A stretch of 64,000 bases of DNA from Chiloscyllium plagiosum (taxonomy: Eukaryota): positions 105,044,300 through 105,108,299 of the forward strand of contig NC_057718.1 of the NCBI RefSeq assembly GCF_004010195.1, in the 5' to 3' direction. The translations under genes were made by a program, and so were the position numbers. Of this stretch, positions 1 to 64,000 are shown in pieces; within the stretch, counting starts at the first letter, position 1; the number at the start of each line of letters is the position of its first letter. The notes below the pieces were generated by a model. That model worked only from the letters and a program-made list of their open reading frames with translations. It was not told the DNA's origin and did not search any database.

Positions 1-3000
1 CCCTGTGATCTCCCTGTGATCCAGCTGTGATCCCCCTGTGATCCCCCTGTGATTCCCCCGTGATCTCCCCGTGATCTCCCTGTGATCCCCCCGTGATCTC
101 CCCGTGATCTCCCTGTGATCCCCCCGTGATCCCCCCGTGATCCCCCAGTGATCCCCCCGTGATCCCCCTGTGATCCCCCTGTGATCTGAAAATGTGTTGC
201 TGGAAAAGCGCAGCAGGTCAGGCAGCATCCAGGGAACAGGAGAATCTAAGTTTCGGGCATAAGCCCTTCTTCAGGAATCCCCCTGTGATCCCCCTGTGAT
301 CCCCATGTGATCCCCCTGTGATCCCCTTGTGATCCCGCTGTGATCCCCCATGATCTCCCGTGATCTCCCTGTGATCCCGCTGTGATCCACCTGTGATCCC
401 CCTGTGATCTCCCTGTGATCCATCTGTGATCCCCCTGTGATCTCCCTGTGATCTCCCTGTGATCCCCCTGTGATCCCCCGTGATCCCCCTGTGATCCCCC
501 TGTGATCCAGCTGTGATCCCCCTGTGATCTCCCTGTGATCCCCCGTGATCCCTCTATGATCTCCCTGTGATCTCCCTGTGATCCAGCTGTGATCCCCCTG
601 TGATCTCCCTGTGATCCAGCTGTGATCCCCCTGTGATCCCCCTGTGATCCCTCTGAGATCTCCCTGTGATCTCCCTGTGATCCAGCTGTGAACCACCTGT
701 GATCCCCCTGTGATCTCCCTGTGATCCCCCTGTGATCCCCCTGTGATCTCCCTGTGATCCCCCTGTGATCTCCCTGTGAAACCCCCTGTGATCCAGCTGT
801 GATTCCCCCTGTGATCTCTCTGTGATCTCCCTGTGATCTCCCTGTGATCCAGCTGTGATCCCCATGTGATCCCGGTGTGATCTCCCTGTGATCCCCCTGT
901 GATCCCCCTGTGATCCCCCCGAGATCCCCCCGTGATCCCCCGTGATCCCGCCTTGATCCCCCCGTGATCGCCCCGTGATCCCCCTGTGATCCCCCTGTGA
1001 TCCCCCCGTGATCCCTCTGTGATCCCCTGTGATCCCCCTATGATCCCCCTGTGATCTCCCTGTGATCCCTCTGTGATCCCTCTGTGATCCCTCTGTGATC
1101 CCCCTGTGATCTCCCTGTGATCCCTCTGTGATCCCTCTGTGATCTCCTTGTGATCCCCCTGTGATCCCCCTGTGATCTCCCTGTGATCTCCCCATGAACC
1201 CCCGTGATCCCTCTGTGATCCCCCTGTGATCCCCCGTGATCCCCCAGTGATCTCCCTGTGATCCCCCTGTGATCCCCCTGTGATCCCCCGTAGATCTCCC
1301 TGTGATCCAGCTGTGAACCACCTGTGATCCCCCTGTGATCTCCCTGTGATCCCTCTGTGATCCCTCTGTGACCCCCCTGTGATCACCCGTCACTGAACCC
1401 CCTGTGATCTGCCTGTGATCTCCCTGTGATCCAGCTGTGATCCTGCTGTGATCCCCCTTTGATCCCTCTGTGATCCCTCTGTGACCCCCCTGTGATCACC
1501 CGTCACTGAACCCCCTGTGATCTCCTTGTGATCTCCCTGTGATCCAGCTGTGATCCAGCTGTGATCCTGCTGTGATCTCCCTGTGATCCCCCTGTGATCC
1601 CTCTGTGATCCCTCTGTGATCTCCCTGTGATCTCCCTGTGATCCCCCTGTGATCCCCCTGTGATCCAGCTGTGACCCCCCTGTGATCCCCCTGTGATCTC
1701 CCTGTGATCCCCATGTGATCCCGGTGTGGACCCCACTGTGATCTCCCTGTGATCCCCCTGTGATCCCTCTGTGATCCCCCTGTGATCCCTCTGTGATCTC
1801 CCTGTGATCCCCCGTGATCCCTCTGTGATCTCCCTGTGATCTCCCTGTGATCCCTCTGTGATCCCCCTGTGATCCACCTATGATCCCTCTGTGATCTCCC
1901 TGTGATCCCTCTGTGATCTCCCTGTGATCCCCCATGATCCCTCTGTGATCTCCCTGTGATCTCCCTGTGATCCCCCTGTGATCCCCCTGTGATCCAGCTG
2001 TGACCCTCCTGTGATCCCCCTGTGATCTCCCTGTGATCCCTCTGTGATCTCCCTGTGATCCCCCATGATCCCTCTGTGATCTCCCTGTGATCTCCCTGTG
2101 ATCCCTCTATGATCCCTCTGTGATCCCCCTGTGATCCCTCTGTGATCTCCCTGTGATCCCCCGTGATCCCTCTGTGATCTCCCTGTGATCTCCCTGTGAT
2201 CCCTCTGTGATCCCTCTGTGATCCCCCTGTGATCCAGCTGTGATCCCTCTGTGATCCCCCTGTGATCCCCCTGTGATCCCCCTGTGATCTCCCTGTGATC
2301 CCCATGTGATCCCGGTGTGGTCCCCCTGTGATCCCCCTGTGATCCCCCTGTGATCCCGGTGTGATCCCCCTGTGATCTCCCTGTGATCCCGCTGTGACCT
2401 CCCTGTGATCCCCATGCGATCCCGGTGTGATCCCTCTGTGATCCCCCGTGATCCCCCTGTGAACCCCCTGTGATCTTCCTGTGATCCCCCTGTGATCTCC
2501 CTGTGATCCCGGTGTGATCCCTCTGTGATCCCCTGTGATCCCCATGTGATCCCCCCGTGATCGCCATGTGATCCCCCTGTGATCCCCCGTGATCCCCCCG
2601 TGATCCCCCCGTGGTCCCCCTGTGATCCCCCTGTGATCCCCCTGTGACCCTCCTGTGATCCCCCTGTGATCTCCCTGTGATCCCCATGTGTGATCTCCGT
2701 GATCCCCCTGTGACCCCCCCGTGACCCCCTGTGATCCCCCCGTGATCCCCTGTGATCCCCCTGTGATCTGCCTGTGATCCCCATGTGATCCCTCTGTGAT
2801 CCCCCTGTGATCCCCCTGTGATCCCTCTGTGATCCCCCTGTGATCACCCCATGATCCCCTTGTGAACCCTCTGTGATCCCCTGTGATCCCCCTGTGATCC
2901 CCTGTGATCCCCCTGTGATCCCCCGTGATCCCCTGTGATCCCCCTGTGATCCCCTTGTGATCCCCCTGCGATCCCCGTGTGATCCCCCTGTGATCCCCCT

Positions 3001-3465
3001 GTGATCTCCCTGTGATCTCCCTGTGATCTCCCTGTGATTTCCCTGTGATCCCCCTGTGATCCCCCTGTGTTCCCCTGTGTTCCCCTGTGATCCCCCCGTG
3101 ATCCCCTTGTGATCCCCCTGTGATCCCCTTGTGATCCCCTTGTGATCTCCCTGTGATCTCCCTGTGATCTTCCTGTGATCTCCCTGTGATCTCCCTGTGA
3201 TCTCCCTGTGATCTCCCTGTGATTTCCCTGTGATCCCCCTGTGATCCCCATATGATCTCCCTGTGATCTCCTTGTGATCTCCCTGTGATCCCCATGTGAT
3301 CCCCCTGTGATCTCCCTGTGATCCCCCTGTGATCTCCCTGTGATCTCCCTGTGATCCCCCTGGTGATCCCCCTGGTGATCCCCCTTGTGATTCCCCCCCG
3401 TGATCCCACCGTGATCCCCCCGTGATACCCCCGTGATCCCCCTGTGATCACCTGTGATCTCCCTG
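1..3465. repeat. Tandem satellite of 10-11 bp units (CCCTGTGATC[C/T]), intronic, runs off the window start
   Basis: Hundreds of variant TGTGATC-containing units read directly; interrupted only at ~187-277. Confidence 0.97.
187..277 (-). mobile_element. Penelope-like terminal-repeat fragment (family A) inserted in the satellite
   Basis: Matches the termini of the GIY-YIG-bearing element at 14181-15452; minus strand reads CTGAAGA-AGGGC-TTAT-GCCC-GAAAC. Confidence 0.85.
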
Positions 3466-3558
3466 TCTCCACTTCTTTGGGTAATGCCCCTTTTCTGTTT
3501 TGGCTAAAATACAATGTCAAACCTCAGGTTTCACCCGGTCGGAATGTTTCCAGACAAT

Positions 3559-3685
3559 AAAAACCAAGAGGTGTATATGCTGGAAATCAGAAACAAAACC
3601 AGAAAGTGCTGGAAAAGCTCGGTGGGTCTGGCAGCATCTGTGGAGAGAAAGCAGAGTTAACATTTCGGGACCAGTGTCCCTTTTT
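3559..3685 (-). mobile_element. Short interspersed element, Penelope-like family C (degenerate)
   Basis: Shares GCTGGAAAA..GGTCTGGCAGCATCTGTGGAGAGAAAGCAGAGTTAA..TTTCGGG with copies at 12926, 26910, 34375 and 48682. Confidence 0.7.
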
Positions 3686-3760
3686 AAATCAATGTTGACC
3701 ATTCTGTCTGTCACAATCGAGAAGGGCGTTCTAACAATGCTCTTCTGAAAATCTTCACAG

Positions 3761-3849
3761 CATCACTTTTTTCTTGGCTCTTGGTTTGACTGCTCTCTCG
3801 TTTGTGATCGAAAAGAGGGAGGGTTTACTGGACAGGAGCTGGGCTGCAG
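3761..3849 (+). CDS. ABCH-like (ABCG20/23-like) transporter, internal exon (first in window)
   Basis: ttcacAG acceptor and GTtagt donor; encodes ITFFLALGLTALSFVIEKREGLLDRSWAA-G, the E-x-x-x-G-L-L-x-R region of the ABC2 membrane domain; phase 1 end matches the next exon. Confidence 0.92.
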
Positions 3850-4139
3850 GTTAGTGTAACATGATCATTGCAGCAAATTACATTTAACTCTTAAGGAAAT
3901 AAAAGCACTGTTTGTGAATCCATCAGTAATTGTGAATACCCAGCAGTGGTCAGGTCTGTGCTGCTGGTGTATTGCTCCACCCTCTGTGCAATCCACCCCT
4001 CGCTATTACAGAGCAGGTTCCCTTTGACTGTGCTGTCATTTCTTCCCACAGTCATGTTCCTGAATAAATCCTGTGATGTTCATTCTGTTGCTGTGGGTAT
4101 CGGTGGAGTGGGCTGTACATTAATGAAGATATCCCCACT

Positions 4140-4435
4140 GGGGGAGACGGCAGTGTACCTAGAGAAGTGTACCAGAGACCCAGGAAACTATCAGCAATTG
4201 TCAGAAAAAGCCACATGTTTCACCTATATCCCTTAGGGAAGGGAGTCTCCCATCCTTACCCCGCCTGCCCTGCAGGTAACTCCAGACCTACAGCATTGTG
4301 GCTGATTTCTAACTGCCCTGGGAAATGACTGAGCAAGGGCACTCAGTGGGTCACCCCCAGTCCGGGATGGGTAACATCGACTGGGGCTCACTCATGACAC
4401 CAACATCCTGTGGAAGATCAAAGAAATAAAAAAGG
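4140..4435 (+). mobile_element. Degenerate SINE, same family as 25335-25650
   Basis: CCTTAGGGAAGGGAGTCTCCCATCCTTACC core and A-rich tail similar to the 25.5 kb copy. Confidence 0.6.
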
Positions 4436-4607
4436 ACAAGCGTTTAGGGACTTCACAATAAATCATCCTCATTCAAAATATCATCCTGAAATTAAATCAG
4501 CCCACTCTCGCAACTGAGCGACAGAAAGGATCGACATCACAGATGTGTAAGTCACAAAAACCGAATCTGTTCAACTCAGCTTGTGTCCCATGTGCCATTT
4601 CCCCAGG

Positions 4608-4683
4608 GTACTGGCACCCACAACCCGTGGGGATTGTCCCCTCTCTCAGTACGTGGCACCCACACCCCGTGGGGATTGTCCCC
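4608..4683. repeat. Short direct duplication, 2 copies
   Basis: GTAC(G)TGGCACCCACA(A)CCCGTGGGGATTGTCCC occurs twice about 42 bp apart. Confidence 0.85.
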
Positions 4684-4899
4684 TGGGCTGTTTCAGATTG
4701 CTCACTGCCAACAATCCTGCTGTGACGTTTCTGTGTCTGGGACCTATCTGGTGATGAGTGGTGGGTGATACATGATCTTAGATTAACGACAGAAGGGGCT
4801 CTGCCTCAGACAACAAGAAAGTCTATTGCCTGATAGCAATAAATAGAATGACTCTGGGTCAGGCAACAATAGCAATTTAAGGAGGAGGGGCAGATACAG

Positions 4900-6160
4900 C
4901 TCACAAACTTGATTGAGTTTTTTTAAAGAAGTAACAAAGAGGATTGATGAGGGCAGGGCGGTAGATGTGATCTATATGGACTTCAGTAAGGCGTTTGACA
5001 AGGTTCCCCATGGGAGACTGATTAGCAAGGTTAGATCTCACGGAATACAGGGAGAATAGCCATTTGGATACAGAACTGGCTCAAAGGTAGAAGCCAGAGG
5101 GGGTGGTGGAGGGTTGTTTTTCAGACTGGAGGCCTGTGACCAGTGGAGTGCCACAAGGATCGGTGCAGGGTCCTCTACTTTTTGTCATTTACATAAATGA
5201 TTTGGATGCGAGCATAAGAGGTACAGTTAGTAAGTTTGCAGATGACATCAAAGTTGGAGGTGAAGTTGACAGCGAAGAGAGTTACCTCAGATTACAACAG
5301 GATCTGGACCAGATGGGCCAATGGGCTGAGAAGTGGCAGATGGAGTTTAATTTGGATAAATGCGAGGTGCTGCATTTGGGTAAGCAAATCTTAGCAGGAC
5401 TTATACACTTAATGGTGAGGTCCTAGGGAGTGTTGCTGAACAAAGAGATCTTGGAGAGCAGGTTCAAAGCTCCTTGAAAGTGGAGTCGCAGGTCGATAGG
5501 ATAGTGAAGGCGGCATTTGGTATGCTTTCGTTTATTGGTCAGAGTATTGAGTACAGGAGTTGGGAGGTCATGTTGTGGCTGTACAGGACATTGGTTAGGC
5601 CACTGTTGGAATATTGCGTGCAATTCTGGTCTCCTTCCTATCAGAAAGATGTTGTGAAACTTGAAAAGGTTCAGAAAAGGTTTACAAGGATGTTGCCAGG
5701 GGTGGAGGATTTGAACTATAGGGAGAGGCTGAACAGGCTGGGGCTGTTTTCCCTGGAGCATCGGAGGCTGAGGGGTGACTTATAGAGGTTTACAAAATTA
5801 TGAGGGGCATGGATAGGGTAAACAGACAAAGTCTTTTCCCTGGGTTGGGGGAGTCCAGAACTAGAGGGCATAGGTTTAGGGTGAGAGGGGAAAGATATAA
5901 AAGAGACTTAAGGGGCAACTTTTTCACGCAGAGGGTGGTACGTGTATGGCGTGAGCTGCCAGAGGATGTGGTGGAGGCTGGTACTATTGAAACATTTAAG
6001 AGGCAGTTGGATGGGTATATGAATAGGAAGGGTTTGGAGGGATATGGGCCAGGTGCTGGCAGGTGGGACTCGATTGGGTTGGGATATCTGGTCGGCATGG
6101 ACAGGTTGGACCGAAGGGTCTGTTTCCATGCTGTACATCTCTATGACTCTATGACTCTGT
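4900..6160 (+). mobile_element. 5'-truncated CR1 LINE (HER1-like, family A), reverse transcriptase 3' half
   Basis: GVPQGSV.GPLLF, KFADD, WQMEFN..KCEVLH and LEYCVQFWSP motifs in frameshifted ORFs; CTATGACT repeat tail. Confidence 0.95.
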
Positions 6161-6369
6161 AGAATGGTTGAAGCAGAGACAACACTAACATTAACCTCTT
6201 CAGAACCATTACCTTCAACAACATTTACAGATCCCATTGTGTTTAAATAATCCGGATTTACGGTTTGGGAAAATCATGAAAACAACTCTGTCTTTTCCCA
6301 ATCTTTTCCTTGGGTTTCCTTTGACACCAGTTAACCCAGTGGCTGTATACAGGAACATACTGTGGAGAT

Positions 6370-6500
6370 GAAGTCACATGACATCAGTTTATAGTCCAAC
6401 AGGTTTATGTGAGATCACAAGCGTTCACAAGTCAGTGCTCTGAAAGCTTGTGATTTCACGTAAACCCTTTGGACTATAACCTGGTGTCATGTGACTTACA
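6370..6500. mobile_element. Fold-back (inverted) Penelope-like family B element
   Basis: AAGTCACATGAC..TATAGTCCAA..ATCACAAGC is mirrored by GCTTGTGAT..TTGGACTATA..GTCATGTGACTT; related to the 22536 and 49250 copies. Confidence 0.8.
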
Positions 6501-6689
6501 ACTTTGTGTATAGGAAAATATGAGGCAGAATTCCTGACATAGATAAAATCAGATACAAATATTAGAGTTCTAAGTTTTAAAGAAGGTGATGTCAATACAT
6601 TGGATGTTGTGTGTGAAAGTTTGAGAACATGACAAGATAACCTTAAAACCAGCCAGTCTGAGGGCTGAACTGGACATTGTATGATTGTG

Positions 6690-6785
6690 AGAGTCTAGAT
6701 TAGAGTGGTGCTGGAAAAGCACAGCAGGTCAAGCAGCATCAGAGGAGCAGGAAAATCAACGTTACGGGCAAAAGCCCTTCATCAG
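6690..6785 (-). mobile_element. Penelope-like family A fragment
   Basis: Family A sequence; flanked by GATTGTG at 6683-6689 and 6786-6792; hammerhead GAAA box mutated to GTAA. Confidence 0.85.
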
Positions 6786-6935
6786 GATTGTGTGTAACTG
6801 TGTGTGTATCATGAAGTAAAATTGTGTGTATTATTCCACATATGATCATATAATTTTAACAAAACTCGGATCAATGTTGCTTTTGTGAGTGAATTTTGTT
6901 TGTAGTTTCCTTATTTGTTGTGTTTTTTTATTCAG

Positions 6936-7039
6936 GCGTGAGTTCCCTGGAACTGATACTGGCTCACACTTTTTCCCACCTCCTAACGATGATTATTCAG
7001 ATAACATTGTTACTCATCTTTACATTCCTGGTTTTCAAG
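6936..7039 (+). CDS. ABCH-like transporter, internal exon
   Basis: Pyrimidine tract plus ttcAG, GTcagt donor; (G)VSSLELILAHTFSHLLTMIIQITLLLIFTFLVFK, hydrophobic TM segment; phases 1 and 0 fit both neighbours. Confidence 0.92.
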
Positions 7040-7304
7040 GTCAGTTCTCTACTTTTCTCTTGAAATCGTTAAATGGAACGTTGTTGAAGAGTCTGCCCAC
7101 TAGCTGAACAGCCTGCAGCTTGGTCGAGTTCTATTGAGATAAATGTTGTGGTCAAGCAGTTAATTTATAGCCTGCAGCTAAGTGCATCTCTAATGTGTCT
7201 CCACAACAGGCAGAGCTAAGGGAATTTATAAATGGGGAATGGAGAAATGTGTTAGATTTCACAGAGAAAGATACAAGAAATCTCCTGGAATTAGACTTCC
7301 AAGC

Positions 7305-8047
7305 GGCTGTACAGGACGTTGGTTAGGCCACTTTTGGAATACAGAGTCAAAAGGTGTGGTACTGGAAAAGCACAGCAGGTTCCTGATAAAAGGTTTATGC
7401 CTGAAATGTCAACTCTTCTGCTCCTCGGATGCTGCCTGAACTGTTGTGCTTTGCCAGGGCCACATTTTTAACTCTGATCTCCAGTATCTGCAGTCCTTAC
7501 TTTCTCCCACTTTTGGAATACAGCATTCAATCCTGGTCTCCTTGCTAGAGAAAAGATGTTGTAAAACTTAAAAGGGTTAAGAAAAGATTTACAAGGATGT
7601 TGCCAGGTTGGAGGGTTTGAGCTACAGGGAGAGGCTGAATAGGCCTGGGCTGTTTTCCCTGGAGTGTCAGAGGCTGAGGGGTGACTTTATAGAGGTTTAT
7701 ACAATCATGAGTGGCATAAATAGACAAGGTCTTTTCACTGGGGTAGGGGAGACCAGAACTAGAGGACATAGGTTTAAGATGAGAGGGGAAAGGTATGAAA
7801 GGGACCCAAGGGGCAACCTTTTCACGCAGAGGGTGGTATGTGTATGGAATGAGCTGCCAGAGGAAGTGGTGAAGGCTAGTACAGTTACAGCATTTAAGAG
7901 ACATCTGGATGGGTACATGAGTAGGAAGGGTTTGGAGGGATATGGGCCAGGTGCTGGCAAATGGGATTAGATTAGGTTGGGATATCTGGTCAGTGTGGAC
8001 AAGTTGGACCGAAGGGTCTGTTTCCATGCTGTACATCTCTATGACTG
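7305..8047 (+). mobile_element. CR1 LINE 3' fragment interrupted by a Penelope-like insertion
   Basis: Same 3' ORF2 and tail as 4900-6160. Confidence 0.93.
7345..7506. mobile_element. Fold-back Penelope-like family A insertion with 17-bp TSD
   Basis: CCACTTTTGGAATACAG at 7328-7344 and 7507-7523; inverted family A termini inside. Confidence 0.9.
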
Positions 8048-8074
8048 TATACTCGGGAGACCTGAGAAGTTATT

Positions 8075-8830
8075 GGAAGTAAGAAGGTAGTGTTGGAGAA
8101 ATTAATGAGACCAAAGGTTGGTAAGTCCCTGGACCCTGATGATCCACACCTCAGAGTGTTGAGGGAGATTGCTTTAGAGATAGTTGATGCATTGGTGATC
8201 ATCTTCCAAAATTCCACAGATCCTGAAATGATTCCTGCAGATTGGAAGTTCACATTATTTAAGAAGGGGTGTGAGAGAAAACAGGGAACTACAAAGTGTC
8301 CTGTATATCCTTGTCAATAAGTCACTGAAGGCTAATGTACAAGGGGCAGCACGTGAGGAAGAAGGTGCCTGGAATATTAGCCTGGTTAGACTGCACCTGG
8401 AGTTTTGGTCTCCCTTATGTTGGGATAGCATTGTCATAGAGGGACAGGAGCAAGCATTCAGTTGACCTGCTCCCAGGATGGTGGGACTGTCCTGTGAAGA
8501 GAGAAATTGTCTATCTCTGCCTTAAAAAATATCCATGCACTGTATATTCACTGTCTTTGAGGAAGAGAATTTGAAAGACTTGTATTTGGAACTCTCTATA
8601 TTCTATGTACTTGAGACCCTCAGAGAGAAGTATATTCCCACCCTGTTCTAAATGGATGAACCCTGATTTTTAAACAGGGACCTCTCGTTCTCGATTTCCC
8701 CACAAGAGGAAGTGTCCAGTGCACAGCTCCTGGTCAAAACCCCTCTGGATCTTGTATGTTTCAATCAAGTCATCACTTACTGTTTTAAACCTGACCAGAT
8801 ACAGGCCAAGCCTGTCCAACCTGTCCATTC
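8075..8830. mobile_element. Old CR1 fragments in both orientations
   Basis: KSLDPDDPHLRVLRE..PADWK on +, RLHLEFWSP on +, DLIETYKI on -. Confidence 0.75.
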
Positions 8831-8994
8831 CAAATCTGATGCTGGGCTTCCTCATCTAGACTCCCCTTACTCCTCAAACGTTCCCAGTCTATCTGTCGGT
8901 TACAATCACTCCCTAAGCATTGCCATTCCTTTCTGACAAACTCACACTCTTTCTTTCTTTATATTCCACCCTATAGTGTGGTTACTGTTCCAGG

Positions 8995-9390
8995 GCCCAC
9001 TCTCATTCCCAATCCCAATCCCACTCTCGCTCCCACTCCCAGTCTCACTCTCATTCCCACTCCCACACCCATTTCCACTCCCACTCCCAGTCTCACTCCC
9101 ACTCCCACTCCCAATCCCATTCTCATTCCCACTCCCAATCCCAATCTCACTCCCACTACCACTCTCATTCCCAATCCCATTCCCACTCCCACGCCCAGTC
9201 TCACTGTCACTCCCACTCCCACTCCCAATCCCACTCTCATTACCACTCCCACTCACACTCCCATTCTCATTCCAAATCCCATCCCCACTTCCAGTCTCAC
9301 TCCCAATCCCACTCTCATTCCCAATCCCATTCCCACTCCCACTCCCATTCCCATTCCCATTCCCACTCCCATTCCCATTCCCACTCCCAC
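8995..9390. repeat. Degenerate hexamer array (CCCACT/CCCATT/CCCAAT)n
   Basis: Direct reading; produces spurious PT/GS-rich ORFs. Confidence 0.95.
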
Positions 9391-9654
9391 AGATACTTGT
9401 CAAATGGCAAGTATCACCACAAGTGACATCTTCCCTTTGTCTTTCTCATCTCTACACAAACAATGTCCACATCTGAGTTTCCTGAATATCCATCATCATG
9501 CACTGCTGCATTCAATCTATTACTCGCTATCAAAGCCCCTCCCGTCCAACTTTTCCTGTAATTCATTCCCACCTTTAATGGTGCCCAGAGTCAGGGTGGG
9601 TGACATTGAGAGTGAGACAGCAGTTTCCTTGGTGGCTGATGGGTCCATTGGCAG

Positions 9655-12058
9655 AGATAGAGTGAGGGTGAGGAATCAGAGAGAGAGAGAGAAAGAAAGA
9701 GAGAGAGGCGATGATCGAGTGAGGGTGAGGAATTCGAGTGAGAGAGAGAGGCGATGATAGAGTGAGGGTGAGGAATCAGTGAGAGAGAGGCGATGATAGA
9801 GTGAGGGTGAGGAATCAGTGAGAGAGAGGCGATGATAGAGTGAGGGTGAGGAATCAGTGAGAGAGAGGCGATGATAGAGTGAGGGTGAGGAATCAGTGAG
9901 AGAGAGGCGATGATAGAGTGAGGGTGAGGAATCAGTGAGAGAGAGGCGATGATAGAGTGAGGGTGAGGAATCAGTGAGAGAGAGGCGATGATAGAGTGAG
10001 GGTGAGGAATCAGTGAGAGAGAGGCGATGATAGAGTGAGGGTGAGGAATCAGTGAGAGAGAGGCGATGATAGAGTGAGGGTGAGGAATCAGTGAGAGAGA
10101 GGCGATGATAGAGTGAGGGTGAGGAATCAGTGAGAGAGAGGCGATGATAGAGTGAGGGTGAGGAATCAGTGAGAGAGAGGCGATGATAGAGTGAGGGTGA
10201 GGAATCAGTGAGAGAGAGGCGATGATAGAGTGAGGGTGAGGAATCAGTGAGAGAGAGGCGATGATAGAGTGAGGGTGAGGAATCAGTGAGAGAGAGGCGA
10301 TGATAGAGTGAGGGTGAGGAATCAGTGAGAGAGAGGCGATGATAGAGTGAGGGTGAGGAATCAGTGAGAGAGAGGCGATGATAGAGTGAGGGTGAGGAAT
10401 CAGTGAGAGAGAGGCGATGATAGAGTGAGGGTGAGGAATCAGTGAGAGAGAGGCGATGATAGAGTGAGGGTGAGGAATCAGTGAGAGAGAGGCGATGATA
10501 GAGTGAGGGTGAGGAATCAGTGAGAGAGAGGCGATGATAGAGTGAGGGTGAGGAATCAGTGAGAGAGAGGCGATGATAGAGTGAGGGTGAGGAATCAGTG
10601 AGAGAGAGGCGATGATAGAGTGAGGGTGAGGAATCAGTGAGAGAGAGGCGATGATAGAGTGAGGGTGAGGAATCAGTGAGAGAGAGGCGATGATAGAGTG
10701 AGGGTGAGGAATCAGTGAGAGAGAGGCGATGATAGAGTGAGGGTGAGGAATCAGTGAGAGAGAGGCGATGATAGAGTGAGGGTGAGGAATCAGTGAGAGA
10801 GAGGCGATGATAGAGTGAGGGTGAGGAATCAGTGAGAGAGAGGCGATGATAGAGTGAGGGTGAGGAATCAGTGAGAGAGAGGCGATGATAGAGTGAGGGT
10901 GAGGAATCAGTGAGAGAGAGGCGATGATAGAGTGAGGGTGAGGAATCAGTGAGAGAGAGGCGATGATAGAGTGAGGGTGAGGAATCAGTGAGAGAGAGGC
11001 GATGATAGAGTGAGGGTGAGGAATCAGTGAGAGAGAGGCGATGATAGAGTGAGGGTGAGGAATCAGTGAGAGAGAGGCGATGATAGAGTGAGGGTGAGGA
11101 ATCAGTGAGAGAGAGGCGATGATAGAGTGAGGGTGAGGAATCAGTGAGAGAGAGGCGATGATAGAGTGAGGGTGAGGAATCAGTGAGAGAGAGGCGATGA
11201 TAGAGTGAGGGTGAGGAATCAGTGAGAGAGAGGCGATGATAGAGTGAGGGTGAGGAATCAGTGAGAGAGAGGCGATGATAGAGTGAGGGTGAGGAATCAG
11301 TGAGAGAGAGGCGATGATAGAGTGAGGGTGAGGAATCAGTGAGAGAGAGGCGATGATAGAGTGAGGGTGAGGAATCAGTGAGAGAGAGGCGATGATAGAG
11401 TGAGGGTGAGGAATCAGTGAGAGAGAGGCGATGATAGAGTGAGGGTGAGGAATCAGTGAGAGAGAGGCGATGATAGAGTGAGGGTGAGGAATCAGTGAGA
11501 GAGAGGCGATGATAGAGTGAGGGTGAGGAATCAGTGAGAGAGAGGCGATGATAGAGTGAGGGTGAGGAATCAGAGAGAGAGAGGCGATGATAGAGTGAGG
11601 GTGAGGAATCAGTGAGAGAGAGGCGATGATAGAGTGAGGGTGAGGAATCAGTGAGAGAGAGGCGATGATAGAGTGAGGGTGAGGAATCAGTGAGAGAGAG
11701 GCGATGATAGAGTGAGGGTGAGGAATCAGTGAGAGAGAGGCGATGATAGAGTGAGGGTGAGGAATCAGTGAGAGAGAGGCGATGATAGAGTGAGGGTGAG
11801 GAATCAGTGAGAGAGAGGCGATGATAGAGTGAGGGTGAGGAATCAGTGAGAGAGAGGCGATGATAGAGTGAGGGTGAGGAATCAGTGAGAGAGAGGCGAT
11901 GATAGAGTGAGGGTGAGGAATCAGTGAGAGAGAGGCGATGATAGAGTGAGGGTGAGGAATCAGTGAGAGAGAGGCGATGATAGAGTGAGGGTGAGGAATC
12001 AGAGAGAGAGAGGCGATGATAGAGTGAGGGTGAGGAATCAGTGAGAGAGAGAGATGCG
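9655..12058. repeat. 39-bp minisatellite, ~60 nearly identical copies
   Basis: Unit GATAGAGTGAGGGTGAGGAATCAGTGAGAGAGAGGCGAT; the line pattern recurs every 780 bp (20 x 39). Confidence 0.97.
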
Positions 12059-12925
12059 ATGAAGCTGCTGCTTACTCTGGCGAATGCAGGAGGTCACTGA
12101 CTGGGACTCGGCCTTCCCTCAGGCAGCTGTGCTGACCTGGGCCTGGCTGGACAAGGTGTTGTGTTGGGGCCTCCTCTGCTGGTCCTGGGGGGAAGGGGAG
12201 AGCCCTGTTTAGCAGCTGCCTGTCCAGCAGGATCTCCGGGAGCCTGCCCCTAAAGCCGGGCACCTATCTCCACCCATCTACCATGACTGGGGCAAATATC
12301 AGGTTGGTGTGGGGTAGCTCTGACTGACAGTGCTAGCCCCAGGAACACTTTGGGCTTTTAAAGATGGTGCTGGCTCCAGGGATACTGGCTGTTTGACAAG
12401 GTTCAGGTGAGTGATAAGTTGTTCCGGGGAGACCATGTGGTAAAGTGAGGATAGAATCGGACATGAGGGACATCACTGGGCCGGGGCAGGGAGTTAATGA
12501 GGCACTATCTGTAAGAGACAGTGAGAACTGACTCAGTCACAGCGAGACCCCCACCAAGAATCTCAACATAACTCACACTTAGCAAAAGCACATAAGGATC
12601 TATTGAGAGAAGCTGAGTGAGGGCTGTCAATTCTCCTCCAGCAGTACTTACCAGTGAGCACAGACAGTCCGGGTGAACAACCCTCGCAGTTATTGGATCC
12701 TCCTGAATGGCTCTGATTCCTAATTTTGGGCTTGAAGCCACCTCCAACCGTTCCGCAGTTCTCCATAAATTTATTGCTTAACATTGAGTGAATGTAACAC
12801 TCGTAAACGGCTCTGCAAAGCCGGTTCCCTCACTGAGAAAACCTTGTTGTTTTTTGGTGCAGACTTTGCCGAGATCTGTTCTGGTTCTGGTGTGACTCAT
12901 GCTGCACACCTGCAACAGACTAGAA

Positions 12926-13066
12926 ACTAAAACAGCAAGGTGCTGGAGGAATTCAGCAGGTCTGGCAGCATCTGGGGCAAGAAAGCAGAGTTAATGTTTC
13001 GGGTCCAGTGACCCTTCCTCTGATCTGTTTCTAGTTTATAGCATCTGCAGCTCTTTGGTTTATTTT
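12926..13066 (-). mobile_element. Penelope-like family C element with partial inverted tail
   Basis: Minus strand has GGGTC-ACTG-GACCC-GAAAC; CTGA box degenerate. Confidence 0.72.
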
Positions 13067-13359
13067 CCAACAAATATAGTTTTTATTTCAAAATTAACAA
13101 CAAATAACATTTGTACTTGGCATATTTTGGAGCAGGTGATGACTGAAGCACAAGTTTCTTTGTTTAATCAAGTCCTCCGTTGAAGTTTGATGGCACATTG
13201 TAAAAGTGTTTAACAAACACACGATAGGAATTAATTTACAATTTGCACTTGAAGATTGGAGGAGTTTTGAACACAATACCATCATTCATACAGAATACTG
13301 TTTTACATCATTCGATCATTTAAATCAAATTTATGGAAAAAATTAAAAGCCAATTTACA

Positions 13360-13690
13360 CAAGTCCCTAGTTGCCCCTTGAGAAGGTGGGAGTGAGCTGC
13401 CTTCTTGAACCGTGCAGCCCATGTGCTGTGGGTTGACCCACAATGCCCTTAAGGAGAAAATTCCAGGATTATGACCCAGTGACAGAGAAGGAACGGTGAT
13501 ATATTTCCAAGTCAGGATGGTGAGTGGCTCGGAGGGGAACTTGCAGGAGGTGGTGTTCCCATGGATCTGCTGCCCTTGTCCCTCTCAATGGAAGTAGTTA
13601 TGGGTTTTGTGAATTTCTGCGGTGCATCCTGCAGTTAGTAGGTAGTGCTGCTACTGAGTGTCAGTAATGGATGGAATGGATGTTTATATA
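13360..13690 (-). mobile_element. 3' fragment of a second CR1/L2-group LINE family
   Basis: CCCTTGAGAAGGTGG..GAGCTGCCTTCTTGAACC..TTTCCAAGTCAGGATGGTGAGTGGC matches the 3' end of 52395-55250. Confidence 0.8.
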
Positions 13691-13780
13691 TAAACTTCCT
13701 GATGCTGTTTGGTTTGAAAGAGATTTGCAAATAGAAATTGCTTGGAACAAATTGAATTTTCCCCATGTGTCCTTCCACAG

Positions 13781-13940
13781 ATTCCCAATGAAGGTTCCTT
13801 GCTTGTGATCGTAATCCTGATCTTAATGCAGGGCATCACTGGAATGGCTGTGGGGCTCATCATCTCAGCTTCATTCGATGATGAACAGTCAGCGGCCCAG
13901 GTTTCGCTGGGGATCTTCTATCCTTGTATAGTTCTGAGCG
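13781..13940 (+). CDS. ABCH-like transporter, internal exon
   Basis: ccttccacAG acceptor, GTAAGT donor; IPNEGSLLVIVILILMQGITGMAVGLIISASFDDEQSAAQVSLGIFYPCIVLS-G. Confidence 0.95.
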
Positions 13941-14180
13941 GTAAGTGAGGAGGAACAGGACAATGACCTGCATTTAAATCACTCCTTTAAAGTAAGGAAA
14001 TAAATGAAGGTGTTCCATGGAGCAATCATGAAACAGAATTTGACATTAAGTCACAAAAAAGTGATATCCGGGCAGATGCCCCACCCTTGGTCAAAGAAGT
14101 AGCTTTAGAATAGAAGCAATGCTGGGATGTGGAGAGGGACAGGACCCAAACCTGACAGCAAGGTGACTCCAACTGGGAGG

Positions 14181-15452
14181 ACCAAGATTAGAGTGGTGCT
14201 GGAAAAGCACAGCAGGTCAGGCAGCGTCTGAGGAGCAGGAAAATCGACGTTTTGGGCAAAAAGCCCTTTGTCAGGAATGAGGCTGGGAGCCTCAGGGGGT
14301 GCAGAGATATATGGGAAGGGGTGGGGCTTGGGAGAAGGTAGCTGAGAATGAGATAGGTGGATGGAGGAAGGGGTCGCAGAGGAGAGTGGAGCAGATAGGT
14401 GGGAAGGAAGATTGACAGGTGAGACAGGTCATGAGGGCGGTGCTGAGCTGGAAGGTTGGAACTGGGGTAAGGTGGGGGGGAGGGGAAATGAGAAAATTGG
14501 TGAAGCCCACATTTATGCCCTGGGGTTGAAGGGTCGCGAGGCGGAAGATGACGCGTTCTTCCTCCAGGCGACGGCGGAGGAGGCCCAGGACCTCCATGTC
14601 CTCGGCAGAGTGGGAGGGGGAGTTGAAATGTTGGACTACAGGGCGCTGTGGTTGATTGGTGCGGGTGTTCTTGGGATGTTCCCTAAAGCGCTCTGCTAGG
14701 AGGTGCCTAGTCTCCCCAATGTAGAAGAGACCGCATCGGGAGCAACGGATACAATAAATGATATTGGTGAATGTGCAAGTAAAACTTTGATGGATGTGGA
14801 AGGCTCCTTTGGGGCCTTGGATGGAGGTGAGGGAGGAGGTGTAGGCGCTGGTTTTACAGTTCCTGCGGTGGCAGGGGAAGGTGCCAGGATGGGAGGGTGG
14901 GCACCAACCAACCCCACTACCCCGTGGCTGAACATTCCAACTCCCCCTCCCACTCTGCTGAGGACATGGAGGTCCTGGGCCTCCTCCACCACCACTCCCT
15001 TACCACCCGGCGCCTGGAGGAAGAACGCCTCATCTTCCACCTCAGGAACCTTCAACCCCAGGGCATCAATGTGAACTTCACCAGTTTTCTCATTTCCCCT
15101 CCCCCCACCTTATCCCAGTTCCAACCTTCCAGCTCAGCACCGCCCTCATGAACTGTCTCACCTGTCAATCTTCCTTCCCACCTATCTGCTCCACCCTCTC
15201 CTCTGACTTATCACCTTCACCCCCACCTCCATCCACCTATTGCACTCACAGCTACCTTCTCCCCAGCCCCATCTCCCTCCCATTTATCTCTCAACCCCCG
15301 AGGCTCCCAGCCTCATTCCTGATGAAGGGGTCCAGCCCAAAATGTTGATTCTCCTGATCCTCGGATGCTGCCTGACCTGCTGTGCGTTTCCAGCACCACA
15401 CTGATCCAGTCTCTAATCTCCAGCATCTGCAATCCTCACTTTTGCCTGGGCA
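14181..15452. mobile_element. Penelope-like retroelement 3' fragment with inverted repeat and GIY-YIG endonuclease remnant
   Basis: Minus strand ~14810-14490 translates FTCTFTNIIYCIRCSRCGLFYIGETRHLLAERFREH..HFNSPSHS..LQPQGINV; ~14900-15410 is an inverted copy of ~14185-14665; TSD AACTGGGAGG at 14171-14180 and 15453-15462. Confidence 0.93.
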
Positions 15453-15494
15453 AACTGGGAGGGGTCAACAAGCTGGAACTGGAGACATCCCAGA

Positions 15495-16592
15495 GGGGCT
15501 GGAGGGGGTGACAGAGATAGGGAGGGGGTGTAGGGGCTGGAGGGGGTTACACAGATAGAGAGGGGGTGTAGGGGCTGGAGGTGGTTACAGAGATAGGGAG
15601 GGGGTGTAGGGGGTTACCGAGGGAGGGAGGGGGTGTAGGGGGTTACCGAGGGAGGGAGGGGGTGTAGGGGGTTACCGAGGGAGGGAGGGGGTGTAGGGGG
15701 TTACCGAGGGAGGGAGGGGGTGTAGGGGGTTACCGAGGGAGGGAGGGGGTGTAGGGGGTTACCGAGGGAGGGAGGGGGTGTAGGGGGTTACCGAGGGAGG
15801 GAGGGGGTGTAGGGGGTTACCGAGGGAGGGAGGGGGTGTAGGGGGTTACCGAGGGAGGGAGGGGGTGTAGGGGGTTACCGAGGGAGGGAGGGGGTGTAGG
15901 GGGTTACCGAGGGAGGGAGGGGGTGTAGGGGGTTACCGAGGGAGGGAGGGGGTGTAGGGGGTTACCGAGGGAGGGAGGGGGTGTAGGGGGTTACCGAGGG
16001 AGGGAGGGGGTGTAGGGGGTTACCGAGGGAGGGAGGGGGTGTAGGGGGTTACCGAGGGAGGGAGGGGGTGTAGGGGGTTACCGAGGGAGGGAGGGGGTGT
16101 AGGGGGTTACCGAGGGAGGGAGGGGGTGTAGGGGGTTACCGAGGGAGGGAGGGGGTGTAGGGGGTTACCGAGGGAGGGAGGGGGTGTAGGGGGTTACCGA
16201 GGGAGGGAGGGGGTGTAGGGGGTTACCGAGGGAGGGAGGGGGTGTAGGGGGTTACCGAGGGAGGGAGGGGGTGTAGGGGGTTACCGAGGGAGGGAGGGGG
16301 TGTAGGGGGTTACCGAGGGAGGGAGGGGGTGTAGGGGGTTACCGAGGGAGGGAGGGGGTGTAGGGGGTTACCGAGGGAGGGAGGGGGTGTAGGGGGTTAC
16401 CGAGGGAGGGAGGGGGTGTAGGGGGTTACCGAGGGAGGGAGGGGGTGTAGGGGGTTACCGAGGGAGGGAGGGGGTGTAGGGGGGACAGGGATAGGGAGGG
16501 GGTGTAGGGGCTGGAGGAGGTTACTGAGGTAGGGAGGGGGTGTTGAGGCTGGAGGGGGTGACAGGGATAGGGAGGGGTGTAGGGGCTGGAGG
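15495..16592. repeat. G-rich minisatellite: ~30 perfect 29-bp units flanked by diverged ~38-bp units
   Basis: Unit GGGGGTGTAGGGGGTTACCGAGGGAGGGA from ~15600 to 16480. Confidence 0.96.
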
Positions 16593-17358
16593 ATGAGAAT
16601 TTTAAAATGAAGGTGTTAATCAGAAGGCAATGTGGACCAGTTCAGCACAGGGATGGCCTTTATTCAGGGGTGAGAGGGGAATGGGACTTGGGGCAGTTCT
16701 GGACATGGACTAATGTAAGAAGATGTCTTCTAATCAAATTTGTTTTGGCATTTATTCAAAGATAAAATTCCAGCTTTTAACCAGGATACGGATGGAGATA
16801 GTGATGTGCTGTTATCCAGAGACACTTCTCTCTGTCAGTCGCACCCTCAATGAGGATGGGGTCTGTCCTGATTCATCTCGTGGGAGACCTTGTGTGACCT
16901 TCCCTTACCCGTGCAGCTGTGTCCTCACCAGCCTGTCATCACCTTGTGTCTAAACTCTGAGTGTTGTCTCTTCCGGAGAGTCTCCACACCTTCCTGTTTT
17001 GCACAGTGTTCCTATATGTTCCCATTTCACTTTCCTGTTGTGTAACTCTGCAATCGGAATAATCCTCACTGCAACACAATGACTTCTCATTTCCCAGGAT
17101 GCGTTTCTCCAATGGAGTTCCAACAAACTGAACAGGAAGTTTGACAACACGTTCAGTGTGAAGCAGATGGTGAAGTTCCTGAACTGACTTACTTCCTGTG
17201 ATCTCCCTCCAATTCCATTTTGAATGTTCTTATTAAACCCTCCCAGGCAGCAGGGTCCTGGCTTCAGCTTATTCTCCATCTGAGGGCAATGAAGGCTGAA
17301 TCATGGCAATCAATCCAATTCCAAGTTTAGCTTCACTAAACTGTTGTTGCAATTTCAG

Positions 17359-17463
17359 GAATCATTTGGCCCCTTGAAAGTATCCCATATCCCCTGAGGT
17401 ATGTGAGTTTCATCTTGCCACAAACATACGCATCAGAGGCACTCCGAGGTGTGACTGATCGAG
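17359..17463 (+). CDS. ABCH-like transporter, penultimate exon
   Basis: tttcAG acceptor, GTaaga donor; (G)IIWPLESIPYPLRYVSFILPQTYASEALRGVTDR-G, giving the SG-x-x-WP-x-E and LP-x-T signature typical of ABCH/ABC2 permeases. Confidence 0.95.
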
Positions 17464-17593
17464 GTAAGAGACCATTTTCAACCATTTCAAAACACAACTT
17501 GCATTAATGTGAACAAATCGGTCTTCTGAAAGCTCATTTATGAATTAAATTAATGGACATAATTATTGCACAGTTGGCTGAAACAATTGAATT

Positions 17594-17729
17594 TGGATGT
17601 AGGTTTGCTCGCTGAGCTGAAAGGCTCATTTCCAGACGTTTCGTTATTTTACTAGGTAACATTTTCAGTGGACCTCAGGCGAAGCAATGCTGAAAATTCC
17701 TGCTTTCTGTTTATATGTTTGGGTTTCTT
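17594..17729 (-). mobile_element. ~140-bp element, Penelope-like family D, with decayed hammerhead
   Basis: Reverse complement of 48418-48556; TTGAATT flanks at 17587-17593 and 17730-17736. Confidence 0.82.
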
Positions 17730-18629
17730 TTGAATTGATGTACGTTTTTACATTTCAATGAAGTGTTATCTCTCCAGTCAGAGTTTGGGAATTTTCTGCA
17801 TGATAAGTGATATTGAACTGCGTAACCCCAGTGCACAAACCAGAAAACACATTAGATATAAATACTTCATTAACATCGAAAACAGTGTCTTCTCAAATAG
17901 TTTTACTTAATGAAACACTGTCTCCCATGTGTCCATAAGTCCATGAGTAAAATAATTCTGCCAATGTTTTGTTTCTATCAGAACACTCTTCAGATGACCA
18001 GAGTTTCTGAACAGTTGATTTCGGTACTGAAGAGGTTAATGATGTATATTCTGTTGGACACTTTCTTCAAAGTTAATGATGAAAATTGGATCTTTCATTT
18101 TGTTTGATTTGACACCAATATGTAAGTTGTAAAAATGAGATGAAGTGTTGGTGATTGTGGGCTGGGACTCAGCTTCTCAAATTGCATAGTAGGGATTATT
18201 TTGATTTTTTTGAATGGTTGCTTCACTGTTTAGTGATGAAATAAATTGGCTCGGTACCAGTTTCACTCTGCCATTGCATCAAAAACATGTCATCACTTTT
18301 GAAGAGTGGTTCAATCCTGGTGTGACAATGAGAAACAGGTCTTGCATTTGTATAGCATCTTTCACATCCTCCAAATGTCTCAAATTGCTTTAGGAAACTC
18401 AAACAGAAAATCACAGTCACCAGTTAATGACAAATCAGCTGTTTCAGCAGCTGATTCATCCTCAATATGAGGATCTGGATGTTGTCAAATCTCAATGAAT
18501 GGCCACTGGCAAAAAATAAGTGAAAACAAATCATGGTCTTTTTGCTGAAATACTTGTTCAGAAAGGAGAAAAAAGTGCATTCCAGCACCTTGGTCAATTC
18601 TAAGGTGATTGACAGTCAATGATGTACAT

Positions 18630-18930
18630 CTAAAGTATACTCACTGTTTTAAAGTAGGAAGATTGACAGCAAGTCTGTGCACAGCAAGATCCACAATCAG
18701 CAATGTGTTCATAAGGACACAAACTGCTGAGGCGAGTTAGGTTGAAAGATATATTTTGGCCAGGGGATGGGCACAAATTCCTTGCTCCTCCTTGAAATAG
18801 TGCCATGGGGTATCTCCCAGCCACCTGTGAGAACAGAAAGGATTCTTATTGGACAGCACAGGGTGGAGGAGGCCATCCTCAGAGAGTGTAGCACCTTCTC
18901 AGTTCTGCACCAGAGGCTAAGCCTAGGTTC
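18630..18930 (-). mobile_element. Old SINE-like repeat (Deu/SacSINE1-like, tentative)
   Basis: TGTGCACAGCAAGATCCACA..CAGCAATG shared with 46760-46940 and, in reverse, ~36080-36220. Confidence 0.5.
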
Positions 18931-18979
18931 TGTGTCAACTCATTCAGGGGGCTGTCAGGTGAACAACAAGGCTCCCCTC

Positions 18980-19079
18980 AAAACACACACACACAAAACA
19001 CACACACACACAAAACACACACACACAACACACACACATACACACACACACAATACACACACAAAACACACGCACACAC
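18980..19079. repeat. (CA)n microsatellite abutting an assembly gap
   Basis: Direct reading. Confidence 0.95.
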
Positions 19080-19824
19080 NNNNNNNNNNNNNNNNNNNNN
19101 NNNNNNNNNNNNNNNNNNNNNNNNNNNNNNNNNNNNNNNNNNNNNNNNNNNNNNNNNNNNNNNNNNNNNNNNNNNNNNNNNNNNNNNNNNNNNNNNNNNN
19201 NNNNNNNNNNNNNNNNNNNNNNNNNNNNNNNNNNNNNNNNNNNNNNNNNNNNNNNNNNNNNNNNNNNNNNNNNNNNNNNNNNNNNNNNNNNNNNNNNNNN
19301 NNNNNNNNNNNNNNNNNNNNNNNNNNNNNNNNNNNNNNNNNNNNNNNNNNNNNNNNNNNNNNNNNNNNNNNNNNNNNNNNNNNNNNNNNNNNNNNNNNNN
19401 NNNNNNNNNNNNNNNNNNNNNNNNNNNNNNNNNNNNNNNNNNNNNNNNNNNNNNNNNNNNNNNNNNNNNNNNNNNNNNNNNNNNNNNNNNNNNNNNNNNN
19501 NNNNNNNNNNNNNNNNNNNNNNNNNNNNNNNNNNNNNNNNNNNNNNNNNNNNNNNNNNNNNNNNNNNNNNNNNNNNNNNNNNNNNNNNNNNNNNNNNNNN
19601 NNNNNNNNNNNNNNNNNNNNNNNNNNNNNNNNNNNNNNNNNNNNNNNNNNNNNNNNNNNNNNNNNNNNNNNNNNNNNNNNNNNNNNNNNNNNNNNNNNNN
19701 NNNNNNNNNNNNNNNNNNNNNNNNNNNNNNNNNNNNNNNNNNNNNNNNNNNNNNNNNNNNNNNNNNNNNNNNNNNNNNNNNNNNNNNNNNNNNNNNNNNN
19801 NNNNNNNNNNNNNNNNNNNNNNNN
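19080..19824. other. Assembly gap; others at 29124-29224, 29621-29944, 30935-31030, 49534-50033 and 51723-51972
   Basis: Runs of N. Confidence 0.99.
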
Positions 19825-20912
19825 TAGGTCCCCAAAACACCCCCACCCCCAAAACACAGACACACAGACAGATTTGTTTTTCACCAGATCTCGGTCATCC
19901 CTTTGCTTTCAGCATGCTTTTATCCAAGTCCCCCTTTTGAAAGTTAATGTTTCTACTCCCTTCCAGCCACACCTGGATCATGTGCTGAAATGTGACAATT
20001 TATTAAAGTCACAGTTTCTTCACTTACAATCGCTGATCGATGGCATCTTCCCAACCATGGGCAGCTCCTGAATGGATACAATACAGAGCTCCCGAAATTC
20101 GGAACACAATCAGTCCCGAACTGAAACAATTAATAAAAGCAGCAAATAATGGTAACTGATTCCGACACCACAAACAATCAGTAATAACCCAGATTCCACC
20201 CACTAGTTATTAAAACTGTGAGTTTAAAAAGGGGCATTAATAATGTTGGTTCACAGGAGATGTCAAACTAATATTATCCGATTTTAAATGTTCCCCAGAA
20301 TGATAGACACAAACTGGGAGAAGTCACTGTGTTGCAGCTGCCAGTCCTGTGACCAGGCACTGGTTCCTGCTCTGTCAGCCAGCTGCCTTGTATGTTTATA
20401 TAATAGAGCAGGGAGGTGGCATTTCGATGCTTTTTCAAGAGGGGCTTTATTCTGGCACAGACAAGGTCCTGTTACATTTGGCTGCTCTGCTGTAATGTGA
20501 GTTGCCAGAACAAATAGGATTGGCCTACTCCCCAAGGCCCCTTCATTCATTCAGCAGCCCTTGTGCTCACTGACCCACTCTGGTTCCCAGTTTGACTGAG
20601 CCTTGACATTGGAAACCTCAGCCCGGATTTCAAACCCCTTCGTGACATCGCCTCACCCATTTCCGAACTCTGTCATTTCCTCCATCCCCTCGGAGATTAC
20701 TCCACTCCACCATTCTCAATCTCTTCAGGAATCCCACCAACCCCATTGCTCCACACTCTGTGACCATCACCCCAGCCCAGCCGTTTCCTTCCTGACCCTC
20801 GTTGCCAGTCTCACTTCCTTTAACATCTTCATTAAAAAACTGACTTCTTTGATGAAGCCATTGTCGCGTGGTGCCTGTGACGTCTTTCCATCAGTAGATA
20901 CCACACACAGTT

Positions 20913-22495
20913 CAGGGTGCTGTATATAATCTATATGGTGTGCTGTATATAATCAATGCAGGGCGCTATATATAATCAATACAGTGTGTTGTATATAATC
21001 AATACAGGGTGCTGCATATAATCAATACATTTGTTGTATATAATCAATACAGGGTGCTGTATATAATCAATACAGTGTGTTGTATATAATCAATGCAGTG
21101 TGCTGTATATAATCAATACAGTGTGTTGTATATAACCAATACAGTGTGCTGCATATAATCAATACAGTGTGTTGTATATAATCAATACAGGGTGCTGTAT
21201 ATATTCAATACAGTGTGTTGTATATAATCAATGCAGTGTGCTGTATATAATCAATACAGTGAGTTATATATAATCAATACAGGTGCTACATATAATCAAT
21301 TCAGTGTGCTGTATATAATCAATTCAGTGTGCTGTATATAGTCAATACAGTGTGTTGTATATAATCAATGCAGTGTGCTGTATATAATCAATGCAGGGCG
21401 CTATATGTAATCAATACAGTGTGCTGTATATAATCAATACAGTGTGCTGTATATAATTAATGCAGTGTGCTGTATATAATCAATACAGTGTGCTGTATAT
21501 AATCAATAAAGTGTGCTGTATATAATCAATGCAGTGTGCTATATATAATCAATACGGTGTGCTGTGTATAATCATTGCAGGGTGCTGTATATAATCAATA
21601 CAGTGTGCTGTATATAATCAATGCAGGGTGCTATATATAATCAATACAGTGTGCTGTATATAATAAATGCAGGGTGCTGTATATAATCAATTCAGTGTGC
21701 TGTATATAATCAATACAGGGTACTGTATATAATCAGTGCAGGGTACTGTATATAATCAATGCAGTTTGCTGTATATAATCAATGCAAGGTGCTGTATATA
21801 ATCAATACAGGGTGTTGTATATAATCAATGCAGTGTGTTGTATATAATCAGTACAGGGTGTTGTATATAATTGATGCAGGGTGCTGTATGTAATCAATGC
21901 AGTGTGCTGTATATAATCAATACAGGGTGCTGTATATAATCAGTACAGTGTGCTGTATATAATCAATGCAGTGCGCTTATATAATCAATACATGGTGCTG
22001 TATATAATCAATGCAGGGTGCTATATATAATCAATACAGTCTGTTGTATATAATCAATGCAGTGTGCTGTATATAATCAGTACAGGGTGCTGTATATAAT
22101 CAATACAGTGTGCTCATATCATCAGTACAGTGTGCTGTATATAATCAATGCAGTATGCTTATATAATCAGTAAAGGGTGCTGTATATAAGCAATGCAATG
22201 TGCTGTATATAATCAATACAGGGTGCTATATATAATCAGTACAGGGTGCTGTATATAAGCAATGCAATATGCTGTATATAATCAATGCAGAGTGTTGTAT
22301 TCAATCAATACAGGGTGCTGTATATAATTAATACAGTGTGTTGTACGTAATCAGTACAGGGTGCTGTATATATTCAATGCAGTGTGTTGTATATAATCAA
22401 TACAGTGTGTTGTATATAATCAATACAGGGTGCTGCATATAATCAGTATAGTGTGCTGTGCAGCAAAAATACTGTGTGCTGTATAGGATCAATAC
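20913..22495. repeat. 23-bp minisatellite, ~68 diverged copies
   Basis: Consensus CAG(T/G)GTGCTGTATATAATCAAT(A/G). Confidence 0.96.
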
Positions 22496-22535
22496 ATTTT
22501 CTGTTTAGGGTCTAAATGGTGTTCTACAGCATCAA

Positions 22536-22618
22536 AGTTAAAAATCACACAACACCAGGTTATAGTCCAACAGGTTTAATTGGAAGCACTAGCTTTCGGA
22601 GCGCTGCTCCTTCATCAG
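22536..22618 (-). mobile_element. Penelope-like family B fragment
   Basis: Near-identical to 49250-49340; CAGCATCAA at 22527-22535 and 22616-22624. Confidence 0.85.
22587..22618 (-). ncRNA. Minimal hammerhead ribozyme core (family B)
   Basis: CTGATGA-A-GGAGC-AGC-GCTCC-GAAAGCTA; palindrome AGCT; the 5' arm of stem I is lost by truncation. Confidence 0.7.
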
Positions 22619-23109
22619 CATCAAGACAGTGTCCTGTTCAGGGTTCATATGGTGTGCTGCAGACGGATATGTACCTGATCTCAGCCTCAGTGCTTCACGG
22701 AGGGTCTGACGGTACGTTACAACATAGAAAGCCCAGAATAATAAAACATCGGGGTGTTTGGGCTGGATGGTGTATTGTGTTGCAGGATTACAATGGCTGC
22801 CTATCCTCCCTGAGGGCCTGGGTGGCAGGTTGAGGGGAGCAGGTCTGGGAGACACAGATGGAAAGGAAGGATTAAATGTATTTTATCTCTAGGGAGGGTT
22901 TAACAACAATACACACGTGTGACTGGGTTGGTAAAGGCTGGCAGTGTTTGAACTCTAGGGTCACAGAAAATTCAAGGCATGTTTGTCCAGGCGACCAGTC
23001 AGGACTCAGCATTTGGTTTTCGGGTTAGAAAGGACAATGAGACATGAGCTTTATTCTGGCTACCAACCAGTGACCTCCTTTACATCACAAATCAACAGTT
23101 AGCCAATAG

Positions 23110-23670
23110 GCACTGCTTCCAGTCAGGTTAAAAGAATGGGATTGGTGAATTTCTGCAGTGCATCTTGTAGATGGTACACACTGCTACTACTGAGTGTCAG
23201 TAGTGGAGGGAGGGGATGTTTGTGGATGTGGTGCCAATCAAGCGGGGGCTGCTTTGTACTGGATGGTGTTGAGCTTTTTGAATGTTGTTGGAGTTGCACC
23301 CATCCAGGGCAAGTGGGGAGTATTCCAGCACACTCCTGAGTTGTGTCTTGTAGATGGTGGACAGGCTTTGGGGAGTCAAGAGGTGAGTTACTCACTGCAG
23401 TATGCCCAGCCTCTGACCTGCTCTCGTAGTCACAATGTGGAGAAAGTCCAGTTGAGTTTCTGGTCAATGGTAACGCCCAGGATGTTAGTAGTGCAGGATT
23501 CAGGGTTGGTGATACTATTGAACATCAAGGGCAATGGTTAGAATCCCTCTTGTTTGAGATGGTTTATGGCTTGAATGTTACTTGCCATTTACTAGCCCAG
23601 ACCTGGATATTGGCCAGTTCTTGCTGCATTTGGGCATTGATTGGTTCAGGAACAAGAGTCCTGAATGGTT
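23110..23670 (-). mobile_element. CR1/L2-group LINE fragment (second family)
   Basis: TPQSLSTIYKTQLRSVLEYSPLA on the minus strand. Confidence 0.85.
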
Positions 23671-24409
23671 TCCTCAGACAGAGAAGCTGATAACCCTCCA
23701 GAATTGTGTCTGAGTCTCCAGGAATTGAAGATTCACCCTTTGAATGTGGAGCGAGGGAGGTTATTAATAATAATTGAGAGAGCAGTCAGGAGCTGAATAA
23801 ATAGTGGGACTCTGCTGATTTGGATAGCAGAAGGTGAATCAGTGAAAATTACATTGAAATGGATTTCATAAGGTTGGCCATTTGTCATTTCCATCTTTAG
23901 ATTTGGGAGATTGAACAAGTTTCAGTGTGAAAGGTAAGTTGGAATGACACCATGAATGTGAGCAGTAACAACAACCTGCCTTTATAAAGCACCTTTAAAG
24001 TTCAAGGTTATCAAATAAAATTTGACACTGAGCCACCTTTGCCGATATTGGGTGAACAAAGACTCTGTCAAAAGACAGGTTTAAGGAGTGACTAAAAGGA
24101 GGAAAATGGGGTGGAGAGGTTTGGAGAGAGAATTCCAAATCTTTGGAGTCAGGTAGCAGGAGGTACTGCTTCCAATGACGGAGTGATAGAAGTTGAGGGA
24201 TGTGTCAGTAACCAGGTTTGGGGGAAATGGAGATCTTGGATTAGGAAAACTCATGGGAACATCTGTGTGTCAAATATGATGCATCCAACTCGATTTGATC
24301 AGTTTTATTCCATCCCTTGTCCAACTCTCATTAGTCCAGGCAGCACATAAGGAAAATGATCTGCCCAAATGCCAAAGCTGCCCTGAAGTTGTGCAATATT
24401 AAACTCTCA

Positions 24410-24640
24410 CTGACCCGACGAGTTTAAATTCCCTCTCTCTCCTTCTCTTCTGTCTGTCTCTCTCTCTCTCTCTGTGACCTGAAGGGGTTTACACTCTCTC
24501 TCTCTCTCTCTCTCCTTCTCTTCTGTCTGTCTCTCTGTCTCTCTGTGACCTGACGGGGTTTACTCTCTCTCTCTCTCTCCTTCTCTTCTGTCTGTCTGTC
24601 TGTCTCTCTCTCTGTGACCTGAAGGGGTTTACTCTCTGTT
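24410..24640. repeat. Three-copy ~70-bp repeat with internal (CT)n
   Basis: CCTTCTCTTCTGTCTGTC(TC)nTGTGACCTGA(A/C)GGGGTTT occurs three times. Confidence 0.9.
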
Positions 24641-25334
24641 TCTCGTGCTTAATTCAGAACTTTGTTTCTGTCTGCAAGTCTGGGAAATAGATTTCAGGTG
24701 AAACTTAGGAAGTGGGAAAGCCCATTAATTAAACATTTCAAGCAGAAAACGCGAGTTTCTCTGGCCTGTCCACCTAACCATCCCCATTCCTTCCTGTGAG
24801 ACAACACAATATGTTTCGATGCCATTTCTGAAATGAATTAATGATGAACCAAATGGCAGGAAGGTATTTGTCTGTTGCCTTTTTGAACTGTGGTTTCCTG
24901 TTTGAACACCTGCACTGGGGTTCAGCTTGAAATATTGATCAGTCTTTTACAAAAGAAATGTCTGAATTTCTGACTTTAGTTTTTGCGTTTGTGTCCTTTG
25001 GTTGTGAACGTGAGCCCATGTTTGTAACTGGAATGTGATCTCTGTGGATTCTGTAGTTATGCAGGTGGAGTGTGAGTTACTGAAGGTGCTGCCGTGGGTT
25101 TGTAACATGACAATTTAACAGCTGCAACAGTTAACTCTTACCGAACTGCACTGGCCGTCGGTCAAAGCAGAAATTGCTTCAGCATTGTATTTATCACTTG
25201 TTTTGAAAAAAAAGTGACATTCAAAACTTGGGTAGTTTGAAATAATAGGACAGTTTTATGAGAGCAAGATACTATTTTACCACCAACAATTACATCCTGT
25301 TCCTTCTATAGTTTCTAACTTAGAAGGATGTTAT

Positions 25335-25650
25335 GGCTCATGGACAATGTGGCTGGATAGGCATCCTGAGACCAACGCTAATACTTTGGGTTCAGTGTAC
25401 AACTGGTGAAACTTAAATTCAATTCACATAATCTAAACATTTAAAAAGCTAGTCCAATGAGGAAAATGAAACTATTGTCAAATGTCATAAAAACCCATCT
25501 GGATCACTAATGTCCTTTAGGGAAGGAAATCTGCCATCCTTACCTGATCTGGTCAAAGTGGTTGACTCTTAACTGTCCCCTGGGCAATTCGAGATGGTCA
25601 ATAAATGCTGGCCTAGCCAGTGACACCCTCACCCAATTAATGAATAAAAA
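25335..25650 (+). mobile_element. SINE with LINE-derived tail
   Basis: AAAACCCATCTGG..CCTTTAGGGAAGGAAATCTGCC core; tail CAATAAATGCTGGCCTAGCCAGTGAC..AATAAAAA. Confidence 0.75.
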
Positions 25651-25856
25651 TACACAAAACTATTTGTAAACATTGACAAGATTAAGCTGGATATCTTAGA
25701 AAATTTGGGGATATGTAGCCAAGGTTCAGAAAGTTTAACATTTTGATTTAACTCTATAACGAAAAGTTAGAAAGAATAAGTTGTTGCAAAAAAAATGCCA
25801 TGTTTTAAAGATGTTTCAGTGCTTTTAATCTGCTCTGTGTCCTTTCAATATTTCAG

Positions 25857-25963
25857 GATGGAACTTCTCTCACTGGCTGGTATGGAGCAGCTTCCTAATT
25901 ACTCTGGCTAGCAGTGCATTCTTCCTTTTCTTGGCGACGGTGATAATGAAAATAAGAAAATAG
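25857..25963 (+). CDS. ABCH-like transporter, terminal coding exon
   Basis: tttcAG acceptor, phase 1; (G)WNFSHWLVWSSFLITLASSAFFLFLATVIMKIRK-TAG, last TM helix with basic tail. Confidence 0.92.
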
Positions 25964-26519
25964 TGACGGAACAACATGGAGCAGTGAGCAGCTCTTACCT
26001 AGAAAGGCCATCTCCTGAACAAGGAGGGCTGCGAACATTTGTTAAATTGAATTCGAGTGAGATTGTAAATGTGAAAATGAAGGTTGGTCCCGCTGCTTTT
26101 AACACTTTCCCTTGATTTTATGAAATGCTCAGATGGAAACGATTTGTAATGAACATGAGTCATTCTTATGATGTACATCTGTCAATCTTTCTGATTGTTG
26201 CATCAGAAACTTGTTGACCTGATGTTGCCTGATTGTTCCTGCTCAGTCTTCTCTCTTCAAACTGTGATAATGCAGTAAAGGTGACAATACAGAACTTGGT
26301 TACTGCTGGAAAAGAGAGACATGTCAAAGCATTCCTCTTTCACACTCATCAGGAGAGATGCAGCAATGCCAAGTCTCAAAGGGAACCACAATTTATTATA
26401 TAGTAGTGCCCACCAGGGATAATAGTGCCCCCTGGACACATTCCTTGTGTATGCAGAGGACTGCTCCCTGCACATGAATATGTACAGATTCCAGCAAGCA
26501 GGAGTGAATCTCTTGCAAG

Positions 26520-26885
26520 ATCAATTGATCTCACGGAAATGTATCATATTCCTCAGGGTTTTGACAGGGTTGGTTTTGGGAAAATGTTTTCCCTGGCTGG
26601 AGAGCCTTGAACACAAGACACCATTTCGGGATATAAGTTCAATCATTTAGGACTGAACTGAGGAGAACTTTCATGATCTAAAGGGTTGGGAATCTTTGGA
26701 ATTCTTTTGCCCAGTGCGTTCTGAATGGTCACTCACTGGGTGTATTTAAGATGGCGATCAATAAATTCTTGGGTATCAGGAAGAATTGTGGGGACTATGG
26801 GAATAGAATGGAGTTGAGGTAGGAGATTGGCTATGCCCATATTGAATGGGAAGTGGGCTGTATGGCCTTTCCTAATATCTGTTTC
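26520..26885 (+). mobile_element. Old CR1 3' fragment in the putative 3' UTR
   Basis: DLTEMYHI..GFDRV..KMFSLAGE remnant. Confidence 0.7.
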
Positions 26886-26909
26886 TTATGGTCTCAAGGG
26901 TCTACCGAA

Positions 26910-27076
26910 CTGAGATAGTACTCCATAGATCTGACAGTGTCTTTGGAAAGAGAAACAATGTTAACATCTTGTGTTGAGTCTAACTAACAGTCAAACTGGA
27001 GAAACTCTGTTTCTCTCACCACAAACACTGCCAGACCTGCTGAGCTTCTCTAGCACTTTTTGTCTTTATTTCAGAT
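26910..27076. mobile_element. Degenerate fold-back family C element
   Basis: AACTCTGTTTCTCTCACCACAAACACTGCCAGACCTGCTGAG preceded by a decayed inverted arm. Confidence 0.6.
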
Positions 27077-28214
27077 CTGCCCGGTGGGATAGTGCCTACA
27101 TGCCCATGTAAATGCCATAACACTTTGTCTTTTGAAGCAAAACACAGCCCTCTAAGGCCAGTTACTGGCGTGTGTCTCTCAGCCTGCTGCACATTAGTTA
27201 CCCATTAGCAAAAAGACAGAACAATATGAACACATGGTATAGTGGATGGAGGTTGCATGTCTAGTGTGGTATAGTTCACTGGAAGAAACACATTCCACAA
27301 ACAAACTGCCTCATCTGACAGTCCCACTTCATTATTACTGTAAACAGAAGTTCATGTTTCTTTCAATAGAGCTTTCATAAACAATTCTGAAACAAATGGT
27401 TCCAGTGTTAGCTTTAGGTACGTCTGTGTAAAATAATGATGCCATAACATCTTCCTGTTACTAAGGAAACATCCTAGTAAAGTGAACTATGTTGCTAAGT
27501 AAACAGTTAATAATGCGATATCAGCACTGCTCTTGAATGCCTTTTGATTCCATTAAATTTCAGGAGATGGTTTAAGACAGCCTGGTGTTTCTATCCGAAA
27601 AGCAGAGAAAGGAATGTGTTCATTAAGCCTGTACCAGACTGCCATGTCTGGTACAGGCTTAATGTCTGTCCATTTGGAATGTCCTGAGGTAGTGGGATTT
27701 CAGTCAAGGTGGCACAGTAGAAACTGACCTCAAAAGCTACCAAACTACACTCAGCTTGGGGGCTGCTGTAGTTATTGACACAATGAGTGACAGTTCCCTC
27801 CAATCTCTCTCTGCTCGTTGAATGAGGCAGTAGCTTACAAAGTGTGAAAAGGGAAAAAAGAAATTTTATTGCTGTCCTCTAAAATATATCAGGAATTCAA
27901 AGTTAGTTTTTTAAAAAGTTATTGTTCAGATAATGGTGACACCCTCACATTTCATTTGTGTTTATCATCTACACAAAAAAAGATAAATTGTTTGGACCAA
28001 GTTGTATTTTTAACTCAAAATACTCAGTCTGATCATTCTCATCCCAATGTGCCTGACAAACTGGAAGTGATTTGAATATGACCTGTTATTTTTAAAGCAA
28101 TGTTCAGAGTGAAATTCTAGTGATGCAGTGTTAGTCAATAAATAGATTTATAAACAAATCTGTTACTGTAAAACTGATCTTTGAATAGGTTCTCACTTGT
28201 TTCAAATCTTCACC

Positions 28215-28578
28215 TATAGAATCATAGAGGCATAGAGCTGTACAGCACGGAAACAGACCCTTCGGTTCAACTTGTCCATGCCAACCAGATATCCTAAATT
28301 AATCTAGTCCCATTTGCCAGTATTTGGTCCATATCCCTCTCAACCCTTCCTACTCATATACCCATCCAGATGCATTTTAAATGTTGTCATTGTACCAGCC
28401 TCCACCACTTCCTCTGGCAGCTCATTCCATACACGCACCACCCTCTGTGTGAAAAAGTTGCCCCTTAGCTCCCTTTTATATCTTTCCCCTCTCACCTTAA
28501 CCCTATGCCCTTTCATTTTGGACCCAGGGAAAAGACCTTTTTATTCACCCTATCCATGCCTCTCATGATTTTATAAAT
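28215..28578 (-). mobile_element. CR1 family A 3' end
   Basis: Reverse complement of the 5800-6160 tail. Confidence 0.92.
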
Positions 28579-28642
28579 ATCAATTTGTATACAAGGAGCA
28601 AGAGGGTAACTAGAGAAAGGGTTGGCCCACTCAAGTACAAAG

Positions 28643-28878
28643 ACAGAAAAAATCAACTAGGCGAAAGTGAGGACTGCAGATGTGGGAGATTAGAGTCTGG
28701 ATCAGAGTGGCGCTGGAAAAGCACAGCAGGTTAGGCAGCACCCAGGAGCAGGAAAATCGACGTTTTGGGCAGGAGCCCTTCATTCCTGATGAAGGGCTTT
28801 TGCTCGAAACGTTGATTTTCCTTCTCCTCGGATGCTACCTGACCTGCTGTGCTTTTCCAGCACCACTCTAATCTTGAT
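28643..28878. mobile_element. Fold-back Penelope-like family A insertion
   Basis: ~85-bp inverted arms centred at ~28785; TACAAAG at 28636-28642 and 28879-28885. Confidence 0.9.
28781..28818 (+). ncRNA. Minimal hammerhead ribozyme core (family A)
   Basis: ATTC-CTGATGA(28786)-A-GGGC-TTTT-GCTC-GAAACGTT-GATT; palindrome ACGT. Confidence 0.7.
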
Positions 28879-29017
28879 TACAAAGGAGGAAAGTTGTGCT
28901 TGGGGTCAGAGAAAATGGGTGAGATGCTTAATGAGGACTTTGTGTCAGTATTCACCAAGGAGAGGGACATGACGGATGTTGAGGTTAAGGAAGATGTTTG
29001 ATTAGTCTAGGTCAAGT

Positions 29018-31789
29018 TAGGGCATGGTTCGGAACATGGGCTGGGATATCAAAGGAATTACAAAAACATGGCTCAGGGATGGGCAGGACTGGCAGCTTAA
29101 TGTTCCAGGATACAAATGCTACANNNNNNNNNNNNNNNNNNNNNNNNNNNNNNNNNNNNNNNNNNNNNNNNNNNNNNNNNNNNNNNNNNNNNNNNNNNNN
29201 NNNNNNNNNNNNNNNNNNNNNNNNGAAATTGAGAAACAATTTTGTAAGGAGGTCTCAGTTATCTGTAAGAATAATAGGGTAGTTATGGTAGGGGATATTA
29301 ACTTTCCAAACATAGACCGGGACTGCCATAGCGTTAAGGGTTTAGATGGAGAGGAATTTCTTAAATGTGTACAAGACAATTTTCTGATTCAGTATATGCA
29401 TGTACCTACTAGGGAAGGTGCAAAACTTGACCTACTCTTGGGAAATGAGGCAGGGCAGGTGACTGAGGTGTCAGAGGGGAGCACTTTGGGGCCAGCGACC
29501 ATAATTCTATTAGATTTAAAATAGTGATGGAAAAGGATAGACCAGATCTAAAAGTCAAAGTTCTAAATTGAAGAAAGGCCAATTTTGACGATATTAGGCA
29601 AGAACTTTCGAAAGCTGATTNNNNNNNNNNNNNNNNNNNNNNNNNNNNNNNNNNNNNNNNNNNNNNNNNNNNNNNNNNNNNNNNNNNNNNNNNNNNNNNN
29701 NNNNNNNNNNNNNNNNNNNNNNNNNNNNNNNNNNNNNNNNNNNNNNNNNNNNNNNNNNNNNNNNNNNNNNNNNNNNNNNNNNNNNNNNNNNNNNNNNNNN
29801 NNNNNNNNNNNNNNNNNNNNNNNNNNNNNNNNNNNNNNNNNNNNNNNNNNNNNNNNNNNNNNNNNNNNNNNNNNNNNNNNNNNNNNNNNNNNNNNNNNNN
29901 NNNNNNNNNNNNNNNNNNNNNNNNNNNNNNNNNNNNNNNNNNNNTGCTTTGGCAAATAGAATTAAGGAGAATCCAAAGGGTTTTTATAAATTCATTAAGG
30001 ACAAAAGGGTAACTAGGGAGAGAATAGGGCCCATCAAAGATCAGCAAGGCGGTCTTTGTGTAGAGTCACAGGAGATGGGGGAGATACTAAATGAATATTT
30101 TGCATCAGTGTTTACTGTGGAAAAGGATATGGAAGATATAGACTGTAGGGAAATAGATGGTGACATCTTGAAAAATGTCCGAATAACAGAGGAGGAAGTG
30201 CTGGATGTCTTGAAACGCATAAAAGTGGATAAAACCCCTGATCAGGTGTACCCGAGAACTCTGTGGGAAGCTAGAGAAGTAATTGCTGGGCCTCTTGCTG
30301 AGATATTAGTATCATCGATAATCACAGATGAGGTGCTGGAAGACTGGAGGTGGGTTAACGTGGTGCCCCTGTTTAAGAAGGGTGATAAAGACAAGCCAGG
30401 GAACTACAGAACAGTGAGCCTGAGCTCGGTGGTGGGCAAGTTGTTGGAGGGAATCCTGAGGGACAGGATGTACATGTATTTGGAAAGGCAAGGACTGATT
30501 AGGGATAGTCAACATGGTTTTGTGCATAAGAAATTATGTCTCACAAACTTGATTGAGTTTTTTGAGGAAGTAACAAAGAAGATTGATGAGGGCAGAGCGG
30601 TAGGTGTGCGGCACGGTGGCACAGTTTGGGCGGCACGGTGGCACAGTGTTTAGCACTGCTGCCTCACAGCGTCAGAGACCTGGGTTCAATTCCCCCCTCA
30701 GGCGACTGACTGTGTGGAGTTTGCACATTCTCCCCGTGTCTGCGTGGGTTTCCTCCGGGTGCTCCGGTTTCCTCCCACAGTCCAAAGATGTGCAGGTCAG
30801 GTGAATTGACCATGCTAAATTGCCCCTAGTGTTAGGTAAGGGATAAATGTAGGGGTCTGGGTGGTTTGCGCTTCGGCGGGTCGGTGTGGACTTGTTGGGC
30901 CGAAGGGCCTGTTTCCACACTGTAAGTAATCTAANNNNNNNNNNNNNNNNNNNNNNNNNNNNNNNNNNNNNNNNNNNNNNNNNNNNNNNNNNNNNNNNNN
31001 NNNNNNNNNNNNNNNNNNNNNNNNNNNNNNTCTTAGCAGGACTTATACACTTAATGGTAAGGTCCTAGGGAGTGTTGCTGAACAAAGAGACCTTGGAGTG
31101 CAGGTTCATAGCTCCTTGAAAGTGGATTCGCAAGTAGATAGGATAGTGAAGAAGGCGTTTGGTATGCTTTCCTTTATCGGTCAGAGTATTGAATACAGTT
31201 GGGAGGTCATGTTGTGGCTGTACAGGACATTAGTTAGGCTACTTTTAAAATATTGCGTGCAATTCTTGTCTCCTTCCTATCAGAAGAATGTTATGAAACT
31301 TGAAAGGGTTCAGAAAAGATTTACAAGGATGTTGCCAAGGTTGGAGGATTTGAGCTATAGGGAGAGGTTGAATAGGCTGAGGCTGTTTTCCTGGAATGTC
31401 AGAGGCTGAGAGGTGATCTTATAGAGGTTTATAAAATCATGAAGAGCATGGATAGGATAAATAAACAAGGTCTTTTTCCTGGGGTGGAGGAGTCCAGAAC
31501 TAGAGGGCATAGGTTTAGGGTGAGAGGGGGAAAATATAAACAGATCTAAGGGGCAACTTTTTCACACAGAGCGTGGTGCATGTGTGGAATGAGCTGCCAG
31601 AGAAAGTGGTGGAGGCTGGTACAATTGCAACATTTAAAAGGCATCTGGATGGGTATATGAATAGGCAGGGTTTGGAGGAATATTGTCCAGGTGTTGGAAG
31701 TGGGACTAGATTGGATTGGGATATCTGGTCTGCTTGGACAAGTTGGACTGAAGGGTTTGTTTCCTTGATATACATGTCTATGACTCTAA
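29018..31789 (+). mobile_element. CR1 family A ORF2 (APE endonuclease to 3' tail), gapped, nested in family B
   Basis: VMVGDINFPNID, LDLLLGNE, PGNYRTVSL, QHGF, CLTNLIEFFEEVT motifs; CTATGACTCTA tail. Confidence 0.92.
30608..30934 (+). mobile_element. HE1-type tRNA-derived V-SINE
   Basis: A box TGGCACAGTGT and B box GGGTTCAATTCC, V-domain GTGGGTTTCCTCCGGGTGCTCCGGTTTCCTCCCACA, CR1-like tail. Confidence 0.92.
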
Positions 31790-33689
31790 GTGAGCATAAG
31801 GAGGGAGGAAGTGTTGGGTATTCTAAAAGGCATTAAAGTGGACAAGTCCCCAGGTCCAGATGGGATCTATCCCAGGTTTGATGGGAAGTGAGAGAGCAAA
31901 CAGCAGGGGCTTTAACAGATATCTTTGCAGCATCCTTGAACATGGGTGAGGTCCCAGATGACTGGAGAATTGCTAATGTTGTCCCCTTGAGATAATCCAG
32001 GTAATTATAGACCAGTGAATCTGATGTCAGTGGTAGGTAAGTTGCTGGAGAAGATAGTGCAGGATAGGATCTTTTTACATTGGGAAGAAAATGGGCTGGT
32101 CAGCGATAGGAAGCATGGTTTTGCACAGGGAAGGTCATGTCTTACCAACTTATTAGAATTTTTGAGGAAGTGACAAAGTTGATTGATGAGGGAAGGGCTG
32201 TAGATGCCATGTACGTGGACTTCTGTAAGGCATTTGATAAGGTTTCCCGTGATAGGCTGATGGAGAAGGTGAAGTCGCATGGGGTCCAAAGTATTCTAGC
32301 TAGATGGATAGAGAGCTGGCTGGGCAACAGGAGACAGAGTTGTAGTGGAAGGGAGTTTCTCAAAATGGAGCCCTGTGACCAATGGTGTTCCACAGGGATC
32401 CGTGCTGGGACCACTGTTGTTTGTGATATACATAAATGATCTGCAGGAAGTTATGGCTGGTCTGATTAGCAAGCTCACAGATGACACTAAGATTGGTGGA
32501 GTAGCAGATAGTGAACGGGACTTACAGAGAATGCAGCAGAATATAGGTAGATTGGAGAGTTGGGCAGACAAATGGCAGATGGAGTTCAATCCGGGCAAAT
32601 GTGAGGTGATGCATTTTGGAAGATCCAATTCTGGAGTCAATTGTACGGTAAATGGAAAAGTCCTGGGGAAAATTGATGTACAGAGAGATCTGGGTGTTCA
32701 GGTCCATTGTTCCCTGAAGGTGGCAAGGTAGGTCAGTAGAGTGGTCGAGAAGGCATACGGCATGCTTCCCTTCATCGGACGGGGTATTGAGTACAAGAGT
32801 TGGCAGGTCATGTTACATTTGTATAAGACTTTGGTTCAGCCACATTTGGAATACTGTGTACAGTTCTGGTCACCACATTACTCAAAGGATGTGGATGCTT
32901 TGGAGAGGGTGCAGAGGGGGTTCACCAGGATGTTGCCTGGTATGGAGGGTGCTAGCTATGAAGAGAAGTAAACTAGGATTATTTTCATTGGAAAGACGCA
33001 GTTTGAGGGGGGACCTGATTGAGGTCTACAAAATCATGAGAGGTGTAAACAGGGTGGACAGCAAGAAACTATTTCCCAGAGTGAGGGACTCAATTACTAA
33101 GGGTCACGAGTTCAAGGTGAGAGGGGAAAAGTTTAAGGGAGATATGCATGGAAAGTTCTTCACACAGAGGGTGTTGAAAGCCTGGAACACGTTTCCAGCG
33201 GAGGTGGTAGAGGCTGGCATGATAGCGTCATTTAAGATGTATCTAGACAGATAGATGAATAGGCAGGGAGCATAGAGATACAGATCCTCAGATTTAGATA
33301 GAGGATCTGGATCAGTGCAGAGTTGGAGGGCCGAAGGGCCTGTTCCTGTGGTGTAATTTTCTTTGTTCTGTATAAGGTCATCCCTCAGCCTCCGATGTCA
33401 CAAGGGAAGTTGATTTATTTCCGTGCAGCGGTTTCATATTAATGGCTAATAGTCAAACTAACTTTCCTGTGCCTCCTAATTTCAGTCTGTCAATCCATGT
33501 TTCACATTTGCTTCAATGTGGACCTTTGTCACCCTTGAAAACATGACACACCCACATTCAACGTGGAGAGGGCAGTGTTGCCATGAAAGATGTTTCCTCT
33601 CTGTGACAAGACAGGACTTGCATGTGATTGGTATTGAGGATCTTGTAAAGCCACTTCTAAAGCATAGGTACTGCTCCATCACAGGGAAA

Positions 33690-33905
33690 CAATCACAGCC
33701 ATTAATGCACAGCCAAGTCCCACAGACCGTGTGAAGGTAAGGTTGCCCTGATAATCTGGCTTTAACTGGTTTAGGGATAACCAGTTACCAACCTGGAGGG
33801 AATGAAACATTAACCTGATCTGACATGCCAGGACATGCCTCTGTGGCAGGTGGTACTTGAACCAGGCATCCTGGCCCAGAGGCAAGGACACTACCATTGT
33901 ACACT
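33690..33905 (-). mobile_element. Degenerate tRNA-derived SINE
   Basis: Minus strand GTACAATGGTAGTGTCC..GGTTCAAGTACC A/B-box head. Confidence 0.55.
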
Positions 33906-34374
33906 GTGTAGCTAATAATTTCAGGCCAGGTAAAAATGCGTTGAAATCATATTTCTTAAAGAAAAACCCACAGAGTTGCAATGTGTGAAATTACTCCAAG
34001 AAACTTGCAGATTATGAAACTACTGCGGTATTGCACTTACAAAGCCTGCACCTAAAGTGATTCATAATGTCAAACTTGTATATAAAGTCAAGAATATGTT
34101 CTTGGCAGTGCTGTATTCTGCAAGTGAAGGAGTAATGTGAGTTTGACATACAACACTTGCAACAAATGACCAACCCTCGTAACCATAGTAACTTGCCAAT
34201 CCATTTGAACAATTCAAAGTGTCATATCCCAGCTATCTTGAGTACAAATTAAGATACGAAAAATAAACTGTGTTAAAATGCTGATGATTCATTTTCATGG
34301 CCCTCTGCAATAATAATGACATAATAAACATTGACAATTACAAAACGTAAATGAATCAGCTTTTCTTTTTGCAG

Positions 34375-34492
34375 GAACAAACACAGGAAGTGTTGGAGAA
34401 ACTCAGTTGGTCTGTCTGGCAACATCTGTACAGAGAGAAACAGAGTCCACTGACTCTTCATCAGACTTCCAGTATTTGCGTTCTGTTTTTAA
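34375..34492. mobile_element. Degenerate family C element
   Basis: GTTGGAGAAACTCAG..GTCTGGCAACATCTGTACAGAGAGAAACAGAGT..CTTCATCAG. Confidence 0.6.
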
Positions 34493-36304
34493 TTCACTTT
34501 TTGCAGGTTCAGTTCTGTTTCTAGTTTAAGTTTGTTAGGATGTAGCTTCCCCCAATCAGCCTGTGTCCCACTTGGTTAGGAATTATTACTTGCAGCACTT
34601 GTCACTCAGTCCCTCGACACAAACTGACCCTCCTAGATTTGACTTGCCTCTGACTCCTTTCCACAACCTTCCCTGTGCAAATCCGTTATGTCCAGTTGGA
34701 TCAGCCCTTCTTTAGTGGCCAGACGTAATTTCAGAGAGTCATTGCTCGGGGAATTGTGAATTTTTAGCAGCATTCAAGCAAGAAACCACACCAACTTCTG
34801 CAAAGTACTCCTCCGTTATATTTTTTTCCAGTTTATTAGGTATATATCATAATTAGAAAAGATCATTGAAAAGTTACAAAATTGGGATCATTTTGTACTT
34901 GAAATCAACTCTCTGGGAATACAAAGGTCTCAGGTCGTTGTCTGTAGCTCTTTGCCAATTCTATGTGTCAAACCAGCTTTGTGTGTTTAACAAGGGACAA
35001 TGCAACTTCGCAGTAATATGTGGCCAGAACATAAAGACGCAATCTATATCATCTATCAAACATTATCAGTCTTATCATTAAACAATACCTTTGGGAGAGT
35101 TAACTCAGCTCCTTTCATACTATTGGTTTAATAAATCAGGGATTGAGTTGGTGGCATTTCTCTTCCTCAAAGCTTTAAGTATGTAAAACAGCATGTAAAC
35201 ATTCCGTCTGCCTGGATACTGTATCCATGGTGACACAACAACAGATCAGAGTCTGTACCAAAACAACATGATGAAGAACACTGGTTACATTCAGTTCATC
35301 TGTTGGAGTGACTATGTGGTGTAAACACAGGCATCTATCTAACTGCTGTTCCATCATGTAACTTCACCTAAAGTGCTAAAATACTGCTTTCTTCAGCTTC
35401 AAGTTGTTTCCAGAGTAATTTAACAGATATTACGTTTCGGATGTGATAGTGACAGTCCAGACATATTGCAAGCTCAAGCGATTGTGTTGTCAAGCTTTCT
35501 ACTGAGTTTACCCCTCTCCAATCTATTCTTTCTGTTCACTCCCCGAAGGTATTGTTGCTGGAGATATCATTGCCCAATCTGAAGAAAGCCAGAGGAGCCA
35601 ATCATCTCCTGGAAGACTCCCAACTCCACTTTATAACCAGATATGCAATGATTGGTATTGACCTCCCTGTTCATTATCAAATACCTTTGCAACATCCTGT
35701 TTCTCAGCACTTTCCCTGAAAAATACAATGGAGATGAGCAGCTTCATGGATGGAGGATGCTGGGTTTGAAACTTGTTTCAACATTCCTTGTTGACACATC
35801 GACACCATGTTGTCCCCAGCTCTGCCCGTCCTCAGCACTGTGCGAGGGAGACCGAAGAAATAGTGTGAAATCTGGGGTAAGTCAGAATTGGCTCAGAGTC
35901 AGAGCCAGAGATTTATGGTGTCAACTTCCGATCCAAAGACTTGAGCTCATAATCGAGGGAAATAATTCACTGCGGCACCAAGAGACGTGCTGTCCACTGC
36001 CTGGGAAATTCCACAGAGAGCCAGCTGTGGGGTTACATTTGAAGATAGGCGTATTATCCCTTTGCTGGACTCTCCAACATTCAGATGATCAGGTTCTGTT
36101 TATCTGGTTGTGCCTTTGAGATGCTTCCTTTGTGTAAATTGACCACCATCTTTGATCCATTACAATGGAGGGACAAAGTGCTCTGAGTGGCACCAATGCA
36201 TTCCTTGGATGTCCAAAGATTATGTAAGGCTCAACAGAAGTGCAAGACCATTCGTACATCCTGGCATCATGTGATCTACTGGCCAATCGAAGAATGGCCA
36301 AGTG

Positions 36305-37470
36305 ATGGTGACTTCAAGTCAGGATGGTGAGTGACTTGGAAGGGAACTTGTAGCTGGTGATGTGTATCTGCTGCCCTCATCCTTTAAGATGGTAGAGATC
36401 ACATGTTTAGAAGGTGCTGTCAGAGAGTACTTTCAGAGAGCGGATGTCTTCATGAGACATAGCAGGGGATCCTGTAGAGAGTATACACTGCTGCTACTGA
36501 CCGTCAGTGGTGGAGGGAGTTGATGTTTGTGGATGTGGTGCCAATCAAATGGGCTGCTGTTTCCTGGATGGTGTCAAGCTTCTTGAGTGTTGTTGGAGCT
36601 GTCCCCATCCAGGGCAAGTGGGGAGTATTCCATCAGGATCTGGGACTCAGGAGGTGAGTTACTCACTGCAGGATCCCTTGTCTTTGGCCTGCTCTTGTAG
36701 CTACTCTATTTATGTGGCTTGTTAAGTTGAGTTTCTAGGCAATGGTAACCCGCAGGATGTTGATAGTGGGGGAGTCAGTGATGGTAACTCTAATAAATGT
36801 CAAGGGGCAGTGGTTAGAATGTCCCTTATTGGTGATGGTCATAGCCTGGCAATTGTGTGATGTGAATGTTACTTGCCACTTTTCAGCCCGAGCCTGGATA
36901 TTGCTGCATTTGAACATGAACTGGTTGTTCGTGAGGAATCATGAATGGTGCTGAACATTGTGCAATATCAGCGAACATCCCCACTTCTGCCCTTCTGCTG
37001 GAGGGAAGCTCATTGATGAAGCAGCTGAAGATGGTTGGGCCTGGGATTCTACCCTGAGGTCTTCCTGCAGAGATGTCCTGGAGCTGAGATGACTGACCCT
37101 CCAACAACCAAGACCATCTTCCTATGTGTCAGATTCCCAATTGCTGTTGATTCCAGTTTTGCTGGCATTGCTGATGTCACACTCGGTCAAACGTGGCCTT
37201 GATGTTAAGGGCTGTTACTCTAACCTCTCCTCTGGAATTCAGCTCTTTTGTCTCTGTTAGAATCAATAAGGTAAGTAGCCCTGGTGAAACTCAAAACTGA
37301 GCATCAATGAGCAGCTTATTACTGAGTTAGTGCTGCCCTCGATAAAATTGTCTATGACACCTCTGGCACTCCACTGATGATTGAGAGTCGACTGTTGGAG
37401 TGGTATTTGCCAGATTAGCTCCATCTGCCTTTTGTGGACAGGATACACCTGGGCAATCACCCATTGTCAG
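36305..37470 (-). mobile_element. CR1/L2-group LINE RT fragment (second family)
   Basis: ISAG.PQG..GPTIFSCFINELP..MFAD and WQVTF..CQAMTI motifs on the minus strand. Confidence 0.88.
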
Positions 37471-38159
37471 CAATGAGCCTCTTGACTAAAGAAAAGTGCT
37501 TGAGAATAAGAATCCTAAATGAAGAATAAATAAAAGAGGAACAACTGTTCTCTGAGTGTACATGAACTGAACAGTACGGTGAGCTGCAGTTAAAATTAGA
37601 AAATAGAATTTATATATAAAATCAAGTGGAGTTAGAATTACAAAGAAATCATGTATGATAACTTTTTCCAAAAATGTCAACTTGCCAAAATTAATGTGTT
37701 TAATGATTATATTGAAAACAGACAAACTTTTTCTGCAAGAAATAATTACCCCATAATTCAATTCCTTTCACCTATAAATTGAAGAAAACAGGGTTTACAC
37801 AAAAATAAACAATTCCTGCACCATCTGTTGTGGAAATATTTAACTGTTTCCAGCAGGAACAGTGAGCAATCTGACACCATCCTCCTACAGATAACACGCC
37901 TGTGACTTGCAACCTCCCAGAGGAGCACAACTGTTAATCTCACTTGAGACTGTAAGTACATGACACGCCTGAGTCGGAATGTCAAACTCGAGGGCAATCA
38001 CTGCAATGATTACTGACACATCACCGTCAGGTTTAAAATGGGATAACTATCAGAAATATCAAAATGGCACCCATGCATTACACAGACATGGCCCAGAATA
38101 TCAGCTGACCATGACAGACCACTGGAAACATCTGCGCTCACATGAACTTCTGAGGGAGA

Positions 38160-38370
38160 GACAGGGGAGTGAGTGGGAAACAGGGGGTGAGGAGGACATG
38201 GGGGGGTGAGGGGTAGACTGGGTGTGGGGTTGAGGGGGAGGTGGGGAGTGAGGGGGAGGTGGGGAGAGATGGGAGGTGATGGGGAGTGAGGGGGAAATGA
38301 GTGGGTGATGGGGAGACTGGGGATGAGGAGGATACTGGAGAGGGGAGAGACCAGGGTGAGGAGGAGACAT
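38160..38370. repeat. G/A-rich low-complexity tract
   Basis: Multiple G-runs with an irregular GGGGAGTGAG motif. Confidence 0.8.
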
Positions 38371-40479
38371 CAACTGTAATAGCTTGCCTTTATTGTTGAG
38401 ACTGAAGGATTTACTTATTGCTTTTAATGTACAAGGCTGTGAGAAATACTAGCAGAGGGACTCTCATGAGAATCTGCAAAATTTCTTTCAATCCCAAAAC
38501 TTTCAATCCCAGATTATTCCAGGGTCTCTAGAATGAAAGATTATTCTTCAGGGCTGCTCGAATCAACATGTTGGGAAAATCACTGGGATATCAAATAGCC
38601 AGTCAGAGATGAGATGCTGGATGAACTTGTTTGACTAAATTGAAAAGATCAATTCTCCTGGAATATAGCTAAGGAGAGTTGGCAATGTGACTGAAACCAG
38701 AAACACCATCACAGCAGTGACAGGATAGAACATAAATATTTCAGTGAGGGAAACAAAAGAAGTGTATCTTATAGGAAGAGATTGGCTCAATGACAGACTC
38801 AAATTAATTATTGAATGAGTTCAGGGTGTTTGAGAGATTGAGGATTGGAGATCCTCATTTATTGTTCTTCCAGGCACGTGTATTTTGCAGACAAACTTAC
38901 AAACACCAGCGTATAGTTTGGAATCTAACAACTACAATTTGCAGCTGTCTGACAGGGAACCAGCCACACCGCAGCCTTGATCTCAAAGCACCTGGTACAG
39001 TTTAGAACCTAGAACCCAAATAGTTAGAAATGTCAGGAAATGATTAAGGATTGAAATTATATGACCACAAACATGAGACTGTTCACAAATGTGTCAATAT
39101 ATGGAGAACAGTTTATTTTCTGGAATGAGATGCATTAAAGGTGCAATTTATTCCTCCACAACATATTTGAAACTTACTCTGAATAAGTGAAACTGTACAG
39201 GTATGTTCAACAGATGTATGCATTCCACTCTCAAAACAGTTGGGACCATGATTGCACAACCCCCCACACCCATTTATTTTGCTCTGTGTCACTTCATTGG
39301 ATTCCTGGGGAATGACTGCATTAGGGAAAGTAAATTGCCATCATAGGGAGAACAGAACTCCTCTCTCAGTCACAGTGAGGGAATCCCAAATCAAAAATGG
39401 AGCCCATTCGGCCATTGTGCCTATTTTAGCCCTTTGTAGAACTTTGCCAATTCATCCACCTGTCATGACCATCAGGTACATTCATGGCGCAGGCCACTAC
39501 CCTGTGGGTCGGTGTCCCTCATGGACCTTTTCCTTTATAATGGTTCTAGTCGAAGGAAACCAGCTTTTGTTTAAACAGGTTCATTTATATCAAGCTATTG
39601 CTGAAGGTTTCTTTGAGAAAAAATCAGATTAATTTATTAACAAGAAAAAAACACTTGTCAGTATTACTTTGTCTTATCTGTAATTTCTGTTTCATAATTT
39701 CATTTTTTAATAAATTTCTGTGGTAAACTGTTGGGGCCATTTGCCAAAATGAAAAGGTTAACATTTGAAGTCAGATCCAGCAGCTGCGATGCATCTTTTA
39801 GAATTGGATGTAGATTTTCTTGTCACGTGTACTCGAGTACAGGAGTACAGTAAAAAGTGTACAAAGTCACCATTCTCCGGTTCCACCTTCCTTTACAAAA
39901 GACAGGATTGAAAACAGAAACTGAAATAAAATAAACAGCTGAAAGAAAAGGAAACGTCCAGATCACACACCACCCTCCCCCCCCGGCCAGGCCCCAGACT
40001 AGGCTCAAACCCAACAGAGAGCCAATGGTGCCAAAGCAGCCTGTGCCATCTCCAGGGACTGCCATTTCAGTTAAGGAACCCACCGCTGCCGACACTCTGG
40101 CACGGGGACCAATGTCACTGGAAAAGGGGAAAGGAAGGAAAAAAAAAGAAAGAGAGAGAGAAAAAAGGGTTTAATCCCTGGCCTTAGGACCCAGGCTTGA
40201 GAACTGCAACTCCACTATCGCCATCTTGGATTTGATAGTTGAATAAGATGTTTTTTTGTGCAGGTCTGTTTCCCAAAGCCACAGGGTCTTCTTGGAGTTC
40301 TGCCCCAAGATGCCTGTGCAGTCAATTTTATAGAAGTTTCTATTTGTAGAAGTGCCTGTTCTAGATTGATAATTTAGTTCTCCAACTATGAGAGCTAAAT
40401 TGCCCAGGTTTTGGGCTAGATTCATCTCTTGTATCTAAATCTGAGTCTGGTACAGTAGAGAAGAGGAGCAAGTTAAATA

Positions 40480-43400
40480 ATCAAGGAAGGCAAGAGCAAG
40501 GCAGAGAACGAGATGAGACTGATAAACAAACTGCATTTATTTCAATGCAAGAGGCCTGACATACAAGGCAGGTGAACTCAGGGTATGGTGGGGAACATGG
40601 GACTGGGATGTAACCATTACAGAAACATGGCTCAGGGAAGGGCAGGATTGGCAGCTTAATATTCCAGGAAAAAAATGCAATAGGAAGGATAGAAAGGGAG
40701 ATGAGAAGAGGGGGAGTGGTGTTTTTGATAAGGGATAGCATTACAGTTGTACTGAGGGAGGATATTCCTTGAAATACATCCAGGGAAGTTACTTGGGTAG
40801 AAATTGGGTGGGCGGCACGGTGGCCCAGTGGTTAGCACTGCTGCCTCACTGCACCAGAGACCCGGGTTCAATTCCCGCCTCAGGCAGGGAGTTTGCACGT
40901 TCTCCCCGTGTCTGCGTGGGTTTCCTCCGGGTGCTCCGGTTTCCTCCCACAGTCCAAAGATGTGCAGGTCAGGTGAATTGGCCATACTAAATTGCCCGTA
41001 GTGTTAGGTAAGGGGTAAATGTAGGGGTATGTGTGGGTTGTGCTTCGGCGGGTCTGTGTGGACTTGTAGGGCCGAAGGGCCTGTTTCCACTCTGTAATGT
41101 AATCTAATTTAGACACAGTAAATTAGAAATAAGAAAGGGATGATCACCTTATTAGGATTGAACTATAGATTGAACAATCCCCCCCCCCCGCCCCCCACAT
41201 ACACATACACCCAAAGTCAGTGGAAATTGAGAAACAAATTTGTAAGGAGATCTCTGTTATCTGTAAGAATAATAGAGTGGTTGTGGTCAGGGATTTTAAC
41301 TTTCCAAACATAGATTCGACCTGCCATAGTGTTAAGGGTTTGGATGAAGAGGAATTTGTTAAGTGTGTACAAGAAAACTTGCTTATTCAATATCAGGAGT
41401 AAAACTTGGAGCTTCTCTTGAGGAATAAAGCAGAGCTATGGCTCTAAGCGACTGAGGTTGCAATGGGGAAGCACTTTGGGGCCAGTGATCATAACTCTAT
41501 TAGTTTTAAAATAGTCGTGGAAAGGGTAGACCTGGCCTAAAAGTTAAAGTTCTAAGTTGTAGTAAGACCAATTTGACAGCATTAATCAAGAACTTTCAAA
41601 AGTACTTTGGGAGTAGCTGTTACTGGGTAAAGGGATGATTGGAAAGTGGGAGGTCTTTAAAGATGAGATGAGTTCAGAGGCAGTATGTTCCTCTTAGTGC
41701 AATGGGCAAGGCTAGAAGGTGTAGGGAATGTTGGCTTACTAGAGAAATTGAGACTCAAGAAAAAGAAGGATGCATAAGCCCCCAGGTATAGACAGCGGGG
41801 ATCGAGTGAATCTCTAGTGGAGTATAAGGGAATAGGAGTATATTCAAAAGGGAAATCAGGAGGGCAGACAGGGGACAAGAGATAGCTTTGGCAAATAGAA
41901 TTAAGGAGAATCCAAAGAGATTCTACAAATACATTAATGAGAAAAGAGTAATTAGAGAGAGAATAGAGCTCCTTAAAGACCAGTGTGGCCAACTATGTGT
42001 AGAACTGCAGGAGATGGGTGAATATTAAACACGCATCAGCATTTACTATGGAGAAGGATATGGAAGCTATAAAACTTTGGAAACTAAATAGCAACATCTT
42101 GAAAAATGTCTATATTACAGAGGAGGTGATGCTGGACATTTTAAAAATAGATAAATCCCCAGGACCTGATCAGGTGTACCCTAGAAGCTAAGGAAGTAAT
42201 TGCTGGGTCCCTTGATGAGATATTTGTATCATCGATAGCCACAGATAAGGTGCCAGAAGACTGGAGGTTGGCTAACGCAGTGCCATGGTTTAAGAAAGGT
42301 AGTAAGGAACAGCCAGGGAACCATAGACCATTGAGCCTGATGTTGGTGGTGGGCAAGTTGTTGGAGGGAATCCTGAGGGACAGGATGTACATATATTTGG
42401 AAAGGCAAGGACTGTTTAGGGATAGTCAACATGGCTCTGTTTTTCAAGAAGTGAGAAAGAAGGCTGATGAGGGCAGAGCGGTAGATGTTGTCTAAATTGA
42501 CTTCAGTAAAGCATTTGATGAGGTTCCCCATGGGAAACTGGTTAGCAAGGTTAGATCACATGGAATTGGGGGAACTAGCCAATTGGATACAAAATTGGTT
42601 TGAAGGTAGGAGACAGAGGGTGGTGGTGCAGGGTTGTTTTTCAGACTGGAGGCTTGTGACCAGTGGAGTGCCACAAGGATCGATGCTGGGTCCACTGCTT
42701 TTCATCATTTTCATAAATAATTTGAATGTGAATATGGAAGATATGGTTAGTAAGTTTGCAGATTACGCCAAAATAGGTGGACAGTGAAGAACATTATCTG
42801 AGAGTAGAATGGGATCTTGATCAGATGGGCCAATGGGTTGAGGAGTGGCAGATGGAGTTTATTGTAAATAAATGAAGTGTTGCATTTTGGAAATCACGGC
42901 AGGACTTATACACTTAATGGTAAAGTCCTAGAAAGTATTGCCAAACAAAGGGACCTGGGGTGCAGGTGCATAGCTCCTTGAAAGTGGAGTTGCAGGTATA
43001 TAGGATCGTGAAGAAGGCATTTGGTATGCTTGCCTTTATTGGTCAGAGTATTGAGTACAGGAGTTGGGAGGTCATGTTGCAGCTGTACAGGCCACTTTCA
43101 GAACACTGAGTGCAATTCTGGTCTCCCTCTTAACGGAAGGATCTTGTGAAACATGAAAGGGTTTTGAGGATGTTGCCAGGATTAGAAGCTTGAGCTATAG
43201 GCAGCGGTTGAATAGGCTGGGTTCCCTGGAGCATCAATGGCTGAAGGGTGACCTTAAGGAAGTTTATAAAATCGTGAGAGGAATGGATAGGATAAATAGA
43301 CAAGGTCTTTTCACAGGGTGAGGGAGTCCAGAACTAGAGGGCACAGGTTTAAGGTGAGAGGGGAAAGATATAAAAGAGACCTAAGGGGCAACGTTTTCAC

Positions 43401-43635
43401 GCAAAGGGTGGTACGTAAATGGAATGAGCTGCCAGAGGAAGTGGTGGAGGCTGGTACAATTGCAACATTTAAAAGGCATCTGGATGGGTATATGAATAGG
43501 AAGGGTTTGGAGGGATATGGGCCGGGTGCTGGCAGTGGGACTAGATCAGTTTAGGATATCTGATCAGCATGGACGGGTTGGATCAAAGAGTTTGTTTCTG
43601 TGCTGTACAATTCTTTGACTCTATGACTGTGACTC
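40480..43635 (+). mobile_element. CR1 family A spanning nearly all of ORF2, multiply disrupted
   Basis: From endonuclease N-terminus (CIYFNARGL-like) through DFNFPNID and GVPQGSMLGPLLF/KFAD to the CTATGACT tail; many stops and frameshifts. Confidence 0.93.
40807..41108 (+). mobile_element. HE1-type V-SINE nested in CR1
   Basis: Near-identical to 30628-30934. Confidence 0.92.
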
Positions 43636-45019
43636 TGTCAGCTTTTTAAATGCCATAGTTGAAGATTCAAAATCCCCTACTTTGATGTCTATTGAGGAAG
43701 GAAACAGTACTTTACACTTTAGAAGGACCTGTCATGTTGCCCAGGGCTAGATGCATTCTAAGAGGCGCTCTTTTGTTATTTGAGACTGACATACTGTTCA
43801 ATTGGCTTTGAAACAGTCCACTGTCTCTTAACTGATACAGTCTGCTCTGGTCTCCATCTTGAACAGACATGTTTACCTTAGAAGCAATGTGCAGGATTTT
43901 GAAGCAAAATGTCCTTTTTTAAACAGCTATGATATCAGATGACATGTTTGTAATCCAATTCCACTCGCCTTGGAGTTCCAGACCCATTTCTCTTTCTGAT
44001 GTGCGGATCGAGTTTGAGTGTGCTCAACAAGGTGGACTAGAGCTCATTAAAACCAGCAACCCATGAATCGGAACAAACTTTAAATAATTTCTGAAGTTAA
44101 GAGGGAAAAGTAGTTTTTGAGCAGAATTCCAGAGGGCAAGATGTAATAAACAAAGGAATGAGATTGATATAGAGGAACATTTCTGCTTTGAAAATGTTGG
44201 ACAATCACCAATAAATCCAACTGGGAATTTGGGGGGAAATCTTTACCCAGAGAGTGAGGAGAATGTAGAATTCCTTACCACAGGGACTGCTTGCTAAAAG
44301 TAGAATCAACACATTTAAGGAGAAGTTTGGGAAATACAGTTGGGAGAAAGGAACACATGGACAAGCTGACAGACTGGAGAAGTAGGGAATGGAGCAGAAA
44401 GAGAATGCACATATTCATGACATGATGATGTATACAATGTTGTAACACTGGTGTTAGCTATTAAGATTCAGTGAGGATGGAATAACCCATCTGAGAGGGC
44501 TGTGTTACAGTGATCCGTGTAATGTAAAAGAGTTGGCTGGAATAGGGGCAAAGATATAACAGGCTCAGAGTGCAGACAATCCAGGATAAGGGAGCAGCCT
44601 CTACAGCACAGGGCTCAGTCCCTAGTTGCAAACCACATGTCAGCCTAACACAAGAGGACTGATTGATTAAAGATCATCTCAGTGAAGACAGAACAAATCA
44701 GTTAGGGGGTGGGAAAGGTGTGGAGGGTAAACAGCACAGAACAGTTAAGCTGGATGGTCTGTAGGTGCTGTAAATGCTATTTAATTCAATACAATGTAAT
44801 TCCCTTTTTTGAAGTTACTATTGATTGTGTTTCCCCTGGGTTTTTAGTCAGTGCATGCCAGATCAAGTCTCTGTTTGTGAAGACAAGAGTTCTGTCTGTA
44901 TTTTGTACTTTTCACTCAGTTAATTTTATGAAAGTGAGGCAGTTTTCTCTGGACTTTCCCCTTCCACCCTCAAGTGACAAATTCATAATCTCTCTGATTG
45001 TGAAGTCTCCTTGCAGCTT

Positions 45020-45860
45020 TTGTGTAGTATAGAACTGCAGGAAAACATAGACGAGTTGGAATAGGCAGATATCTGCCACGTTTGGTCCGATGCAGAGAAC
45101 TGTGAGGTGATGCATTTTGGTCAGAAGAACATTGAAAGACAATATAAATGGGGGTACAATTCTAAAAGGGGTACAGTGGAACCTGGGGGTCTCTGTGCAC
45201 AGATCATTGAAAGTGGCAGGAAGGTGGAGAGAACAGCAAGTAAAGCCGTGAGTGTCCTTGGCTTTAGTAATCTTGGCCTAGAGTACAAGAGCAAGGAAAT
45301 AATGTTAATTTGTACAAGAAACCTGTTAAACCTCAGTTGGAGTATTGTATACAGCCTTGTGTGTCACATTGTAATAAAGATGTGAACATATTGGAGACAG
45401 GACAGAAACAATTTACAAGAATGGTTCTCGGGATAAGAAACTTCAGTGATGATGATAGATTGAAGAAATGCTGTATTACTATGACTCAAAGTTGGAGCTG
45501 TTCTCCGTGGAGTGAAGAAAGGAAAGAGAAGTCTTCACAGACTTTTCAAAATCATGATTGGGGCCTGGGGATACATTAGATAGGGGGAAAGTCTTTCAAC
45601 TTGTATAAGGGCCGAGATTTAAAGAGATCTACAAAAGAAGTAAGGCTAATGTAAGGAAATATTAACACAGTGAGGAACATTGCTTGGAATCATGGTGGAG
45701 GCAGGTTCAGTTAGATATGCCAGGGGGCATTGGATGGTTGTTTGGATAAAAAGATGTCCAAAGGGACAGGGGAAGCAGGAGATTGGCATTAGGTAATGAA
45801 GCACATTTGAAGAACTGGTGTAGGCATGATGGGCTGAATGGCCTCCTCATGTGTCCTCCC
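45020..45860 (+). mobile_element. Old CR1 3' fragment
   Basis: CEVMHFG, PQLEYCIQ and GGGCTGAATGGCCTCCT tail. Confidence 0.8.
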
Positions 45861-45899
45861 CATCATGGTAGAGAGTGGCACAGGTCAGCAGCAGCCCCC

Positions 45900-46290
45900 T
45901 AGTACCACGCCACCCCCCCACACACACGGGCTCTGAACCTGCCATCCATGAGGGGACAGATGGGGAATGGGGAGGGGGGTGCAGGAAGAGGAGGGGGAAG
46001 GGGGTGGCTAGGGAGGAGGAGGGGAGGGAGTGAGGCGGAGGGAGCTGGCCAACTTTGTGAACTACAGCTCCCAGGATGCTGTCCGCTGGAGCTGACTCGG
46101 GTTCTGCTGGGGGAGGGAGAGAGAGGAGAGGAGGAGTTAGACACAGTCTGGCTGCAGGGAGGATAGAGAGACGGAGACAGAGAGGTCCCCTCTCCCGGAG
46201 GACAAGGAGACTTCAGCTGGCGAGAGGCTGGGGTTTGCGCATTAAACAAAACAAAATCCAGCCCCACACTGACACCAAAGACCGAACACG
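45900..46290 (+). promoter_or_regulatory. Putative Pol II promoter and non-coding first exon of an unidentified gene
   Basis: GC-rich unique island, G-rich Sp/KLF-like tract 45960-46045, ZNF143-type motif ACTACAGCTCCCAGGATGC at 46061-46079, donor ACG|GTAAGA at 46290/46291. Confidence 0.68.
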
Positions 46291-46759
46291 GTAAGAAAAG
46301 TTGCCTTGTAGCTTCCTCGGGGAGAAGGGGATGTTCCAGACTGGGTGTGTTTGGAGATTGCTTTGGCTCTGATCTGAAACCCCATGTTGAGAGCGAAGCT
46401 TTCCTTTCTCCATTGTATTTGTGTGGCTTAGACTGAGCGTGTGTTTCTGCAGCAGTGTGTGTGTGTGTCTGAGGGTGTGTGTGTGTTTCTCTCGTTCTGT
46501 ACCTCCTGCTGGTTGAGCCGCTTGCCCCCTGAGCTGGGCTGTGGGGGTGGGAGGCACATTCCGCCTGAGACTCCACACAAAGAGGCTCCCGCAGCCCCGG
46601 GGCCAGAGAGACGCTCCACACCGACAAACAGCTAATGATTCCGGACCACCCTCCCACGGAATGCTAGCTATGAAAGGGAGCGGAGCTCACAATACAGCCT
46701 GGATCAGGACTGATTGAAAAGACTGACCATTCACAGCGGTAGCAAGAAGCGAATTAAAA

Positions 46760-47410
46760 AGAAAGACCTGCATTTTTATAGCGCTTATTGCGTCTCGTAG
46801 CGTCCTGCAGCCAATGGAATGCCTTTTAAAGTGTAGCAGCTTTTGTAATGTAGGAAACGAGGCAGCCAGCGTGCGCACAGCAAGATCCCATAAGCAGCAG
46901 CTGGTGATGACCATAGCATGTGTTGTGCTGTTGTTAGGAAATGGCCTGTTTTTCTCAGAGGCGGATGCGGGGGAGGGGAGAAGCACAGATTTAGAGACTT
47001 AGAGGAAGCCGTTTTTCACGGAGAGAATGGTAGGGTCTGAAACAGACTGAGGGCCGAAACCCTCAACTCATATTCACCTGAATTCACAGAACCTAAAGGC
47101 TAAGGACCAATGCTGATAAAATAGGATTAAGCTGTGTACCTCATTTTTCAGCCAGCACAAGAGATTATCTGCCATAAAACCATATTGGTTAGGGCAGCAA
47201 GGATAACTGATCTACTTCAAGAAGCTATGAGATCCTTTACATCTGTTCAATCTGGCAAGGGTCTCAATTTGACACTGTCCCTGACAGTGCAGCACTCCCT
47301 CAGATGCTCCTCCGGAGTGTCAATCTTCTGCTTAAATCCTGGAGTGGGATTTGAACCCAGAACCTCATGATTCAGGGGTGACTGTGCTACCCACTGAACA
47401 ACTGCTGATT
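46760..47410 (-). mobile_element. Old tRNA-headed SINE (Deu/SacSINE1-like, tentative) interrupted by a CR1 scrap
   Basis: Tail at 46760-46940; head at 47270-47410 with minus-strand B box GGGTTCAAATCCC. Confidence 0.55.
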
Positions 47411-48417
47411 GATTTGTCTGGAATCCAGTTGTTCTCTGCTTGAATCACTGAAGGCATGGCTCCCTGTTACTGGACACTCTAGGCTGGGAAAGATGAGAAT
47501 GGAAGAGGCTACTTGATCTTTGGAATTATCTTTGTGTAACTAACATCTTTCAGAACAAGCCATGCCACAGAGTGTCTGGAGACATCCCAGATCCAGGCTT
47601 TGGCACCAGCTGGATCTGATCATCACCAGACATTACTCTCTCACAGCATTCTCAGCACAGGCTGCTACCACAATGCTGACTGTGATACAGATCACTTCTT
47701 GTTAATGCACCACAATCAGGCTACAACCTTCAAGGTTTTTCCATTCAAAGCAGAAACGTGTCCTTGTATCAGAGTCAGTCATGCTGACCCAGAACAAAAA
47801 ACCAATAGTTCCATGACTTAATAGAATAGGCACTTTTTGGCATTCCCACACAGAATGAAAGAGCAAAATGGGACATACTTCAGGACAGTATCCACAACAC
47901 TGCACTCTCATCATGTGGGAAACAAGAGTAAAAAATGCTGACTGATGTTAACCTCAAATGATTGTCTTAGTATACACCATAGAAGCTAAACAGTCTGTTC
48001 TCATTAATTACAAGAGAGATCCGAATGAGAAACTCTGAATACTGTAAGAACTGCTCAGAGGAAAGTTCAAGACACTGTTCGGGAGCGTGCTGTGACTGCT
48101 GGGTTCAACTGCCAACATATTCAGATGTCCTTCAACACTAGGAATGTTTGACAGAATCAGAAAGTGAAGAGGTCCATCAGCAAAGAAAACAACTCTGTTA
48201 ATTAAGCTATAAACAGTTGGAGAGATGGGAGAAACATTACATTGAGTTGTACTGTAAGGAGAACACAGTCACTGAAGAAAGTCCACCAGAGATGGACCTC
48301 AATCCACAGTACAGAAACTGAGCAAAGCTGTTTTTTACCCTTCCATGGTTGAAGCTCCAGTTGGCAATGCTGGATTCACTGAGCATGGGGAACTGGCATT
48401 CCTGTAGCTTCTACATG

Positions 48418-48556
48418 AAAAGAAACCTAAACATGTAAACAGAAAGCAGGAACGTTCAGCATTGCTTCGCATGAGGTCCACTGAAGATGTTACCTAGTAA
48501 GGTAATGAAATGTCTGGAAATGAACCGTTCAGCTCAGCGAGCAAACCTACATCCAA
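48418..48556 (+). mobile_element. ~140-bp Penelope-like family D element with 12-bp TSD
   Basis: AGCTTCTACATG at 48406-48417 and 48557-48568. Confidence 0.87.
48478..48517 (+). ncRNA. Minimal hammerhead ribozyme motif (family D)
   Basis: CCA-CTGAAGA-T-GTTACC-TAGTAA-GGTAAT-GAAATGTC-TGG; stem I CCA/TGG, 6-bp stem II, GUC site; two probable CpG decays. Confidence 0.7.
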
Positions 48557-48681
48557 AGCTTCTACATGGATTTTTTATCACTGCTGCAAGGAGGAGGCAG
48601 TGCCACAGGATATGTGTGATACAAAGGTTGTGAATCTGTATGAGAACGAGGATGGTCACAGTAATTGCAACAATTATTGAG

Positions 48682-48779
48682 GCAAAAACAGAAAATCTGG
48701 AAAAACTCAGCAGGTCTGGCAACATCTGTGGAAGGAAAGCAGAGTTAATGTTTTGGGTCACGTGACTGTTCTTCAGAAC
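48682..48779 (-). mobile_element. Family C element inserted in RTE
   Basis: Minus strand AGTT-CTGAAGA..GTCACGTGACCC-AAAACATT-AACT, a decayed hammerhead with stem I AGTT/AACT. Confidence 0.75.
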
Positions 48780-49249
48780 TCCTGTAGCACATCATGGGAG
48801 AAGTATTCCCAAGTGTTGCTCTTGCTAGACTAGATCCTGGTTGAACTTATTTACCCTGAATCCCAAGGTGTTTTCAGAACTGGTAGATTTTCAGGTGGCA
48901 TGATCACCTGTACAGCAGCTGGAAGGGAAATATGGTGAACAAATGTATCATCACACCTGTTTACAATGGGCTAAATGGACTCCTGTTCTGTCAGTCTCAA
49001 TAGTGCTCTCATAACGTGGCTTCCCATTTTGTTTGTGTAGCTGCTAGCTGTCCTGCATTTATTTCCATTGTGCCCAATTCTTTATTTCTAGAAAATATTG
49101 ATTTTTGCTTTATTTTAATAGGGAGATTTTAAGGATTGCAGTAAGTGAATCAACTTCCAGGTGGTATAGAGAAAAACTATACGGTGAAAGTGTTTGACAA
49201 AAAGTGTCTTTGACCTGAAACATGAACCATTTCTGTCTCCATGGTGTTC

Positions 49250-49342
49250 AAAGTTAAAAATCACACCACGAGGTTATAGTCCAACACGTTTATTTGGAAG
49301 CACTAGCTTTCGGAGAACTGCTCCTTCAACAGGTAGTTGTGG
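49250..49342 (-). mobile_element. Penelope-like family B fragment
   Basis: Matches 22536-22618; core reads CTGTTGA (mutated)..GGAG..CTCC-GAAAGCTA. Confidence 0.83.
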
Positions 49343-50033
49343 ACTGGGATTAATAGGATTGTTTGCAATATACGATTGTTTGCAGACCTGTGGTGTATTT
49401 CCAACATTCTCAGATTTTATTTAGAGGTTTTGTAGTGTTAAATCCTGTATATTGGTGACAGAGTTGTAGACCTAAATATTCTTTCTGCTGTATCTCCCCT
49501 GTCAACTGTAAGTGACGTGATGGGATTTCGTATNNNNNNNNNNNNNNNNNNNNNNNNNNNNNNNNNNNNNNNNNNNNNNNNNNNNNNNNNNNNNNNNNNN
49601 NNNNNNNNNNNNNNNNNNNNNNNNNNNNNNNNNNNNNNNNNNNNNNNNNNNNNNNNNNNNNNNNNNNNNNNNNNNNNNNNNNNNNNNNNNNNNNNNNNNN
49701 NNNNNNNNNNNNNNNNNNNNNNNNNNNNNNNNNNNNNNNNNNNNNNNNNNNNNNNNNNNNNNNNNNNNNNNNNNNNNNNNNNNNNNNNNNNNNNNNNNNN
49801 NNNNNNNNNNNNNNNNNNNNNNNNNNNNNNNNNNNNNNNNNNNNNNNNNNNNNNNNNNNNNNNNNNNNNNNNNNNNNNNNNNNNNNNNNNNNNNNNNNNN
49901 NNNNNNNNNNNNNNNNNNNNNNNNNNNNNNNNNNNNNNNNNNNNNNNNNNNNNNNNNNNNNNNNNNNNNNNNNNNNNNNNNNNNNNNNNNNNNNNNNNNN
50001 NNNNNNNNNNNNNNNNNNNNNNNNNNNNNNNNN

Positions 50034-50670
50034 ATGTGCCTGTCCGTCAGTCGCTTAAATGTCCCCAGTGACTCTGCATCCACCACCACAGCTGGCAACT
50101 CTCTGCGTAAAGAACCTATCTCTGATGTCTCCTTTATACCTTCCTCCTAATATCTTCAAACTATTACCCCTCGTACCAGTCAATCCTGCCCTGGGGAAGT
50201 CTCTGGCGATTGACTCTATCTATTCCACTCATTATCTTGTATACCTTGATCAGGTCTCCTCTGTTCCTCCTTCTCGCCAGACAGAAAAGTCTGAGCTTAT
50301 TCAACCTTTCTTCATAAGACAATTCTCCAGTCCAGGCAGCTTCCTTGTAAACCTTCTTTGCACCCTCTCCAACGCCTCAGTATCTTTCCTATAATAGGGC
50401 GACCAGAACTGGACTCAATATTCCAAGTGTGGTTTCACCAGGGACTTGTAGAGCTGTAGCAAAACCTCACAGCTCTTTAAACTCGATCCCCACTGTTCAT
50501 GAAAGCCAAAACGCCATTGCTTTCTTAACAACCCTATCCACTTGGATCGGAGGGATCTGGGTGTGCAAGTACATAGATCCCTCCGATCCTCCACACTGCC
50601 AACAATCCTGTCTTTAATCCTATATTCAGCATTTGAGTTTGACCTTCCAAAATGCATCACTTCACATTTA
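50034..50670 (-). mobile_element. CR1 fragment
   Basis: KCEVMHFGRSN and LYKSLVKPHLEY on the minus strand. Confidence 0.88.
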
Positions 50671-51419
50671 TACGCACCTATGCTCTTCACGCTCTTTCTC
50701 TCACTCACACACACACACACACACACGCAACCCCACTCCCTCCATGCTCTCTCTCACGCATCCCTCCGCACTCCCTCTCACACACCTCCCTTCCTGCCAC
50801 TCACTCCCCCCGTGTACACCTGAACCCTCAACCCTCTCCCTCAGAAACACCCTTGCACTCTGCCGTCCGCCCAATCCAGCCCCCAAAACCTCTTCAAACA
50901 AAGATCCACATGCCTCCGCACCACCCACTGAAACTAAAACAACATAACTAGCCTTGTCCCGAACCCACTGCTTCCACCTCAAATCTTCCTCTTTTTGTGT
51001 CTCTGACCCCTTACCCTCAATCCCGTTTTCTCACTGCCCCTCTTTTAGCCCCGTCACTATTCAATCACTGTCCAGGCAGGCTACTTTTCAGGTTGAGGTG
51101 AAATACTGAATTTGTTTATTGCCCGGTTCTAGAGACATTCAGCACAGAAACAGACCTACTGTGAATTTTGTTTAAAAGAATACAAAAGGGAAACCAGTGA
51201 GTGTTTATGATCAAACATTAATGTTCAATCAATATTTTGAGTGGTAATGGTGGTAATAATTGTAATATAATGACTGAGGTAGAAATCTACTCAACATTCT
51301 CAGCTAACGGGCATTACATTCTGGTAGTATGAAGTTTTGCCCAATGCTAGGAACTGTTTGGATTTATCCATGTAGAGATGATACCTCTTGTTGAGTTGGT
51401 TCTTCCTGTTGGCAGATGA

Positions 51420-52253
51420 CAGATTGGAGGCCTGTGACCAGTGGAGTGCCACAAGGATTGGTGTTGGGTCCACTACTTTTCATCATTCATTTAAATAATT
51501 TGGATGCGAGCATGAGAAGTAACAGTTAGTAAGTTTACAGATGACACCAAAATTGGAGGTATAGTGGATAGTGAAGAGGGTTACCTCAGATTACAACAGG
51601 ATCTTGATCAGATGGGCCAATGGGCTGAGAAGTAGCAGATGGTATTTAATTTAGATAAATGCGAGGTGCTGCATTTTAGGAAAGCAAATCTTAGCAGGAC
51701 TTATATACTTAATGGTAAGGTCNNNNNNNNNNNNNNNNNNNNNNNNNNNNNNNNNNNNNNNNNNNNNNNNNNNNNNNNNNNNNNNNNNNNNNNNNNNNNN
51801 NNNNNNNNNNNNNNNNNNNNNNNNNNNNNNNNNNNNNNNNNNNNNNNNNNNNNNNNNNNNNNNNNNNNNNNNNNNNNNNNNNNNNNNNNNNNNNNNNNNN
51901 NNNNNNNNNNNNNNNNNNNNNNNNNNNNNNNNNNNNNNNNNNNNNNNNNNNNNNNNNNNNNNNNNNNNNNNNACTCGAGAGCATAGGTTTAGGGTGAGAG
52001 GGGAAAGATATAAAAGAGACCTAAGGGGCAACTTTTCCACGCAGAGGGTGGTGCATGTGTGGAATGGGCTGCCAGAGGAAGTGGTGGAAAATGATATGAT
52101 GGCAACATTTAAAAGGCATCTGGATGGATATATGAATAGGAAGGGTTTGGAGGGATATGGGCTGTGTGCTGGCATGTGGGACCAGATTGGGTTTGGATAT
52201 TTGGTCGGCATGGACTGAAGGGTCTGTTTCCATGCTATATATCTCTGACTCTA
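51420..52253 (+). mobile_element. CR1 family A 3' fragment, gapped
   Basis: Same sequence as 5125-6150. Confidence 0.92.
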
Positions 52254-54130
52254 CGGCAAATACTGATGGCTGTATTTGTGAATGAATATAAATACAGAGT
52301 GCAGGAGAGGGTTAATCAATCATTCGAGGTGAATAGCAAAAGCAACTTTTACGCAAAGCAAAGTGTTCCCAAATGTTGAAACCATCCTTTTTAAAAATAA
52401 TCACTTGTGATACATGGGCATCGCTGGCTGAGGTAGCATTTATTGCCTTTCTCCAGTGCCCTTGAGAAGGTGGTGGTGAACTGCCTTGCTAAACAACTAT
52501 GGTCGATGTTCTGTCAGTAGACCAACATTGCTATTGGGAAGGAGTTCCAGCATTTTGATCCAATGACAGTTTGGGAATGGTGACTTATTTCCAAGTCAGA
52601 ATGGTTAGTGGCTTAGAAGGAAACTTGCAGGTGGTGGTGTTTCAATGTAGCTTTTGCCCTTCTTCTCGGTGGAAGTGGTTATGCATTTGGAAGGTGCTGC
52701 CTCAAGATCTTTGGAGAATTTCTGCAATGCATCTTCGAGAGAGTACACACTGCTGCTACTGAGTGTCAGCACCAGAGGGAATGCATGTTTGTAGATGCGC
52801 TAATGAAGTGGGTTATTTTGTTCTGGATGGTGTCAAGTTTCTTGAATGCTGGAGCTGCAATACCCATCTAGGCAAGTGGGGAGTATTCCATCACACTCCT
52901 CACTTGTGCCTAGTAAATGGTTTTGGGATATCAGGAGTTGAGTTGATTGCCACAGTACTCCTAGCCTCTGACTTGGTTTTGTAACCACTATTTGTATAGC
53001 GAGTCCAATTGAGTTTCTGATCAGTGGTAACTCCCACGACAGTGGGGGGAAGATAGTATTTGTATGCACAATTGTTACTTGCCACTTGTTAGTCCAAACC
53101 TGGATGTTGTACAGATCTCGTAGCATTTGAACATGGATTGCTTCAGTATCTGAGGAGTCACAAATGGTACTGAACATCCCCAGTTCTGAACTTTATGATG
53201 GAAGGAAGATCATTGATGAAGCAGCTAGAGATGGTTGGGTCTAGGACAGTACCCTGAGGAACTCCTGCAAAGATGTCCTGGAGCTGAGATGACTGACATC
53301 CATCAACCACAGCCACCTTCCTATATGCCAAGGATGACTCTAACCAGCGGAGGGTTTGCCTCCTAATACCGATTGATTCTAGTTTTGTTGGGACTCCTTG
53401 ATGTCACACTCATGATAGTAGCCTTGATGTAAAGGACTGTCACTCTCAACTCACCTTTGGAATTCAACTCTTTTGTCCATATTTGAATCAGGCTGTAGTG
53501 AGATCAGGAGCTGAATAGCCCATGCAGAACCCAAATGGTGTCTCCAAGCAGGTTATTGCTGAGCAGGTGCTGGTTGGTAGTGCTATTAGCGATGCTTTCC
53601 ATCACTTTCCTGGTGATTGATATTAGACTGGCGCAGTAATTGACCAGTTTGGATTTGACAAATTTTTCACCTTTGTTATATGCCAGTGTTTTATGCCAGA
53701 ACAAATCTTCTCAAAACTCGCTAAGTGTTTTAACTGTACAGAAACAGCTTGGCTCAGGAGTGGCAAGTTCTGGAGCACAAGTCTTCAGTATGATTGCTGG
53801 AATGATTTCAGGACTCCGTGCTTCCAACCATTTCTTATATCAAATAGAGTGAATGGAGTTGGCTGAAGACTGGTATCTGTGATGCTGGGGACCACTGGGG
53901 AAGGCTGAGATTGATCATCCAATCGACACTTCTGGGTGAGGATTGTTGTGAATGCTTCAGCCTTTTTCACTAATGTGCTGGGCTCTTCCCTCACTGAGGG
54001 TGGGGATATTTGAAGAGCAGCCTCATCCTGAGAGTTGTTTAATATATCCACGACCATTCCCACTGGATGTGGCAGGACTGCAGAGTTTAGCTCTGATCTG
54101 TTGGGTGTGGAATCACTTACTTCTGTCTAT

Positions 54131-54665
54131 CAAAGAATAAAGAAAATTTATAGCCCAGGAACAGGCCCTGCGGCCCTCCAAGCCTGAGCCGAACCAAATG
54201 TACTGTCTAAACCTGTCGGTCAATTCCTAAGCATCTGTATCCCTCTGCTCCCCACCTACTCATGCATCTGTCCAGACGCACCTTAAATGACTGTACCGTG
54301 CCTGCCTCTACTACCTCTGCTGGCAACGCGTTCCAGACACCCACCACCCTCTGTGTGAAGTATTTGCTGTGTGTATTCCCCCTTAAACATTTCACCTCTC
54401 ACCTTGAAAATGTGACCTCTTGTTATTGAATCCTTCACCCTGGGAAAAAGCTTGTCTCTATCCTGTCTATACCCTTTATGATTTTGTAGACCTCAATCAG
54501 GTCCCCCCCCCATAATCTCCTTTTTTCCAATGAAAACAAACCTAACCTACTCAACCTCTCTTCATAGCTAGCATCTTCCATACTAGGCAACATCCTCATA
54601 AACCTTCTCTGCACCCTCTCCAAATCGTCCACATCCTTTTGGTAATGTGGCTACCAGAACTGTAC
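54131..54665 (-). mobile_element. CR1 family B 3' end
   Basis: Reverse complement resembles 32860-33370. Confidence 0.9.
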
Positions 54666-54686
54666 TCACTTGCTGCTTATGCTGTT

Positions 54687-54880
54687 TAGTAGAAAGCGAG
54701 GACTGCAGATTCTGGAGATCAGAGTTGAGAGCTGGAAAAGCACAGCAGTCAGGCACATCCAAGGAGCAGGAGAATCGGCGATTCCTGATTCCTGATGAAG
54801 GGCTTATGCCCGAAACGTTGATTCTCCTGCTCCTCAGATGTTGCCTGACCTGCTGTGCTTTTCCAGCACCACTCTTGCGA
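54687..54880. mobile_element. Fold-back Penelope-like family A insertion with 14-bp TSD
   Basis: CTGCTTATGCTGTT at 54673-54686 and 54881-54894; inverted arms. Confidence 0.9.
54787..54824 (+). ncRNA. Minimal hammerhead ribozyme motif (family A), best-preserved copy
   Basis: GATTC-CTGATGA(54792)-A-GGGC-TTAT-GCCC-GAAACGTT-GATTC; stem I 4/5 pairs; predicted cut after 54819. Confidence 0.75.
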
Positions 54881-56309
54881 CTGCTTATGCTGTTGGCCAT
54901 GCAAGTAGTCCTGTTTGGTAGCTTCATCAAGTTGACACTTCATTTTCAAATATGCCTGGTGCCGCTCCTGGCATACCCTCCCACAGTCTCCATTAACCTA
55001 CTGGTCCCCTGGCTTGATGGTAACAATTGAGTAGAGGATATACTGGGCTATGAGGTTTCACAATGTGTTGGAGTACAATTCTGCTGCTGTTGATGGCCCA
55101 CAGCACCTCCTGGATGTCCAATCTGAGTTATGTCTGTTCAAATTCTGTCCCATTTAGCATGATAATAGTGCCACATAACACGTTGGAAGCTATTCTCAGT
55201 GTGAAGGCAGGACTTCATCTCCACAAGGACTGTGTGGTGGTCAAACTTGTCTCTCGATAACTCAAACAAGGATTTTAGTCTGCCTTTTCTATGGCCTATT
55301 GCCTCAATAACCAGAATTGCTACACAGCTAGTTTCTTCAACTCCATTTTAACGTTTTATAATTTAAGGTGTAACTATTTTTAACTTTCATTTAGTTTATG
55401 GTGGATTCTGACCTAAGTTTTCTTGCTGGCATTAGTGCATTGAATTTTGTAATGCTGGTTAAAAAAAATTGATTGAGATTATGGTTTGTTGTAATGTAGT
55501 CTTCTATGGTGTAACTCTCATAATCAGGTTTATACATGTCACTGTTTTCATTGTTTCTGCTCGTCTGTCACAATGCTAAATTTGTGCAAACTTTAAAATG
55601 CTACAGCCATTGAAATGTCCCGTTCCAGAAGGAAGATTATTTTTGTCTTTAGTCCCTTCACTTAAAGTGATTGGTGTGGATATTGAAGCCTGTCTAATTC
55701 TCATGCAAGTGATTTATTTTATGCTGTCTTAAATGGAACAGCATTATGGATCGAATAACCTCCTGGGAATCCATTTCAAATGAATGTTGTTTTAAGCTAA
55801 AAATGTAAATGATTGATTGTTTCTTGATTTAAGTGATTGCTAAAATCTACAAACGGACTAATTGATGTCCTTAACTCATCAGAAACTTTACAATTAAAGT
55901 GATTGTAAAGACCCTATTAAAAATACCATGTGTTGCAACAGGAAAATAGAAGCTCTACAATTTTTGAACAAAAACAGTAGGTGTGTAAGTATTGAGTAGT
56001 GCAGACTTGGAGTGATCTTTGCAGTTTGTATGTCTCATTTCAGCTTGTATAAAATCAGGGAGGTAGATTTCTTTCAATGAAATATGTGAAAATTGTGCCA
56101 TTCTGTTAACCATGTGTTCTCTAACACCAAAATATGTGGATATGTAATATAAATTAATTTTTCCTGTATTATTTCAGGTAAATTCCACAAAAAGCATTTC
56201 AAACTTTTAGCTAGTTTCAGTTGAGATCTTTTGGTTTTGTTTCCATCCTGAAACAGTTATGTTTTCCATGTTGTCAATCGTTGTTTAGCAACTTTACTCT
56301 CATATTTTG

Positions 56310-56665
56310 TCTTTTATAAAATTTGTTCATGGGATTAAGGTCTTGCTGGCAGGTGCAGCACTTATTTTCCATCCTTAATTGCTCAGAGAACAATTAAGAA
56401 TCGACTACATTAATGTGGGTCGGGAGTCACATATAGCCAGACCAGGTATCAATGGAAGAATTCCCTCCCTAAAGAATGTTTGTGAATCAGTTTCTTTTAT
56501 ATCAGCTGACAATGGTGGAATAGTTGCTTTTTTTTAACCATTCGAAATTTTTATTGAATTCAGATTTCATCATCTGCCTTGGTGGAATTCAAACCTATGA
56601 TCCTTAACACTTGCCTGGGATTTGAGATTACTGGTCCAGTGATGTTACCACCATGACGCTACCAC
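56310..56665 (-). mobile_element. SINE, same family as 25335-25650
   Basis: Reverse-complement core TTCCTCCCTAAAG and tail GCAGCACTTATT; tRNA-like head near 56580-56660. Confidence 0.7.
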
Positions 56666-57279
56666 CTCGTGTGTCAAGGAATGTAATATGTTTACAATTC
56701 GGAAAGTTTTACAAGAGAATGGAGAGTTGGACAGAACTCTGCAGACGGAGGCTGTCTTTTCATCCTAGTTTCGGGGAGGGATTTCTGAAGTTGTGTCTGA
56801 GCTTCTACGTTGTAAATAATCCCTGTTTTCAATGTACCTGATTTGAGAATAATAATTGTTTTTAGCAAAAAATACTTCAAAACTGATACTGACCATTTTA
56901 CTTCTGCCACCATAATCTGACTTGGACACTTTATAGCTGCAAATGTTCCCATTCTTAGTGAAGATGCATGAAACATGGATTAAATATGTCTTCTTGGGCC
57001 TTTGCTTCTGTGAGCCCAGAGATCGGAGGTTGTTTGCATCCTATCCAACTAAGGAAAACACTTCAGTAATTTTAAACCTGCCCTGTTGATGTTTATGTTT
57101 GCACTTTACAATGGACATTGTTGCATAGTAAATAGGACAAAATGCCCTTATGTTCCACTTCTATCTTCCGATAATTGTCCTTTAGTTATAAAATAATTCT
57201 ATATTCCATTGAATATAGGCCAGCTCTTGCACAGAGCAATCACTTGCCTCCTCCCCACATTCATGCAGCTCTCTGCCCT

Positions 57280-57800
57280 AAGCATTTATCAATGCCCTCC
57301 CAGACAGTATCACTGAATTGGTATTCATGCCGCACACTCCAAGTCCTAACTAACTGAATGTGTTGAAAAGCTATTTCTTGTGTACCCCCAGTATCTCTGG
57401 GCAGTAACCCCAAATGTATGCCCTATGTTTATTAATCTGTAACTATTAAAATAATCTTTTCATGTAAACTCTGTCTGAACCTCTCAAACACCATCTCTTC
57501 TCAGCCCACTCTTCTCTGTTGAGAATAGCCCTGCTTCTTATGTCTCTCCACATAACTGCAAACACTTATTTCTGGAACAATTCTCTTAAATCTCCACCAT
57601 ATCCTCTCAAGCTGATACAGTATTAGTTTCCTGAAGTGTGCTCCCCATTAGTGGTAGCAAGATTCAAACTGAGGCTGAGCAAATGTTTTATATATATCCA
57701 GCATGATTTCCTGGCTCTTGCTGTCTGCTCCTGTATATAAAGTCTCTAGTTTGTCTGCTTTATTAACTGATTTTTGTTAACTTTTTGTACCCTGTTTTCT
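57280..57800 (-). mobile_element. Very old CR1-like fragment
   Basis: Weak similarity to CR1 3' ORF2 on the minus strand. Confidence 0.45.
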
Positions 57801-60774
57801 TCAATCTTTGAGTCCACACTCTCTCTGTCTGTATATCTTTGTGTGTCTCTCTCTTATATACTCTTCATTTAATCGTGATCAGGTGAAATTTGGAATGCTG
57901 CCTTTTGTCAGTACTTTTACAGCACACAAGGAGAGACATTTGCCTTTGTCTAATTGAAGCCTCCTGAATAATAGTTTGAATTACCAGCTATTTTGAGCCT
58001 TCAATCCACTGGTGAAATTTTATTCTGCATTTCCCAGAAAGAAGAAATGTGGAATGAATAAATAATCTACTTGCAATCTACACCAATATTTTGGCAAACA
58101 CAATATTCCTCTGAGAAAAATAGATTTATCCTGGATCTATATTTGAATTATAGTCAAAAAATTGTCAGCTGATAGTTTCCTCAGTGAATCTGGCAGTGAG
58201 TAGCCGATTTCAAGTCTAGGATGGTCTAAATTCAATATTCCTATGTAAGGTTTTGGTTAGCTGGGATATGAGCTATGTTACAGTGGGGCTTATTAACTCC
58301 ATTAAAAAGAAATGAAAATTAGCTGGAATTCCTGCCCCTTTTTGGAATGGTTGAAGTCTGCAGGAAATAGATACTGGGCACGTACACATTACCTGAAGAT
58401 AGGTTGGCAGTTGACCTTTTGCAGTTCCTTTTTTTAATGTAAAAAAAATGGCCATTTATAGGAGGCAAAGGAAGAGGAAAAGATGTAAAATGATGTAAAA
58501 AGGGGGAGAAGGTACCGTATTGACGCTGTATCCTTAATCATGAGCACTGTCATTTCTAGTTCCTCAACTTCCAAAATTATCTTCTTTTTGGTGTCTATCT
58601 AACCCAAGCGAACTCTGTTGTATCTTAGAGGCGTGAAATTAGATTTGAATTGCTTGCAATGAATTTGCATCTAACCAAGATTTCTACATTAATAAGTGCA
58701 ATGCTAATTACACATTCTCATTGAGTGGATGAAAAAGATGCATCAGTTTGTAAAGTATGTTGGTAGATGTAATATTCCAACAATTGATTCTGCTTTCTGT
58801 GATTTTTAGGTTAATAGCAGTGATTTGAATTTAATAGATCCAAGCTATAAGTTTGCTTAATTAAAAATCTTTTGAGATAACACTCCATGTTAGGTTACAG
58901 CAGCTGTTTAGTGAGCAAGATCTGCAAGAAGACAATTACATCAAGAATGCATACATCAGACACAGGCCAACTTTTGTACTTGCCATACCTTGTCTAAACT
59001 GAAACTCTAAGGGATACTAATGAGCTTTGTTTCCAACTGTTTATTGTCTCTTCCTTTTCCCTACCCTGTGACCTATTACCACAAAATGCAATGCTGATTG
59101 TTGTTTTTTTTCCATTAAGATTGCCATTACTTTTCATGTTTTGATCAGGGCGGTCACTAAAGCCTTAATTGTTTAAGCAACATTCTGTTGCAGCTGGAGC
59201 AGATGACTTTGAACAGTTAAAAATGTCTGTAGGTTAAAAAAATAAGGTTTTCAAGCCCCGACTAGTCTTATACCTATGTTACATTAAAGTTGAGTGTTTA
59301 CCAATGGTACCTAACAAATATTAAGTGTGTTATACTAGAGGTGCCAAACTTGAATCAATATGTATAGAAAACGATGGACAATTTGGCAGCCTTGAATTGA
59401 ATTCTGCCTAATGACGAGTACACATGTGTGCGTGTGTGTGTATATGCTGAACTTTAATGTTGGAAGAATGTAGCCTCTTTCCTGACAAAAACATTTTCTT
59501 TTTGCTTGGAGCTTTGAAAACATTTCAATGGTGCAGTGTTAAGCACTTGCCTCCTGAGGTTGATCACGTATCCCCTGCCTTTTGTGCATTCTGCACAGTT
59601 ACATTGTTGCTATCATATTAAAATCAACTTAAACTTATTTGTGTCACAGTAGTAGTGATTTGTAGTACAGTAGGTGATTTGTTTTTGATCTGGGATTAGG
59701 TCAGAATTATTATCCTTTTGAGTAATGAAACAGGATGTATACAATATATCTTTGTTCTGTTTTAAAAAATCATGTTTTTTGATTGGATTATGATTATTTC
59801 CGGCTTATCAAACTTTTCATTGTATGGGTGGTTTCTTTGTCGTAACCATGTGGTTGTATATGCGCAAGTCTTACATTTTTAAGTAAGCTCAGACAACAAA
59901 CCTACTGCACAGATGTGATTTTGGTGTGGAATTTTACAATGTGTGTACCACCTAATGATCTGGTTTGATGTTGATTTGTACTATGTAACATCACATTAAA
60001 ACAGCTTGTCAGACTTTTTTACTATTCAGTTTGAATAATATGCAAAAATATTCATTTTCATCTTTAACCATATAATAGTTCACATTTTTGAAAGGAGCAT
60101 TTCATTCACCGAATTATTTGGAGCAAGATTAACTGTGTTAATGTTTGCTAGTGATTAAAGTTATGGTGAATTCAGCTTTCCCCTTGGAAGGCATACTCAT
60201 TGAGAAAAGAAAAAGGTTAGATAGGTTTTTTAAAAAGCACCTAGGCTACCTATTACAAATTAACTTGGAAATGTACCTTGTGTGTAGATTATGATTGCTG
60301 CCGTTAACTCTACAAAACAGAAATTATAACACAATTTATAAGCACTTCCCAGTTTGCTTAATAAATGGCAAAAACGATTTAAATTTATCCGTTTCCTCCC
60401 TCACTCCCATCAGAAGTGTTGACCTGTCGCTTAACAATCTTTCATCGCTTACTTCCTAGTACCACATCTGAGTTCCCAGTTTTCATGTCATTGTAGGCTT
60501 TGTGGGTTAGCAATGTCAATCATATGTACATTGTCAACAGATTAGGAGCAGGAATAGCTTTTTTCATTCTACTGTATATATGCACACGCGCGCGCGCACA
60601 CACACACACACACGCACGTTGAATGTTGAGTTCAGTCACAGTGCTCCTGCTACATCCTGGACTAACAATTAATTCAGAATAAAGGTCAAGATTTCCTTTT
60701 TTTTTGGTTGAAGTATACTGAGTAGTCTGTGCATCAAGAGTATTCCTGTTCCAAACCCGGGATTGAACCTGTAT

Positions 60775-60862
60775 AACTGAGGGCTTCAGCATGAAATGTT
60801 GATTTTCCTGCTCCTCGGATGCTGCTTGACCTGCTGTGCTTTTCCAGCAACACACACTCAAC
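60775..60862 (+). mobile_element. Penelope-like family A fragment, hammerhead decayed
   Basis: GAAATGTTGATTTTCCTGCTCCTCGGATGCTGC..TGCTGTGCTTTTCCAGCAACAC. Confidence 0.82.
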
Positions 60863-63694
60863 ATTAACTAAAATTAATATCTGTTTTGGTTGTGGTTTGA
60901 TATTTAACTTTTGTATACAGATGAGCACACTGGGCCATAATCTCTACACAAAACAAAACACAGAATTATTCTGAATCATTTGTCTTTTGCCTTTGCACTT
61001 AGTGTCAGCTTATTCATACTTTGATCTACCAGGGAGGATGTTCAATTCTAAATGCTGCAAAGTGGAGAGCAACTGAAGATGTTTAATACTGTGCCAAATA
61101 TTTCACATTGAGATATCCTCTTCAGTTCTCCAGTTATCAGTTGAATACTTTTTTGTTAGGTTGCTGTGAATTAGCTTAAGTCTGTCAGGCGGAGTGTCCC
61201 GTATTGTTTGGAATAACCAACAGTTGCTGTTTTCACCTGGCAATATTCTGAGACCCAATGTAGATTCTTGACATTTTATGAAATCAAAGCTAAATTCAAA
61301 GTACTCATCCTGAGGTTTTTCATAATCTGATAATTTAAAACAGATTTATTTAAATTCAAGTAGCTTTTCAAATAACATGGCAGGTACATGACATTACAAT
61401 CTGTATTTTCATGCCCTCAAATAAACTCCCTTTTCTTGCTATTTGTACTGCTGCTTAGACTTCTATTGTCAGTAAATAGTCATTTCGCTTTTCCTTTTTG
61501 ACAGGGAATTTAAAGAAGGTGGCTCCATTAATTCATGGTCTGTGCATTATTATAATGGATGCAGGCTTATGCTTCAATTAACCTGCATTGTCAATTTAAC
61601 ATCTGGGCATATAATTGTGGGTCATTATAATCCATAGCCACCAAACACATTCAAAGTATAATTTAAACCAGCTGTCGCAGGACCTCAGACCTGCAACCAC
61701 CTTTCTTATTTCTTTGTGTATCTTGCTGTTGGCATACCACATTCCCTTCCCCACACACTGATCACGGGTGTGTACCAGACACCCTATTTTGCTGACAGCT
61801 CTGTGATCCTTCTTTCTAAGGTAATGGATTTGGGGGTTAAAAATAGAAAATCCTGGAAAAACCTTTTTCCCTTTCATTCGAATAGCACTTTTCATTTTTA
61901 TTTCTTATCTCCAGCATTTGCAGTATATTGACTATATTTTAATGGATTTTAAAGACAATATTCTGTCTTAGCGTTTTTTTTAAAGTTGGTATGTACATCA
62001 ACTAGTTTTGATTTATTCTTTGCCCTTTCACCGCTTAACCTCTTTGAAATTAATCTGTTTAAGGGATCAAAGGGTATAGGGAGAAAGTGGGAACAGCATA
62101 TTGAGTTGGATGATCAGCATGATCATGTTGAAAAGCAGAGAGACATAAGGAGCTGAATGAGCACGCTTGCTCCTATTTTTCTTTATTTCTATAATCCAGG
62201 TACTCTGAAATTTAGCATATGTTACACTAAAGTACAACTTTGCCAATGCTAAACCAGCCCATCAGCTATCCCCAATCTCTAGCGCACATCCTGTATTTGT
62301 GTGGCTTTGAACATTAATGTCTGAATAGGTTTAATGGTTATGACTTGCTTGTTTCATTCTCTCTTTGAATTGATTGAATTTCTGCTGCTTCTAATTTGTA
62401 TTTTTGTATGTGCACTTGGTCATGATTCTTACTAATTCCACTCTCCGTTATTGCTCCTTTATGGCCTTTTAAATAAAAGATGTCTTCTGTATTGTGAGCC
62501 ATTGAGGTCACCATTATCAGCAGGAAGGCATTCTTGATGTATGTGTTTATTATGTAAGTTACATTTAACTTTGAATGAAATTTCTTTAAGCTCAGTGCTT
62601 GATAATGGATCATTCTTCTTTCCCCAGCCATTTTAACAAAGGGCCAATTTCATTTTACTTGCCGTCTGTGTATGTTCCTGGTGCCTTGTTGCTACTCTGT
62701 ATGATGTACTGTCTTTAAAATATGTTGGACAGTTAGAACAAGTTCTCCCTTCACAGTTGGGATTTGACTTTGGCAGCTACTTTTTAAAAAAAAACTAAAT
62801 GAAGTTGAGGCTTTTTAAACTATTAAAATGAAAGTTCAAACTTTGTACTTGGTTGTCAAGCCTCTAGTTTGAGGCCTGATCTTAAACTTTAAACTGTTAA
62901 CATTTGAAAAGAAGTATGCCAGCTCCTGGAGCATTTGAACTGTTGGAAAACTTTGAGTCAGAAGTCACAAACAGGATAGTAAATTCAATCAGCTTGACTT
63001 TAAATGTATCCTTGGCTTGTGTCTTGAATATTAGATTTACTGAAACATTTGATTTTTGATCCACAATCCCACTGGCTTGTTCTATGTTTCCCACTGGTAC
63101 TTAAGGTTAAAAAGCTTCCTTGAATAACAATCTGAAGAATTAGTATCCAACTCATTAGCTTTTTAAGTTATTGTTGCACTACTTGCTGGGATGGATTGGA
63201 AAGGTAAGGACAACTTTTCTCAAACTTCGTGAATTTGAACAAGAAGTTGGTCAAATCTAATGAGAAAGCTATCTTCATCCCCAGGGTTCATGAGCTTGAA
63301 GCTCTGTTTGTGATATTCAGGTCTTTTAGTGCTTTAAACATATTGTCAACATTTATTTTAAAAAAAACACAAGCTGAACTCTAAGTGAAATAGGATGTGA
63401 TTTGCAATCGGTAGCAATTGAAAGTCTCAAGTTCTGATGAGACAAAAAGGGAACTAGCCAAGGCAAACTGAGATGAAAGTTGCTGAACAGGATTGTGCAT
63501 TAACAATTTTCCAATTGTAATTATTTGGGTACAGACTGGACAGTCGTACTGAAAGTTAAGACTCTGCTCAAGTTGTTGATCATAGGATGAAGTCGAGAAG
63601 TTAAAATATGATTCAGGAGGTGCCTAAGTTTGGTAATACAAGTAATTATTGAATTGAATACAGTAGAGAAATAAACAAAAATAGACTGTTAAAC

Positions 63695-64000
63695 TTCAGA
63701 GGGTGCAGAAAAGATTTACAAGGATGTTGCCAAGGTTGGAGGGTATGTGTTATAGGGAGAGGCTGAAAATTCCCTATAGCATCAGAGGCTGAGGGCTGAA
63801 CTTCTCGAGGTTTATAAAATCATGAGAGATGTGGATAGGGTGAGTAGCCAAGGTCCATAAGGCTCTGGTCAGACCACATTTGGAGTATTGTGTGCTGTTT
63901 TGGGCCCTATATATTAGGAAGAATGTATTGGCCCTGGAGTATGTTCAGAGGAGGTTCATAAGAATGGTCCCGGGAATGAAAAGCTTAACATATGAGAAAT
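63695..64000 (+). mobile_element. Two CR1 fragments, running off the window
   Basis: RVQKRFTRMLP and LVRPHLEYCVLFW motifs. Confidence 0.85.

Follow-up and report, generated by a model that had tools for sequence, protein, structure and literature searches.

The 64-kb window examined here, the whole 64,000-nucleotide stretch of the Chiloscyllium plagiosum genome that was analysed, carries four families of 5′-truncated end pieces (pseudo-LTRs, each a hammerhead plus a tail) of autonomous Penelope-like elements, rather than the short-element families that a first-pass annotation had proposed. We consider it very probable that the motifs shared by these stumps are minimal type I hammerhead folds situated in the pseudo-LTR ends, that the parent elements likely cut RNA as a dimer or together with an element protein and that the inserted copies are likely inert. 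Minimal hammerheads are known in the fish Penelope-like elements Xena, Poseidon and Neptune, in the coelacanth and in Xenopus (Cervera and De la Pena 2014, PMC4209133); one supplementary file of that study contains no shark or skate term.

By profile search the window holds 21 motif-bearing arms (10 of family A, five of C, four of B and two of D), including five outward inverted pairs, which gives 16 insertions, or 17 if the arms at 6785 and 7383 are independent, in agreement with the earlier estimate of about 16. The order CTGANGA, one extra base, hairpin and GAAA is present at the positions named in the first-pass annotation, with individual readings amended as follows (arms are located by C3):

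181..278, minus strand: family A arm, C3 at 274 (earlier read as 275); boxes and stem II intact, palindrome lost (ACTT, as claimed), 5′ end about 5 nt upstream of C3
3578..3682, minus strand: family C arm; first box gone, stem II variant GGGAC/GTCCC
6371..6514, minus (6371-6426) and plus (6433-6514) strands: family B-type fold-back pair with truncated cores
6704..6789, minus strand: family A arm, C3 at 6785; GAAA changed to GTAA
7356..7504, plus strand: family A arm, C3 at 7383, decayed; its tail is long, and an inverted stub of 25 nt lies at 7356-7380
12917..13026, minus strand: family C arm, C3 at 13022; decayed, as had been said, with CAGAGGA and ACAT; stem II intact
14186..15447, both strands: long family A insertion; decayed outward-facing motifs at 14274 (minus) and 15319 (plus) flank endonuclease remnants
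14484..14906, minus strand: remnant of a GIY-YIG endonuclease, free of stops over 141 aa and opening with a decayed CX4CxxC linker
14903-15097, plus strand: second partial GIY-YIG copy, adjoining the preceding remnant
17589..17673, minus strand: family D arm, C3 at 17668; CTGAAAA (G8 mutated) and a broken stem II; short end with no tail
22529..22618, minus strand: family B arm; as first described, its core, stem II (5 bp) and AGCU palindrome are intact, and so is the CUA triplet, but it is truncated exactly at C3 and therefore has no 5′ arm of stem I
27003..27078, plus strand: old C-type tail, motif gone
28664..28868, both strands: family A fold-back pair; plus arm (C3 28786) whole, with loop TTTT and arm GCTC (one G-U pair in stem II) where TTAT and GCCC had been read; minus arm truncated and decayed
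34371..34465, minus strand: C-type arm; first box and GAGTC/GACTC hairpin present, GAAA segment deleted
48476..48575, plus strand: family D arm, C3 at 48481; boxes, 4-bp stem I, 7-bp stem II and GUC site, the palindrome decayed to AUGU and so no true palindrome; the T of an ATG forms the extra base
48680..48780, minus strand: family C arm, C3 at 48776; decayed as claimed, GAAA changed to AAAA, stem II damaged
49232..49336, minus strand: family B arm, C3 at 49332; A6 mutated (CTGTTGA), absent from the earlier list
54692..54883, both strands: family A fold-back pair; plus arm (C3 54792) as first described in its 4-bp stem II and ACGU palindrome, and with a GUU triplet and stem I
60780..60871, plus strand: family A arm, truncated inside the first box and decayed

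The only whole minimal hammerheads in the window are the two family A motifs on the plus strand at 54792, which is the best preserved, and 28786; the other copies are mostly decayed. A strict descriptor (core, stem II of at least 4 bp, palindromic pair and UH) matched three of the 21 arms and nothing in 100 dinucleotide shuffles, and two matches remained when a stem I of at least 2 bp was added. An Rfam scan returned no hammerhead family for the window at E up to 5. Its below-threshold MIR398 match was spurious, corresponding to the family B fold-back at 6371..6514. A general repeat search of the window was dominated by satellites.

Covariation between families is seen in stems I and II and in the 3-8 core pair. 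This bears out the claim that stem sequences vary while pairing is kept and extends it to stem I, which that claim had not covered. Among 13 real copies, 91.5% of alignment cells are paired against 66% in shuffles that ignore the relatedness of copies and 20-42% in slid controls, with double changes in 8 of 10 pairs; for stem I the figure is 86.5%, with double changes in all four pairs. Family B, one column out of register, was excluded from this alignment and handled by anchors in a set of ten subfamily consensuses, where 89 of 100 cells are paired against 59, although classes D2 (three copies) and F (eight copies) are poorly defined. All ten consensuses have the CUGANGA and GAAA boxes, family E in the U3-A8 form, with UH at the cut site. 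The extra base follows A9 in 36 of 36 full descriptor matches in a random sample, and G10.1-C11.1 is G-C in 13 of 13 aligned copies. The palindrome at 15.2-16.2 is CG in A, E and D and GC in B, and in the old family C its column (n = 55; CA 20, CG 12, TG 9) follows a CpG-decay pattern. The lack of a stem III, the palindrome, the single extra base between 9 and 10.1, G10.1-C11.1 and the short stem I are all traits of the published minimal hammerheads, as are the presence of several covarying families in one genome, the predominance of single dispersed copies and the opposite-strand pairs (PMC4209133). Unlike those, stem II has only 4-5 bp in families A, B, C and E. A fifth family, E, is not represented in the window; 12 of 12 copies of it have a U3-A8 core, a variant also reported for Schistosoma Cercyon (PMC4209133).

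In the commonest A subfamilies (A-TTAT and A-TTTT), stem I has only two contiguous pairs and a U-U mismatch, and the predicted minimum-energy fold is not a hammerhead. This weak stem would suit a fold maintained as a signal to the RT-endonuclease, whether for protein binding or as a promoter, with cutting marginal or vestigial. The same could be said of the 5′ ends of family A arms, which do not peak at the cut site (position 34 has 4 of 351, and positions 32-34 have 10), of the derivation of every motif-spanning copy here from uncut RNA, and of the Anolis Poseidon element, whose ribozyme mutants left insertion in vitro unaffected and whose RNA reads did not end at the cut site (PMC11167929). 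However, in the presence of protein the Anolis motif is able to cut (PMC11167929), and the compensated change from C3-G8 to U3-A8 in family E, together with an H17 that is never G across the ten consensuses, suggests selection on catalysis. We regard a mere signal as very improbable and retain a probably catalytic hammerhead in the parent elements.

The parent elements are represented for all four families by a GIY-YIG gene lying upstream of the motif and in sense with it. The next same-strand motif downstream of this gene belongs to the same family at 27 of 30 loci for A, 27 of 30 for D, 21 of 30 for B and 18 of 30 for the C profile, which includes the sister family E. A reverse transcriptase (RT) lies in the same copy in families A (L273, RVT_1 35.4 bits), B (L278, at 25.9 bits short of the 29.6 cut-off), C (L256, L270) and D (L207, RT motifs read by eye); the RT of another family D locus (L204) scores 37.6 bits. 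These arrangements uphold the proposal that B, C and D are also Penelope-derived. The GIY-YIG remnant previously placed at 14.5-14.8 kb was likewise confirmed against Pfam PF01541 (E 4.3e-5, 24.2 bits, cut-off 22.6), and the arrangement of the surrounding insertion at 14186..15447 is a typical inverted Penelope structure. In family A, where direct tandems were examined, pseudo-LTRs flank the ORF in L413 and L412, where the two motifs enclosing the ORF start and RT are separated by 2,980 and 3,111 nt; both loci contain assembly gaps, and the spacing matches the roughly 3 kb of published whole elements (PMC4209133). Stop-free family A ORFs reach 750-1,000 aa. A proline-rich stretch was met walking 5′ from the family A RT, and the 5′ end was reached from the tail side. 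A PDB sequence search gave no match.

The four families are not as dissimilar as was first stated, since A and C share a 3′ tail (about 76-89% identical in short local alignments) and have a protein identity of about 37-62%, depending on the segment; A and C are relatives. A CX2-5CxxC linker precedes GIY-YIG in A (L271, L273), B (L278, L279), C-type L257 and L270 (one stop inside) and E-type L249, L255 and L268, and was not seen in L256, L264 or L265. By this linker and the order of RT, linker and GIY-YIG, families A, B, C and E can be classed as Neptune-type, a label that spans Neptune and Nematis jointly, and they share with such EN+ elements 5′ truncation, an inverted truncated copy and an optional tail (Craig et al. 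2021, PMC8557442). Family A differs from those elements in that its ORF probably begins outside the motif, some 165 nt 3′ of C3. Family D can be classed as Poseidon-type. The zinc-finger linker is absent from L204, L207 and L036, as it is from the Anolis carolinensis Poseidon PAc (Frangieh et al. 2024, PMC11167929). The extra base of family D is the U of an AUG, and the frame from this AUG at A9 is open for 35 codons, with stops in both alternative frames in 24 of 24 copies. An ORF opening at the start of stem II, a cut site inside that ORF and two clustered 3′ ends defining the tail are further likenesses to PAc; for family D, no junction linking this frame to the remainder of the ORF was recovered. 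A search for longer family D RT copies at a strict E cut-off returned only the query and did not join the ORF start to the RT.

Copy ends are strongly patterned. The 3′ ends cluster at fixed sites with an optional tail of 30-40 nt, and 5′ ends fall within 12 nt of C3 in 63 of 95 family A, 24 of 47 family B and 27 of 32 family C arms at risk, a pile-up that may be partly due to UTRs of subfamilies missing from the references. In family D none of 11 ends lies within 12 nt of C3, and five lie at +15. Outward inverted pairs number 64 among 245 sampled arms. A 5′ boundary at the motif shared by many copies is what independent non-autonomous retrozymes or SINE-like elements, spreading as their own small (circular) RNAs, might also leave. 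Such elements could also account for the 63 of 87 family A ORF-start copies that are joined, within about 800 nt, to a further end piece on the same strand, and for the 11 of 87 that carry a direct tandem of two whole motifs, mostly with periods of 200-500 nt, within the size range of animal retrozymes. These mini-tandems resemble animal non-LTR retrozymes in having two motifs about 200-500 nt apart and a pseudo-LTR origin (PMC7229834), and retrozymes of mean length 363 bp are reported from one cartilaginous fish (Li et al. 2026, bioRxiv 10.64898/2026.07.22.740005). Unlike non-LTR retrozymes, the motifs here are minimal rather than canonical, and the junctions vary between copies and take in the ORF start; a fixed 280-nt period seen in the first 16 junctions gave way, over 63 junctions, to a broad mode of 260-330. 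Tandem 150-400-nt units with a hammerhead each, the retrozyme arrangement, are found in those 11 copies elsewhere and not in the window, which has no direct motif pair within 1.5 kb. With exact ORF-start matches also rare genome-wide (1,499, compared with 93,494 exact motifs) and longer copies running unbroken into the endonuclease gene, retrozymes or SINE-like elements are a very unlikely source, and we continue to treat the copies as truncated Penelope ends.

The expectation of a very large motif population was borne out, with 93,494 exact family A motifs genome-wide compared with about 4,000 motifs in the coelacanth and 9,000 in X. tropicalis (PMC4209133), counts obtained with differing descriptors; all arms together number about 1.1 million by extrapolation from 0.76 Mb sampled. 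In one poly(A) RNA run of a related species, about 2,000 reads carry family sequences, on both strands. No pile-up of read ends was seen in that run, a weak test given a 3′-type single-cell library of which about 2% was read, and a second run gave no family reads. Such transcripts, together with an ABC-2 membrane exon at 13781-13942 (plus) and a second exon-like stretch near 17430, raise the idea that the intact plus-strand motifs at 28786 and 54792, in sense with the transporter exon, could pair and cut its pre-mRNA. This effect on the host is scarcely credible: the two motifs are 26 kb apart, class-wide activity in vitro is low (PMC4209133) and inserted copies decay at a neutral rate. The core is no more conserved than the invariant tail in sampled copies (A, 0.962 vs 0.966; B, 0.959 vs 0.965), and no selection on inserted copies was seen for A or B; for C and D the sampling was small (22 and 7). 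The low activity of the class also speaks against cutting by the parent elements, as does the result that only one of nine Xenopus retrozyme dimers cut.

Following published work on the class, the endonuclease would nick DNA, and reverse transcription would start on uncut RNA, at fixed points roughly 55-100 nt to the 3′ side of the cut, and stop early. Two motifs would pair through ACGU or AGCU to form stem III and be cut after GUC, GUU or CUA. We see an even chance that the many copies starting at stem I reproduce the 5′ terminus of the RNA itself, in which case cutting would remove a leader of about 33 nt (in family D also the start codon) and would not free the element from an upstream transcript. 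More speculatively, and on balance doubtful, the hammerhead may sit at the very start of the mRNA, most of the approximately one million stumps being short cDNAs that run from internal starts to the 5′ end. The ribozyme would then be no release device but a protein-triggered off-switch that removes the capped leader (in D, also the start codon), template jumps between ORF start and 3′ end would keep making retrozyme-like tandems, and the genome would hold several-fold more motifs per megabase than any we found in print.

The class and every structural trait described here have been in print since 2014, which makes this an ordinary finding. Its contribution lies in scale and in the test bed it offers, a single genome in which at least five covarying families represent two Penelope lineages. 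Together with stop-free family A ORFs, these families make the in vivo role of Penelope hammerheads easier to test, and the 5′-edge pile-up and mini-tandems bear on the priming of these elements and on the origin of retrozymes.

A plain scan recovered the two boxes flanking a hairpin at 54792+, 28786+, 274-, 22618- and 48481+, the places given in the first-pass annotation (positions are those of C3, the start of the first hammerhead box, with strand; numbering is standard, as in PMC4209133). A strict descriptor combining the core, a stem II of at least 4 bp, a palindromic pair and UH matched three sites in the window versus none in 100 shuffles, and the hammerhead pattern is therefore real; stem I is also present in two of these, so only 54792 and 28786 carry the whole motif. 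Profiles of the motif plus tail (the optional 3' extension of pseudo-LTR end pieces) identified 21 motif-bearing end pieces, or arms, in the window (ten of family A, five of C, four of B and two of D), and because five outward-facing pairs occur among them, the insertions number 16, in line with the earlier estimate of about 16, or 17 if arms 6785 and 7383 are independent; arm 7383 carries a short inverted stub of its own. A C-type stem II at 3660-3680 (minus strand) reads GGGAC/GTCCC rather than the family's GGGTC/GACCC, a double change inside one lineage.

The window is rich in satellites and repeat fragments, and the long dispersed fragments are probably LINE-type.

Repeats of the window
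277-3466, satellite 11-mer, ~291 copies, with the family-A arm 181-278 inserted in it
9699-12051, satellite 39-mer, 60 near-identical copies
15595-16510, satellite 29-mer, 32 copies
20917-22459, satellite 23/46-mer
4900-6163, 28214-28577, 31031-33369, 40570-43631 and 51420-52253, long dispersed repeat fragments common to several window sites

An ABC-2 type transporter gene has an exon on the plus strand at 13781-13942 (Pfam ABC2_membrane, E 1e-4, below cut-off) and a probable second, exon-like stretch at ~17430-17520, and the elements near them would lie in introns of this gene on both strands.

Stem I, overlooked in the first pass, has a family-specific sequence with pairing kept, its arms (ATTC/GAAT, AGTT/AACT, AGCT/AGCT, CAC/GTG, TCCA/TGGA, GCA/TGC) differing by family. 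In a set of 13 real copies, from which the misaligned family B was left out, 91.5% of cells are paired compared with 66% after shuffling and 20-42% in slid controls, and double changes occur in 8 of 10 pairs, a figure equalled by 17 of 500 shuffles; ten subfamily consensuses give 89 of 100 paired versus 59 when shuffled, with 0 of 20,000 shuffles as high, both sets of shuffles ignoring relatedness. Selection acted on the parent elements and not on the insertions, because the core of randomly sampled copies is kept no better than invariant tail positions. The commonest A subfamilies combine a weak stem I with a competing predicted fold.

Families beyond the four of the window occur elsewhere in the genome. 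A fifth, family E, has a U3-A8 core in 12 of 12 copies, none of them in the window (E and F, like the subfamily names, are designations introduced here; L numbers denote stretches elsewhere in the genome).

Examples of family E
L104:4129-4188, minus strand, U3-A8 core
L267:2173-2232, plus strand, U3-A8 core
L283:1622-1681, minus strand, U3-A8 core

A divergent D subfamily with stem I GCA/TGC occurs at L100:2937-2996:+ and L289:3161-3220:-, and another A/C relative, with a 3-nt loop II, at L086:4334-4393:+.

At 14484-14906 the family A remnant proved to be a GIY-YIG domain, as first proposed, its nearest database protein being from Chiloscyllium punctatum (76% identity). The suggestion that families B, C and D are also Penelope-derived was borne out, GIY-YIG coding sequence lying upstream of the motif and in sense with it in all four families. 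Walking from the gene side, the family's own motif came next on the same strand in 27/30 loci for A, 27/30 for D, 21/30 for B and 18/30 for the C profile; the A motif came next in three C-profile loci, and the remaining loci had no motif in range. The reverse transcriptase (RT) lies upstream of GIY-YIG in the same copies, and family E owns an RT and GIY-YIG gene (L249, L268). In family A, frames free of stops over 750-1,000 aa are numerous, and two copies have a motif at both ends (spacing 2,980 and 3,111 nt), each with assembly gaps. L271 (G000:C8:30.85 Mb) holds a family-A frame of 893 aa without stops; its N-terminal part consists of a repeated block next to an assembly gap and is probably a product of misassembly. 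The CX2-5CxxC linker, a trait of Neptune and Nematis according to Craig et al. (PMC8557442), is present in A, B, C and E and absent from D, and on this linker motif, not on a tree, the former are named Neptune/Nematis-type and D Poseidon-type. A and C have their tail in common; identity to the A protein is ~37-62% by segment for C, 45-57% over long segments for E and ~31% for B. Each family has two or three fixed positions at which 3' ends accumulate, which is the "tail" signature.

Across the 3.56 Gb genome, exact patterns counted on both strands (reversed controls 0) gave 37,320 family A motifs with one loop and 93,494 with any 4-nt loop, 3,097 for B, 528 for C and 261 for D. A sample of 763,706 non-N bases, drawn from the 23 largest contigs as 80 segments of 10 kb each placed at fixed round coordinates, contained 42 descriptor matches, 36 with stem I, versus 1 and 0 in five shuffles, and 245 arms versus 0 in the reversed control. 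Extrapolation puts intact-looking motifs at 141,000-264,000 and arms at 1.0-1.3 million (95% Poisson), figures that may be high, as exact A motifs in the sample numbered 25 versus 20 expected. Published counts (PMC4209133) are ~4,000 motifs for coelacanth and ~9,000 for X. tropicalis. The 126,247 canonical motifs of axolotl (PMC7229834) in 28.21 Gb (bioRxiv 10.64898/2026.07.22.740005) amount to ~4.5 per Mb; the exact family A count of the present genome corresponds to 26 per Mb, under differing descriptors.

The window elements are further members of a class already in print. The 2017 work of Lunse and colleagues reportedly lists about 150,000 variants from different genomes, which may include those of sharks. 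The same work (Lunse et al. 2017) is credited with dimer cleavage by two reviews (PMC7761336, PMC6765202). Every trait is covered in PMC4209133, including the extra base, palindrome, opposite-strand pairs and U3-A8 variant, and inverted pseudo-LTRs and tails also in PMC3846280. In the text available, the whale shark paper gives Penelope one line (PMC8455134) and Li et al. cover one cartilaginous fish (bioRxiv 10.64898/2026.07.22.740005); PMC6155905 involves sharks only for the name. No shark description of these families was found in the literature searched, and the families may already be described elsewhere.

Among 87 distinct family-A ORF-start copies, taken from 90 places at the head of a list of 1,499, 63 have a second end piece joined within ~800 nt versus ~5 expected by chance from the sampled density, and 11 carry two whole motifs in tandem, which are predicted to be able to dimerise in cis; the window has no such tandems. 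Direct tandems with a period of ~280 nt occur at L344/L345 (G000:C1:38.44 Mb), L340 and L332, the L344/L345 trimer having two units with different junctions and the same length within 1 nt. Published cleavage activity of minimal hammerheads is low (PMC4209133), and one of nine Xenopus retrozyme dimers cleaved (bioRxiv 10.64898/2026.07.22.740005).

Work on Anolis Poseidon (PMC11167929) describes a protein that nicks both DNA strands and extends them, with reverse transcription beginning inside the RNA at two sites that define the tail. There the hammerhead needs the protein in order to cut, insertion does not require the hammerhead, and the ORF begins at stem II. The same layout is found in family D, where A9, the additional U and G10.1 read AUG. 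From this AUG the consensus frame is open for 35 codons. Of 30 copies found, 24 have equal length; in all 24 the other two frames contain stops, and in 10 of the 24 the open frame is itself interrupted. In family A the tail continues into a likely ORF start ~165 nt after C3.

In family A, 63 of the 95 arms reaching the motif have their 5' end at most 12 nt from C3, and the corresponding figures are 24 of 47 in B and 27 of 32 in C, the rate near C3 being 0.020-0.034 per nt versus 0.000-0.012 farther upstream, and reads and contigs of related organisms likewise stop at the motif's 5' edge, both measures being confounded by divergent untranslated regions. Family D arms showed no pile-up near C3. 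We infer, at about even odds, that A, B and C copies ending at the motif edge record the 5' end of the RNA, a reading with which the internal promoter within the D. virilis Penelope pseudo-LTR (PMC2377424) would be compatible, fitting without proving it. RNA reads of a related species, a weak test, showed no end pile-up and family sequence on both strands. Copies run across the predicted cut site with no clear peak of 5' ends there, so the RNA that was copied was uncut. These elements most likely parallel Anolis Poseidon, with internally started reverse transcription on uncut RNA and DNA nicked by the element protein.
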